From positions 96,001 through 160,000 of the forward strand of contig CAWJZV010000007.1 of the NCBI GenBank assembly GCA_963847445.1: a stretch of DNA of 64,000 nt, in the 5' to 3' direction. Of the stretch, positions 1-64,000 are shown one piece after another. Numbering within the stretch: the stretch's first letter is position 1; each line of letters opens with the position of its first letter. The notes below the pieces were generated by a model. That model had not been told where the DNA came from and searched no databases. It was given only the letters and a program-made list of their open reading frames with translations. A program made the translations under genes and the position numbers. The DNA is from an uncultured delta proteobacterium (GTDB lineage: Bacteria > Desulfobacterota > Binatia > UBA9968).

Positions 1-2142
<2,142 letters not shown>

Positions 2143-2145
2143 TGT

Positions 2146-2454
2146 TTACGCCTCTTCCAATGTGCACTTCAGTGGATATTCATGCTGGCGCGCCAGGTTT
2201 TCGACCAGCGTGACTTTGGTTTCCGCGATCTCATAAGTATAGACGCCGGCGACGCCGATGCCTTTTTTGTGAACGTGGAGCATGATCTGCAGCGCTTCAG
2301 CCTGCTCCTTGTGAAAGACATACTGCAAAACCTGCACGACGAACTCCTTAGTAGTGTAATCGTCGTTATGCAGCAATACTTTATAAAGCGGTGGCCGTTT
2401 GACCTTTTTCTTGGTCTCGGTGACTACCTCGGATTCCGGTTCTCTGCGGCTCAT
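2146..2454 (-). CDS. clpS: Clp protease adaptor ClpS
   Basis: PPLYKVLLHNDDYTTKEFVV...MLHVHKKGIGVAGVY...YPL signature. Confidence 0.95.
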   Translation of the reverse strand: MSRREPESEVVTETKKKVKRPPLYKVLLHNDDYTTKEFVVQVLQYVFHKEQAEALQIMLHVHKKGIGVAGVYTYEIAETKVTLVENLARQHEYPLKCTLEEA

Positions 2455-2636
2455 GGATTCCTTGGCCTCCCTGAAACATAAGAAATCTAACATGCTGCCA
2501 AGCCAGCCCGCAATGCTCGCCGGCTCCTTGGCAATAATTCTTGTGGCCGCCGATTACAACAGTGATATAGTCGTTTGGGCGTTTGTTGAAGTCTCCGGGT
2601 GCGCTAAAGCGTCGTCCATCATTCAGGAGGTGCTCC

Positions 2637-3499
2637 ATGCTGTCCAACAAAGTCAGCGAGATCATGACCACCGACTTGGTCAAGGCAAAGGTTTCCGCGA
2701 CGGTCGAGAGCGTCATGGCCACCATGGTCGCCGAGGACGTCGGGCGTATCATCATCACCGATGACGAGGTGCCGGTGGGGATCTTCACCGAGAAGGATGT
2801 GCTCAAACGCATCCTTGGCACGGCCATCGATGCCAAAAGCACCAGCATAAAGGATGTCATGACCGCGCCGGTGCGGGCTGTGCGCGAAGAAACCCACATC
2901 GTCGACGCCTTCGCTAGGATGTATCGCGGCAAATACCGCCATCTGCTGGTACGCGGCCGGCGCGGTAAGATCATCGGCATCGTTTCCATGCGCCGCATTC
3001 TCAATATCGCCGTGGAACTGGGTCAGGGAATCAGCGAATCGCGAACCGTGGGCGATATCCCGACCGCGCCGATCGTCACCGTCGACGAATCCTCAACGGT
3101 CCATACCACGGTGAATTTGATGAATCAGCAGGGCCTGACCGCGGTAATTGTTACCGCCGCGGGAACGCCCACGGGCATCTTTACCGAGCGCGACGTGCTG
3201 AGACGGGTCGCGACGATGAATATGGATCGCCAGCATACGCCGGTGAAGCAAGTCATGACCGCGCCGCTGATTGCCATGCCGCGCGCTACCTTAGTGGGCG
3301 ATGTGCTTGGCCGAAATGTATCGCCGCGACATTCGCAATATGCCGATCAGAGGACAAGCCAAACCAACTGCTTGGTCTGATCGCCATGCCGGAGATTCTC
3401 CAATACGCTCAAGCGTTTAACATCGATGAGCAGGTGCGCCGGAGTTGGCAGGAAGTCGCCCAGGCCCTCGACACCGACGATCAGTATACTCCCGGCTAG
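2637..3499 (+). CDS. CBS-domain protein (two CBS pairs), frameshift near 3310
   Basis: Repeated VGIFTE(K/R)D..., VK(D/Q)VMTAP motifs; AGGAGG RBS. Confidence 0.85.
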
Positions 3500-3577
3500 A
3501 GGACCCTAAATCGTTGTCTTTCAAAGCGCTTATGTTAGAATCGGAGAGCTGCCAGATAGTCCTAAGGAGGCTGTATT

Positions 3578-5399
3578 TTGGAGACACCGTTAATCAATGA
3601 CTTAAACATCTGCGTCGCCACCGAAAATGGTTCCGGTAGCGCGTCGTCGAACAACATTCTGTTCAAGGCGATTTTCAAGATGGGCATACCCTGTTCATCG
3701 AAAAATATGTTCCCGTCGAACATTCAGGGCCTGCCCACTTGGTACCAGATTCGCGCCAACGGCGACGGCTATATGAGCCGCAAGGATGTCATCGACGTGA
3801 TGGTGATGTTCAACGACACTACGGCAGCGAAAGACATCTATCGCGTGCGCGATGGCGGGGTGCTTTTGTACGATGACTCGACAGCGCTTTCGCCGACGTT
3901 GAAGCGCGACGGGGTTCAATACATCGGCTTTCCGGCGAACAAACTCGTGGCCAAGCTGGTCCCGGCTTCGCCGTTGCGCGCCAAACAGCGCAACATGGTT
4001 TATGTCGGCGCGTTGGCCTATCTGTTCGGCATCGACATGTCGGTCATCAAAGCGGTGCTCGAAGATACTTTCGGCAAGAAACCGGCGGTTATCGAATCGA
4101 ACCTGGTCTGCATCGACGCCGGCTATCAATACTGCAAAGAACAAGGCTACAAACAGAACATCGCTCGATCTCGAGCCGATCCCCGACGGCAACAAAGGCA
4201 AAATCATCACCGAAGGCAACACCGCAGCCGCTCTCGGCGCGGTTTACGGCGGCGCCTCGGTAATCTGCTGGTATCCGATCACGCCTTCGAGTTCGCTCGC
4301 CGAAGCCATGGAGTATTACCTGCCGCGCCTGCGCAAGCAGATCGATGGCAAAAAGACTTATGCCATCGTCCAGGCGGAAGACGAAATCGCCTCTGCCGGT
4401 ATGATCGTCGGCGCCGGTTGGGCTGGCGCTCGTTCCATGACCTCGACCTCGGGGCCGGGCGTGTCGCTGATGAACGAGTCCATCGGTCTCGCCTACTACG
4501 CTGAGATTCCCTGCGTATTTTTCATCATTCAGCGCGGCGGACCGTCTACGGGTTTACCAACGCGTACACAGCAGGCCGATATGTCGTTGATGTACGGCGC
4601 TTCCCATGGCGACACCCGCCATATTATTCTGATTCCCCATGACATGAATTCCTGTTTCGACCTCGCGCGCCAGAGTTTCAATTACGCCGACCGCTTCCAG
4701 ACACCGGTATTTGTCGCCATGGATCTCGACCTGGGCATGAACATGTGGTCGTCGGAACCACTCAAATTGAACCAGGAACCCTACGATCAAGGCAAACGGT
4801 TAAGCGCCCAGGATTTGGATGAGTGGACCAAAGCCGGCAAGAAATTCCGCCGCTATTTCGACCAAGACGGCGATGGCATTCCTTATCGCACCGTGCCCGG
4901 TAACGAGAATCGCCTGGCCTCCTACTTCACCCGCGGTTCGGGCCACGACGCCGACGCCAAGTATTCCGAGGACGAGCATGACTATAAGTACATTCTCGAC
5001 CGTCTGCGCAAGAAGTTCGACACCTCCCGCAAGTTTGTTCCCAAGCCGATCATTGAAAAAGAGCGCGGCGTTAAGACCGGCATCATTTGTTACGGCTCGA
5101 GCTACGAGCCCGTGCGCGAAGCCCGCGATCGATTGAAGGCACGCGGCTTGAAAACCAATCACATGCTGATCCGCGCGCTGCCGCTGACTAGCGAAGTAAT
5201 GGATTTCTTGGCCGAGCACGACACGATCTATCTGGTCGAGCAAAACCGCGATGCCCAGATGGCCGCGATCATAAAAGACGAGAACCCGCTGCTCGGTGCC
5301 AAGATTACCAGCATTCTCGTCTACAACGGTCTCCCCGTCAGTGCCGGCGAAGTCGTCAAGCAGATCTTCGACGCCGCCCAAACAGCGAAAACCGCCTAA
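3578..5399 (+). CDS. 2-oxoacid:ferredoxin oxidoreductase alpha (gamma-alpha fused) subunit, frameshift near 4170
   Basis: NGSGSASSN, FPSNIQGLPTW, WYPITPSSS, QAEDEIAS, TSGPG, QRGGPSTGLPT motifs across two frames. Confidence 0.92.
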
Positions 5400-5418
5400 C
5401 GACAATAAGGATACGACA

Positions 5419-6448
5419 ATGGCAGAAGCAAAAGTGAATCGCCTGAATCTTACGGAAAAAGACTACGACGGCGCGGCGTCGACCATGTGCAAAGGTTGCG
5501 GCCATGACGCAATCTCCGCGTCGGTCCAGCGCGCCTATTACGAAAGCAGCATCGACCCGCGCAAGGTGGTCAAACTCAGCGGTATCGGCTGCTCATCGAA
5601 AACTCCGGCCTATTTTTTGAGCCAATCCTTTGGCTTCAACGCCGTGCATGGCCGCATGTCCGCGGTTGCCACCGGCGCTAATTTGGCGAACCATACGCTG
5701 CTGCCGATCGGCGTCTCCGGCGACGGCGACACCTCAGCCATCGGCCTCGGCAACTTCTGCCACATGATGCGGCGCAATGTGAACATCACCTACATCATCG
5801 AAAACAACGGCGTCTATGGCCTGACCAAAGGGCAGTTCTCCGCGACAGCCGATGTCGGTTCAGTCATGAAAGGCGGCAAAGTCAACGACATTCCCGCCAT
5901 CGATTTAGCCGAGTTGGCGATCACCCTCGGCGCCACCTACGTCGCGCGCAGCTTTTCCGGCGACCGCAAGCAGCTCACGCCGCTCGTGCAGGGCGCCCTC
6001 GCGCACAAAGGTAGCGCGATCCTCGACGTCATCAGTCCCTGCGTGACGTTTAACAACCACGAGGGATCGACGAAGAGTCTGAAATACGTCAAAGGCCACC
6101 TCGATCCGATTCACGATTTAGACTTTGTGCCGCCCTATGAAAATATCGAGGCTGATTACGACGAAGGCACGGATCATGAAGTTGCGATGCACGACGGCTC
6201 GCGCATTATTCTCCATAAACTCAGCAAGCATTATGATCCGACCAGCAAAGCCAATGCGATTCAAGCCATCCATGGCGCCATCGCCGAAGGCAAGTTTCTC
6301 ACCGGTTTGATCTACTACAACCCCAACCGCAAGGAATTTGCCGAAGAACTTAATCTTTGCGACACACCGCTGTCGGAATTGGGACAGGACTATCTTGCAG
6401 CCGCCAGTCGAAGCGTTGGAACGAATCAACGCCGACATGATGAAGTAG
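5419..6448 (+). CDS. 2-oxoacid:ferredoxin oxidoreductase beta subunit (probable frameshift near the end)
   Basis: CKGCGH, SGIGCSSK, GDGD TPP-binding motif, NNGVYGLTKGQFS. Confidence 0.92.
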
Positions 6449-6470
6449 ACTGAGAAAAATACTCTCAACT

Positions 6471-6507
6471 AAAAAAAGCCCGGTAGATGTCCTACCGGGC
6501 TTTTTTA
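6471..6507. terminator. Bidirectional intrinsic terminator
   Basis: AAAAAAAGCCCGGTAG-atgtc-CTACCGGGCTTTTTT between convergent genes. Confidence 0.9.
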
Positions 6508-6537
6508 TTGTGCATTAAATAATCCGAATCGGAAGTA

Positions 6538-7188
6538 TTAGAGCCCAGGCGCTTGTTTGGCCGGCAGATCGCGCCAAGTTTCGATGATCTCATTTGACGA
6601 CGCGACCAGGCCGAAGTGACGGCGCATGTTATCCAGCGTGCTGAGATGTAACTTCGCTTCGTAGGCGGCGGAACAGTCGTCGATCATGGTCACGTAATAA
6701 TCGTACATGTAGGCGTCCCGCGCGGTGGTTTCGACGCACACATTGGTAGCCACGCCGCAAACCAGAACGCTTTGAATATTGCGCGCCTTGAGCACCGTGT
6801 TGAGATCGGTGTTGATGAACGCGCTATAGCGGTGCTTGATCACCACCCGCTCCGATGGCAAAGGCGAAATACCGTCATAGAGCTCCGCGCCCCAACTCCC
6901 TTCCCGGCAAGTGCTCAGCCCGCTCTTTTGCGACGTCCGATAGATCCACGACGGCGTGTCGGTCCATTCGCTATGGGTGGTGCGAATGTAAACGATGGTC
7001 AGCCCGATCCGCCGCGCCTCGTCAATCAAATGTAACAGATTCGGCACCATCGCTAGCGCCGCGCTGCAATCCTCACCGCGCTTGCCTGCGCTGCCGTCGG
7101 GGCTAACGAAATCGTTCTGCACGTCGACGACGATCAACGCGGCAGTCTTCGGGTCGCAACGTTCTTTCAAAGTTCGTAACACATCCAT
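6538..7188 (-). CDS. Isochorismatase-family cysteine hydrolase
   Basis: ALIVVDVQNDF, KHRYSAF, GVATNVCVETTARDA. Confidence 0.9.
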   Translation of the reverse strand: MDVLRTLKERCDPKTAALIVVDVQNDFVSPDGSAGKRGEDCSAALAMVPNLLHLIDEARRIGLTIVYIRTTHSEWTDTPSWIYRTSQKSGLSTCREGSWGAELYDGISPLPSERVVIKHRYSAFINTDLNTVLKARNIQSVLVCGVATNVCVETTARDAYMYDYYVTMIDDCSAAYEAKLHLSTLDNMRRHFGLVASSNEIIETWRDLPAKQAPGL

Positions 7189-7209
7189 AACTTCTCTCCC
7201 GTTAACGCC

Positions 7210-7270
7210 GAGGATGGAGGATCGAAGATCGAGGATAGCGATTCCTGCCATCCTCAATCTTCGATCCTCA
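7210..7270. repeat. Heptamer-based palindromic intergenic repeat
   Basis: GAGGATG GAGGATC GAAGATC GAGGATA followed by inverted CATCCTC AATCTTC GATCCTC. Confidence 0.7.
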
Positions 7271-7277
7271 GTTTCCT

Positions 7278-8274
7278 TCAATGATCATGCTTCTTCGCCA
7301 AGCCGCCATGGCCCATCGCCATGATATCGGCACGCGTGATTTTCTCACCGGCGATCAAGCGCGGCAGCAAAGCGTCGAAGGCGGTGAACGGATCGTGCAG
7401 CACGCAACCGGACAATCCCATCACTGGCGTCTCGCCAAGATAAGCCATCAAGAACATCGAGCCGGGCAAAATCGGAAATCCATGGGTCTCCACGATCGCG
7501 CCGCTGCGCCGAATTCCTTCGGGCGTTTTATCGTCGGGGTCCACGGACATGCCACCACTGACGAGAATCACGTCTGCGCCCGCCTGCTTGGCGTCGTTAA
7601 TATAAGCCGGCAATCACATCCGGATCGTCCGGCGCCAGCTTCACCGACTCGACAGTCGAACCCAGCTCGCCGACCTTTTTGGTCACCACTGGGACCGAAA
7701 CCGTCTTTGATTCTGTCCGGTGAATGACTTCGCTGCCGGTCACCACCAGATGAACTTTGCTTCGCCGGCATCGGCAGAATCGCCACGATCGGCTTGGTCC
7801 TTGCACAGCGCTTCGGCTTTTTGCACCAGATCCTCTTTGACCAGCCACGGGAATCGTCCGCGTGCCAGCGACTACCGTGCCTTCTTTGACGTAGCGATCG
7901 CCTGGCAACGTCGCGAGCATGAGATCGCCGAGAGAATTGAAACGATAGAGCAGATCGACATCGACCTTGAGCAAACCGGAAATGGTCGCGACCAGATTGA
8001 TTCGACCTTCGCTCGGATCGGTTAATTTTAAATTCGCCCCAGCCGCGGCTTTAGCCAAGCGGCGCGCCGCATCTTCTTCGTGCAGTTCGTCCGGCTCCAG
8101 GTTCATGACATAAATATTCGCCTTGCCGACGTCCAAGAGTTTCGACACATCTTCCGGACGAATGATATGGCCGCGCCGAAACGCCGGCCCTTTATGTTTG
8201 CCGGGAATGATTTCGGTGATGTCGTGCGCCAGCGGCAAACCGACCGCTTCTTCGACGGGAATGACTTTGAGCAT
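7278..8274 (-). CDS. Molybdopterin-binding protein (MoeA/MogA-like), frameshifted
   Basis: AHDITEIIPGKHKGPAFRRGH, LHEEDAA, SGGMSVDPDDKTP, PILPGSMF motifs across frames. Confidence 0.8.
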
Positions 8275-8370
8275 GTGAATGACTCCTCGCTAATATCTCT
8301 AGTAAATCCGCGGTGATTTTTCCACCGGGGACTGGTCCTGTCCGGACAGCCTGTGCTATTAGCCGGGGGC

Positions 8371-9534
8371 ATGACGCTTGCTGAACTGGTCCGGTACTTT
8401 CTCTACCTCGGCACCTTTGGCTTCGGTGGCCCAGTGGCCTTGGTCGGTTTCATGCACCGCGATCTAGTCGAGAAACGAGGATCCATCACCGAAGATACTT
8501 ATAAGCTGTCCTTGGCGCTCGCCCAGATCATGCCCGGACCTTTGGCCGCGCAAGTCGCCATAGCCATCGGTTATTTCGAGGCCGGCATCGCCGGTGCGAC
8601 CTTGGCTGGAATCGCCTTCGTTTTGCCTTCGTTTCTAATGGTCGTTGGCATCTCGCTGGTTTACGTCGCCTACGGCGGGCTCTGGTGGATGCAGGCGCTG
8701 TTCTATGCGATCGGCGCAACCGTCATTGCGATCATCGCCATCGCGGCTTACAAGCTCGCCCGCAGCACCAACAAGCGCGATCCCTTGCTCTGGGGAATCT
8801 TTGCCGTACTTACCGCGGTCACTCTATGGGCCCAGGCGGAACTGGCGGAGTTTTTTATACTCGCCGGGCTCGTCGTTCTCGTTGTCAAGGCTTGGCCAGG
8901 AGCGAAGCAAGGATCCCTCATGGTTTTCGGCGGAGTCGTGCTCGGCTTGCTCATTTGGCTGCTCGAAGCATGGCTGCGCCAAACCGGTTCGGCAGCCGAT
9001 TCCGGCAACATGCTCGTGCAAATTCTTTTGTTCTTCACCAAAGCCGGTGCTTTTGTCTTTGGCAGTGGTCTGGCGATCATTCCGTTCTTGCAGCAAGGCG
9101 TCGTTCAGCAATTCCACTGGTTGACCGATCATCAGTTCCTCGACGCCGTCGCCGTGGCGATGATCACGCCCGGACCTGTCGTCATTACCGTCGCCTTCAT
9201 CGGCTTTATCGTTGCCGGCTTCGCTGGAGCGGTGATGGCCGCCATCGGCATCTTTCTGCCGGTTTACATCTTCACCATCGTTCCTGCCCCCTGGTTTAAA
9301 CGCCATCGCGACAACCCGCAACTCAAGGCCTTTGTCGACGGCGCCACCGCCGCGGCCACCGGCGCCATCACTGGCGCGGTCTTGGTGCTCGGCACCCGGG
9401 CGATTAAAGACGTACCCACAGCGCTGATCGCCATCGTCAGCTTGGCGATCCTTTGGCGCTACAAAATCCCCGAGCCGGTCATTGTTTCAGTCGCCGGTCT
9501 GGTCGGTTTGATTCTTTACCCGATTCTTCATTGA
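8371..9534 (+). CDS. chrA: Chromate efflux transporter (CHR family)
   Basis: GTFGFGGPVA, QIMPGPLA, FVFGSG, AMITPGP two-domain CHR pattern. Confidence 0.9.
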   Translation: MTLAELVRYFLYLGTFGFGGPVALVGFMHRDLVEKRGSITEDTYKLSLALAQIMPGPLAAQVAIAIGYFEAGIAGATLAGIAFVLPSFLMVVGISLVYVAYGGLWWMQALFYAIGATVIAIIAIAAYKLARSTNKRDPLLWGIFAVLTAVTLWAQAELAEFFILAGLVVLVVKAWPGAKQGSLMVFGGVVLGLLIWLLEAWLRQTGSAADSGNMLVQILLFFTKAGAFVFGSGLAIIPFLQQGVVQQFHWLTDHQFLDAVAVAMITPGPVVITVAFIGFIVAGFAGAVMAAIGIFLPVYIFTIVPAPWFKRHRDNPQLKAFVDGATAAATGAITGAVLVLGTRAIKDVPTALIAIVSLAILWRYKIPEPVIVSVAGLVGLILYPILH

Positions 9535-9543
9535 GAGGGTCGC

Positions 9544-9985
9544 ATGAAGTGGGTCACGCGCAAACAGATTCGCGTCAACCGGGTCGCCACCGCCTGGCTG
9601 ATCCGCCGGTTTCATCGACCGCCAGGCCGAATTTATCTTCGTTGAGCCGGCGGACGTTGCCGAAGTACAAAAACGTGAAAAGGCCCAAGGCTTCGATGCC
9701 CCCGGCGCGACCTATCCGCATAAAGACAGTCAGGGCCGCTGCTCCTTCGAAGCCCTGGTTAGCGAATACTGTTCGAGCGATGCCGTGCTCAAGGAAATGG
9801 CGCGCATGGTGCGCGGCGCCGACTTTGCCGATGAATCTCACTTGACCGAAGAATCGGTGGGAATTCGCACGATCTCCCAAGGCTTTCCGCTGGTCACCAA
9901 CGACGATCACGAGACCGTCGAAAAAGCATCTTTTCTCTACGACGCCCTCTACGCGTCGATCCAAGCACAGCCACCGAGCAACTAG
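9544..9985 (+). CDS. chrB: Chromate resistance protein ChrB domain, frameshift near 9610
   Basis: MKWVTRKQIRVNRVATAWLIRRF..., GFDAPGA, CSFEAL, LYDALY. Confidence 0.85.
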
Positions 9986-10019
9986 AAGATTGCTAGACAC
10001 AGAATCGCCGGGGCGGCGA

Positions 10020-11402
10020 TCACGGTGTCTGATTACCGATCCCGCTCGGTGTTTTTGGCTGGGATTGCGACGCGCTTTCCGGCGCAGCATTTACGGAGTC
10101 GACAGCGTCCTTGGACAGCACCAGCACTTTGTCGATGCGCTTGCCGTCCATGTCGACGATCTCGAAGCGTAATCCCCGCCATTCGAAGGACTCTGCTACC
10201 GCTGGGACGCGGCCCATCTGGGTGAAAATAAAACCGCCCAAGGTCTGGAACGCATCGCGCTTTTCCCCCGGCAGGGTCTCGACATGAAAGATTTCCTTGA
10301 AGTCATCGACGCTCAACATGCCGTCGAGCAACCAAGAGCCATCATGGCGCCGCACCGCTTTTGGATCGGCGGCCTTTTCGCCGATGGGAATATCGCCGGC
10401 AATCGCTTCGAGGATGTCGTGGTGGGTTAGCAGCCCCTCGATACCGCCGTATTCATCGACGACGAGCGCGATATGTTTGTTGCTTTTTTTGAACGAGTCC
10501 AACAATTCTAAAGCGGAAATGGTTCGCGGCACGAACAGCGGCTGCTGCATCAGAGCATTGAGATCGATCGGCTTGCCAGTCAGAGTATGCGCCAGTAAAT
10601 CCTTCGCCTGGACCACGCCGGTAACATTATCGAGACTGCCAGCGGCCACCGGGAAACGGGAGTGACCGCTCTCGGCGATCTTCGCGCACACCTGTTCCAG
10701 GGTATTTTCCAGGTCGAGCCATGCGATCTGCGTGCGCGGCGTCATCAGCGAGCGCGCGGTTTTAGCGCCGAGACGGAGCACCGCATCGACCATGTCCTCC
10801 GCGGTTTCTTCAAAGATGCCGGCTTCGGCTCCCTGCTGCACCAACGTCGTGATTTCCTCCTGAGTCACCGGCGCCTGCTGTGCCGGCGCTCGGCCAAACA
10901 GTCGGCAGACGAGTTCCGTCGACGCGCTGAGTAAATGCACCATCGGTGCTGACAGCCAGGCAAAGCCGCGTAGCGGCATGGCGACCCACGTGGCGATGCT
11001 TTCGGGATGGCGCATGGCCAACCGTTTGGGCACCAATTCGCCAATCACGAGAGAAAAGAAGGTGATGATCAGTACGACTAGGCCCAGAGCCATTTCTTGG
11101 TGGTAATGCTCAAGACCGGGCAACGCCTTGAGATACTCCGCCAACCACGCCGCCGCGCCGCGGCCGGCGAAGGCGCCGGTCAGGATACCGATGAGTGTGA
11201 TGCCGATCTGCACCGACGAGAGCAATCGATTGGGCGTTTGCGCCAGCTCCAGCGCGACTTTAGCGCGGGCGTTGCCTTTGTTGACCCAATCCTGCAGCCG
11301 CGACTTCCGAGCGGTGATGACGGCCATTTCAGACATCGCAAACACGCCGTTCGCCAGGATCAATACAGAGATAGTCAATATCTCCCCACCAATATCTGCC
11401 AT
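10020..11402 (-). CDS. Hemolysin-family CNNM/CBS/CorC-HlyC protein
   Basis: NGVFAMSEMA, GELVPK, MTPR, HSRFPV, VVDEYGG, DMDGKRIDKV. Confidence 0.9.
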   Translation of the reverse strand: MADIGGEILTISVLILANGVFAMSEMAVITARKSRLQDWVNKGNARAKVALELAQTPNRLLSSVQIGITLIGILTGAFAGRGAAAWLAEYLKALPGLEHYHQEMALGLVVLIITFFSLVIGELVPKRLAMRHPESIATWVAMPLRGFAWLSAPMVHLLSASTELVCRLFGRAPAQQAPVTQEEITTLVQQGAEAGIFEETAEDMVDAVLRLGAKTARSLMTPRTQIAWLDLENTLEQVCAKIAESGHSRFPVAAGSLDNVTGVVQAKDLLAHTLTGKPIDLNALMQQPLFVPRTISALELLDSFKKSNKHIALVVDEYGGIEGLLTHHDILEAIAGDIPIGEKAADPKAVRRHDGSWLLDGMLSVDDFKEIFHVETLPGEKRDAFQTLGGFIFTQMGRVPAVAESFEWRGLRFEIVDMDGKRIDKVLVLSKDAVDSVNAAPESASQSQPKTPSGIGNQTP

Positions 11403-11532
11403 TGCCTTTACTCCTCTGCCCAACCATAGCAGGAAGAGCGCCAATTCGCAGCAGCGCCGGAGCAGTTACCCAACCCCTCGGATCGCGCCACCATCATCCC
11501 GATCAATGCCTAATTGAGTTAAAAATCGGTGC

Positions 11533-11572
11533 TTGACGGAAACCTAGGATAGCGATATATCGCATTTCGATA
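11533..11572 (+). promoter_or_regulatory. Putative sigma-70 promoter with overlapping palindromic operator for PadR
   Basis: TTGACG-17 bp-TATATC; inverted repeat TATCG-n5-CGATA just upstream of the PadR ATG. Confidence 0.55.
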
Positions 11573-11577
11573 ACGAA

Positions 11578-11916
11578 ATGCAGAAGTCAAAAAAGCAGGA
11601 GAATCAGGATCGACGGGATCAGGATCTTTACGGCGGTTTGATCCGCCTGCACATCCTGCACCACGCCTCAAAGGAACCGGTATTCGGCTTATGGTTCATC
11701 GAGGAACTTGGAAGGCATGGATACAAGCTCAGTCCGGGCACTCTTTATCCACTGCTGCACGGCCTCGAGCGGAAGGGGTATCTGCGATCGTCCAATGAGC
11801 GCTCGGGCAAAAGCTCGCGGCGAATGTATCAAGCGACTCTTCTTGGGCGAAAAGCCTTGGCCGTCGCGCGGCAGAAAGTTAGCGAGCTGTTCGGGGAATT
11901 GCTGGAAGACGAATGA
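11578..11916 (+). CDS. PadR-family transcriptional regulator
   Basis: LHILHHA...ELGRHGYKLSPGTLYPLLHGLE...RRMYQATLLG. Confidence 0.9.
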   Translation: MQKSKKQENQDRRDQDLYGGLIRLHILHHASKEPVFGLWFIEELGRHGYKLSPGTLYPLLHGLERKGYLRSSNERSGKSSRRMYQATLLGRKALAVARQKVSELFGELLEDE

Positions 11917-11973
11917 TCCGCCGATCGTAATTTCTTTAAACGGCGCTTTGGTCCGACTATCCGGGAGATCAAT

Positions 11974-12543
11974 ATGAAGGCAAGAGCCTTTCTATCAGGG
12001 GTCTTAATTCTTTTCGGGATTTTGATCGCAGTGTTGTTTTTTCGAGTTCTTACCCTGGAATCGCGGCTCCGCGAATCCGGCATTGCTAACGGGGGCGGCG
12101 TCGCGGCTGGTCAAGCGTCTTTGAAGCGCGTGGAAACGGAGCTTGCCACGGTCAAGGACCTGGCGCCGGGGCTCGGCGAATATATGACGACGATCCAGTT
12201 GCACGCGGGAAAACTTTGGTTTGCCGCTAAAGCTGCGAATTGGGACCTCGCCGTCTACGAGCTCCATGAGCTGGAGGAGACCATGGAAGCGGTCAAGAAG
12301 TTAAACGCAGAAAAAAACGGCGTGAAAATTTCCGGCGTGATGGATGCCGTTCTGCGAACCCAGATTGCTCAACTGGAGCAAGCGATAAAGCGGAAGAATC
12401 CTGGCGAATTTCAGAAAGCCTATGACGAGACGTTGAGCGCGTGCAACGGCTGCCACACCGAGTCGGGGCACAAGTTTATTCAGATTATTCGACCTACGGT
12501 GCCGCCGGTGACCAATCAAAAGTGGCAGATGTCGGACCAATGA
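11974..12543 (+). CDS. Membrane-anchored c-type cytochrome-like protein
   Basis: N-terminal TM segment, helical body, C-terminal CNGCH heme motif. Confidence 0.75.
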   Translation: MKARAFLSGVLILFGILIAVLFFRVLTLESRLRESGIANGGGVAAGQASLKRVETELATVKDLAPGLGEYMTTIQLHAGKLWFAAKAANWDLAVYELHELEETMEAVKKLNAEKNGVKISGVMDAVLRTQIAQLEQAIKRKNPGEFQKAYDETLSACNGCHTESGHKFIQIIRPTVPPVTNQKWQMSDQ

Positions 12544-12588
12544 CTGTCGCGATGAGACAATCGCAAGTGGAAATGGCCGCGGCAAATT

Positions 12589-13821
12589 ATGAGTGAACCC
12601 GGACAAATTGCCGCCGAAGACGCGCTGGCCGACCAATACCCGGGATCATTTCTCGAGGTTCTCTGGGTTTCGACACGCCTGGGCCTAACCTCCTTTGGCG
12701 GTCCCATCGCTCACCTCGGCTATTTTCATGAGGAGTACGTAAAGCGAAGAAAATGGATCGATGAGCAAAGCTACGCCGACCTCGTAGCTCTTTGCCAGTT
12801 TCTGCCCGGGCCAGCTAGCAGTCAGGTGAGTATCGCCATCGGTATTGCCCGCGCGCGTCTGCTCGGTGGCATCGCCGCGTGGCTGGGCTTTACCATGCCA
12901 TCGGCACTGGCGCTGATCGCCTTCGCCTTTGGGATCGGCGCGTTTGCCAGCGCGGCCGACGCCGGCTGGTTGCACGGCCTCAAAGTCGTCGCCGTAGCAG
13001 TCGTTGCCCAAGCCGTGTGGGGCATGGCCCGCTCGCTCTGTCCGGATCGTGAACGCGCAACCATTGCTGTTCTCGCTTCAATAGTCACGCTCGCATGGCC
13101 CACCGCAGTTGGGCAGCTTTCATCGATTGCCATCGCCGGTATTGTTGGCTTGATCATCTTTCCAGGACGGCTTCTTCTTCACTCTCCCATATACGCTTTC
13201 CCATCGGGAAAAAAACCGGAATCGCCGCTTGGGAGCATCTTTTTCGCGCTTCTCATTGGGTTACCGCTGCTCCGGCAGATGCAGCCCAGCCATACGTTAG
13301 AGGTTTTCGATAGTTTTTTCCGTGTCGGCTCGTTGGTTTTCGGTGGCGGTCATGTGGTTCTGCCGCTGCTTCAAACCGAAGTGGTTGGACCGGGTTGGAT
13401 TACCAACGAGCAATTCGTCGCTGGCTATGGCGCTACTCAGGCCGTGCCGGGACCGTTATTTACATTCTCCGCTTACCTCGGCGCCGTGATGGGTCCTGAA
13501 CCCAATGGTTGGACCGGAGCCTTCCTCGCCCTCGTGGCGATTTTTCTTCCATCCTTTTTATTGGTCGTCGGCGCGCTTCCTTTTTGGGATTCTCTTCGCT
13601 CGGCACCGGTCTTCCAGTCTGCTCTGAAAGGGATCAACGCGGCTGTCGTCGGATTGCTGCTGACAGCACTGTACAAACCTGTCTGGACAAGCGCGATCTA
13701 CTCCCCCGCGGACTTCGGCCTTGGACTCGTTGCTTTCGGACTCTTGATGTTTTGGAAATGTCCCCCCTGGCTGGTGGTTGTCCTGACCGCTGTTGGAGGG
13801 GAAGTCATCGCGCGCATATAA
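12589..13821 (+). CDS. chrA: Chromate efflux transporter (CHR family), second paralog
   Basis: GLTSFGGPIAHLG, CQFLPGPASSQ, VFGGGHVVLPLL, QAVPGP. Confidence 0.92.
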   Translation: MSEPGQIAAEDALADQYPGSFLEVLWVSTRLGLTSFGGPIAHLGYFHEEYVKRRKWIDEQSYADLVALCQFLPGPASSQVSIAIGIARARLLGGIAAWLGFTMPSALALIAFAFGIGAFASAADAGWLHGLKVVAVAVVAQAVWGMARSLCPDRERATIAVLASIVTLAWPTAVGQLSSIAIAGIVGLIIFPGRLLLHSPIYAFPSGKKPESPLGSIFFALLIGLPLLRQMQPSHTLEVFDSFFRVGSLVFGGGHVVLPLLQTEVVGPGWITNEQFVAGYGATQAVPGPLFTFSAYLGAVMGPEPNGWTGAFLALVAIFLPSFLLVVGALPFWDSLRSAPVFQSALKGINAAVVGLLLTALYKPVWTSAIYSPADFGLGLVAFGLLMFWKCPPWLVVVLTAVGGEVIARI

Positions 13822-13834
13822 GAGGAGGAACGTT

Positions 13835-13963
13835 ATGTCGATCACCCCGGTACATCAACGAGGCTACGCAAATCCGCAACTGCTTGCTGAAACGGAATGG
13901 CTCGCGAAACATATGGACGATCCCGCCGTCCGCATCGTCGATGCCCGTCCACCAGAGTTTTAG
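13835..13963 (+). pseudogene. Truncated sulfurtransferase (rhodanese) N-terminus
   Basis: MSITPVHQRGYANPQLLAETEWLAKHMDDPAVRIVDARPPEF* after strong GAGGAGG RBS. Confidence 0.7.
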
Positions 13964-13987
13964 CAATTCGATCACGCAATCCCGCAA

Positions 13988-15199
13988 CTACTGACTCTCC
14001 TCTGGCGGCCTCACATGGCGGAACACGGCGAAGATCCACAGATCGTAGACAATCTTGATTCCGCCCGCCAGCAGGAACGGCAATCCTAATGCTGGAACCG
14101 CGAGAATCGCGCCGGTGAATAACGGCGCAACCGCGGCGCCGGCGTTGCGCGCGACGGAGAGCACACCGGCCGCCGCGGCCCGCTCGTCGGCATCGACAAC
14201 GGCCATGGTGTAAGACTGCCGCGTCGGCACGTCCATTTGCGAGAGCGAGTAACGTAGCAGTAAAACCGCGGTGGCCCATTCCACGTTGGGCATCAGTGGC
14301 ACCAACAGAATCAGCAAGTTTGACGGCAGGTGGGTGAACACCATCGTGTTGAGTAAACCGATTCGGCGCGCGATCGCCGGCGCGGCGAGAAAGGACAGGG
14401 CGGCGAAAATATTGGTGCCGAAAAAGATCCCGCCCAGGGCGTTCAGATCGGTTTGGTAACGCAGATAAAACCAGTAAGCGACGATGCTCTGGACGATGAA
14501 TGCTCCGGCGAAAGCGTCGAGAGCGAAAAGCCCGGCGAGCTTGATGACGATGCCGCGGGATTTTTGCAGACCGAGCTGGCGTGCTGACGGTCGGGTTTTC
14601 TTTGGCGCTTCGACTTCAGGTGAGAGCAGGGTGAACAGCCCGGCAAGTAAAAGTGCCGAAGCGACGTAACCCCAGATCAAGAATCGGTAACCGGCAATCG
14701 CGGTCGTCAATGAGAAGAGCGACGGCAGGCTGACCGTCAACGCGCCCAGCGCGCCGGCGAAGGAGCCGACCAGATTGTACGCCGAGAAAACCGCGGTGCG
14801 GTGCCGATCGCTGGTGGCCTGCGGCAAGATCGCTTGTTCGAGTGAGAGAAACGGCCCGACTTCTTTTCCCGACGGGCTGATGGTGCCGAAGATTGCCGCG
14901 AGCGTCAGCACCATCGGATTGTCGCTGACGGCAAACGCCAAGCCGGCAAGCGCCATCAGCACTGCGCCGACGATCAGCAAAGTCTTTCGCCCAAAGCTGT
15001 CAGCCACCGCAGTGATGACGATCGTCATCACCGCGCCGCCGGCAAGGGCCGCAGTGAATATCCAGCCGATCGCCGTCGCGCTTAGGCCAATGGCGTCGAG
15101 ATAAAGTCCAAGGATGACCGAGAGAAAACCATACGCCAAAGAACGCACGCCGCAGCTGGCGAACAATAACCAACCGTCCCGGGAGAGGGGAAAACCCAT
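13988..15199 (-). CDS. MFS transporter
   Basis: About 12 hydrophobic segments; ADSFGRK, SPSGKEVGPF, SQMDVPTRQSY. Confidence 0.88.
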   Translation of the reverse strand: MGFPLSRDGWLLFASCGVRSLAYGFLSVILGLYLDAIGLSATAIGWIFTAALAGGAVMTIVITAVADSFGRKTLLIVGAVLMALAGLAFAVSDNPMVLTLAAIFGTISPSGKEVGPFLSLEQAILPQATSDRHRTAVFSAYNLVGSFAGALGALTVSLPSLFSLTTAIAGYRFLIWGYVASALLLAGLFTLLSPEVEAPKKTRPSARQLGLQKSRGIVIKLAGLFALDAFAGAFIVQSIVAYWFYLRYQTDLNALGGIFFGTNIFAALSFLAAPAIARRIGLLNTMVFTHLPSNLLILLVPLMPNVEWATAVLLLRYSLSQMDVPTRQSYTMAVVDADERAAAAGVLSVARNAGAAVAPLFTGAILAVPALGLPFLLAGGIKIVYDLWIFAVFRHVRPPEESQ

Positions 15200-15219
15200 C
15201 GAACTCGCTTGGGATCAGT

Positions 15220-15963
15220 TCACCGCGAACTGCCGCTGCCCATGGAGTTTAGCCGGCCGCCGTCCACCGGCAAGATCGAATTGGTAATGTAGCTCGCTTT
15301 ATCCGAGGCAAGAAACAACGCGGCCTCGGCGACATCTTCCGGCTGACCGATGCGGCGCAGGGGAATGATGTCGTATTCCGGTTTACGGCTGCCCATGTCC
15401 TTGGCACCGATCGGCGTACCGACCAGGCCGGAGATCAAACCATTAACCCGGATCGTTGGCGCCAGGTCGGCGGCGGCTTGTCGGGTTAGGGAATTCACCG
15501 CGCCCTTGGAAATCGAGTAGGCCGCGCCACCGGGGCTCGATCGCTCGCCGGAGGCGGCGGAAATATTGATGATGCTACCGTTGCCCTGCGCTTTCATCAT
15601 TTTGCCGGCATGTTGAATGCAGAGAAAGTAGCCGGTCAGGTTGATCGCCAGTATGCGGTTCCATTCTTCCAACGTAATGTCGAGGATACCGCCCTTGCTC
15701 GAGTGGGCGACGTTGTTGACGAGAATATCCAGGCCGCCATGTTTGGTCTTGATGTGATCGAACATCGCCTTGACTTGTTCAGCATCGGACACATCGGCGG
15801 CGAAAAAATCGCCGCCGATCTCCTCGGCAACTTTCTTGGCGTCCGCTTCATGGCGCGAATGCACCACGACTTTAGCGCCCTCGCGGGCGAACGCCCGCGC
15901 GATCGCCAGGCCGATATTATGAGTGGAGCCGGTAACCAAAGCGATTTTGTCTGCGAGCAACAT
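15220..15963 (-). CDS. Short-chain dehydrogenase/reductase
   Basis: VTGSTHNIG, YSISK catalytic motif, PVDGG. Confidence 0.9.
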   Translation of the reverse strand: MLLADKIALVTGSTHNIGLAIARAFAREGAKVVVHSRHEADAKKVAEEIGGDFFAADVSDAEQVKAMFDHIKTKHGGLDILVNNVAHSSKGGILDITLEEWNRILAINLTGYFLCIQHAGKMMKAQGNGSIINISAASGERSSPGGAAYSISKGAVNSLTRQAAADLAPTIRVNGLISGLVGTPIGAKDMGSRKPEYDIIPLRRIGQPEDVAEAALFLASDKASYITNSILPVDGGRLNSMGSGSSR

Positions 15964-16108
15964 GCAATACTCCTTGGGCTGTTGAAAGTTTGTAGCTATC
16001 TCAAGCCCGAGTGGCGGGCAATAATTTTTGCCGTAACGCTAATAGTGGACTAACCGTTGCGTCTAACCAACTGAAACCTCCATGCTGTGACAAACTGGAG
16101 TCTACAAT

Positions 16109-16393
16109 ATGACCAACCAAGGTTTCGCCGGCACCGTCGGTCTCAGTTCGGCGATGGCAATCCTTCTTGCCTTCACCGGCTGCTCAAGCCGATCGACTAA
16201 GCTGATTCACCCGCAAAGCGGCGCCACCGCCGAGTGCAGCGCCAACGGTTTCGCTGTCGGCGTCAGCATCGCCGACGGCATCGTCGGCGGCTGCAGCCGG
16301 GCCTACGAAGAGCGCGGCTACGTGCCGTTGGAACGGCTCCAACCCGATGAGCGCGCCAGTCTGGAGCGGCGCGGCCTGCTGGGTAAAAATTAG
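16109..16393 (+). CDS. Small hypothetical lipoprotein
   Basis: Lipobox-like FTGC, two further Cys, GGAG RBS. Confidence 0.6.
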   Translation: MTNQGFAGTVGLSSAMAILLAFTGCSSRSTKLIHPQSGATAECSANGFAVGVSIADGIVGGCSRAYEERGYVPLERLQPDERASLERRGLLGKN

Positions 16394-16449
16394 TTGCGGG
16401 CAAATCCGTAGCGGCAACGGTCGAACACTAGGCAGCCGGCGAAGCTGCG

Positions 16450-17460
16450 TCATCCGCCGAGCGAGATCATTTCGATTTTCTTATGGTTTTTGGGATCGTA
16501 GTTCGACGAATTGAGCGCGGTCAGACGATCGGCTGAATAACGGTCGGTGCGCCCAGACCAGATCTTAGCGATGAACTGGCCAATCTCGTCGTCGCTGGCA
16601 CCGCTGCGTAGCTGCGCCTTCAAGTCATGACCGACATCGGAAAATAGGCAGGTGACGAATTTCCCGTCGGCGGTAATCCGCGACCGCGTGCAGCTTGAAC
16701 AAAATGGTTCGGTCACCGAAGCGATCACGCCGATATCGCCCTGGCCGTCGAGGAATTCGTAATCCACCGACGGCGCGCTGCCCTGGTCGCGGCCGATTTC
16801 CCGCAGCGGATAGCGGGCGTGGATCGTTTCGATAATCTGTTTTTTCGCCACCAATTTTGCCGAAGTCCAGTTGTTCGAGTTGCCGACATCCATGTACTCG
16901 ATGAAACGCATGGCAAAGCCGTTGGCGCGGGAGAACTCCACGAGCGGCAAGATATCGTCGTCGTTGACGCCGCGCTCGATCACGGCGTTGAGCTTGAGCG
17001 GCGCCATACCGGCGGCTTTGGCGGCAAAGATTCCTTCGAGCACTTTGTCGAGGTCGCCGCGCTTGGTCATGCGTTTGAACTTATCGGCATCCAGGGTATC
17101 GATGCTGACATTCACCCGTTTCAGTCCGGCTTTGGCGAGGGCGCCGATTTGACTGGCCAACAGCGCGCCATTGGTGGTCAGACAAAGGTCCATGAGGCCG
17201 TCCAGCGGCGCGAGTTTTTCGATCAATCGATGCAGGTCTTGGCGCACCAGCGGCTCGCCGCCGGTGAGGCGAATCTTTTCGACGCCGCGCTCGATAAAGA
17301 GCTTGGCGATGCGGGCGATTTCTTCGAAGGTCAAAATCTCTTTCTTATCGATCCACTCGTACTCATCCATCGGCATGCAGTAGGTGCAGCGGAAATTACA
17401 CCGGTCGGTGACCGAAATGCGCAGGTCCTTGAGCGGCCGATTGAAGCTGTCGGTGATCAT
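16450..17460 (-). CDS. moaA: GTP 3',8-cyclase MoaA
   Basis: CNFRCTYC radical SAM motif, FCSSCTR...TCLF, C-terminal LGG. Confidence 0.95.
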   Translation of the reverse strand: MITDSFNRPLKDLRISVTDRCNFRCTYCMPMDEYEWIDKKEILTFEEIARIAKLFIERGVEKIRLTGGEPLVRQDLHRLIEKLAPLDGLMDLCLTTNGALLASQIGALAKAGLKRVNVSIDTLDADKFKRMTKRGDLDKVLEGIFAAKAAGMAPLKLNAVIERGVNDDDILPLVEFSRANGFAMRFIEYMDVGNSNNWTSAKLVAKKQIIETIHARYPLREIGRDQGSAPSVDYEFLDGQGDIGVIASVTEPFCSSCTRSRITADGKFVTCLFSDVGHDLKAQLRSGASDDEIGQFIAKIWSGRTDRYSADRLTALNSSNYDPKNHKKIEMISLGG

Positions 17461-17565
17461 CGCAGTAACTATGCAACAAAGGGGTAGGGGGTTCAAGCTC
17501 GCGCTTTTTTCGCTGGAAAATCATTGCTTTGCCGGATTTGGCCGATCTGTTATTCTATTTCGGCA

Positions 17566-19104
17566 ATGAGCCTGCGCCAGCAACAAATCGCCGTCTTTTG
17601 CGCCACGGTGGTAGTCATTTTCGGCCTACTCGGTGCCGGTATCTGGTTGATCGCCCAGCGCTTAACCGCCGAAGCGACCTTGCAGACCGCGTTGTTAATG
17701 GCGCGCCAGGTCGAGATCGCCCTGGCTGATAGCTTGCGCGAGCGCCCGGTGATCGTCCAGCGCCAGCAGCAGGCACAAAAAGCGCCGGCGTCATTCTGGG
17801 GATTTCTCGGCAATGTTTTCGATGGCCGCCGGTCGGCACCATCCTCGACCACCACGACCACCCGCTACAGCGCGCCGCGCCATGACGATGTCCGCGGCCT
17901 GATGCGCGCCTTCGTCGACCGGAGCGCCAGTATCGAAGCCATGTGGGTGGTCAACGGCGACGGGCAGTTGCTGTACACGTCAGTCGCTGGCGATGGCGAG
18001 AAGTCGCCGTCGACGACTCTGGTCATGAATAAATTGCGCAACGGCGAAACTCTCACCAGCACCAAACGCCAGGGCAATAACGACTATTACGATGTCTGGG
18101 TGCCCTTGCAGATGCCTCAAGGCGTGCGCAGTCCAGGCGGGTTGCGGCTCTGGCTCAACCCAGCCGATTGGACGGGGCTGCTATCCGGACTATGGCACCA
18201 GCTGACTTTACTGTTCGTCCTCGGCGGTGGCGTGGCGCTGGTGGCGGCGTTTCTGACCACGACGCTCTATACGCGCCGTTTTCGCCTGATCGCCGACACC
18301 CTGCGCCAAGCCGAAGCCGGCACCTACGCGGCCCGTCCGCAGTATGGCAGCCAGGACGAAGTCGGCGTTAGTTTGGACTTGATCGATCGCCTGGTCATGA
18401 AGCAGCGCAAAAACGTCGGCGCGCCCGCGCCGGTACAGCGGCTAGCGATCGCGGCGCGAACGCTGGCCCATGAAGTCAAAACGCCGCTCAACGCCTTGGC
18501 CATCCATCTCGAAGTCTTGCGCAACAAGTTGACGTCGGAAGAGGACAACGATCAGCAATCCCAACGCTCGATCACCGCCTTGGACTCGAGCATTCGCCAG
18601 GTCGACCGTCTGGTGCGCGACTTTACCGACTATTCCGCGCCGGTAACCATGGAGCGGAAACCGATCGACGTCGCCGCCGTGTTGCACACCAGCTTGGAAG
18701 CGATCGGTTCGGCGTGCCAGGCGAAGAAGATAAATTTAATGAAAGAACTCGCCCCCGGCCCCTGGCAGGTTTCCGGCGATGCCACGCGTTTGCGCCAGAC
18801 CTTCGACAATCTTTTGCGCAACGCCATGGAAGCCCAGCCCGACGGCGGCGAAGTCATTGTCAGCGCCAAAGCGCAAAGCGCTCAGCTGATCATCGACATC
18901 AGCGACGCCGGCCCCGGCGTGCCGCCCGACCAGCGTGGCGAAATCTTCGAGTTCGGCAAAACCACCAAAGCCACAGGCAGCGGCATCGGCTTGCCGTTGA
19001 GTCAGTTGATCGTCGAATCCCACGGCGGCTCGCTGGTTTATCAAGAGCGCAACGGCAGCGGCGCGACCTTTCGTGTGCAATTACCCATGGAGGCAGTTGT
19101 TTAA
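17566..19104 (+). CDS. Sensor histidine kinase
   Basis: Two TM segments, AHEVKTPL H-box, NLLRNA, DAGPG, GSGIGL. Confidence 0.92.
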   Translation: MSLRQQQIAVFCATVVVIFGLLGAGIWLIAQRLTAEATLQTALLMARQVEIALADSLRERPVIVQRQQQAQKAPASFWGFLGNVFDGRRSAPSSTTTTTRYSAPRHDDVRGLMRAFVDRSASIEAMWVVNGDGQLLYTSVAGDGEKSPSTTLVMNKLRNGETLTSTKRQGNNDYYDVWVPLQMPQGVRSPGGLRLWLNPADWTGLLSGLWHQLTLLFVLGGGVALVAAFLTTTLYTRRFRLIADTLRQAEAGTYAARPQYGSQDEVGVSLDLIDRLVMKQRKNVGAPAPVQRLAIAARTLAHEVKTPLNALAIHLEVLRNKLTSEEDNDQQSQRSITALDSSIRQVDRLVRDFTDYSAPVTMERKPIDVAAVLHTSLEAIGSACQAKKINLMKELAPGPWQVSGDATRLRQTFDNLLRNAMEAQPDGGEVIVSAKAQSAQLIIDISDAGPGVPPDQRGEIFEFGKTTKATGSGIGLPLSQLIVESHGGSLVYQERNGSGATFRVQLPMEAVV

Positions 19105-20462
19105 ATGGCCCGTCCACGTCCCACGTTCTGGTCGTCGATGACGATCGCAGCGACCCGCCAGGGTCTAACCGTTTTACTCGACAGCTGGGGTTATCAGGCC
19201 AGCGAGGCCGAAGACGGCAAGGCTGCGCTGGCCGCTTGCGACCGAGAACTGCCCCAAGCGATCGTCACCGACTTGATGATGCCGGGGATGACCGGCTTGG
19301 AGTTCGTCGCTGCCCTGGGCGAGCGCGTGCAACAAGCCGCGGTGGTTTTCGTCACCGGTCAGGCGGCCATCGACACCGCGGTCCAAGCGATCAAGCTTGG
19401 CGCCTATGATTACCTGTCGAAACCTTTGGAGCCACAGCGCTTGCGCGACGGTGCTCGAAAAAGCTCTGAAGCAAATTACCCTGTCGCGTGAAACCGGCGC
19501 GCTGCGCCAGCGGTTGGAGTCGCCGCTCGGTTCCTACGGCGCCTTGATCGGCAAGTCGGCGCCCATGCGCAAGCTCTATCAACAGATCGGCCAGATCGCC
19601 GCCACCGATGCGGCGGTGCTGGTGAGCGGCGAGAGCGGCACGGGTAAAGAATTGGTCGCGCAAACTTTGCACGATCTATCGCCGCGCCGCGATGGCAACT
19701 TTCTCGCCCTCAACTGCGCGGCGATCTCACCGACGCTGATGGAAAGCGAGCTGTTCGGTCACGAGAAGGGCGCCTTTACCAGCGCCGTCGATCGTCATCT
19801 CGGCTGTTTCGAACAAGCCGACGGCGGCACGCTGTTTCTCGACGAAATCACCGAAATGGCGTTGGAGGTGCAGCCAAAATTCTTGCGCGTGCTCGAGGAA
19901 GGCCAGATACGGCGTATCGGCGGCAATAAAAATATTCAAGTTTCCGTGCGCGTGGTCGCGGCGACCAACCGCCAACCTTTAACAGCCGTAAAAGACGGCA
20001 AGCTGCGCCAGGATCTGTTTTACCGGCTGAACGTGTTTTATCTGGAACTGCCGCCTCTGCGCGAGCGCGGCTGAGGATATCGAGCTGCTCGCCGGATATT
20101 TTCTCGAATCCTTCGCGGCGAAGTATCAAAAGGCCAAACTCCCTTGGTCAAGCGATTTTGGCGCCGCCTTGCGCAGCCATCACTGGCCCGGCAACGTCCG
20201 CGAGTTGCGCAATGCCATGGAGCGCTTGACGGTTTTAACTAGCGGAGCGAGTTTGACCGCAGCGGACTTCAAACAGTTTTGCCTGTCGACGTTGGTCGAA
20301 GAAGCCTCCGATCTCGCGCCCATGTCCCTCGCCGAAGCCGAGCGCGTCGCGATCGAACGCGCGCTTGCGGCGACGGCTGGGAATAAGACCCACGCCGCCC
20401 AGCTGCTCGGCATCACGCCGAAAACATTGAACGCCAAACTGACCCTCTACTCGCACGAGTAA
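19105..20462 (+). CDS. Sigma-54-dependent NtrC-family response regulator, several frameshifts
   Basis: [45 protein letters not shown]-terminal HTH. Confidence 0.9.
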
Positions 20463-20515
20463 TTTTCTCCCTCGGCATAACTTTTTTTCCATTCCTATCC
20501 GCGCCTGGCGCGCGC

Positions 20516-20562
20516 CAAGTGGTTGATTCTATTTCCATCCGTGCCTTTGGCATAGCCATTGC
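20516..20562 (+). promoter_or_regulatory. Sigma-54 promoter with upstream IHF site
   Basis: TGGCAT-agcca-TTGC at 20548-20562; reverse-strand AATCAACCACTTG at 20516-20528 matches WATCAANNNNTTR. Confidence 0.8.
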
Positions 20563-20625
20563 CATGCGTTAGAAGCGGAAGGCTGAGCAGAACCTTGGCG
20601 CAAACTCTGAGCGAGGAGCGGAGCG

Positions 20626-21287
20626 ATGGAGAAATATTTAAGGACTTTGCTGTTGCTGCAAGCGTTGCTGGTGGTTTTTGCCACATCCGGCGCGCACGCC
20701 TTGCGCAAGGATCGGCGCGATGCCGAGCGTGCTAAACCCCGCGCCGAACAGCAGTTGGATCGAATTCGCAGTGTCATGCTGCCGCTCTTGCAGGCGACCG
20801 ATCAGCGCATCGCCGTTGAAGATGTTCGGCTCACCATCGTCGATGAAGCCAAGATCAACGCCGCCAGTGGCGGCAATGGCCAGTTCTACGTCACCACCGG
20901 CTTACTACGGCAAGCCAGCGACGAGCAACTGCGCGGCGTCCTCGCCCATGAGATCGCCCATGAAGATCTCGGTCATCCCACCAAAGCGCAGGTGCTCGGC
21001 GCTGGGGTCGGCTTGGGTGCAGCTTTGTTGGAAAAAGTATTTCCCGGCTAGCGGTGCCATCGCACCCATCGCGGGAACCCTGGTCACCGGCCACTATAGC
21101 CGGCCCATGGAATTGGCCGCCGACCGCCACGCCATCAAGCTGCTCCAGCGCGCCGGCTATTCGAAGAACACCATGCTCAATACCCTCGCCTGGCTGATGC
21201 AGCTGTAATGGCGACACCGGCGGCGGTATTTTCGCCACCCATCCGGCCATCTCGGAGCGCATTCAGGCCTTGCAAGCGCGCCGTTAA
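20626..21287 (+). CDS. M48-family metallopeptidase, frameshifted
   Basis: Signal peptide, INAAS, GVLAHEIAH HExxH, ELAAD, ATHP..SERI. Confidence 0.85.
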
Positions 21288-21380
21288 ACGGTTGGTAATT
21301 TCTTCTTGGCAGCACCCGTTATTACCAAGCTAGATTCCTACGTCGATTCGCTAAGCGGTTGGAATATTGACGATTCTCTC

Positions 21381-21397
21381 TTGGCATTGGGGTTGCT
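21381..21397 (+). promoter_or_regulatory. Second sigma-54 promoter
   Basis: TTGGCAT-tgggg-TTGCT with canonical -24/-12 spacing. Confidence 0.8.
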
Positions 21398-21442
21398 GTA
21401 TAGGTCAATCAGAGACCTAGCAGGCGAAAGGAGATAGCGATC

Positions 21443-21607
21443 ATGAGTAGCAATAGTCCAGTGAAGATTTTAGCACTGCTTGGGGAAATGGCGCGCTGCC
21501 TCAATCAGAACCTGTCCAAGGTAAGAATTACCCCGATCGATTCGGCGTTTACTGTCAGCCCAACCACGGCAATAGCGACGCCTTCGGCGCAATCTTCGCA
21601 AGACTAA
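21443..21607 (+). CDS. Small hypothetical protein (54 aa), absent from the ORF track
   Basis: AAGGAG RBS; MSSNSPVKILALLGEMARCLNQ...; directly after the sigma-54 promoter. Confidence 0.45.
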   Translation: MSSNSPVKILALLGEMARCLNQNLSKVRITPIDSAFTVSPTTAIATPSAQSSQD

Positions 21608-21619
21608 AGAGGTTCGGTC

Positions 21620-21910
21620 GTGAAGCTGAAAAACCGTACCGTTGTTATGCTGATTCTCGGTGCGCTGCTAATCAGTGCCGGCAGTCAAGCCGCGGCCAAA
21701 GATCAGAGTAAACATTTAACCAACCACCGCGACGACAAAGCCGCTACCCAGATGAGCGGCAAGGGCAGCGCGAATCACAATGCCCAGTGGTCCGCCGATC
21801 CGACCCGCGGTTGGGTGCGGGCTGACGAGCGGCAGGAACTGCGGAAACCGAGCGTGGCGGCGAAAATCGCGACAAAGCGAAACGAGAAAACTAAAGGAAA
21901 AGGCTATTAG
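21620..21910 (+). CDS. Small secreted hypothetical protein
   Basis: GAGG RBS, signal peptide ending AAA, basic body. Confidence 0.6.
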   Translation: MKLKNRTVVMLILGALLISAGSQAAAKDQSKHLTNHRDDKAATQMSGKGSANHNAQWSADPTRGWVRADERQELRKPSVAAKIATKRNEKTKGKGY

Positions 21911-21978
21911 GGGAGAGATCGAGAGGAAGAAGCATATGATAAGCAGGAAAGCATTATATCAGAGGAACGGCAGCGAGC

Positions 21979-22293
21979 ATGATGACGGTGACAATTCTAT
22001 TGTCGGGTTGCTCCGGCGGCTCGCTCAGCACCAGAGAAAAAGGTGCGGGTATCGGTGCCCTCGGCGGCGCAGCGGCCGGAGGAATCGTCGGCGCCGCGGT
22101 GCGGCGGCCGGCGGCGGGAGCTCTCATCGGCGGCGCCCTGGGTCTCGGTGCCGGCGCTCTGGTCGGCGATCAGCTGCAAGGCCATGAGAACACCAACTCC
22201 CAGCAGCAGCAGCAGATCAATCGCAACCAAGCCGAGATCGAGCGCCAGCGTCAAGAGATCCAGCGCATGCAGCGCCAGCGTGCCGAGTACTAA
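21979..22293 (+). CDS. Glycine-zipper lipoprotein (true start probably slightly upstream)
   Basis: LSGC lipobox, GAGIGALGGAAAGGIVG...GALVGD, Gln-rich coiled coil. Confidence 0.8.
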   Translation: MMTVTILLSGCSGGSLSTREKGAGIGALGGAAAGGIVGAAVRRPAAGALIGGALGLGAGALVGDQLQGHENTNSQQQQQINRNQAEIERQRQEIQRMQRQRAEY

Positions 22294-22410
22294 CTCGCGC
22301 CACAGTTAAATAAACCAGCTTCTTGCGATTGACAGAATCCATCCGGAGTGACTAATCTCGGGCCGTTGATCACTTCAACGGCCCGAGATTTTTTTTCAGG
22401 AGGATTAACC

Positions 22411-23415
22411 ATGAATACCATCGATGCCGACGGCCATATCGTCGAGACCAATAGCGATATCAGAAAATATCTTGTCGATCCCTACAATAAGCGCGGCGGT
22501 CCGCTGCTGCCGTCGGACGGTTTGGACACGGGGCTGGGCGGTTTGGTTGGCGGTCTAGAACACGTCGACATCCCGACCCGACTCAGTGACATGGACAAAG
22601 AGGGGATCGATGTCGCGGTGCTTTTTCCCACCAGCAGTTTCGCCGTCAACGGTTTCATGGAACGGGACTATGCGGTGGCTTACGCCCGCGCGTACAATGA
22701 TTATGTCGCCGACGTGTGTAAACAAAGTCCGCGTCTCAAAGCGGTCGGGTTGGTCGCGTTGCAGGATCCCGAGGCGGCGGTCGCCGAGGCCAATCGCGCG
22801 GTAACCAAGCTTGGCCTCAGTTCGATCGCGGTGGCGACCCAAGGCATGAAAGAGCATCTGGGATCGAAGAGTTTCTGGCCGCTTTATGAAGAAATGCAGC
22901 GATTGAATGTCCCGCTCAGCGTGCACAATCGGCGCGAGGGTCCCGCGGGTGACAAACGTTTCGACAGTTTTATTTTCATGCACACCATCGGTCGTCCCGT
23001 CGAGACTTTCATTCAGTTTGCCGGTTTGATGTATGCCGGCATTCCCGAGAAGTTTCCCAAACTGCGGGTCTCGTTTCTCGAATGCGGCGTGGGTTGGGCT
23101 CCCTATTGGATCGAACGGATGGATGAGGAATGGGAGAAGCGCGGCAAAGTCGAAACGCCGCTGTGCAAACACAAGCCAAGTGAATATATCGGCCAGGGCA
23201 ACTGGTTTTTCGCCTTCGAGCCGGAGGAAGAGACGCTGCCCTACGCCATCGAACGCATTGGCGACGACAAGATCCTTTTCGCCTCGGACTATCCGCACTG
23301 GGACGGCATGTTTCCTAATGTGACGAAAACCATTCGCGGCCGTAAGGATATTTCCGAACAAGCGAAAAACCGGCTCTTGGGAGAAAATGCCAAACGGCTC
23401 TACGGCTGGAACTAA
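22411..23415 (+). CDS. Amidohydrolase_2 family protein
   Basis: IDADGH, MDKEGID..VLFPT, FLECG, FASDYPHWD. Confidence 0.9.
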   Translation: MNTIDADGHIVETNSDIRKYLVDPYNKRGGPLLPSDGLDTGLGGLVGGLEHVDIPTRLSDMDKEGIDVAVLFPTSSFAVNGFMERDYAVAYARAYNDYVADVCKQSPRLKAVGLVALQDPEAAVAEANRAVTKLGLSSIAVATQGMKEHLGSKSFWPLYEEMQRLNVPLSVHNRREGPAGDKRFDSFIFMHTIGRPVETFIQFAGLMYAGIPEKFPKLRVSFLECGVGWAPYWIERMDEEWEKRGKVETPLCKHKPSEYIGQGNWFFAFEPEEETLPYAIERIGDDKILFASDYPHWDGMFPNVTKTIRGRKDISEQAKNRLLGENAKRLYGWN

Positions 23416-23419
23416 TTCG

Positions 23420-24424
23420 ATGGGCCGTCGATGGTTCGGTTTCTTGTTGCTGGCGCTGAGCCTTGTTCCAGCAGCCTCCGCCTTCGCGGCCGATGCTCAG
23501 CCCCTGCGCAAAGTGCGCATGGCGTTCACCTCGCTGTCGTCGGTCATGTGTCCGCCTTGGATCGCCCGCGAGCTGGGGATTTTCAATAAACATGGCTTGG
23601 ACGTCGAAGTCATCGCCACTCCCACCGGCGTCGAAGGCATGAACGCGCTGATCGCCGGCGAAGTGCAGTTCTTGCAAATCTCCGGCGGCACCACCGCCAG
23701 CGCGGCCTTGGGCGGCGCCGATGTCATGGTCGTCGGCACGACCCTCGACGCGCTCGTGCAAAGTCTGATGGCGCGGCCGGAGATCGAGAAGGCGGAACAG
23801 CTCAAAGGCAAATCCGTCGGCATCACCCGCTTCGGCACGTCAATCGATGTCGGCGCGCGCATGGCGCTCAAGCATTTCGGTCTGGTGCCGGAGAAAGAAG
23901 TCGCCATCGTCCAGGTCGGCGGCATGGAGTCGATGGTCACCGCATTGCAGACCAATCGCATTCAAGCCGGCATTCTTTCCTATCCGGCGATCACCCAGGC
24001 CTTGAAGCTTGGCCACCACACGCTTACTCGACGTCGCGTCGTTGGGCATTCCTTACGCCTTCACCGGCATGACCACCCGCGGCCGTTTGATTAAAGAGGA
24101 CGCCGATCTGGTGCGCCGCTACATGATGGCGCAGACCGAAGCGATCGCCCGCGCCAAGCGCGACAAGAATCATGGCCCTCAAAGTCATGGGCAAATATCT
24201 GCGCACGACCAATCCCAACGCCCTCGCCGAGTCCTATGACATCGACGTGCAAAAATACCTGCTGCGCGTGCCGCTGACCACGGCGGAAGCGATGAAATCG
24301 GTGCTCGACGATCTCGCCGGGAGAATCCCGAAAGCCAAGGACGCCGACCCGAAGAAAATTCTTCGACGACAGCTTCGTGCGGCAAATGCAGTCCAGCGGT
24401 TTCATCGACGCCCTCTACAAATAG
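23420..24424 (+). CDS. ABC-type substrate-binding protein (NMT1/THI5/SsuA-like), frameshifted
   Basis: Signal peptide, GIFNKHGLDVE, LKGKSVGITRFG. Confidence 0.8.
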
Positions 24425-24532
24425 CTGCGCGTGCTATCGCAAACGTCAAAATCCAACCCATGGCGCGGTTTGACCCCACGCTCTCTGCCTGTTATATAAG
24501 AAATTATCGATAGATGCTGGAGGTAGGGTTTC

Positions 24533-25673
24533 ATGCGTGTCATCGATGCCGACGGCCATGTTGAAGAAAATCCGCTTACTTTTAGCGACAAGTACTTCGA
24601 CCCGGCCTTTCGCGCCCATCGTCCAGTCGTCGTTCCGGGAACCGAAGAAGGCCTCGCCTATTGGATGATCGACGAGCAGTTGTTTCCGCGCCGCGTCGGC
24701 CGCGGCTGCAATAACCTCGGCACGCCGGCAAGTTATAACGGCAAACCGGTGCGCCATGCCCAGCGCAAGCCCGATACCCTCGGCAGCATGGAGCTGACTA
24801 ACTTGAAGCGAGCGGCTGCAGATCATGGACGAGGAGAACATCGACCTCCAAGTGCTTTATCCGACGCTGTTCCTCGCCTATCCGCTGAGCAGCAATCCCG
24901 CTTACACCAGCGCCATGTGCCACGCCTATAATCGCTGGCTCGGCGACGTGCTTGTCCGGCCAGGAGCGGTTGAAGTGGGTCGGCGTGGCCAATCTCGACG
25001 ACATTCCCGGCGCGGTAAAACAAGTTAAGGAAGCGAAACAGCTCGGCGCCGTCGGCATGATGATCCTCGGCACGGCCGGCGATCGGCTGCTCGACGACGA
25101 TAGTCTGTTGCCGTTTTACGAAGCGGTCGCCAGTGAAGAGCTGCCGTTAGCGGTTCATGTCGGCTGGGCCTGCCCGGCGCTCAATAATCTCTACACCCAT
25201 ATTTATCCGTCCGGCGTGATTCCGTTCTTGATGCCGGTGCTCATGGGCATGGTGTCGATGATGAGCGGCGGCATCTTCGACCGGTATCCCGAATCTGCGC
25301 GTGGTCTATCTCGAAGCCGGCTGCCTGTGGGTTCATTTCATTCTCGAGCGGCTGCATCATCGCTTCGAGCATTCGGGGAAAAACCTTGCCAACGTCGTGT
25401 CGCGCACCGCGCCGATCGAAAAGCTTGCGCCGATGGATTACATCAAGCAGGGCAACATTTATTTCAGCTCGGAAGTGGAAGACGTTCTGTTGCCGCATGT
25501 GCTGGATCTAGTCGGCGACGGGCAAATGATGTTCGCCTCCGACATGCCCCATGGCGACCGCGAACGTTTCGCCGCCAAGACGCTGCAGGATCGCCAGCGA
25601 TATCAGCGCCGCGGCCAAGACCAAGATCCTGGAAGCCAATCCAGCGAAGTTTTATCGCTTACCGGGTTTCTAG
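24533..25673 (+). CDS. Amidohydrolase_2 family protein, frameshifted
   Basis: IDADGHVEE, MDEENID..VLYPT, YLEAG, FASDMPHGD. Confidence 0.85.
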
Positions 25674-25789
25674 CAGCTCGCGAAGGATCAGATTAAATTC
25701 AACCAATCGATGCGGCGAGAGTTCACCTCGCTCTCGGCTACGTTACCTCCGATAAACGCGTAGTGTTTCTGCAACCAAATTTATCGTCA

Positions 25790-26650
25790 ATGGCCGAATA
25801 CTACGCCTTCCAAGCCGCACTCTGTTTCTCCATCGCGCATATCTTTGTCCGCCGTGGTTTAGATGGCTCCAATGCATTCACTGGGTCGGTGATCTCTCTG
25901 GGCACCAGTACGGTGATTTTCTGGACCCTTGCCAGTCTGTTGGCGCCGCTTTCGTTGTTGGCTCCCCGACGATCGGCTACTTCATGGCCGGCGGCTTCTT
26001 TGCCCCGGCCATCGGTCAAACCTTGGGTTACATCGGCATGGAACGCATCGGCGTGGCGCGCTCCTCGCCGATCGTCAATACCTCGCCGATGTTTTCATCG
26101 ATCTTCGCCGTGCTATTTGCTCGGCGAGATTTGGCTGGCACAAAATATCCTCGGCACCTGTCTGGTCATTTTAGGTGTCGTCATCCTATCGACCAGCCGG
26201 CCGGCGAGCGGAGAGTGGGACAAAAAGGATGTTATCTACCCGCTCTTGGCCGCTCTCGCATTCGGTATCTCAACGACGCTCCGCAAGAGCGGCTTGATGG
26301 CGATTCACGTGCCGTTGCTGGCCGCCGCTGTAACCGTGGGCACGGCCTTTGTCGTTCTACTCGCCATCGTTTGGTTCAGGGGCGGCAGCGCCGTCTTACG
26401 CTTTAACCGACAAAGCAGCGCTTGGCTCTTCGGCGGCGCGCTGATTAACAGCGCGGCGATCCTGTCGTTCTTCTCCGCGCTCAACGTCGGCACCGTCGTT
26501 CGGGTGGAACCGCTGGTCGCCTGCAATCCGCTATTGACCCTAGTCTGGGCTTCGATCTTTCTTCGGCAATTGGAGACGCTTTCCTGGCGGGTTGTGGCCG
26601 GCGCGCTGGTGACGGTGGCGGGTACGGTGCTGGTGGTAACGGTGCAATAA
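25790..26650 (+). CDS. EamA/DMT transporter
   Basis: About 10 TM segments; RIGVARSSP, VEPLVACNPL. Confidence 0.8.
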   Translation: MAEYYAFQAALCFSIAHIFVRRGLDGSNAFTGSVISLGTSTVIFWTLASLLAPLSLLAPRRSATSWPAASLPRPSVKPWVTSAWNASAWRAPRRSSIPRRCFHRSSPCYLLGEIWLAQNILGTCLVILGVVILSTSRPASGEWDKKDVIYPLLAALAFGISTTLRKSGLMAIHVPLLAAAVTVGTAFVVLLAIVWFRGGSAVLRFNRQSSAWLFGGALINSAAILSFFSALNVGTVVRVEPLVACNPLLTLVWASIFLRQLETLSWRVVAGALVTVAGTVLVVTVQ

Positions 26651-27521
26651 ATGAACTTGGCTGTCTATTTTTCATTTCAAGCCGCGCTGTGCTTTTCCAT
26701 CGCGCATATTCTGATTCGCCGCGGTCTTGGTCGATTCCAACGCCATGACCGGTTCGCTGATATCGCTAACCATGAGCGCGGTGGTGCTGTGGTGCGCATT
26801 GCCGTTTTTCGTGCCGCTGTCGGCCCTGGCTGAATCCGGCCCTGCTGATATTTGTCGCGGCGGGAGTTTTCGCCCCAGGAATCGGCCGCACGCTCAGTTA
26901 CGTCGGCATCGAGAAAATCGGCGTCGCCCGCTCGGTGCCGATCGCCAACTCATCGCCGATCTTCGCTTCGATCTTCGCCGTGATCTTTCTCGCCGAAACC
27001 TGGGTGCTGCAAAACATCGTCGGCACGCTGCTGGTGATCGGCGGCGTCATCGTTCTGTCGATGGCCAAGCCAGCCCAGGGCAAGTGGCGCAAGTTCGATG
27101 TGATCTACCCGCTGGTCGGCGCAGTCGCATTCGGGGTTTCGGCGATCTTGCGCAAAGCAGGTCTGGAACTGGTTAACATTCCGCTTCTGGCCGCCGCCGT
27201 CACTGCCGGAATCGCGGCGTTGTTTTCTTTTGCGCTGCTGCAAATCCAGGGCGGCAGGCAAAGTTTTCAAACTGACCCGCCGCAGCGCGTCGTGGCTATT
27301 TACCGCCGGGGTCTTCAATACCGCTGCCATGCTGTCGGTGTTCTTTGCGCTCAGCCACGGCAAAGTGGTTATCGTCGAGCCCTTGGTCAGTTCCAATCCG
27401 GTGATGACACTTCTTGCTCACGTCAATCTTTCTCCGCGATGTCGAGTCCTTGACCTTGCGCGTCCTCATCGGCGCCGCCTTGACGGTCACCGGAACGATC
27501 CTGGTCGTGCTCGTCAAGTGA
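26651..27521 (+). CDS. EamA/DMT transporter, tandem paralog, frameshifted
   Basis: Shares FQAALCFSIAHI N-terminus and KIGVARS, VEPLVSSNP with the upstream gene. Confidence 0.8.
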
Positions 27522-27588
27522 GCGGTTTTAATTCGAATTTCCAAGGTGATATGACTGTCGAGAAGAAATCTCTGGAGGGCTCACGGTA

Positions 27589-28728
27589 ATGTCCAAAGCG
27601 ATGCAAGCGGAAAGAAGAATGTGGAGCAAGTTTTACTCCTACGACGAGTGGATGGAGGCCCAGGGAATTCCCATCTACCGCGGTTACTACATCGAAGACC
27701 TGCGGACATTGGAATTGAAATGGTGGGACGCCCGCGAGTGTAACTCGGCTTTCATCCAACTGGTCGGCCAGGAAGGGGTCACTTCGGCGCGCGTCACCGA
27801 GATTCCTCCCGGTAAAAGTCTACCGCCGCTGAAATTCGCCCTCGATGAAATCGTCTACGTCGTCGAGGGGCGTGGCCTCAGTACGATTTGGGCCGGCGAG
27901 AAACGGCCGAAGAAAACATTCGAGTGGCAAAAACACAGCATGTTTCTGCTGCCGCACAACTATACCCATCAGTTCACCAACATGCAGGGCGACAAGCCGG
28001 TGCGCTTGCTGCATTACAATTACATGCCGCTGACCTTGTCCGGCGTGCGCGATGTCAATTTTATCTTCGGCAATGGCTACGAGGGCGCCGACATTCAGAA
28101 CGAGATGGATTTTTATTCCGAAGCCAAGATGGTCTCGCAAAACAATCTCGACGAGAGCTGGGGCCGGCGCGCCTACTGGTACGGCAACTTTTTTCCTGAC
28201 ATGAAAGCCTGGGATAAGCTCGATAGCAACGCCCGGCGCGGCGCCGGCGGGCGCAGCGTTTATATTCAGTTCCCCGACTCGGAGATGTCCTGCCACATGT
28301 CGGTGTTCGACGCGCGCTTATACAAAAAAGCCCACCGCCATGGTCCCGGCCGGGTGATCGTCATTCCCGTCGGCGAAGGCTACTCGATCATGTGGGAAGA
28401 GGGCAAAGACAAAGTCGTCGTGCCCTGGCATGAAGCGAGTCTGTTCGTGCCGCCGAATAAATGGTTTCACCAGCACTTCAACGCCGGCGGCGAGCCGGCG
28501 CGCTACCTGGCGCTCCATCCGCCCATGCAGTTCCACGGCCACGCGGAAAAGGTCGAAGACCGCGCCAAAGACCAGATCGAATACTGCAACGAAGACAAAT
28601 GGGTGCGCGAAAAATTCGAAGGCGAAATGGCCAAACGCGGGATTACGTCATTAATGCCGCCCGAAGCCTACACCGATCCGAACTTCGAATGGAACTGGAA
28701 ACCGTTCGTCCAGCAAAACCAAAAGTAA
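27589..28728 (+). CDS. Double cupin-domain protein
   Basis: EIVYVVEGRG, KAHRHGPG, WFHQHFN. Confidence 0.8.
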   Translation: MSKAMQAERRMWSKFYSYDEWMEAQGIPIYRGYYIEDLRTLELKWWDARECNSAFIQLVGQEGVTSARVTEIPPGKSLPPLKFALDEIVYVVEGRGLSTIWAGEKRPKKTFEWQKHSMFLLPHNYTHQFTNMQGDKPVRLLHYNYMPLTLSGVRDVNFIFGNGYEGADIQNEMDFYSEAKMVSQNNLDESWGRRAYWYGNFFPDMKAWDKLDSNARRGAGGRSVYIQFPDSEMSCHMSVFDARLYKKAHRHGPGRVIVIPVGEGYSIMWEEGKDKVVVPWHEASLFVPPNKWFHQHFNAGGEPARYLALHPPMQFHGHAEKVEDRAKDQIEYCNEDKWVREKFEGEMAKRGITSLMPPEAYTDPNFEWNWKPFVQQNQK

Positions 28729-28942
28729 GCTGTCACAGTTTTCACGGCGCAAAACAAAAAGCCCCACACCGAGTGCGATATGGTCAACACAACCATTCCG
28801 GAATGGCAACAAAATGCTACGGATAGGTACGGATATTATCGGAGCCGCAACCGGAGCGGGCCGACGCTAAATGTTCGCCAGGCAACATTTAGCGATTCGA
28901 AGACCAGCGCAATCTGTCAATCTGACCCGCCAGTGACCCGAA

Positions 28943-29287
28943 CTATTTGCCGTCGTCGATGCTGACGACGATGATTGCGTTGGCAATCAGCCAACCGTCA
29001 TCGCCCTTTTCATTGAGGACCTGCAGTCCGCCCTGGACGACGTTGACGTGGCCGCCACCGTGCGGCAGCGATTCCAGCACCGCCTGGCGATCCACCGCCT
29101 CGGGTTTGGGCACGCCGATAGTTACGTCCACCCGCATATCGTCTGCGGTCTTGCCCACCAGTCGCGGAAATCCCAAGCTGCTGTGGTGAATCGCATCGAA
29201 TACCGCCCGCTTGGCAGCAGCGGTGTAATCCAATCCGTGTACATCCACTCCCATACCCATTTCTGTAACGCACCGTACCAAGGCCAT
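28943..29287 (-). CDS. Lin0512-family protein
   Basis: EMGMGVDVHG.DYT.AA.RAV.DAI.HSS, LPHG. Confidence 0.85.
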   Translation of the reverse strand: MALVRCVTEMGMGVDVHGLDYTAAAKRAVFDAIHHSSLGFPRLVGKTADDMRVDVTIGVPKPEAVDRQAVLESLPHGGGHVNVVQGGLQVLNEKGDDGWLIANAIIVVSIDDGK

Positions 29288-29418
29288 GCTAGTCACCTCC
29301 ACCTGCTAGATCCAGTCGAACCGATTCTTTGTTGCTATTCTTCATTGCGCTGTTGGTAGTTTATCGCGAGTAACCCACCACGATGGGCACGAAGGGTTCG
29401 GCTGACCAAATCTCCAAA

Positions 29419-29443
29419 GAGGGCGGGTTTCAAACCCGACCCT
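29419..29443. repeat. REP-like hairpin
   Basis: GAGGGCGGGTTTCAAACCCGACCCT palindrome in an intergenic gap. Confidence 0.55.
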
Positions 29444-29575
29444 GCGCTTGTCCGGCCGACGGACGGTCTCCAGACGTCTTGTTTCTGCGCAACGCTTTGA
29501 ACTGGAGCGAATGCGGTAAACACTCCGAATCCGACTCTTTCATTTTGTTATCGGCGCCCGCTCGTCGCCTTGCTG

Positions 29576-30481
29576 CTACGCGTTCAGGTTGACGAGATCG
29601 TTCGCGCACGGCGCGGTCTCGAGGAAATCCCAGCTCTTCATCCAATCGTAGGTGCGTTGAAGTTCATCGGCCGGTATCGGCGCTGGATCGACCAGATAGA
29701 GGCGGCTCTCGCGCAGATCGTCAATCGTAAGCTGGCTGATCTGCGGATCCTTATCGCGATAGTAGTCGATGAAGTAGTGCATATAGGCGCGCTTGTTCGC
29801 CATGACACGCCGGACCGCCTCGCGGATCGCGCGGTTGAAGGCGGCGTAAGTTTCAGCATCGACACGATCGGACGCCACATCGGTGCCGTGGTGGAAAGCG
29901 GAAATAACCACCCGGCAGCCGATTTTTTCCGCCAACGAAATATACGGTTCGGTCAGGGTCGTCGCTTCGATGGTCTTATCCATCAGCATCTTGAAGCGGT
30001 AATTGGAGCCATTCGGCACCCGGCCGATCTTGATCAGCTCGCGCGGCACGAAGCCTTCCAGCATCTGCAAAGCCAGGTAGTGCGTGCCGCTGTAAAAGGG
30101 GATGCCGATCTGCACGTTGGCGAATTGCTGGGGCACCTGCACCGGCGAATCGGCGCGGACGACGAGGGCGGCGAAATTCACCATGGAACGACGGCCAAGC
30201 TGCCGGCTGCCAACGCTGGAGGTTTCTACCCTCGAGTAATTGCCCCACTCGCAAGCGTTGTAGAGGTCAGCCTGGCCGGATTCCATCATGCGGCCGTGGC
30301 TGGTGTAACGCGAGGCGTCCTTATGATCGGTGATGTGCAGCTGCGGGTTCTTGTCGAGGCCTTTCTCACGGTCCAGCCACTCGATCTGGATGCCTTCTTT
30401 CTCGAACAGACCCTCGTCATAGGCCACCAGCTCGGCCAAGCCTTGGAACGGCGCAGTGGTTTCCAATCGCAGTGTCTTCAT
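29576..30481 (-). CDS. Binding-protein-like (NMT1/THI5-type) protein without obvious signal peptide
   Basis: VAYDEGLFEKEGI motif; GGAG RBS. Confidence 0.65.
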   Translation of the reverse strand: MKTLRLETTAPFQGLAELVAYDEGLFEKEGIQIEWLDREKGLDKNPQLHITDHKDASRYTSHGRMMESGQADLYNACEWGNYSRVETSSVGSRQLGRRSMVNFAALVVRADSPVQVPQQFANVQIGIPFYSGTHYLALQMLEGFVPRELIKIGRVPNGSNYRFKMLMDKTIEATTLTEPYISLAEKIGCRVVISAFHHGTDVASDRVDAETYAAFNRAIREAVRRVMANKRAYMHYFIDYYRDKDPQISQLTIDDLRESRLYLVDPAPIPADELQRTYDWMKSWDFLETAPCANDLVNLNA

Positions 30482-30697
30482 AGATTCCTCTCCATGGGGC
30501 GTCAGCTAACTTCCTTGTATATAGTGGCATTCTAACTTCTGTCAAACCACCCTTGCGGGTAGAAAATCCTGGCATCGACAATGACTCAGTTAAAACTTGA
30601 AATGAACGCTTGGGATAAGTCCAGAATACAAGTTCGGTTCGGATGGCGGAAGTCATTGGGGCACGCACTTTCGTCTCGGTCCAAGAATCAGAGGGGT

Positions 30698-30956
30698 CCG
30701 CCGCCGGGGTCGACACCATGTAGCTGGTAGTGGTCGCTCATCAAAAAAGGCATTGATCTCAACTTTCCAGAGCCGGGCGAACTCGGCGAATCAGTCGAGA
30801 AAACTTTGCCGTCCTTGGTCTTGCAGAAAGAGGTCCCGGCGCGATTGGCATGATTAATAACGTGGTAGAACGCCCCCGGGAATTCAATGCGCAGCTGGTC
30901 CATGCGGATCGTTTATTTCATGCCCGGTCGTCCGTGAAGAGTTAAACGTAGACTTG
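30698..30956 (-). mobile_element. Decayed RAYT N-terminal stub A with conserved upstream end
   Basis: LRIEFPGAFYHVIN...HY.L.VSTPAA; upstream sequence shared with stubs C and D. Confidence 0.8.
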
Positions 30957-31133
30957 TTTTTGTTCCGCCGCGGATGCAGTTTCCCCGCGCGGAAAATTAC
31001 TAGCTGCAGGCTTTGACTTTAGCGACCGCGAATCCTATTAGGTAGCCTTGCGGGGGAATTGGCGGTGCGCCGAATTCACCGACTCGACCGCGCATCTGTC
31101 CACCTAACTCCAGCGCGAAGAAAGGTGATCGCG

Positions 31134-32195
31134 ATGAGAACTGGAAATGCTCGTTTAGATGCAATTGCTGGGTTGGCGATTGGCATATCTTTGGCGATGC
31201 CGCAGTGGGCTTTCGGGCAGGCGTCGTTTTATGAGGGCAAGACGATTACGATCATCCAGGCGCGCGCGGCCGGCGGCACGGGAGACCTGCGCGTGCGCGC
31301 GCAGACGCCGTTTCTGCGAAAATATCTTCCGGGCAATCCGACCATCGTTCACGAGTTCATGGATGGCGGCGGCGGCCGAAAAGCCGCCAATCACATATAT
31401 CGAACGGCCCGCCCGGACGGCCTGACCATCGGTGCCATGACGCCGGGATTTGTGCCGAGCGCTGTGCTTGGCGAGACCGGTGTTTTATACGACCTCGACA
31501 AAACCATTTATCTAGGCTCCCCCGACGGCGGCGCTCAATGGATCTTCGCGACGCGCAAAGCTCTCGGCGCCGACAGTTTAGCCAAACTACGGGCCCTATC
31601 GGGATTGCGCATCGGCGCCCAGGCAGTGGGGCATCCGATTTATCTTACCGGCCGCCTGTTCGCCTACTTGCTCGGCCTCAAGGATCCGAGATTCGTCACG
31701 GGTTACACCACGCAGGAAATCGATATCGCGTTGCTGCGCGGCGAGGTGGACGGCAGATCTAACCTGGCTGAGACCGTCGTCCATCGCAGCCCCGAGTGGA
31801 TTTCCAAGCAGCTCGTCGACTTCCACGCGATCATCGAAGTGCAAAAAGGCATCCGGCCGTCTCAGTTTGCCCAGGTGCCCGAGCTCGAGACCTTCACTAA
31901 AACGGATCTTGACAGAAAGATCCTGGCGCTGCTGCGCGGATTCCGGGCCACCGGATCGCCCAACATTCTGCCGCCGGGAACGCCCAAAGACCGGGTGCAA
32001 ATTCTCCAAGAAGCGATGCGCAAAACTTTCAGAGACCCGGAATTTCACAAGGAATTTAAGAAGCTCGCCGGCGACGACGCGGCGCCGCTGATGGCCGAGG
32101 AGTTGGAGAAGGCGATCACAGACATGCCACGGGAACCAGAGGTTATCGAAGCATTCAAAAAACTTTCCGGCGCCGATCCCTTGCCGGCGCGGTAA
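31134..32195 (+). CDS. Tripartite tricarboxylate transporter substrate-binding protein (TctC/Bug-like)
   Basis: FYEGKTITI, GGTGD, LPGNP, PDGLT, PPGTPKDR. Confidence 0.85.
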   Translation: MRTGNARLDAIAGLAIGISLAMPQWAFGQASFYEGKTITIIQARAAGGTGDLRVRAQTPFLRKYLPGNPTIVHEFMDGGGGRKAANHIYRTARPDGLTIGAMTPGFVPSAVLGETGVLYDLDKTIYLGSPDGGAQWIFATRKALGADSLAKLRALSGLRIGAQAVGHPIYLTGRLFAYLLGLKDPRFVTGYTTQEIDIALLRGEVDGRSNLAETVVHRSPEWISKQLVDFHAIIEVQKGIRPSQFAQVPELETFTKTDLDRKILALLRGFRATGSPNILPPGTPKDRVQILQEAMRKTFRDPEFHKEFKKLAGDDAAPLMAEELEKAITDMPREPEVIEAFKKLSGADPLPAR

Positions 32196-32230
32196 GCTGT
32201 CGCAATCTTTCGACTTTCGTCCGGCGTAAT

Positions 32231-32278
32231 GGGGTCGTTTCCTGCATTGCCACATACATGCGATAGCAAGACCTAATC
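32231..32278. repeat. Degenerate REPIN (inverted REP pair)
   Basis: GGGGTCgtttccTGCATTGCCACAT-ac-ATGcGatAGCAAGACCTAATC. Confidence 0.65.
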
Positions 32279-32419
32279 TTTTCGACTTCGTATTCGTTCC
32301 AACCCGTCAAATCGTTTGTGCGAGTTGACAGAACGCCGGCCGTGCGGCTATTTTCCGCGAGAACAGCGCGCGCCGACAGTGCGCGATCTAGGGGCAGCCA
32401 ACGGAAGGGAAAAGATACC

Positions 32420-33607
32420 ATGAAACGAAGCAGCGAAAGAATTCTCACGTCCCATGTCGGCAGCCTGGCCCGAGCCGACTCCCTGATACCTCTGCTGCGG
32501 CTAAAAGAACAGGGACAGCCTTACGACCGCGACGAGCTCGCGCGGCGGGTGCGCGAGGCGGTAACCGACGTGGTGCGGCAACAGGTCGAAGCGGGCATCG
32601 ATATTGTCACCGACGGCGAGCAGGGCAAATCGAGCTTCTACGGCTATGTCGTCGAACGCTTCAGCGGCTTCGAGCGCAAGCCGCCCGCTCCGGGCAACGA
32701 GATGCGACCGCGGTCGGCGGGCAGGGAATATCTCGCTTTTCCCGACTACTACGCCTGGTCCGAACGCATCGCCGAACCGTTTGGCGGGCGCGGCGGGCGC
32801 GGGCGCGGCGTCGATACTTGCACCGGGCCGGTCAGCTATAAAGGCCACGCGGCGGTTCAGGCCGACATCGCCAATCTCAAAGCGGCGACAAAAGGCCGCA
32901 CCATCGAGGACGTCTTCATGCCTGCGATCTCGTCTGCCTACGTCGCGGCGACTTTTGCCAACGAATACTATCGCTCCCACGCAGAGTATGAGAAGGCCGT
33001 ATCCGACGCGCTGCGCGAAGAGTACAAGGCGATCGTCGACGCCGGATTCATTCTCCAGATCGACGATCCGCGCCTGGTCACCTATTATATGATGCACCCG
33101 GAGCTTAGCGTCGCCGACTGCCGGAAGTGGGCGGCCGAGCGCGTCGAAGTCATCAACGACTCGCTCCGCGGCATCCCGTCCGAGAAGGTCCGCTTTCATA
33201 CCTGCTACAGCATCGATGTCGGTCCGCGCATCCACGAGATGGCGCTGAAGGACATCGTCGACATCCTTCTGCAGATTAACGCCGGCGCCTATTCGTTCGA
33301 AGCGGCGAACCCGCGGCACGAACACGAATACCATGTCTTCGAGCGCGTCAAGCTGCCCGCCGGTAAGATCCTCATGCCGGGCGTGATCAGCCATACCACC
33401 AACCTGGTGGAGCACCCGGAATTGATCGCCGAACGAATCGTGCGGTTCGCAAAAATAGTCGGGCGTGAGAACGTCATCGCGGCAGCCGACTGCGGCTTTG
33501 CCGCCTCCGCTCTGCGCTTCAACGATACCCATCCCAGCGTGGCCTGGCTTAAGTTTGCCGCGTTGGCGGAGGGCGCCCGATTGGCGACCCGCGAGCTGTG
33601 GAATTGA
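32420..33607 (+). CDS. Cobalamin-independent methionine synthase II-family (single-barrel) protein
   Basis: THVGSL-like motif, TDGE.GK, LQIDDP, FHTC, EAANPRHEHE, ADCGF. Confidence 0.88.
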   Translation: MKRSSERILTSHVGSLARADSLIPLLRLKEQGQPYDRDELARRVREAVTDVVRQQVEAGIDIVTDGEQGKSSFYGYVVERFSGFERKPPAPGNEMRPRSAGREYLAFPDYYAWSERIAEPFGGRGGRGRGVDTCTGPVSYKGHAAVQADIANLKAATKGRTIEDVFMPAISSAYVAATFANEYYRSHAEYEKAVSDALREEYKAIVDAGFILQIDDPRLVTYYMMHPELSVADCRKWAAERVEVINDSLRGIPSEKVRFHTCYSIDVGPRIHEMALKDIVDILLQINAGAYSFEAANPRHEHEYHVFERVKLPAGKILMPGVISHTTNLVEHPELIAERIVRFAKIVGRENVIAAADCGFAASALRFNDTHPSVAWLKFAALAEGARLATRELWN

Positions 33608-33789
33608 GTGGCATGAGAGCGCCGCGCTCAAGCGTTATCGTGTCTGGTCAATTTACCGAAGCGGTATCCGCACGGACCAGGAAAGTCGAGAAGTAGAAGT
33701 TTGCCCCCGCGACCGAGAACTGGCGAATCTGAGTTCCGGCGTCCCGACCGATCACAGAAAGTGGGGCAGAGCCCTGTTCTTTTCGGTCA

Positions 33790-35643
33790 TCATTCTCCGT
33801 CTGCGGTTGTTTGACTATGGGCGTTCCATAGCACCGCAACGCCGACCAGGCTCGACACTATCGAAGCGGTGAACACAGCGATCTTGGCGGCGGCGAAATC
33901 GCTGGGCACCGGGAACGCCTGGCCCGAGATGAAAAGCGACATGGTAAAGCCGATACCGGCGAGCGCGCCGGCGCCGGCGAGTTGCCGCCAGGAATATGCG
34001 TTGGGCTTTTGCGCAAGCCCCGCCCGCACGGCCAAAGCCGACGCCGCAATGAATCCCAACGGCTTGCCGATCACCAGCCCAAGCGTGATCGCCAGCAGGA
34101 GTGGTTCACGGCCGCTCAGGACATCCGGCGTTATCGCCACACCCGCGTTCGCTAATGCAAAGATCGGCAGCACGAGATAGCTCGAACGCGGGCCGACATT
34201 GCGCAACAGCCGGTCCGCCGGAGATTCCAGACGATCATGGATCGCATCCAAGGCGCGCAGCGCGGGCACCGAAGCCCCTTGGCGCAATTGCTCGCCGCCG
34301 TGGCGCGCTTCCGCCGCCAGTATCGTATCCGCCTGCATCGCTAGCGTTCTAAAATCCGGCGGCGGCCGCGTCGGAATAAACGCGGCCAATAAGACGCCGG
34401 CCAACGTCGCGTGCAAACCGCCGGCGTGAACGCAAGCCCACAGGCCGACGCCCAGCAATAGATAAACTGACACGTTATAAACGGCCGATCGGTTCAGCAA
34501 GGCCAGCGCTCCGGTGAACGCTGCCGCAGCGGCGAGGTAGGCAAAATTCACAGCACCGGAATAAAAGAGAGCTACGACGATGATCGCCCCGATGTCGTCG
34601 ACAATCGCGGCCGCGGTCAAAAAGATACGCAGCTCGATCGGCACTCGCCTTCCCATCATCGCGATCAGAGCGACCGCGAAGGCGGTGTCTGTCGCCGTCG
34701 GCACGCCCCAGCCGATGGACCACGGCCCTGGTCGGATGACCAGCAGATAAAGCAGCGCCGGCACCGCCATGCCGCCGATCGCCGCTGCGATCGGCAACGC
34801 CGCGGAGCGCCAGCTAGCCAGATGACCGACGGTGAATTCGCGTTTGATCTCAAGGCCGACGACGAGGAAAAAGATCGTCAGCAGACCGTCATTGACCCAA
34901 TGCAGCAACGACATGCGAAAATCGGACTCGCCGAACGTGAAGCCGAAATAAGTGTGCCAAAATGCATCAAAGCCGGGGCCAAGCGCCGAGTTGGTGAGCC
35001 CAACGGCCAGGACCGACGCCAGCAGCAGCAACACGCCGGTCGAAGGCGCCCAGCTTGCAAAGCTCAGCGCGGCCGTGCGCACGCGATAGCCGAGCGGCGC
35101 GAGCATCGCATCGGAAAAAGAGCTTTCATCCCAGGGGCCGTCGTAGCGCCGTCCGTTGATGAAGAAGGTTGGCGTGAATTGCACACCGCTGGCGCGCGCG
35201 CTCTCGACATCGCGATCAACGCGGGCCTTGGCTCGCTCGATCGTCGCTTGCGTTTCTTGCCCATCTAGCGCATTTTGCCGCGCCAGGCCCAGCTCATCTG
35301 CGACGGCGCGCAGGTCATCCTCGGTCAGGGTTTTCGAGCGTGTCATCAGCGCGACATGGGCATCCCAGAACTTATCGGCATCCGCGATGGATTCGACCAG
35401 TTCGGCGGCGCGCCGGGCAATGTCGCTGCCGGTGATCGGGCGATGCCGGAACACGTAGCGCAGACGATCGCCGAACTCGCCGCGGACCTGGACAATGCGC
35501 TCGTTAGCGGCGCGGCAATGCGGGCAGTCGTAACTGCCATATTCCACAAGCGTGATCGGCGCCTCGTTCGGGCCGAGAATGTGATCCCGCCGGTCGTCCA
35601 CGAGATCATTGAGACGATGGTTCGTTTCGTTTAACCCTGACAT
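33790..35643 (-). CDS. nhaA: Na+/H+ antiporter NhaA with N-terminal DsbA/thioredoxin domain
   Basis: YGSYDCPHC and [12 protein letters not shown], then WVNDGL, GLEIKRE, ATDTAF, IVDD, GIGFTMS. Confidence 0.92.
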
Positions 35644-36004
35644 CTCAGCTCCAATAATGAGGCATGGCTGGCGTTCTCGTTTATCCCAGGAAACCGCAAC
35701 CCACGACTGCTAGTTTTCCTTCGACCTACCATGCACTAACGGAAATTGGCTCCAGCACCGGCCGGGTTACGCAGTATCGAAGGATGCCCTTCGCCTGGCC
35801 GTCGGCGGCCGTCTGAACCCATCGATCCAATCAGGCAGGTCAGACGACACTAACGTATCGACAAATTTACGCAGCATGGCTGGCGAATTCAAACCCACGA
35901 GGTGATCGCTGGGCCAATGTTTGCGGCTCAAAGAGCGGTGGACGCCTTGTCATGATCGCTTGGTTGGCCGCGTGATTTCATGAGGGAGAGCTAAGGGATG
36001 TGTC

Positions 36005-36200
36005 CTGATAAATGGTAATGATTGCGGATTATGCAGTAGGCTTAGATCTCAACGTTTCCAGAGCCGGGCCGATCTCGACGAATCAGCGGAGAAAACTTTG
36101 CCGTCCTCGGTCTTGCAGAAAGATCTCCCGGCGCGATTGGCCATGACTGATGACTGGTAGGAAACGCCCCGGGGTATTCAATACGCAGCGGCCAGGCCAT
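36005..36200 (-). mobile_element. Decayed RAYT N-terminal stub B
   Basis: MAWPLRIEYPGAF...; nucleotide similarity to stubs A and D; may continue, more decayed, toward 35900. Confidence 0.75.
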
Positions 36201-36302
36201 GCAGTTTTTACCCCTACTCGCGCGTCCGCAACTCGCTGACTTGTGCCGCGAAACCATTTATCTTATCTTTCATGCTTCGATCCGCGTACCACCGACAACT
36301 CC

Positions 36303-37386
36303 ATGGAGTCAGAGATCACAAACTGCGCCAAGCGCGCCGAGCAGTTGAACGGCCACGATCCGCCGCACCGGCATCAATCCCAACTGCTGGTACATGATCG
36401 CCAAGGCATCGGACGTCCGCGAAAAGCCGCTGGGGCGGGAGATTTGGCGCCAACCGGTCGTCCTCTTTAGAACTCGAGACGGCAAACTGCGCGCGTTAGA
36501 GGATCGCTGCGCGCACCGGCTCGTGCGGCTCAGCCACGGGCGCGTCATCGATGACAAGATCGAATGCGCCTATCATGGCTGGCAATTCAACGACGCGGGC
36601 CGGTGCGTTCACGTGCCCCATCTCGCGGCCAAAACCAGCCTGCCCAATTGTCGGGTTAGATCGTTCCCGGTTCTCGAAAAGCACGGCTTCGTATGGATTT
36701 TTCTCGGCGATCCTGAGGTGGCCGCGACCGTCGCGCCGATGCGCATGAGCGAATGGGACGATCTCAACGAAATTCCCAGTTGGGTAAGACTGACCTCGCG
36801 CGCGCATTTTTCCTACCTGATCGAAAACTTGATGGACATGTATCACGGCAGCCTGCACGCCCAGTACCAGGTGTGGACCGCGCAAGCGCTCAAGGAGGTC
36901 GTCGAGGCCGATGATCGAGTGACGGCAATTTATGACGCCACCACGTACTATCGCGTAAAGGATCTCGCCTCGATTTTAGAGCTCTTCATTCCGCCGCTGC
37001 GGAAGCTTCGCTCCGCGCCTTTGACCGTGACCTATGAATATCCTAACTGGAAATCGACGTTGGGCGACGATTTCAAAATCTTCTGTCTGATCCGGCCCGT
37101 GAACGAGCGCTTCACCGACGCCTATCTTATTCACTATACTTCGCTGGCCAAATTTGACGGCTTAAAAAAAGCGCCGCTTGTCGTGCGGCGTCTGATCAAG
37201 CGGCTTCTAACCAACGTGGCAAAGCGGCTGTTGGCCAATCTGGTGCGCCAGGATGTCTTGATGATCGAGGAAGAGCAGCAGGCGTTCGACGCCGACCCGC
37301 TCCTGCAGCCGACTGAAATCAACCGCACCGTCCGCCGCGTTCAACGACTGATTCGTCGCCAAGCCTCCGCCGTGGAATCTCGATAA
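36303..37386 (+). CDS. Rieske non-heme iron oxygenase, frameshift near start
   Basis: DRCAH...CAYHGW Rieske ligands; ENLMDMYHGSLH mononuclear Fe motif. Confidence 0.88.
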
Positions 37387-37417
37387 CTCGGCTCGCGCAT
37401 CCGGGGAATTCACTACC

Positions 37418-38939
37418 GTGCTCAAAGCCTTCCTACAATCGCGCATCAGAAACAAACTTGGCGGCTATAGCGTAACGATCAACGAGGTCGATCGGCGCAA
37501 GCCGGTATCGGTTTCGCCGGCGAAGAAAGTTGCCGTGATCGGCGCGGGCCTGGCCGGTATCGGCGCCGCCTCGGTGCTCGCGGAACGCGGCTTCGAGGTT
37601 ACTCTTTTCGAGCGAAACTCCTACATCGGCGGCAAAGTCGGCTCGTGGGATGTCGCTTTCGCAGACGGCTATGCGACCAAAGTAGATCACGGCTTTCACG
37701 CCTTTTTTCGGCACTACTACAACTTACGCGCCTTCATGGAAAAAATCGGCGCGCACCAGCGCTTCAAGACCATCGACGACTACCTGGTGCTGGCGAGCGA
37801 CGGCCAAAAATATAGTTTCAAGAATGTCGAGACCACGCCGGTGCTCAACATACTGTCGCTCGGGAAAAACAAGTTTTTCCGATTCCGCGATGTCTTGCTC
37901 AATCCGCCCAGCTGGCGAATGGGCGAGTTCTTGGAATACGATGAAGCGAAGACTTTCGCTAAATATGACGGCAATGACGTTCGCAGAATTCGCCAGCGCA
38001 GCTCAACTGCCATCGCCCTTGAGACTGACCTTCAATACCTTCGCGCGCGCCTTCTTCGCGCCCGCAGAAAAGTTGAGCACGGCCGAGCTGATGAAGAGTT
38101 TTCATTTTTTCTATCTCAGCCACGATCATGGTTTGCTCTATGATTACTTCGATACCGATTATCACAGCGCGCTACTCGAACCGATCCTTAGCCATCTACA
38201 GCGCCACCATGTATCGATCCGCTTGAACCACCGGGTCGAGGGGATTGGCCGCGAAAATAATCTGTTGACCGTCGGAGCCGAGCCGTTCGACTACCTCATC
38301 CTTGCCTCGGACGTGACCGGTACAAGCAGCATTTGTCAACATTCTCCCTGGATCGAGGCCGCATCGGCAAAGACTTGGTCGCAGCTGACCTCGTTGCAAG
38401 CTTCCAGCGGTTACGCCGTGTACCGGATCTGGCTAGATCGGCGCACCGGCGACAACTTCCCCGTCTTCATTATCACCGAAAAGCGCGCCGTTCTCGACTC
38501 CGTGACCTTCTACCATCAATTCGATAACAACGCCGCGGACTGGGCGCGCCGTTCCGGCGGCGGCGTCTACGAGCTGCACTGTTACGCGCTGCCCGACGGA
38601 ATTGCCGATGCCGATGTCAAAGCGGCTTTTTGCGCAGAGCTTCATGGCTTTTTTCCCGAGCTTCGCACAGCGACGATGATTCATGAGCATCTGCAGGTCA
38701 GGCGTGATTTCACCGCCTTTTATACCAACCTGCATGAGAACAGGCCCGAGTATCGAACGGCGATCGCCAATCTCTATCTTGCCGGCGATTGGGTAAAAAC
38801 CGGCACACCGGCGATGCTTATGGAAGGCGCCTTTACATCCGGAGTTCTTTGCGCCAACGCGATTCTGGCCCAACACGGTCTTTGCGAAGAGCCCGTGCGC
38901 TCCGTGCCAACGCGCGGGATCTTCGCAAAACTCAACTGA
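37418..38939 (+). CDS. crtU: CrtU-like carotenoid desaturase/aromatic-ring synthase (FAD oxidoreductase), frameshift near 37975
   Basis: GAGLAG, LAERG, HGFHAFFRHYYNL, YELHCYA, LAGDW...LMEGA resemble isorenieratene synthase; lycopene cyclase adjacent. Confidence 0.7.
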
Positions 38940-38940
38940 A

Positions 38941-39619
38941 ATGTCATACACCTATCTTTTCATCAATGTCTTCATTATCGCCATCCCGCTTGCACTGACA
39001 TTTGACAAGCGAACAGCCTACTTCCGCCAGATCCCCGCCGTCGGCTTTGCGACCGGTGTCGTGAGCGCCTGCTATCTGATTTGGGACGTTCTCGTGACCG
39101 CCCGCGGCGAATGGAGCTTTAACGGCAAATATCTGACCGGCGTTCACTTGCTGAACATCCCGCTCGAAGAAGTGCTTTTTTTCATCACCGTGCCTTATAG
39201 CTGCCTGTTCATCTACGAGGTGGTTTTATTTGCGACTACAGACAGATTTTACAAAATGTCGACTCCGGTATTGATCACGGTGATCGTCCTGCTGGCCGCG
39301 GCGAGTTTGGCGCTGCGTGATCAAGGATACACTTCGAAAGCGCTGGCCTCGTGCAGTTTTTTTCTCACCGTCGCCTACTTGGTTGGACCGTCCGCTGCTG
39401 ACCAGCCGCCGTTATTGGACGTGGTTGGCGATCTGTTACATCCCGTTTCTGCTGGTCAATTCAGTGCTGACCGCGCTGCCGGTTGTGGAGTACAATCCTA
39501 CGGCGATATTCGGCCTGCGCGTGTTCACGATTCCCATCGAAGATTTTTTCTACAACTACGCGATGTTGTCCTTCTACCTGCTGTTTTATCGCCGGCGCAG
39601 AAAATCACTAGAGCCATAG
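38941..39619 (+). CDS. Fused heterodimeric-type lycopene cyclase (two domains), frameshifted
   Basis: WDVL...WSFN...IPLEEVLFFITVPY and second domain IPIEDFFY. Confidence 0.85.
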
Positions 39620-39902
39620 CAGGCAAAAACGTTTTTGCCGCGCCGCCGCTGAGCATAGTTTTTCGTTTGTATAGTATTGTCCGGCGCTGATGCGGTCCGC
39701 TGCTGGGTCGCGTCTTGTATAGCGACAAATGGGTTATTGCCAGAGCTGGCGCCGCACTTGGGTCCTCGGACGCCGCCGCCCGGTGCTGCGCCGACTCCCG
39801 CGCGATTGACTTTCGCAACCTGAGGCGAGACATTTTTGCATGTTTCCCGCGCCGGCTACATGTCCATGACAACCGTGCTGTCTTGAAGACTGGAGGTGTT
39901 CA

Positions 39903-40658
39903 ATGCGTAAAGGTCAGCAAATCAGTCGCCGAACCTGGTTGGCCCAGGTTGCCTTGGGCGGTTTCGCGGTATGGAGCGAACTCAATTTCGGCCTCGGGCG
40001 CAGGGGCTGGGGTGTCGCCATCGGCGGGCGCGATCTCGCGATCGGGGTCGCCCACGCGCAGAACCTGGGGCCAGCCGAAACACTGCGGGTGAACTTAGGC
40101 GTCGTCAATGCCTACGTCCTGGTCCGCGGCAAGGAGGCGGCGGTGGTCGATACCGGCACGCCCAACAATGGGTCAAAGATCGCCGACGTAGTTCGCACCG
40201 CCGGCCTGAATTGGGATGCGGTTCACCACGTGATCCTGACCCACTATCATCCCGATCACATAGGCAGTGTTGGAGAAGTTCTGGGGGCGGCCGTCAAGGC
40301 GACGGCCTACGCCGGCGCCGCGGACATCGCGCAGATCAAGTCGCCGCGCCCGCTCAAGGCGGTCGGTGATAACGACGAAGTGTTCGGCCTGCGCATGATC
40401 GCGACCCCCGGTCACACACCGGGTCACCTATGCGTATTCGATCCGGTCGGATCGCTGCTCATCCTCGGCGACGCCATGAACAACATCGGCAATAAGCTCG
40501 GCGGTCCCAATCCCCAGTACACCGCCGACATGGCCCAGGCGCACCAGAGTGTGAAGAAGCTGGCGAAACTCACCTTCCAGCGCGCCGTCTTCGGCCACGG
40601 CGATCCGATCGACAAGGGCGCCTCGCAGGCGATCGCCAAGCTGGCCGGCACTCTGTGA
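39903..40658 (+). CDS. MBL-fold metallo-hydrolase with Tat-like leader
   Basis: SRRTWL, THYHPDH, TPGHTPGH, GD, FGHG. Confidence 0.88.
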   Translation: MRKGQQISRRTWLAQVALGGFAVWSELNFGLGRRGWGVAIGGRDLAIGVAHAQNLGPAETLRVNLGVVNAYVLVRGKEAAVVDTGTPNNGSKIADVVRTAGLNWDAVHHVILTHYHPDHIGSVGEVLGAAVKATAYAGAADIAQIKSPRPLKAVGDNDEVFGLRMIATPGHTPGHLCVFDPVGSLLILGDAMNNIGNKLGGPNPQYTADMAQAHQSVKKLAKLTFQRAVFGHGDPIDKGASQAIAKLAGTL

Positions 40659-40724
40659 GAGTTCGCCTAGGTCGAAGTTAGATCGATTAGTCAATTATCG
40701 AAGAGAGCTTCCAACCGGTGGCTT

Positions 40725-41718
40725 TCAAAAACCTTGAAGCGTTCCGTCGGGGGTTCTGACGACATGCTTGAGGGGCGCGCCTGAAAGATAGCGGCGCGTG
40801 TTGTCGCGGATAAGTTCGCTCATCCGCCGCCACAATTGCCGTCCGCCCTGACCGCCGACATGGGGCGTCAGCAGCACGTTGGGGAGATCCCACAGCGGGC
40901 TCGCTGCGGGCAACGGTTCCTCGGCGAGAGCGTCTAGTCCGGCCCCCATGATGCGGCCCTCGGCGAGGGCGCGGGCCAGTGCCGCCTCGTCCACTACCTT
41001 GCCGCGGGAGATGTTCACGAGGATTGCCGTCTCCTTCATGAGCGCGATTCTTTCGGCGCTCAGAAATCCCCTGGTGTCGCTGTCCAGCGGCATCGCCACC
41101 ATGACCACATCGGCACTGGGAAGGACCTCGTCTACTTTTTCCCGGGACACCACGCGATCGATCTCCGGCACGGCGGGGGAAGGCGAGCGGGTGACGCAGA
41201 TCACCTCCATATCGAACGCCTTGGCCTTGCGCGCAATGTCCTGGCCGATGTGGCCCATGCCGAGGATCACCATGCGCGCGCCGTCGGGGTCGAGTATGTG
41301 CGAAGACATGCCGTGGCGCGCCCACTCGCGCCGTGCGCGCAGTTGCTCGAACCGGCGAAAGCCGCGCATGACGCCCAGCATCAGAGCCATGGCGTGGCTG
41401 GCTAGCACCCGCTGGCTGACGTCGCCGCTATTGGTGACCCAGACACCGTCAGGCAGCCCCGCCCTCAGTCCGATTTCGACACCGACGGTGGTGAACTGGA
41501 GCCACTTGAGGGCCCGCCCTTTGTCACGCACCAGGCGGGCGAATTCCGCGGTGAAGGCGGAGTTGTAAACATGGAGGATTTCCGCGCCGTCGAGTGCCTT
41601 GGCGAGGGATTCGAGGCTGTCGAGCCTTGGCCACCTCGACCTCGGGGAAGTCGCGCAGGAAGGCTTCGTCCACCACGTCACTGGCGGCGTGCACGAACTG
41701 GGCAATGCGAACTGTCAT
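40725..41718 (-). CDS. D-2-hydroxyacid dehydrogenase, frameshift near 41630
   Basis: GMGHIG, VNISRG, GLD...EPLP...LTPHVGG. Confidence 0.88.
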
Positions 41719-41819
41719 GATGCTCCTCCGTGGCCTCGGCACGCCGGCGTGCCGGTGGTAAATATAAAAGTCGCATACCGTTTATCTTTGACGAGAAAAA
41801 TATCGCGAGCTATCGATAC

Positions 41820-42729
41820 CGGGCCAGACCTTGCAATCCGATTTCCGCCAATATCCTAACGCGACTTCTCGAGCTGTTTGAGCCTGCGACTCACCGTCGC
41901 GTAATGCACTCCCAAATGGCTGGCGATCTCGTGCAACCGGTAGCCATGCTCGCGATACGCCTGCGCGATCCCTGCTTGTTTATTCTTGGCAAAGATCCGA
42001 TCCAAGGTCGGTTTGGCCGCTTTGAGCTGCGCCCGGGGAATCTCCTTTAGTTGCTTGCCTGCCGCCGAGTGCCGCTCGACAAACTTTTCGCTGCCCAAGT
42101 AAATCTGCCCTTTGAGCTCCTGCCATGGCCGTTCTGCCAATCCGTCGCTGACAAATGCTCGATAGCGCTTCTGCGCTGTCCGCCGGTGCTTGCCGAATTG
42201 CCCAAGGACCCAATCTACGCTCAACAACTCCGGCACTTTGGCCCGTCCCGCGGTGGCCCGGTAACTACTCCACTTCCACGCGGCATGCTCGACCCCGCCT
42301 TTGACTCGCGCCGGATTGAGCACGATATAACGGCACAGCTCCAACAGGTAAGACTCCTTCTCAACTAGGATTGCCTTGTATCGTCCTTGCAACAAATGCC
42401 CCACCCGCTTGTGGCGGCGATTGAAACTCTGAGTGTATAGACCGTTGAGCTGGCGCATGCCGATGGCGAGATTGCCGCGCGGCGTCTCGACCAGCAGATG
42501 ATAATGATTGGCCATCAAACAGTAGCCATGGCAGATCCACCCGTAGCGCGAGACCACCTGGGTGAGCGTGTCGAGAAACAACTCTCGGTCAGCGTCGCTG
42601 AAAAAAATCTTCTGGCGGGCGTTGCCGCGGCTGGTCAGATGGTAGACTGCTCCCGCGAATTCCATCCGTAGCGGTCGTGCCATGGCGGGGTAATATCAGT
42701 GCTTATGTGGCAATGCAAGACCTGACCCT
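41820..42729 (-). mobile_element. REP-flanked RAYT unit
   Basis: Inverted REP half-sites GGGCCAGACCTTGCAAT (41821) and ATGTGGCAATGCAAGACCTGACCC (42705-42728) bracket the transposase. Confidence 0.7.
41856..42683 (-). CDS. REP-associated tyrosine transposase (HUH/Y1) with C-terminal HTH
   Basis: MARPLR, YHLTSRGN, YCLMANHYHLL (HUH), RYIVLNP, WKWSSY; intact ORF. Confidence 0.92.
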   Translation of the reverse strand: MARPLRMEFAGAVYHLTSRGNARQKIFFSDADRELFLDTLTQVVSRYGWICHGYCLMANHYHLLVETPRGNLAIGMRQLNGLYTQSFNRRHKRVGHLLQGRYKAILVEKESYLLELCRYIVLNPARVKGGVEHAAWKWSSYRATAGRAKVPELLSVDWVLGQFGKHRRTAQKRYRAFVSDGLAERPWQELKGQIYLGSEKFVERHSAAGKQLKEIPRAQLKAAKPTLDRIFAKNKQAGIAQAYREHGYRLHEIASHLGVHYATVSRRLKQLEKSR

Positions 42730-42769
42730 TTGTTGCGCTATTGCTATTGGTTGACTCTCGGAACTGATT

Positions 42770-43807
42770 TTACCAGCGACGAGTTTCGCCGAGCTTGAAG
42801 ATCCAGGCACGTGACGCATCGATGTTGCGGCGGTGGAAATCGGCTAGTAACCGTTGCGGTGGCTCGTCGAGCGGCTCTTCCGCGAGATCGAAGGTGCCCC
42901 AGTGGATGCCGAGTAGCACGCGGGCGTTGAGGTCGATGAAGGCCTGCACCGCTTCTTCCGGCGTCAGGTGCACAGCTTTCATGATTTCTGGAGGTTGATA
43001 GGCGCCGATGGCGATCGCCGCGATGTCGAACGGACCGAGCCGCTGGCCGGCTTCCTTGAATCCCGCGAAATAACCGGTATCGCCGGAGAAATAAAGTCGT
43101 CGCTCGGGGCTCAACACCGCCCATGACGCCCACAGTCGTTGGTTCGCATCCGACAATGTTCGTTGGGAAAAATGCTGCGCCGGCACGCAGACGAATTTCA
43201 CGGTGCGATATTCGCGCTCCTGCCACCAGTCCATCTCTTCGACCCGGGTCATGCCGTTCTCCGCGAACCACGCCTTGAGACCGAGCGGAACCAAAAAGAG
43301 CGGATCGCGCGCCTCGGCAAGGCGCTTTACGGTGTTGAGGTCCAGATGGTCGTAGTGATCGTGCGAGATCAACACCACATCGATCCGCGGCAAATCTTCG
43401 AATGCCAGCCCGGGAGGGCTTAGACGGCGCGGGCCGCCCCAAGACACCGGACTTGCTCGTTCGCTCCACTGCGGGTCGGTGAGAATATTGACGCCGTTGA
43501 TTTGTACCAACAGGGTCGCAGTGGCCGATCCAGGTAATGCTCGGATTGACACTGCCGGCGCGCAGGAGGCGCCGTCGTTGGCGACGCGCGGCGCGACGAA
43601 GGTCCGCGGTGACATGGAAGTCGCCCACAATCGGCGCACAATGAAACTCCAGCGCGTCCACGTTGAAGGGCGCTGGAAATCCGCATTGGGATTGCGAAAA
43701 CCGTCCACCGCGTGATGCGCGGGTTGTCCGGCGATGGGCTGGTTTGCGACACCCGCACAGGCGATGAACCAGATTACAAAAAAAATTGCACAGTAACCGC
43801 GGCGCAT
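42770..43807 (-). CDS. MBL-fold hydrolase (NAPE-PLD/RomA-like), compensating frameshifts near 43530-43575
   Basis: ILTDP, ISHDHYDHLD, PAQHFS, SGDTGY, IHWGTF. Confidence 0.88.
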   Translation of the reverse strand: MRRGYCAIFFVIWFIACAGVANQPIAGQPAHHAVDGFRNPNADFQRPSTWTRWSFIVRRLWATSMSPRTFVAPRVANDGASCAPAVSIRALPGSATATLLVQINGVNILTDPQWSERASPVSWGGPRRLSPPGLAFEDLPRIDVVLISHDHYDHLDLNTVKRLAEARDPLFLVPLGLKAWFAENGMTRVEEMDWWQEREYRTVKFVCVPAQHFSQRTLSDANQRLWASWAVLSPERRLYFSGDTGYFAGFKEAGQRLGPFDIAAIAIGAYQPPEIMKAVHLTPEEAVQAFIDLNARVLLGIHWGTFDLAEEPLDEPPQRLLADFHRRNIDASRAWIFKLGETRRW

Positions 43808-44236
43808 AGATGCAGCCGGTATTGAAACATTTCTAGTGGGCGAAACGCTAGCCAAAGGAGTGTATGAGCCCGGTTATCCAGCGTCGCTTAACGTTTTAAC
43901 TTAACCCCTACAGGAGCGGAATGCTCCGCACCGACCGGCCGGTTTGGTGCGAAATACCCATCCGGGTATCTGCGCGAGCCGCGCGCTATTGCTTTTCAAG
44001 ACCGTGCAGTATTGAACAGCAAACCCTCCCGAATCAGCGTAGCGTCAAGCAGTTAAATAAAAAATTAATATTGCGCTTGGCGATCTTTGTCGATCTCGGT
44101 CATGAGGAAAGGCGCATTCAAGACAGACAGTTTCACAGAGACATGACCTTATTAACAACGCGGCACGATCGATGCCGCACAACCGCACCAGACAACCGCT
44201 GGCGGTTCGCCTCGGTGCAGGAAAAGGAGCACGGTA

Positions 44237-44914
44237 ATGAGTGGAAAAACTGAACAGATTAAAGAAGCAGCGGGTGCGCTTGCCATTTCGCCAGGAGGAC
44301 CAACGACGCAACGACGACTACGACTTGCGCTGTTGCCGCTCTGCGCGGGAATGTTGTTGGCGGCGGCGTGCACGGGTCCAGCCGGCCCAGCGGGTCCGAC
44401 AGGGATGACGGGAATGACCGGGAGGCAGGGCTCTACCGGCATGACCGGTGTGCAGGGCTCTACTGGCATGACCGGCGTGCAAGGCTCGGCTGGGGTAACC
44501 GGCGTTCAAGGCCCGGCAGGAAACACAGGGGCCCAGGGCGCGCCGGCATTGTCGCCGCAGCCGGGGGTTCGCTGGACGTTGGTGAAGGAGTTTATGTTTG
44601 ACTATGACAGGCCAGACATCCGCTATTCAGAGTCGAGAAAGCCCGCCGAGGTCGCAACCTACATGAGCCAGAATCCGTCCGTGCGGCTCGGCATCGCCGG
44701 CTACACGGATAGGCAGAGCACCGATCAGTACAATCTGCCGCTGAGCCAGCGCCGGGTCGCGACCGTTCGTGACGCGCTGATTCAGGCGGGGGTGTCGGCG
44801 GATCGCATCGAGACCGGCACTTTCGGTACGGATCGGTTCATGTGCAATCCGTCCAGCGAACAGTGCTCGCAGCGCGAGGGGCGAGTCGAAGTGCTGGCGC
44901 GAGCCATCAACTAG
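44237..44914 (+). CDS. OmpA-like lipoprotein with collagen-like Gly-X-Y tract
   Basis: AAAC lipobox, about 19 G-X-Y triplets, FDYD...GYTD...YNLPLSQRR. Confidence 0.85.
44425..44505 (+). repeat. 27-bp tandem repeat encoding QGSTGMTGV
   Basis: GCAGGGCTCTACCGGCATGACCGGTGT and two variants in tandem. Confidence 0.8.
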
Positions 44915-44958
44915 CACCCGCGGTCAGGGATCTCCTTCGCGTCCTCGGCAGCGAAGTC

Positions 44959-45013
44959 GGGGCCGGGTCTTGCAATGCGACAACGGATTGGTCGATTGCG
45001 AGACCTGGTCCCC
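44959..45013. repeat. REPIN (inverted REP pair)
   Basis: GGGGCCGGGTCTTGCAATGCGACAA...TTGGTCGATTGCGAGACCTGGTCCCC. Confidence 0.75.
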
Positions 45014-45557
45014 ATGACCCCACTTCGCGTTGTCTTGCGCTCAGATTTCTTCCATCAGATGGATCTCATCGATTTTTTTAAGCGCTCGGCCAACTCGCTT
45101 TTTGCTTCCTGCAATTCGCCTTCCGCATCAACTAATTTCCTATACCATTTGTCCTTGGTCGACTTGGCAGTGCTCAGTTTACGGAGAATCTCAAAAATCT
45201 CGCCCTCCAGTGGCATGAGCAAGAATTGCGGTGACTGATTGCAATCTGACAGACGAAGCAACTCATCGCTCGTTAGCGGGATAGTCGTTCGCCGCGACTG
45301 CTTTTGGCGGGAATACTAACATTGACATGCTGCGGAAGCTGGTGGATAAATCAACCGAAGTAGATTTAATTGTCGGAGCCGTCGCGGCTCACCCGAACGT
45401 TAGCCGTTAATAGCCCATGTCAGCGCTTTTCGAATCATCCGCGCACGTTAAGGCGCAATAGCTTCTCATCACGCAACCAGAGTTTATAACCAAGATCGCC
45501 GAGGAACGGGTAACGTATCAGGCAATGGCCAATCCAACGCGGCAATAGGGGAGCAAT

Positions 45558-45827
45558 ATGGCGCGAGCAACCTACAAGGGCAAACGTGTTGAAGTTGAAA
45601 TTCTCACCGATACCTACAAGATTCGCGGAACGCTGTTTATCCCGTTGGCCGGCGAAGGCGGTTATAGTTCGCGCTTGTCCGACCTACTTAACAAATCAGA
45701 AATTCAGTTCCTCGCGCTGACTAACGTGAAGGCGGAAGCCTTCCCCGATCCTAACGAGAATTGGCAAGCGCCGTTCATTGCCGTCAATAAGAACGTGGTG
45801 ACCATGGTGCGGGAGATTAAGCAGTGA
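45558..45827 (+). CDS. Conserved-looking small beta-rich hypothetical protein
   Basis: GGGGAG RBS; IRGTL...RLSDLLN...FLALT...FIAVNK. Confidence 0.7.
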   Translation: MARATYKGKRVEVEILTDTYKIRGTLFIPLAGEGGYSSRLSDLLNKSEIQFLALTNVKAEAFPDPNENWQAPFIAVNKNVVTMVREIKQ

Positions 45828-46159
45828 TGCCACAGTTGACCGGTTGTCTCTCCCAAAAGGCATAAATCTGAATTGGTCCTTGGACGCACGGCTTATTCTA
45901 GAAGCGTGGAAGCGCGGAAGATTAAAAGTTCCGTAGAGCGCCGAAGTGCGGGCGATATACCAGCGATGCTCAATCTCATGCGGCAACAAATCATGCTCTT
46001 CGCCGATGGACATAAACGCAATTGCTGAAAAGTCCGGCCTGGTACCTGAAGGAGAGTCTTTTGGGTAATTGACTACTCGTCGGTCCGGGGCTAAAGCTCC
46101 CGTCAGTGAAAGAGGGTGTTTAATTTGCCTATCCATGTGCAGCCCGGGATAGATCCATC

Positions 46160-46816
46160 ATGAGAGAGATGAAACGCCACCGGCTACTTATCGTGATAGC
46201 GGCTGGATTGCTGGTCGCGGCAAGCGGGTGCTCTGCCAAGAGAATCGTCAGCCAGTGGAGCAACCCCGACTACGCGAGCGCGCCACCGGTTTTTAGAAAG
46301 ATAATGGTGGTCGGAGCCATTGAACTAGACGCGATCCGGCGCAACTTCGAGGATCGGTTTGTCGCCGAACTGCGCGCGGCCGGCGTCGATGCATTGCCCA
46401 GTTACCGGCTCGTCGCAGACCCTGGAAAAGATATCGAGGGGAGTATCAAAACGGCCGTGCAAAGCGCCGGCGCCGACGGTGTGCTGGTCACTCGGTTAAT
46501 ACGAGTCGAGCAGCGCATCGATGCGAGCCCGGGCTATTATCAGCCCTACTTCGGATTCGGCTATTATCGTTGGTACCATCCGGGGTGGTACGGCGGCGAC
46601 TACTACACGGCGCCAAACTTCTATCAGTATCCGGTTTATTACTCCGAGACCACGCTGTTTAACGCAGCGAAGAATGAGATTGTCTGGACCGGCACGATCC
46701 GCACCATCGACCCGGAGAATGCCAATCAGGCGATTGTAGATTACGTCGCCACGGTTGTCACCGCGCTCAAGAACAATCAATTGTTGCCCGGCACGTCGCC
46801 GCAAGGCGGCTCGTAG
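46160..46816 (+). CDS. Lipoprotein (DUF4136-like)
   Basis: ASGC lipobox, RRNFED, Tyr/Gly-rich segment, IVWTG. Confidence 0.75.
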   Translation: MREMKRHRLLIVIAAGLLVAASGCSAKRIVSQWSNPDYASAPPVFRKIMVVGAIELDAIRRNFEDRFVAELRAAGVDALPSYRLVADPGKDIEGSIKTAVQSAGADGVLVTRLIRVEQRIDASPGYYQPYFGFGYYRWYHPGWYGGDYYTAPNFYQYPVYYSETTLFNAAKNEIVWTGTIRTIDPENANQAIVDYVATVVTALKNNQLLPGTSPQGGS

Positions 46817-46845
46817 GCAGCACTTGTCAGCTAATAGATCTTTCT

Positions 46846-48042
46846 TCAAGTTGGCGGAATCTCACAGTGTGGCGGCCAGCTTGGCGATCGCCTGCGACGC
46901 GCCCTTGTCGGCGAGATCGCCTTTTCGTGGGCTACCACCGCATCGAAGTCGGCGTGGGGTTCGAGCTCGCTCTCCACGGCCCGCACGAAGGTATCCAGCC
47001 GGTGCAAGCCGTCAAGCTTGTCTCCGCCGCCGAGCTTTGCCCTATCGAGGGAGGTCCGAAGAAAATTGACCGATTCGTCATAGGTCTTCAACGGCACGGG
47101 AAACGGATGGCGATCTTTGCCGCCGTGGGCAAAGGAAAATCGCGCCGGGTCCGAGAAGCGGCTCGCCGCGCCATGCACCACCTCGGCAATTAACGCCAGC
47201 GACTGAAGCGTGCGCGGACCGATACCTTCGAGAAGCAGCAGCTCGGCGAACTGCCGTAAGTCGCGCTCATAGGCGACGGCAAGCACTGCGCCCAAACGTT
47301 TGAGATCGATGTTTTCCGCGCGTACCTCGTGATGGTTGGGCATCCGCAGGTGACGCGCGGCGGTTAGCGTCGTCTCCGGCTTTTCGCGAGCGATTTCCAA
47401 AAGTGCGCTTTGGGCGGGTCTTGCCTGTGCATCTACGAGATTCATTATGAAACCTTGATTCTCGCCGACAATGCCGGTGTGCGGTTCGGCCACGAAATCG
47501 TTGAGCGTGGCGGAATGCCAGTGATAGCGGCGCGCCATGCCGCTTCGATCGTTCAAGCCTTGCTGTACGACGGCCCATTCTCCATTCGCTGCCAGGACAA
47601 AACTATGGAGGTAGATCTGAAAGCCGTCGGCAATGGCATTGTTGTCGACCCGCGCGGTTAGGCGGCTCGCGCGCACCAATGCTTCGCCGTCGAATCCGCG
47701 ACGGTCGGCAATCCAGCGCAGTTCCTGGGGCGTGTTGCGCGAAAATCTGCCGCGACCGCCGCATATGTAAATGCCGATCTCATCTGCACGCGTCGCCAGA
47801 CCGCGCTTCAGCGCGCCCATGACCGATGTCGTGATCCCCGAAGAGTGCCAGTCCATGCCCATCACCGCGCCCAGCGCTTGGAACCAAAAGGGATCGCTCA
47901 GTCGTGACAGGAAAGCCGAGGAACCGTAATGATGAATGATGGCCTCGGTGATCGCCGTGCCGAGTTTAGTCATGCGTTCAGCGAGCCAGAGCGGCACGCG
48001 GCCGCCGTGAAGCGGCAGATCGGCGGTTCCGGAGCGTTTCAT
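46846..48042 (-). CDS. DUF763-family protein with replaced C-terminus
   Basis: ADLPLHGG.VP.WL, DWHSSGITT, ARRYHW, FAHGGKD. Confidence 0.88.
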   Translation of the reverse strand: MKRSGTADLPLHGGRVPLWLAERMTKLGTAITEAIIHHYGSSAFLSRLSDPFWFQALGAVMGMDWHSSGITTSVMGALKRGLATRADEIGIYICGGRGRFSRNTPQELRWIADRRGFDGEALVRASRLTARVDNNAIADGFQIYLHSFVLAANGEWAVVQQGLNDRSGMARRYHWHSATLNDFVAEPHTGIVGENQGFIMNLVDAQARPAQSALLEIAREKPETTLTAARHLRMPNHHEVRAENIDLKRLGAVLAVAYERDLRQFAELLLLEGIGPRTLQSLALIAEVVHGAASRFSDPARFSFAHGGKDRHPFPVPLKTYDESVNFLRTSLDRAKLGGGDKLDGLHRLDTFVRAVESELEPHADFDAVVAHEKAISPTRARRRRSPSWPPHCEIPPT

Positions 48043-48140
48043 ATCGTGACTCTACGGTATCTCGTTAGGTGGCCAATTCAATCAAGCGAATGGGCAAAGC
48101 AACAACGGACGCGAACTTTTTTTTACAGCCTGATGACCGC

Positions 48141-48809
48141 GCTATTGGTTGACTCTCGGAACTGATTTTACCACCGACGAGTTTCGCCGAGCTTGAAGAT
48201 CCAGGCACGTGACGCATCCATGTTGCGGCGGTGGAAATCGGCTAGTAACCGTTGCGGTGGCTCATCGAGCGGCTCTTCCGCGAGATCGAAGGTGCCCCAG
48301 TGGATGCCGAGTAGCACGCGGGCGTTGAGGTCGATGAAGGCCTGCACCGCTTCTTCCGGCGTCAGGTGCACAGCTTTCATGATTTCCGGAGGTTGATAGG
48401 CGCCGATAGCGATCGCCGCGATGTCGAACGGACCGAGCCGCTGGCCGGCTTCCTTGAATCCCGCGAAATAACCGGTATCGCCGGAGAAATAAAGTCGTCG
48501 CTCGGGGCTCAACACCGCCCATGACGCCCACAGTCGTTGGTTCGCATCCGACAATGTTCGTTGGGAAAAATGCTGCGCCGGCACGCAGGCGAATTTCACG
48601 GTGCGATATTCGCGCTCCTGCCACCAGTCCATCTCTTCGACCCGGGTCATGCCGTTCTCCGCGAACCACGCCTTGAGACCGAGCGGAACCAAAAAGAGCG
48701 GATCACGCGCCTCGGCAAGGCGCTTTACGGTGTTGAGGTCCAGATGGTCGTAGTGATCGTGCGAGATCAACACCACATCGATCCGCGGCAAATCTTCGAA
48801 TGCCAGCCC
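48141..48809 (-). repeat. 669-bp direct repeat of 42743-43411 (3' part of the MBL gene)
   Basis: Colinear at offset 5398; about 7 substitutions and no indels by eye. Confidence 0.95.
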
Positions 48810-49066
48810 TCGCCCTCGATCCACCTGACTTTCATGGCTTTTTCGAAGCCTATCTGGGAAATCACTGGTATCTGTTCGATGCCACGCGACTGGCCCCGCT
48901 GGCAGGACTTGTACGCATCGGCATGGGCCGCGACGCTGCCGATGTGCCATTCGCGACGATCATTGGAGCGGCGACTTTAAAAAATAAAGTCGTATTGGCT
49001 CAGGAACTGACCGAGGAAATTCCACAAGAGGTAGCCGCGGTCGAGCCAGCGGTTTCCACGGCCTAA
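48810..49066 (+). pseudogene. 5'-truncated transglutaminase-family gene
   Basis: PPDFHGFFEAYLG..WYLFDAT...RIGMGRDAADV is the C-terminal half only. Confidence 0.8.
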
Positions 49067-49328
49067 GGGAAATGACCGGCATGGGCGCGCGATATGATGC
49101 GCAAGCCGGGCTAATCCCTCCGCTGTCTTCGTTATAGACTCTCCCTTCAATTGACACCAGCAGAGCTACCTCAATCATTCTTACGACTCGCAGCAAGAGC
49201 GCAAGTTTAATCCCAACCCTGACTTGACGACTCACCGCCTCGGCGATATAGCTCGCGTCAAAAAACTGCTTGTTTGAATTTCTTATCTTTCTATACGGAC
49301 AAACCGGATAACGTCGTAGGATCCCGTC

Positions 49329-51356
49329 ATGCAGTTCGCTGCCACTCATCATCGCCCGCTGTCAGCGCAAGTCCGTCTTCGCGCCGATGTGCGCCGAACC
49401 ATCCTCACGGATGAAGCCGTGTCATTCGAGTTCACGCTGGTCGGCCTCGAACCGCGCACCATGTCGGCGGTGGTCCTGCAGGAGTTGGCACCCTCCGGAT
49501 GGATCGATCACAGCACGATCTGGACGCCGCCGCAGCAACCCAGCGGCAGCGGCCGCGTGCGGCTGCACGCGGGCTCCACGGCCATCCGCTGTCGGCTGTC
49601 GTCGTTCGACAATCGCGCCAAGCCCGCGTTCACGCCGCCCCTTCCCGTCGACACACGCGAAGCCCCGCGGATTCTCATCCTGCTATCGATGGGCGGAGCA
49701 TGGACTGGGGCGCCACCGACTCCGCCGGGAAACCCGAACGCACAGGCGGTGCTCGCGGATCACGGTATCAAGGTCGACGAAGCCCGGTGTCGGCTTCGGG
49801 GCATCTCCTCGGAGCTGATCAGAACGCTGACGACCAATCGCAACGTGCAATGTAACGACCTCTGCGACGAAAACTGCACGAACTTCTTAGAGCACCTCGG
49901 TCTCAGACTGATGAACGACGAAAGCCTGGCGAGCGAGCTCAAGAGCATCCGCAATTCCGGCTACTGCAACAGGCGCAGCAACGACGAAGGCCTCGCCAAC
50001 AAGATCGTCGTTGGCAAATGGGAGAACTCCGAGCTCGAGCCCGTGCGTCCCGCCGGCATCCGGACCTGGGAGGACATCCTCGACGAGTACCGCGCCGACG
50101 GCGGGCGACACGTCATCCTCGTCGGCCAGAGCCATGGCTGCGCCAAGTTCGCCGGCATGACGAGAGACCACTGGCGGTGGGGTAATGATTTGTCGGTCGA
50201 CCTGTTCGTCTCCTGGGACGGCGCTGACCTCGGGGGAGGTGTGTCCAGCGTCGGCGACGTGCCGAAGACTGTGCTCGCCTTCTATCAGCGTGACGATCTC
50301 GCGCATTGGCAGAACGGCCAGCACATCGAGCAGGCCACCGAGGAGCACGACCTGACGAAACTTCTCAGCCACAACGCCATCGCGCGCAGCGCCTTCGTGC
50401 ACGACAAGACAACGACCTTCATCCGCGACACCGTCAGCTCGGTGCGCGGCAAGGCCCGTGGCGGCGATGTTGCCACTTACAAAATTGATGCCGGCGGCTC
50501 CCTCGGCGAGCGCATCGAGCTGCGCCGCCTATCCGCCGATTTATCACCGACGTTTGCCAGTCGGCTCGGCGAAACCAGTTATCTGCACTTTCTCGCCCAC
50601 GAGAGTGGCCGGGCGATCACGCGGCGGATCGACGACCACGGCATGCTCGCCGCGGTAGCCAGCGAAGCCACTCTCTCACGGGGACTCACGGCTGCAACAT
50701 CCTTCACGATTGGCGACAGCGCATTGGCGCTGCTCGCCAGCGCGGACGAAAACAACACGGCTATCAGGCGTCTCGGCACGGATGGGTCGATCGGGCCGCG
50801 AGTCTATCCCGGGACTATCGTCGAGCAAGCATCAAGCCTCTTGAAAGGGACATGGGATCAGGTTTGTGCTTTTCGCGCAGGCAATCGCGCGTTCGTGGCA
50901 CTTGCCGGTGCGAGCGAAAATCTCCGCATCGTGCGCCTGCAGACGAACGGGCGGCCCGAGGCAGTGGTGTCGAATCCCGCCGGGGTCTTTGGCCTTGGCC
51001 GGCTCATGGCGATCGCATCGTACACCATTGGGGCATCGACCTTCATGTTCACCTTCGGGGACGGCCAATCGGTCTATCGGATGAACGACGACGGCTCACG
51101 CGGCTCGCGGGTGTGGCACGAAGCCCCTCCGCTGGCGCAGATAACCGTCGCCACCGTCGTTGCCCATCTTCGTGTCGGGACCGCACAATCGCTCTTGCTG
51201 CTCGACGCACTTGGCGGCCTGCACATCCGTCGTATCGCCGCCGACGGTAAGATCGGCGAGACTCTATACCGCGCAAACATCGGACGCATTGGCCGACAGT
51301 CGATCGCAACCTATGTGATCGACGGCGTCGGCTACCTGCTGGTCCTCACGCGCTAA
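49329..51356 (+). CDS. Alpha/beta-hydrolase-like domain plus six C-terminal beta-repeat units (start uncertain)
   Basis: VILVGQSHG nucleophile elbow; six repeats of the type I.R+..DG..G. Confidence 0.65.
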   Translation: MQFAATHHRPLSAQVRLRADVRRTILTDEAVSFEFTLVGLEPRTMSAVVLQELAPSGWIDHSTIWTPPQQPSGSGRVRLHAGSTAIRCRLSSFDNRAKPAFTPPLPVDTREAPRILILLSMGGAWTGAPPTPPGNPNAQAVLADHGIKVDEARCRLRGISSELIRTLTTNRNVQCNDLCDENCTNFLEHLGLRLMNDESLASELKSIRNSGYCNRRSNDEGLANKIVVGKWENSELEPVRPAGIRTWEDILDEYRADGGRHVILVGQSHGCAKFAGMTRDHWRWGNDLSVDLFVSWDGADLGGGVSSVGDVPKTVLAFYQRDDLAHWQNGQHIEQATEEHDLTKLLSHNAIARSAFVHDKTTTFIRDTVSSVRGKARGGDVATYKIDAGGSLGERIELRRLSADLSPTFASRLGETSYLHFLAHESGRAITRRIDDHGMLAAVASEATLSRGLTAATSFTIGDSALALLASADENNTAIRRLGTDGSIGPRVYPGTIVEQASSLLKGTWDQVCAFRAGNRAFVALAGASENLRIVRLQTNGRPEAVVSNPAGVFGLGRLMAIASYTIGASTFMFTFGDGQSVYRMNDDGSRGSRVWHEAPPLAQITVATVVAHLRVGTAQSLLLLDALGGLHIRRIAADGKIGETLYRANIGRIGRQSIATYVIDGVGYLLVLTR

Positions 51357-51571
51357 CCATGACTCACGGGCTCTACTCGAAAGTTCGATCGAGTCTGGGC
51401 GCGACCCAACAGAAATTGACGGTGAGAGCTGCACATGAACAAGTATGGAGCGCTGAGGCAACTGGCCATATTCTCGGTTGCAAGCTTAGCGCCAGACCAT
51501 CTGGGTTAGCGAGAAACAACCTTTGGTCCGTATGGCTGAAAAAATTCTTCTAGCGGGCTTTACTGCTGCCG

Positions 51572-51965
51572 TCAAATTTCGCTGGCAGGCGGCGAGAGTT
51601 TGGCCTGAGGAAAGGTGGCGCTAAGCACCCAGTCATCGTCCGAATGCAGGACGCGCACCTCGGCGCAATGCCCGATCGCTGCCGCGAGGCTGCCGCCGGT
51701 TTTGGCCTTCTCCAATGGTACCGCCGCGGCCATTAAGCAAACCTTGCCGACCGCCGGCCCGCCGTCCTGGCGTAACCGATCGATAGTCTCGAGCGCAACG
51801 CGGCTACCGAGTGAATGGCCGATGAAATGGACAACGTGAAGATTGGGCATGGAATGAAGATGGCGCGCCAAACACCATCCCGCTTCTCTCTGACGTCTCC
51901 ACGGTCGCGGCATAGATGAGAAAATCCGCATAGTCCAACCAGCCCCACCATGCGGCGTCGCCAGG
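51572..51965 (-). pseudogene. Internal fragment of an alpha/beta hydrolase (DUF900-like)
   Basis: HFIGHSLGSR, LMAAAV, LHSDDDWVL; joined to RAYT stub C. Confidence 0.65.
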
Positions 51966-52248
51966 CGACACCAGTAGATGGTAATGTTTGCTCATCAAGC
52001 AGTATGCATATTCTTAACTTTGCAAAGCCGGCGATTTGGCGAGCAAGTCGAACAAACTTCGCTGTCCTTTATCGGCCGGGATGAGTCCTGCGCGGTTGGC
52101 CAGAATCGATGACGCGGTCAATTGCCCCGCGATATTGCATGCGCATGGATCAGGTCATGAGGATCGTTTATTTCATGCTTGGTCATCTGTCTAGAGTTAA
52201 CGTTTACAATCGGTTTGTTCTTCGATGGGGCAAGGCAAGACCTGACCT
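51966..52248 (-). mobile_element. Decayed RAYT N-terminal stub C plus REP half-site
   Basis: AYCLMSKHYHLLVS; shared GGATCGTTTATTTCATGC upstream; GCAAGACCTGACC at 52235. Confidence 0.75.
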
Positions 52249-52291
52249 CGGGGACAATGCATGACCAACTCTCGGCCCAACGCGCTTTTAC

Positions 52292-53365
52292 TCAACGCTC
52301 CCATCTTTTCCGGGATACCACTTCGGCGATGGCGGTCGAAGTCTTTATGGCGCCCTTGGCGACTAGCTGGACGAGAAACTCGGTTGCGGCGCGTGCGCCG
52401 GTTGCGTTGGTAACTCGCTGCGCGGCGGCTGAGACCTGCTCGACGGTCGCGATCGCTGTGCCGGTCAGTGCCGAAGTGGCGCTCCCCGTGGTGTTCTTCG
52501 CGGCGTTCCAAATCACCACTCCGATCCGCTCCGCGCCTTGCTTGGCGACCGAGCCGAGCATACCGGCTGCTTCCAGCGTTGCTGTATGCCGCAGGGATTT
52601 AGCAGCGGGCTTGATCACGCTGCCGCAATAGCCGCTGGCGAGACAGCCGATTCTCAGGGTGAGAAACGCGTTGACCGTGCCATCGACACAGGACGTCGTG
52701 ACCAAACTAGCGACCTGTGCGAATCCGGGAATCGCGGCGACGACCGAGTTCGCTAACACCGGCGCAAGCAAGGGCTCGATCAGTTCGCTGAGGTCCATAT
52801 CCTCGACATTCTGTGCCACGAATGCCGCAGCAGCAACGTTGCCGTAGAGCGCAATAAGATCGCCTGACGCGGGCCGCTGCCAATAGAGGTGGGCGATCTG
52901 CCAAACCAAGCGACACTGCGTTACCAAGACCATCAGGCCATCGAGCCGGCCCGACTGCGAGACTGCGGTGCTCAGAAACACTGCCATGGCGGTATCCGCG
53001 GTTTTTTGACGGGAGAGTTGAGCCAGTTCCGCAAGAGCGGGTCCGACGGTCGCAGCCGTAAGTTGCCGGTTATTGAGATTTCTGTTTCGTCGAAGGCGCT
53101 GCGCAAGCTCTTCCAAGTACGCGGCTTGCGCGGAAGCGTCTTCTGGGGGCGGCGGAACAAGCCGCTTTGGAAGCCGAGCGAAAGTAACGACGGGAATGAG
53201 AATGCAGGCGGCGTATAGAGCCAGCAGAAACCAAAGCAAAGCCTGCCCCATCAGCGGATGCACGGCGCTCACAAAGGCGACGGTTTCCCTGGTCTCGCGG
53301 GCAATGACTAGCGCAACCGCTATCAGCACAAGGATGGCGACCGGTATGAGTATGCGTTTTAGCAC
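52292..53365 (-). CDS. YcjF/DUF697-family membrane protein
   Basis: VFLSTAVSQSGRLDG, RP, GTVNAFLTLRIG. Confidence 0.8.
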   Translation of the reverse strand: MLKRILIPVAILVLIAVALVIARETRETVAFVSAVHPLMGQALLWFLLALYAACILIPVVTFARLPKRLVPPPPEDASAQAAYLEELAQRLRRNRNLNNRQLTAATVGPALAELAQLSRQKTADTAMAVFLSTAVSQSGRLDGLMVLVTQCRLVWQIAHLYWQRPASGDLIALYGNVAAAAFVAQNVEDMDLSELIEPLLAPVLANSVVAAIPGFAQVASLVTTSCVDGTVNAFLTLRIGCLASGYCGSVIKPAAKSLRHTATLEAAGMLGSVAKQGAERIGVVIWNAAKNTTGSATSALTGTAIATVEQVSAAAQRVTNATGARAATEFLVQLVAKGAIKTSTAIAEVVSRKRWER

Positions 53366-53431
53366 GACGCCTGCAAAGATACTTTAGTTAAGCGCTACCG
53401 ACAAGTTTCCGATGGTAGACCAAACGCTCTT

Positions 53432-55016
53432 CTAGCTCGGCTTGATTAGACCGGCGCGAAGAATTTTCCCGACCGCGCTTTTCGGTAGGCTTGCGGCGAA
53501 CTCAATGTCGTGAGGGATTTTATACGGGGCGATTTGTCCGCGCAGGCTTTCGCGGATGGATTGGGCGAAATCAGCCGACGGTTTGTAGCCGTCGGCCAAG
53601 ACCACGACGGCGTGAATCCTATTGCCGATATCGCTATCGGGTATCGGCACGACCGCGGCTTCGATGATCGCGGGGTGCTTCTGCAGGGCGTTTTCGATTT
53701 CGGTCGGGGATATGAAAATGCCGCGGCTCTTGAAGCAGTCGTCGCGCCGGCCGGCTATGTAGAAGTAGCCTTCGCTGTCCTGATAGGCGAGATCGCCGGT
53801 GAGATACCAGCCGTTTCGAATCACCGCCTCGGTTCGCTCCGGGTCTTTGTAATAACCGAGAAACAGTCCCGGATCCGAGGTCGAAATCGCAAACTGGCCG
53901 AGCTCGCCGCCGACCACGGGTTTAAACTCGTCGTCGAGAATCGCCACGCCGACTCCCGGAAGTTGTTTGCCGACCGATCCCGGTTTAACCGGATCTCTCA
54001 CGCCGTTGCCGATCACCAGTTGGTATTCGGATACCCCGTAGTGCTCGTACAATTCAGAACCGACCCGCCGCTTCCATTCCGCATAGGTCGCCTCGCGCAG
54101 AGCCTCGCCCGTCGAGTGGGAACAGCGCAGGCTTGTTAGATCGTGCTGCTTCTCGAACTCGGGCATCGCGAGCAGGCGGCGATAAATCGTCGCGACGCAA
54201 TGGAGCACGGTGACTTTGAACCTCTCGACAGCAGTCAAAACGTTTTCCGCTGTGGCGCGGCCGGGAAGGATCGCACCGGTGACCCCGTTGCGCAGCGGGA
54301 AAAGCAAATTGTGGCCCAGGGCGCTGATAAAGCTCCATTCGCCAGTGGCCATGACCACGTCGTTCTCCTGCGGCGGCAAACGGTAGCGGTTCAAATCACC
54401 GAGTGCGACAATCCAGCGATGGGCATGAACGATACCTTTGGGTTTGCCGGTCGTTCCGGAGGTGTAAACGATGAAAGCGGGCTCGTCGCTGCGCGTATCG
54501 GCCGAAACCACGGCCGTGGAAGACTTTGTCTCCAACCTTGCGAATGGAATTTCACTCCCGTCCGCTTCGCCGGCGCAAACGACGTGCTTGAACAAAGTCG
54601 CTGCCGCGCAGTTCGCGCACGGCGTCATGGCGCGATACTTCGGTGAAGATTAATCGCGGTCTGGTTTGCTCGAGCACGGCGGCCAGCTCGACTGCGGTAA
54701 GCAGAGAGTTGACCAGAACGGGAATCACGCCGAGCTTGACCGCTGCGAGAAACGCGACGGCAAACTCCGGCGAGTTGCTCATCTTGATGAGCACGAGATC
54801 GCCGCGCTGCAATCCCAGATCGAGCAAGCCGGCGGCCACGTGAATCGACCCGTTGCTGCAACGATTCGTAAGTGACGACTCCGAACTCGCCGACGAGCGC
54901 GATCCGCGCACCGCAACCGCGCGCGATCGGATCGTCGAGCACATTCGTGCGCGAGATTCAATTTTTCCGGCGCCACGCGATAGTTGTCCGCGCTGATTGG
55001 AGGAAGAGTCGATCAC
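53432..55016 (-). CDS. Acyl-CoA synthetase (AMP-forming, benzoate-CoA-ligase-like), frameshifted
   Basis: YTSGTTGKPKG, YGVSE, TGDL, GRRDD, PKSAVGK. Confidence 0.88.
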
Positions 55017-55019
55017 CGG

Positions 55020-55934
55020 CTATTTCTTGGGTTTCTTTGCCGGGCCTTTTTTCGGAAACGGCCAGTCGGCATCGTAGGGATAGGTATAGCGCGGCGGGCG
55101 CTTTTCCACGAAGGCGCGCATGCCCTCTTGGCAGTCTTTGGTTCGGGTGATTTCCAGCACGGCATCGAGCTCCTGCTGATAACCTTCGTCGGTGCGATTC
55201 CAGTTCCAGTACATTTTCACCAGCCGTTTGGCTTGCCGCACGGACAAATAGGGATTTGCCGCGATGCGCCCGGCAAGAGCGAACGCGGTATCGAGAAGCT
55301 TGGCCGCCGGCACGACTTCTTCGACCAGACCGATGCGCAATGCTTCTTTGGCGTCGATGATCTCACCGGTGAGAATCAGACGCATCGCTCGACCGATGCC
55401 GATCAACTTGGGCAAATTGCGCGCGCCGCCGCTTTCGGGCACGAAGCCGGCCGGCACCGCCACTTCGCCGAAGCGCGCGCGATCCGAGGCGATGCGCATG
55501 TCGCACAGCGTCGCCATCTCGAGACCGACGCCGACCGCCGGGCCGTTGATGGCGGCGATCGTCACTTGCGGTAAATCTTCGAGCTTGCGCATGGCGCTCT
55601 GCAACACCCGGTGGCGCAGATCGTTGAAAAAGTACTCGGCCATCTCCTTGTACGGGCCAGTGATACCCATGGAACCTTCGAAGGCGCCGAGCACGTCGCC
55701 TTCCGACTTGAGATCGCCGCCGGCGCAAAAGCCCCGCCCTTCGCCGGTCAGAATCACGACCTTGACGATGGAGTTGCGCGCGATCTCGCTGCATAAGGCA
55801 TCGAGCTCCAGGCGCATGAGCGGGTCGACGGCGTTGAGTCTCTCCGGGCGATTCAAGGCGATGACGCCGATGCACGGTTCGCCGGGGTTATTAGGGTTGT
55901 CGTGCACCGACCATTTGAGCGCTTTGTAATCCAT
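55020..55934 (-). CDS. Enoyl-CoA hydratase/isomerase family
   Basis: LNRPERLNA, FCAGGD, AINGPAVGVG, EGMRAFVEKR. Confidence 0.9.
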   Translation of the reverse strand: MDYKALKWSVHDNPNNPGEPCIGVIALNRPERLNAVDPLMRLELDALCSEIARNSIVKVVILTGEGRGFCAGGDLKSEGDVLGAFEGSMGITGPYKEMAEYFFNDLRHRVLQSAMRKLEDLPQVTIAAINGPAVGVGLEMATLCDMRIASDRARFGEVAVPAGFVPESGGARNLPKLIGIGRAMRLILTGEIIDAKEALRIGLVEEVVPAAKLLDTAFALAGRIAANPYLSVRQAKRLVKMYWNWNRTDEGYQQELDAVLEITRTKDCQEGMRAFVEKRPPRYTYPYDADWPFPKKGPAKKPKK

Positions 55935-56111
55935 CGAGGGCTCCTGCGGACGATTGATAGAGTGCGTCGATCTTTTCGACCACGTGACATCCCCTTGGCA
56001 AAGAGAGATCGACGGGAATTGCGGGTTACCCCGGTGAGCGAAAATCCCTCTACCTGCCGTCATCAAGCGGCGAGATCGATTTAGATGCTCGAAGCACCCG
56101 TTCGAAACTTC

Positions 56112-57791
56112 TTATTTCTTTTTCTGCTGGCCGTAATAAGAAGTGTTGACCGCGACTTCGTCGGTGCGTTTTCGTTCGCGGGCAATCTTTTCGCCGGTCT
56201 GCCAGAACTCGCCGGCGACGGCGAGCTTCGCCTCCTCGTCAAGCTCCGGATTCCAATCGCCGAGCGAGTAGCCGTACCAGGGCGATTCGGGCTCCAATTT
56301 CGGCAACTCGAGCCTCTCCCAGAGTTTGCGCGCGCGCTCCATGTACTCCTTCTTCGGCAAAGAAATCGGCGGAAACGTTTCTTTCAACGTCGCATCCCAG
56401 AGCAAACAGGAATCGTCGGCGCCGCCGCGCGCGTCATGGCGCGGCGCATGACCGACATCGGTGCCGCGGATGATTTGCACGTCGCGGTGCGGTTGCGAGC
56501 GGTAGCCGAGCGCCCAGAACACCGCATCGAGATTCTCGGGATCGATATCATCGTCGACGGCGATGACGATCTTCGACATCGACGGGCGAAAAGTGACCGC
56601 GGCCATCAAGGCACGCCAGACCTCGGCCTGGCTCGGCTGGCGCATCTGAATCACCGTCAGCTTCTGCGTCGCCGTCAGCGGCTCGTGCAGCATCACCCGG
56701 GTCACGCAGTTGATGCCGAGAACGTTTTTCAGATGATCGAGATAGAGCGGCTCGTAGGCCATCTTCTTGATCACGCTCGACTCCGACGGCGTCACCTGGC
56801 TGATGATCGAGCAGAGAATGGCTTTTTTGCGCCGCGTGATCGCGGTGACTTCCATGTAGGGATTGTATTCCTTCGGGTTGACGTGGCCATGGGATTCGCC
56901 GAACGGCGCTTCCGGCTCGAGATATTCCGTCGAAACAAAACCTTCGATGATGATCTCCGCGTCGGCGGGAACCATCAGCGGCACGGTCTTCGCCTTGACG
57001 ACACGGATCGGCGCTTTCACGAGTCCGCCGGCGACCGCGAACTCATCGACGTCGTAAGCAAGCTTTTGCGCGGCAACATAAGAGATCGCCGGCACGCCGC
57101 CGATGCACAGCGCCGCCGGCATCTTTTCCTTGCGCGCGCGATACTTTTCCCAATGCACATAGATACCTTGGCCCAATTCCAGCGAAGGATTACAGCCGAC
57201 CCGGTCGCGCGCCTTGATCATCGCCCGGTAGGTGCCGATGTTGTGAATCCCGCTGTCGGGATCTTTGGTAATGTAGTGCGCTGCGCTGATGTAGGGCGCG
57301 TTGTCCCAACCCGGCGTCGAGATCGGCACCGGAATACCATCGAGTCCCCGGCCGGGTTCTTTCAGCTCGTCGCCGGCAATGACGATCTCGTGCACCGGCG
57401 CCGCCTCGGAAGGAATCTCGACCGGCGGGACCGGATTCGCTTTCGCTTGCGCCCAGAGCTGGTTGACTTTTGTCGGATCGGTGCCGAGACCAATGCCGTA
57501 GATCCGCCGGTTCGCCGCCAGAATGCCGATGGCGACCGGAATATCGTAGCGCTTGCCGCTAGCGTCCACCGGCTGTTCGAACAAGAACGCCTTGCGGTCT
57601 TTCTCTTTGATGCCGCCGCGAAATTGCCAGCGCACCAACGGATGCATCTCCTGGTCTTTGTCCACCGGCTCGTCGATCCGTATCAGCAAGCCCTCTCTTT
57701 CGAGTTGCTCCAAGTGATCGTGCAGATCGGGATACCCGCGCGCCGGAATGCTTGATGCCTTCTCCGCCACTGCTAATTTCTTTTTCGCCAT
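56112..57791 (-). CDS. UbiD-family decarboxylase
   Basis: HPLVRWQFRG, NIGTYR, EAPFGESHG, VDDDIDP. Confidence 0.9.
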   Translation of the reverse strand: MAKKKLAVAEKASSIPARGYPDLHDHLEQLEREGLLIRIDEPVDKDQEMHPLVRWQFRGGIKEKDRKAFLFEQPVDASGKRYDIPVAIGILAANRRIYGIGLGTDPTKVNQLWAQAKANPVPPVEIPSEAAPVHEIVIAGDELKEPGRGLDGIPVPISTPGWDNAPYISAAHYITKDPDSGIHNIGTYRAMIKARDRVGCNPSLELGQGIYVHWEKYRARKEKMPAALCIGGVPAISYVAAQKLAYDVDEFAVAGGLVKAPIRVVKAKTVPLMVPADAEIIIEGFVSTEYLEPEAPFGESHGHVNPKEYNPYMEVTAITRRKKAILCSIISQVTPSESSVIKKMAYEPLYLDHLKNVLGINCVTRVMLHEPLTATQKLTVIQMRQPSQAEVWRALMAAVTFRPSMSKIVIAVDDDIDPENLDAVFWALGYRSQPHRDVQIIRGTDVGHAPRHDARGGADDSCLLWDATLKETFPPISLPKKEYMERARKLWERLELPKLEPESPWYGYSLGDWNPELDEEAKLAVAGEFWQTGEKIARERKRTDEVAVNTSYYGQQKKK

Positions 57792-57895
57792 GACACCTTG
57801 CTCTAAGGAATTTTCAATCGTTCGCAGCCTATAACAATTATTTTTTTCGGTAAAGGCGAGGACCATGAGTTTAGCCACACCTAACTGAACGATGA

Positions 57896-57946
57896 GGGGG
57901 GCGAGATTTGCACTGCGACAAATGTGTTACCGCGAGACCTGATCCC
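57896..57946. repeat. Degenerate REPIN
   Basis: GGGGGGCGAGATTTGCACTGCGACA...GCGAGACCTGATCCC. Confidence 0.6.
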
Positions 57947-58117
57947 AATGTTTTCCTTGCTCGGCCGCTCGATAGCATGGTGCGCCAGCGCGAATATCGG
58001 CGTTGCACGTCAACAACCTGGAGCGTTCAAGGAGATCTTTCCTGGAGCAGCCGTGACCCCGAAGGTTCGCGTAGCCAAAGCTCGCCACCTGTGGCATCTT
58101 GGTCTATAGTCAATGCC

Positions 58118-59594
58118 ATGAAACACGCGATGGATCCTGAAGGCCAACGACTGCCGATCAAACTGGATACGACTTCGAACGGAGAATTTGTCCCCGTTCC
58201 GCTCTCGCCGGCCAATCGCGCCGCCAACCGCATGGCACACGAAGCGGCGAGTCAAAACGCCAAGCGCTTGGCTGTGAGTCGTCGCGATTTTCTTATCTCC
58301 GCTTGCGGCGCGGCGAGCACGCTGCTGGCGTTCAATGCGGCAAACGCCGCGGTGGGGAAGCGCGGCGGTTTCTTCCAACTCGAGGCCGAGGCTGCCCTCG
58401 AGCCGCAGCTCGCGCAGGCGAGGATCGGCGGCAAGGGTGAGTTTATCTTCGACGTGCAGGGGCACTTCGTCGATCCAACCGGGGCTTGGGTCAAAGCAGC
58501 GCCTGCCGATGCTTTCAAATGGTCGCCCAAAGCCGGCTGCGCTCTCGCCGCCAAACCCGATGCGCGCAGTTATCTCAACTGCCTCGGCCCCGAGGAATTC
58601 GTCAAGGACGTGTTTCTCGACAGCGATACCGACATGATGGTGCTCTCGTTCGTGCCGTCGCGCCGTGATTCCGAACCGCTCACGATCCAGGCCGCGGACG
58701 CGGTGCGCCGCATTGTCGACCGCATGGAAGGCTCGCATCGCCTGCTGGTGCACGGCCGGGTAAACCCCAATCAGCCTGGCGATCTCGAAACAATGGACGA
58801 GCTGAAAGAACGCTGGAAGGTGAGCGCGTGGAAGACCTATACCCAGTGGGGCGTCGATGGCAAGGGTTTCTTTCTATCTGACGCCATCGGCACGCGCTTC
58901 ATCGAGAAGGCGCGCGCGCTCGGCGTCAAAGTGATCTGCGTGCACAAGGGACTGCCCTTCGGCAAACAATCCTACGAGCATAGCCAGTGCAGCGACATTG
59001 GAGTTGTTGCCAAGCGCTTCCCCGACGTGAGTTTCCTCGTCTATCATTCGGGTTTCGTGAGCGGCGTCCCGGAGCGCGCTTACACCGGGCGCGGTGCCAG
59101 CGACGGCATCGATACCCTGATCCGATCGCTGGTCGAGAACGACGTCAAACCCAACAGCAACGTTTACGCCGAGCTCGGCAGCACCTGGCGCTTCCTGATG
59201 CGCGACCCCGATGGCGCAGCGCATGCGCTTGGCAAACTCCTTAAACATTGCGGCGAGGACAACCTGCTCTGGGGCACCGACTCCATATGGTACGGCTCGC
59301 CGCAGGATCAGATCCAGGCGTTTCGCACTTTTCAGATCGCGCGCCGAATTGCGCGCCAAGCACGGCTATCCCGAGATCACCCCGGCGCTACGCGCGAAGA
59401 TCTTCGGGCTGAACGCAACGCGGCCCTACGGCATCAGCGCCGACGAAGTAAAGAAGCGCGCTTCCAGCGATCATGTCGCGCGGGAGCGTCTCGCCTACCG
59501 CGAGCGCCCCGAACCGCACTATCTCACCTACGGACCCAAAACCCGGAGGGAATTTTTGAACCTGCTGCGCTGGAATGGCGGCTCGCGCGCCTAG
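58118..59594 (+). CDS. Amidohydrolase with internal twin-arginine motif, frameshift near 59345
   Basis: SNGEF.P, SRRDFL, FDVQGH, CVHKG, VYHSG, WGTDSIWYGSP. Confidence 0.85.
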
Positions 59595-59667
59595 CAGCTT
59601 TTGCCGGAAAATCGAACCGCCGCTTACGTTGTTTAGCGCTCATCGCAATAAACCAACAGCCTGGCAT

Positions 59668-60210
59668 ATGAACCCTCTGCTTTCCCGAACGGCGAAGTAC
59701 GTCGCGGTGCTCGTAATCATTACGTTGACCGCGACGTACTTTTACTTCAGGTTCATTGGCTGGAGCCATCCATTTGCCAAGTTGATCGGTGCTTATAGGT
59801 ATCACGTTGTTACACTCGGGGATTATGTCCGATACAAGCGAGATCCAAAACGCTTTAATAATGATTCTTCGGCAGCCCTGAGCTTTGATTGCGAGCGAAT
59901 CCGAGACGATTTCGTCAAGCTGACTCAATCGATAATCTCACCAGAGCTATCGACATCAACAGAGACAATCGTTTCGCGGGAAGGCAGCACCCTTCATCTT
60001 GGCGATCCCAGCGTGTCTGGCAGTGAAGCATTTGCCGCGTGGAAGAGCCAAGCAATCAATCTAGCTACGATCCAGCACCCAAACGAGGCGGGCCACTACG
60101 GGACTGTGCTGCAAGCTCTGTTTACATCTATCAGGTTACACGGACGCAATGCGGATGAAGAGTTTAGCGTCGATACCAAAAGAGGCAGTAAATTTGATGC
60201 ATGTGGGTGA
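59668..60210 (+). CDS. Hypothetical membrane-anchored protein, possibly truncated
   Basis: N-terminal TM segment, lower GC, ends about 10 bp before RAYT stub D. Confidence 0.45.
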   Translation: MNPLLSRTAKYVAVLVIITLTATYFYFRFIGWSHPFAKLIGAYRYHVVTLGDYVRYKRDPKRFNNDSSAALSFDCERIRDDFVKLTQSIISPELSTSTETIVSREGSTLHLGDPSVSGSEAFAAWKSQAINLATIQHPNEAGHYGTVLQALFTSIRLHGRNADEEFSVDTKRGSKFDACG

Positions 60211-60220
60211 GCCACATTCA

Positions 60221-60492
60221 CCCGCCGCCGGGGTCGACACCAGTAGATGGTAATGGTTGCTCAAAAAGCAGTAGGCATGGATCTCAATTTTCCAGAGCCG
60301 GGCGATCTCGGCCAGTAAGTCGAGAAAAGTTTGCCGTCCTTTTATCTTCAAGAAAGATGTCCCGGCGCGATTTGGCCACGATTGATCACGTGGTAGAACG
60401 CCCCGCGGTATTCAATACGCAGCGGTCGGGCCATGCGGATCGTTTATTTCATGCCCGGTCGTAGGTCAAAAGCTAAACCTAGACTTGACCCC
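60221..60492 (-). mobile_element. RAYT N-terminal stub D (best preserved) with end motif TAGACTTGACCCC
   Basis: MARPLRIEYRGAFYHVINRGQ...LWKIEIHAYCFLSNHYHLLVSTPAAG. Confidence 0.85.
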
Positions 60493-60570
60493 GTAAATCG
60501 CCTGCGATTAACGTGACGCGAACCATGAGTTGTCATCCTTCCTAACCTTGCAGCTATAAATCGCTGCGGG

Positions 60571-60815
60571 TCAATTCCCCGCAGCTTGCTGTGCAATGGT
60601 GAATTCTTACGCCGTCATTCCCGCACGCTTCTAGCGGGAATCCAGGCGAACTCTGACTGAACCCCCGATAATAACATTCGGGGGTGACACCTTTGAGATA
60701 AGATCTCGTCGCCGGGTTCTGATACTCCACTGCTTGCGGCGGGGTTCTTCATTCGAGCATGCGTACCCCTCCGATTCTCTCCCCTGGTTTGACGGGGGAG
60801 AGTTAGAGAGGGGGC
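60571..60815. repeat. Cluster of three palindromic intergenic repeat types
   Basis: CCCCGCAGCTTGCTG...CTGCTTGCGGCGGGGTTCTTCATT enclosing GTCATTCCCGC..GCGGGAATCC..CCCCGA..TCGGGGGTGAC, then CTCTCCCC..GGGGAGAGTTAGAGAGGGG. Confidence 0.65.
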
Positions 60816-60865
60816 CGATACGAAAATTTAAACGCTATCCTTTGACAACCGACCGCTGCCGTTTG

Positions 60866-61642
60866 CTACTTATGAAACTCTTTCGTACCTGCATAAGCGC
60901 GCGGATTGACCAGCGCATGCTCTTCTTGCATGAGCCAGGCGATCTCGGCGGCCAGCGGTACGCTCGCCGCTTCCATAGAAGAATGCGCCGCCATCTTGCA
61001 GTATTTCAGGGTGACTTTGTCGAACTGGCCGATCTCTTCGCCCCACTTCCATGCTTCGTCCTGGAGCTTCTCGTGCGGCACGACGCGGTTGATCAAGCCG
61101 GATGCCATGGAACGCTGCGCGTCCCAATTTTCCCCGGTGAGGATCAACTCGAAAGCGAACTTGGTAGGAATCAGCGTTTTGAACATCGTCGCGATGATCG
61201 GGTAGGGCAAGAAACCGCGCTTGATTTCCGGCAAACCGAACTGCGCTTTGTCCGACGCGATCGCGAGATCGTGCGGCAAGAGCAAGGTGATGCCCGCGCC
61301 GAGGCAGAAACCGTTCACCACCGCGATCGTGACCTTGGGAAAAGTCCGTACCACTTCGGCGACGTGATAAGCGCGCGGCTCCGCGCGCCGGTCCGTGCCG
61401 CGGTTTCTGCCGCCCTCGGTGGGAAACTCCGATAAATCCCGTCCCGCGCAGTAAGCCACGTCACCCGCGCCCGTGGTCAAAACCACGGCGATGTCGTCAT
61501 TGTGACGCAGCTCTTCGAACACAGACAATATTTCCCGGATCACATCGCGGCTCAGCGCGTTTCTTTTCTCCGGCCGATTGATCGTGACCTTCGCCACCGC
61601 CCCGCGCGTTTCCAACAACGTATACTTGCCTTCCTTGATCAT
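60866..61642 (-). CDS. Enoyl-CoA hydratase/isomerase family
   Basis: INRPEKRNAL, YCAGRD, VNGFCLGAG, FGLPEI. Confidence 0.9.
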   Translation of the reverse strand: MIKEGKYTLLETRGAVAKVTINRPEKRNALSRDVIREILSVFEELRHNDDIAVVLTTGAGDVAYCAGRDLSEFPTEGGRNRGTDRRAEPRAYHVAEVVRTFPKVTIAVVNGFCLGAGITLLLPHDLAIASDKAQFGLPEIKRGFLPYPIIATMFKTLIPTKFAFELILTGENWDAQRSMASGLINRVVPHEKLQDEAWKWGEEIGQFDKVTLKYCKMAAHSSMEAASVPLAAEIAWLMQEEHALVNPRAYAGTKEFHK

Positions 61643-61757
61643 GAACGAATCCTCTTTCCGCTTGCTAAAGTTTATACGCGAATAACACCGCAATTTTTTC
61701 CGGTCAACTACCGCGCTCGCTTGAAACCGGACGACGACTCGGATAAGGCGATGAGCT

Positions 61758-62606
61758 ATGGATTCCGAACTCAAACAAGTAAGTCGATCCGTTTACGCCG
61801 TCATCGGTCCCGAAGGCTCGACGAACTTCGGCATCGTCAAAGGAGGAGACGACAGCGCCGTGCTCATCGACGCTGACATCCGGCGCATCGACGAGGTCGA
61901 AGAGGCGCTGGAGTTGACCGGCTGTTCCAAAGTTTGCTATCTCATCGATACCCACGAGCACTTCGACCACACCTCGGCAAACTTTTATTTCGCCCAACGC
62001 GGCATACCGATCGTCGCCAGCGCCGGCACCGCAGGGGCCATGCGAGAAGAAGGCGGACCGGACTTCGAACGCATGATGAAGCCCGTGCCGGAGTTATACG
62101 CGCGCTTTCCGGGCCTCTGCTTGACCTTGCCGGATGTTCTGTTCACCGACTCCACTAAAGTGACGCTGCCGGGCGTGACGTTGCATCTCAAGTATTGCGC
62201 CGAGAACGGCCACAGTCACAGCAAAGGCGACACGACGATCTATTTCGAAGAGGAAGAGATTCTAATCGCCGGCGACCTGCTTTACACCGAAGTGCACCCG
62301 GTAACCTTTTTCGGCAACATTCCCAACTGGCTGACCGCCTTGAAACCGCTCTTCGACAGCCATTACAAGAAGTTGGTGCCGGGCCACGGTCCGACCGTAG
62401 AGGGCGAACAGGCCGGCCGGGCCTATTTCAAAAGAATGCACGACTATCTCGAGGATTTTTACGGCCACCTGCAGGAAATCAAAGCGGGCAGCAAGAGCAC
62501 GGACGAGGTAGCCAAGCACATGCTCGGCGGCGCCTACGCGTCTTTCGGCAAGACGCGCATGGTTCAGCGAAACATCAATCACTATCTGACCGGAAGGTGG
62601 TTTTAA
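61758..62606 (+). CDS. MBL-fold metallo-hydrolase
   Basis: THEHFDH, HSKGD, AGDL, VPGHG. Confidence 0.88.
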   Translation: MDSELKQVSRSVYAVIGPEGSTNFGIVKGGDDSAVLIDADIRRIDEVEEALELTGCSKVCYLIDTHEHFDHTSANFYFAQRGIPIVASAGTAGAMREEGGPDFERMMKPVPELYARFPGLCLTLPDVLFTDSTKVTLPGVTLHLKYCAENGHSHSKGDTTIYFEEEEILIAGDLLYTEVHPVTFFGNIPNWLTALKPLFDSHYKKLVPGHGPTVEGEQAGRAYFKRMHDYLEDFYGHLQEIKAGSKSTDEVAKHMLGGAYASFGKTRMVQRNINHYLTGRWF

Positions 62607-62629
62607 GTGAACTTGTCCTTGATTCGATG

Positions 62630-63091
62630 TCACACTTTCCGCGGCGGATTGTCCGAACAAGAGTTCCCTTTCCGCATTGCCAGAAACGAGGGATTGAAAG
62701 TCCTAGAGAAATTCGACGTAGCCACTCCCGGCGGTGGGATCAACACCACCGCGACTCTGCTTAAGCAGAACCGCAAGCTGGTGATCAATTTTCTCAAAGG
62801 CTATATGGAAGGCATCCACTTCATGATCCATCAGTAGCACGAAAGCCTGAAAATCTTGCAGAGATATTTTCAAAACTCCGAAAGGCCGCCATGAGCTATC
62901 TTTACGACGAAACCACCGCGCCGCCTGGAGAATGACTCCGCGCCAATCCCGAGTCGATCCGCATTCACCTGGACATGGCCGCACTCGACGATCCCCGCGC
63001 CACGAAGTTTTCCGAAAAAGACTTCTGGGATTCAACCGTCGTGGAAGAGATTCGCCGCTCCGGCTTTATCGACCAGCTGTACAAAAAATAG
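62630..63091 (+). pseudogene. C-terminal remnant of an NMT1-like binding protein
   Basis: FLKGYMEGIH...SGFIDQLYKK* resembles the end of the 23420 gene; no N-terminus; internal stop. Confidence 0.6.
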
Positions 63092-63101
63092 GAGATCAAT
63101 C

Positions 63102-64000
63102 GTGGGCTACTATCTCAATCTTAGTCAGTATATCCAAACTTTAGAAAGCCGAGACAAGCTCTTTCGCATCCAACGTGAAGTGAGCCGCGAGACCGAGCTT
63201 CACCCTTTAGTGCGTTGGCAATTCCGCGGTCTACCGGAGAGCGAGCGAAGGGCTTTTCTATTCGAGAACGTCGCCAGCGTGGGCGGCCGTAAGTACAAAA
63301 TGTCGGTTCTCTCCGGGGCCTGTGCCTCGTCGCGAGCTATTTACGCCCTTGGCATGGGTTGCCAAGAGGATGAGATTTTCGCTCGCTGGCTCAATGCTCA
63401 AAAAAATCCTATCGACCCCGTTGTCGTGCCGGAAGGACCAGTTCAGGAAATTGAAATCGACAGCAATCTCGACGACGCCGTCGACGCGATTCCCGTGCCA
63501 CTGGGCAATCCCGGTTTCGACAGCTCTCTGCGCCTGACCGCAGCGCTCTGGGTCACCAGCGATCCGGAGACCGGGCAGCGAAACGTGGGCATTTACAGCG
63601 GCTACATTCGTAAAGGCGGGCGAATTTCCGTGGGTCTCGGCGCCGGCAAGGATTCACGAATTCACTTGGACAAAGCGCGGGAGAAAGGCGTGCCGCTCAA
63701 AGCTGCCGTGGTCATCGGGCCAATGCCGAATCTCATTTACGCGGCGGCATCGACTTTTCCTTACGGCGTCGATGAATATGCAGTCGCCGGAGCAATCGCG
63801 GGCAAGCCGCTAGAGTTGGTTCGCTGCCGCACCGCCGAGATTTACGTCCCCGCGCAAGCTGAAATGATTCTCGAAGGCGAGATCTCACCCGACGAGATGG
63901 ACCACAACTGGCCGTTCGGAGAATTCTCCGGATACATGGCCGGCCGCGGCAAGTATCCGCGTTTTATCGTCAAACATATTACGCACCGCAAGAACCCCAT
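63102..64000 (+). CDS. UbiD-family decarboxylase (runs off window end)
   Basis: GTG start after GGAG; LHPLVRWQFRG, RAFLFENV, PFGEFSG. Confidence 0.88.
   Translation, partial: MGYYLNLSQYIQTLESRDKLFRIQREVSRETELHPLVRWQFRGLPESERRAFLFENVASVGGRKYKMSVLSGACASSRAIYALGMGCQEDEIFARWLNAQKNPIDPVVVPEGPVQEIEIDSNLDDAVDAIPVPLGNPGFDSSLRLTAALWVTSDPETGQRNVGIYSGYIRKGGRISVGLGAGKDSRIHLDKAREKGVPLKAAVVIGPMPNLIYAAASTFPYGVDEYAVAGAIAGKPLELVRCRTAEIYVPAQAEMILEGEISPDEMDHNWPFGEFSGYMAGRGKYPRFIVKHITHRKNP

Follow-up and report, generated by a model that had tools for sequence, protein, structure and literature searches.

The RAYT-like stubs of the analyzed window, a stretch of 64,000 nucleotides (G000:C7:96001-160000), are 5' remnants of a TIRYT element of subclass 2.1, and their parent element, T2, fits subclass 2.1.2 as characterized in the available parts of the literature (PMC3733652, PMC6006769). 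The TIRYT family is already known; the larger finding is the variable island that surrounds the stubs (Table 1). On balance, we lean towards the reading that the stubs are front-end remnants of an element of about 1 kb, that stub D at least was cut in place, that such elements landed repeatedly head-to-tail in this one island, and that gene blocks likely circle out and back at ends of the same direction.

Table 1. Features of the window and of its surroundings. Coordinates refer to the window unless a contig is named; positions of T2 stubs are coordinates on the 1060-nt parent element from G004.
Feature	Coordinates	Strand	Description
Window part of variable island	28800..64000	.	Whole island spans C7 ~124.8-209.8 kb; both strands carry accessory metabolic genes
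Stub A	30698..30956	-	T2-type TIRYT positions 13-276; left TIR decayed; 85% to full element
T1 end-doublet	32227..32278	-	~55 bp, two inverted T1 ends
Stub B	36009..36202	-	T2 positions 64-254; no TIR remaining; 82% to parent
T1 end-doublet	39703..39754	-	At reordering junction in L047; lost raggedly in X4 and X6
Intact T1-type TIRYT	41815..42735	-	Gene 41856-42683, 275 aa, Y1_Tnp + HTH_23, between inverted ends
T1 end-doublet	44958..45012	-	Good fold, z -3.5
Duplicate metallo-beta-lactamase-fold gene end	48141..48809	-	Direct duplicate of 42743-43411; single in G004
Decayed 5' coding piece of T1-type gene	51487..51569	-	Element positions 105-192
Stub C	51956..52200	-	T2 positions ~24-275; most decayed, 72% to parent
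Single T1 left end	52225..52249	-	Directly upstream of stub C
T1 end-doublet	57894..57948	-	Retained in G004, deleted in L034
Block k	59664..60213	.	Constant right neighbour of T2 or stub D in G000, G004, L033, L034, L035, L040
Stub D	60221..60492	-	T2 positions 8-277; left TIR intact; 93% to parent; deletion derivative
Stub E	C7:168609-168841		Ends at T2 position 236; 92% to parent; outside window

The T2 element and its remnants

T2 is a Y1 element of about 1.05 kb flanked by terminal inverted repeats (TIRs) of about 30 bp, which start with AAAGGGGTCAAGTC in the G004 copy. Its 323-aa protein contains Y1_Tnp (Pfam, over cut-off) and Bac_DnaA_C (40.7 bits) and the motifs NHYH, YIHHNP, and WSS. 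The product of the gene at 41856, T1, likewise has Y1_Tnp over the Pfam cut-off, with the motifs NHYH, YIVLNP, and WSS, and carries HTH_23 (32.1 bits) in place of Bac_DnaA_C, in agreement with the preliminary description, which had placed the stubs in a subfamily of their own. Subclass 2.1 is marked by NH[YF]H and Y[IV]xxNP in the Y1 core, an SS motif, and a C-terminal HTH (Bac_DnaA_C, HTH_23, or HTH_28), and both proteins show these traits. The GGGGWSAS consensus was matched in seven of eight letters at each left end (GGGGTCAA and AGGGTCAG), and TIRs were found on both sides. A PDB search yielded no more than a weak hit to the C terminus of DnaA (E 0.01). Intact T2 parents were found in G004 and, in two copies each, in G008 and G018, but the intact gene was absent from the G000 assembly (91.8% complete), where the stub subfamily looks extinct. 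In the relatives, the gene continues past the stub boundary; the G004 copy is 92% like stub D.

All four minus-strand RAYT-like remnants described earlier were recovered at about the same coordinates. The number of four applies to the window, but a fifth remnant, stub E, lies 12 kb beyond stub D; elsewhere in the 7.19-Mb genome, BLAST detected only a 39-nt end. Three T2 3' remnants are located just outside the window. The stub copies are 67-86% alike, except for the D/E pair (93%), and the spread of their identities to the parent (72-93%) indicates stubs of different ages. They contain many single-base indels and break off 45 or more codons short of the Tyr. Stub D begins with GGGGTCAAGTCTA, and the 5' flank common to A, C, and D was seen again; the word with which this flank ends in D, earlier taken as REP-like, is a terminal inverted repeat. 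A promoter scan of the left end of D returned no sites. The right end is missing from B, C, and D, and at most a 6-nt tip is found in A and E: in A, the next letters are ACCCCT, which may be a right-TIR tip.

The stubs end at positions 236 (E), 254 (B), ~275 (C), 276 (A), and 277 (D). The ends of A, C, and D, which had been noticed as the same for A and D and close for C, are thus at most 3 nt apart, and those of B and E lie 20-40 nt earlier. Three of five ends falling within 3 nt is sharper than chance (p 0.004 to 0.0002 for ends distributed uniformly over 220-940 nt, in a post hoc test). The only internal GACCCC of T2 (positions 263-268) resembles the right end, and the A/C/D boundary lies 7-9 nt past it. 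In the deletion of stub D, the base 9 nt past this motif is joined to that 8 nt past the GACCCC of the right TIR, with 7 extra nt. A weak spot after the internal GACCCC is the likely cause of the shared boundary. Speaking against it, conserved true ends stop 3-5 nt past GGGGTC instead of 7-9. A fixed breakpoint after the HUH motif throughout the family was considered and rejected, as the raw alignment ends of 5' pieces span codons 24 to 167 (43 rows, some of them duplicates, chain overshoots or contig ends). A hump at codons 62-74 in this survey was discounted, because eight loci (L082-L089) had been picked for early ends and alignments tend to halt after conserved blocks.

Stub sites in related genomes

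The stub sites were compared with those in relatives and in metagenome contigs. Among 15 metagenome pattern matches, five aligned over >30 nt (L033, L034, L035, L040, and L047), and the other 10 were discarded. Two relatives, G004 and L034, have a full T2 at the site of stub D. It abuts block k there, as stub D does in G000, which indicates that D lost ~780 bp in place; the stub with block k was found in G000, L033, L035, and L040. At the site of stub A, a piece ending at position 204 was found in G004, and one ending at 63 and joined to 909-1040 in L047; at the site of stub B, the piece in L047 ends at 155.

These comparisons largely refute the earlier proposal that the ~270-bp stub is a multicopy unit mobilised in trans, and we regard a non-autonomous element copied in this way as very improbable. 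It is suggested by the left end common to all stubs, the closeness of the A, C, and D ends, and the right-end tip that A may retain. Against it stand the full element at the site of D in two relatives and the different ends of the A and B orthologues: with orthologues ending at 63, 155, and 204 and the stubs at five positions of their own, the identical boundaries typical of MITE-like elements were not found. The five other occurrences of D (L033, L035, L040, X2, and X3) all lie beside block k. Because G004 shares stub A and lacks the deletion of D, a simple copying of D cannot account for A; the stub tree is star-like, and an A+D clade was weakly rejected (AU p 0.032). The assembly holds no intact parent, and the synteny check for empty versus filled sites yielded no empty-site allele: no clean empty site was found in G004, L034, or L047, only fuller or more decayed copies. 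An apparent empty site at C in G004 (722 bp missing) turned out to be a larger deletion, in which the decayed left end of C remains. The suggestion that neighbouring DNA may be moved fared better, as neighbouring blocks do change place between relatives.

The stubs could also be artefacts of assembly, with the repeats of a full gene collapsed or mis-polished, given that single-base indels are frequent in them and the genome is an assembly of 48 contigs. We consider the chance of this negligible. The junction of stub D is identical in three JGI contigs (L033, L035, and L040) and bridged by contigs of runs X2 and X3, and X6 contigs bridge those of stubs C and B, so that an artefact is refuted for B, C, and D; the divergence of the copies, D/E included, also speaks against collapse. 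Junctions were therefore confirmed in independent contigs for these three, but not for stub A, where two X1 contigs span the end region and none of the listed pieces bridges the junction.

The variable island and its T1 elements

The island is 85 kb in size, and its cargo is ordinary metabolism (41 genes on the plus and 24 on the minus strand, called with a home-made gene caller). Within C7 126.7-194.8 kb, i.e., 0.95% of the genome, 21 TIRYT pieces were found, and 20 of these have minus-strand orientation. The set consists of five T2 5' pieces, three T2 3' pieces, the intact T1, two bits of T1 coding sequence, nine doublets of ~55 bp, and one piece of a third subfamily, an inverted 3' piece that is the only one oriented oppositely. 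TIRYT pieces occupied 18 of 76 gaps in the island versus none of 96 in the flanks. In the orthologous island of G014, another species with the same flanks, 14 of 15 doublets are on one strand. Replication-strand bias was rejected as the cause of the shared direction: 22 isolated doublets comprised 5 leading, 9 lagging, and 8 unclear cases.

Blocks of 0.5-6 kb are shared between relatives in differing order. In the comparison with five relatives, reordering was seen at 29 of the 51 junctions within the island (G014, 12; G045, 3; G004, 7; L047, 4; L035, 3) and inversion at none; in the flanks, 1 of 32 was reordered. No reordering was seen in L034 (2 junctions), and L033 offered no junctions. G004 has one large inversion, which ends in the island at an internally deleted T1 copy. 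Matches to the integron integrase model TIGR02249 were all below cut-off (0/7 over it), and none was in the island. No tRNA was found in the window or in four loci, and Rfam gave no matches in 104 kb.

No intact Y1 gene other than that at 41856 was found in the island. The ~55-bp T1 end-doublet is the actual non-autonomous multicopy element here, with ~15 copies, over half of them in the island, at 67% mean column identity. Doublets were located by profile searches, since a loose regular expression was useless (5623 matches). A model built from five copies outside the island recovered eight full island copies, all on the minus strand, and a second one, island copies included, gave no matches in the reversed genome. 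The doublets fold weakly, with one of the four window copies doing better than shuffled sequences, and doublet polarity is apparently opposite to that of the intact T1 gene. A G004 doublet site compared with G000 C6 was not a clean empty site. The intact gene at 41856 probably supplies the enzyme that acts on its own doublets today.

Junctions, proposed mechanism, and known systems

A left-TIR word was found within 50 nt downstream of 7 of 39 5' pieces across relatives (background 0.4%; piece ends were set by hand, that of stub E wrongly); stub E likewise runs into a left TIR. In L091, the piece resembles a farther copy (94.5%) more than its neighbour (92%) and is thus not a slip duplicate; the L090 piece matches its neighbour at 98.7%, which may reflect duplication or an artefact of assembly. 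Co-oriented neighbouring TIRYT copies were also found in other genomes, for example in G015:C8, with three full copies, two pieces, and a duplicated right-flank cargo. The left neighbours of T2 plus block k change at the left TIR in G000, G004, and L034.

In the favoured reading, the Y1 enzyme, whose activity is putative, would nick single-stranded DNA near GGGGTC ends and join it to other ends. A new TIRYT copy would land at or inside an older one, head-to-tail, and the copies would decay; a 5' stub would be left either by landing in an older copy or by a deletion running to the right end, and the internal GACCCC, by mimicking the right end, would create the weak spot at the A/C/D boundary. 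Blocks may be excised as circles between co-oriented ends and reinserted at such ends. Related enzymes cut near the repeat, at no fixed distance (available parts of PMC8266576), which would fit ragged junctions. Homology often stops within ~150 nt of a doublet, at no fixed base. Against the favoured reading stand the many junctions with no end motif, the mixed outcome of the junction tests given below, the weak folding and apparent polarity of the doublets, the inverted 3' piece, and the G004 inversion. A broader version is possible, though less likely than not: TIRYT Y1 enzymes would form an integrase-free cassette system that targets its own ends and genes, builds one-direction arrays at fixed loci, and gains, loses, and reorders multi-gene blocks via single-strand circles, with the stubs as by-products of landing or of cutting at end mimics.

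Host recombination in a tolerant hotspot is a serious rival, although we judge it somewhat unlikely. The island would then be a passive graveyard, where TIRYT copies accumulate and decay in a gene-acquisition hotspot, RecA recombination at any direct repeats, such as stubs or duplicated genes, and strain-to-strain transfer reorder the blocks, and the Y1 enzyme moves only itself. Direct-repeat recombination likewise preserves direction, the island holds duplicated genes, and doublets are lost with ragged ends. The junction tests, being weak, also leave room for it: pieces lay at rearranged junctions in 11 of 38 versus 7 of 38 cases at the gene level (p 0.42, with the home-made gene caller) and in 9 of 18 versus 10 of 50 at the DNA level (p 0.029, with non-independent rows in which shared events are counted twice). 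The shared direction of the pieces is left unexplained by it, as isolated doublets follow no replication-strand rule; doublets of this length and identity are poor RecA substrates, and left TIRs are sharp points of neighbour change.

Among Y1 nucleases, subclass 2.1 ranks second in size, with 14.9% of the species sampled, and the available parts of PMC6006769 assign it no substrate or role. The locus offers an intact enzyme, ends, short doublets, and many natural alleles, which makes the role of TIRYTs directly testable. If TIRYTs do shuffle gene blocks, they would be a widespread route of gene capture beside integrons and IS26. A search of mainly open-access literature turned up no paper dealing with arrays of TIRYTs or with shuffling of their cargo.

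Integron arrays are fixed loci with co-oriented hairpins and cassette reordering. The island resembles them in its fixed locus, co-oriented imperfect hairpins between blocks, and reordering, and differs in having no IntI over cut-off, genes on both strands, multi-gene blocks, and ragged junctions. In clusters of the IS26 type, as in the island, order changes and direction is kept. Like IS26 clusters and translocatable units as treated in the available parts of PMC7885326, the island has cargo among directly oriented copies and fragments; its enzyme, however, is of the single-strand HUH/Y1 and not the DDE type, the cargo is chromosomal and metabolic, the copies are old and diverged, and the targeting is only putative.

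The closest relatives are TIRYT/TIRtron (Di Nocera 2013, PMC3733652), TnpA-Y1 subclass 2.1.2 (Quentin 2018, PMC6006769), and RAYT Group 1 (Bertels 2017, PMC5581495). The elements in the available parts of these papers share with ours the Y1 core (NHYH, Y..NP, and SS), a C-terminal DnaA_C or HTH_23, terminal inverted repeats of the GGGGWSAS type, and a small family of repeats made of TIR dimers; one-direction pile-ups of remnants, head-to-tail nesting, and reordering of cargo blocks do not appear there, nor is an activity given for the subclass. RAYT Group 1 has the highest duplication rate among RAYTs (6.2%, PMC5581495, in its available parts), and the general view of RAYTs as single-copy and sessile, cited in the preliminary description, does not suit it. 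The REPtron RAYTs with their REP/REPINs (available parts of PMC8266576) belong to the same enzyme class and likewise have short doublets spread in trans. Both proteins scored below the cut-off of NF047646, the model for REPtron RAYT groups 2/3 (75.1 and 64.8 vs 80), and the flanks of both elements show TIRs: in contrast to REPtrons, the ends here are TIRs and not GTAG hairpins, and the few doublets are concentrated in one island.

Features beside the stubs and the end of stub E

A separate short repeat family, with several matches on contigs C2, C4, C15 and C17 of the source genome, lies upstream of stub D. The Rieske, amine-oxidase-fold and lycopene cyclase genes form a single co-travelling block, in which the oxidase gene is apparently divided between two frames near window position 37970. 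Stub E, just beyond the window, terminates in GGGTCATCCTGACCC, two end tips spaced 3 nt apart, which looks like the footprint left by a lost copy. A piece in the relative G008 (L004) terminates 2 nt from the end position of stub E.

Coordinates of the features and loci compared
Feature	Position	Counterpart in G000 (source genome)
Short repeat family	window 60560-60740	
Co-travelling gene block	window 36394-39690	
Stub E terminus	L001:8595-8613	
Large inversion	G004:C9:774014-774308	C7 ~138.1 kb and ~360.9 kb
Reordered blocks (L112)	G004:C9:270-290 kb	C6 178-208 kb
Tandem repeats (~73 bp)	G015, L093 rc 13150-14870	
Third-subfamily array (L091)	G015:C8:235.7-245.2 kb	

Rearrangements between G004 and the source genome

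The two species are separated by a large inversion, with one end at a T1 left end and the other adjoining tRNA-like sequence and an integrase fragment; GC skew flips sign there. At a second site, blocks were reordered without inversion, and two co-oriented doublets (paired inverted T1 ends) were located at the block edges.

Repeats and arrays of the Y1 transposase element (TIRYT)

The left-end tip is itself repeated in short tandem runs before or after elements at L088, L096, L097 and L007, which could reflect re-initiation or assembly noise. In G015, ~73-bp tandem repeats totalling ~1.7 kb start directly after a TIRYT right end. The third-subfamily array in the same genome is young and comprises three full copies (96-99% alike), one 5' piece and one 3' piece, all in a single direction, with duplicated cargo. 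This array is the best natural test case for the proposed mechanism, by which co-oriented TIRYT ends would move gene blocks as circles.
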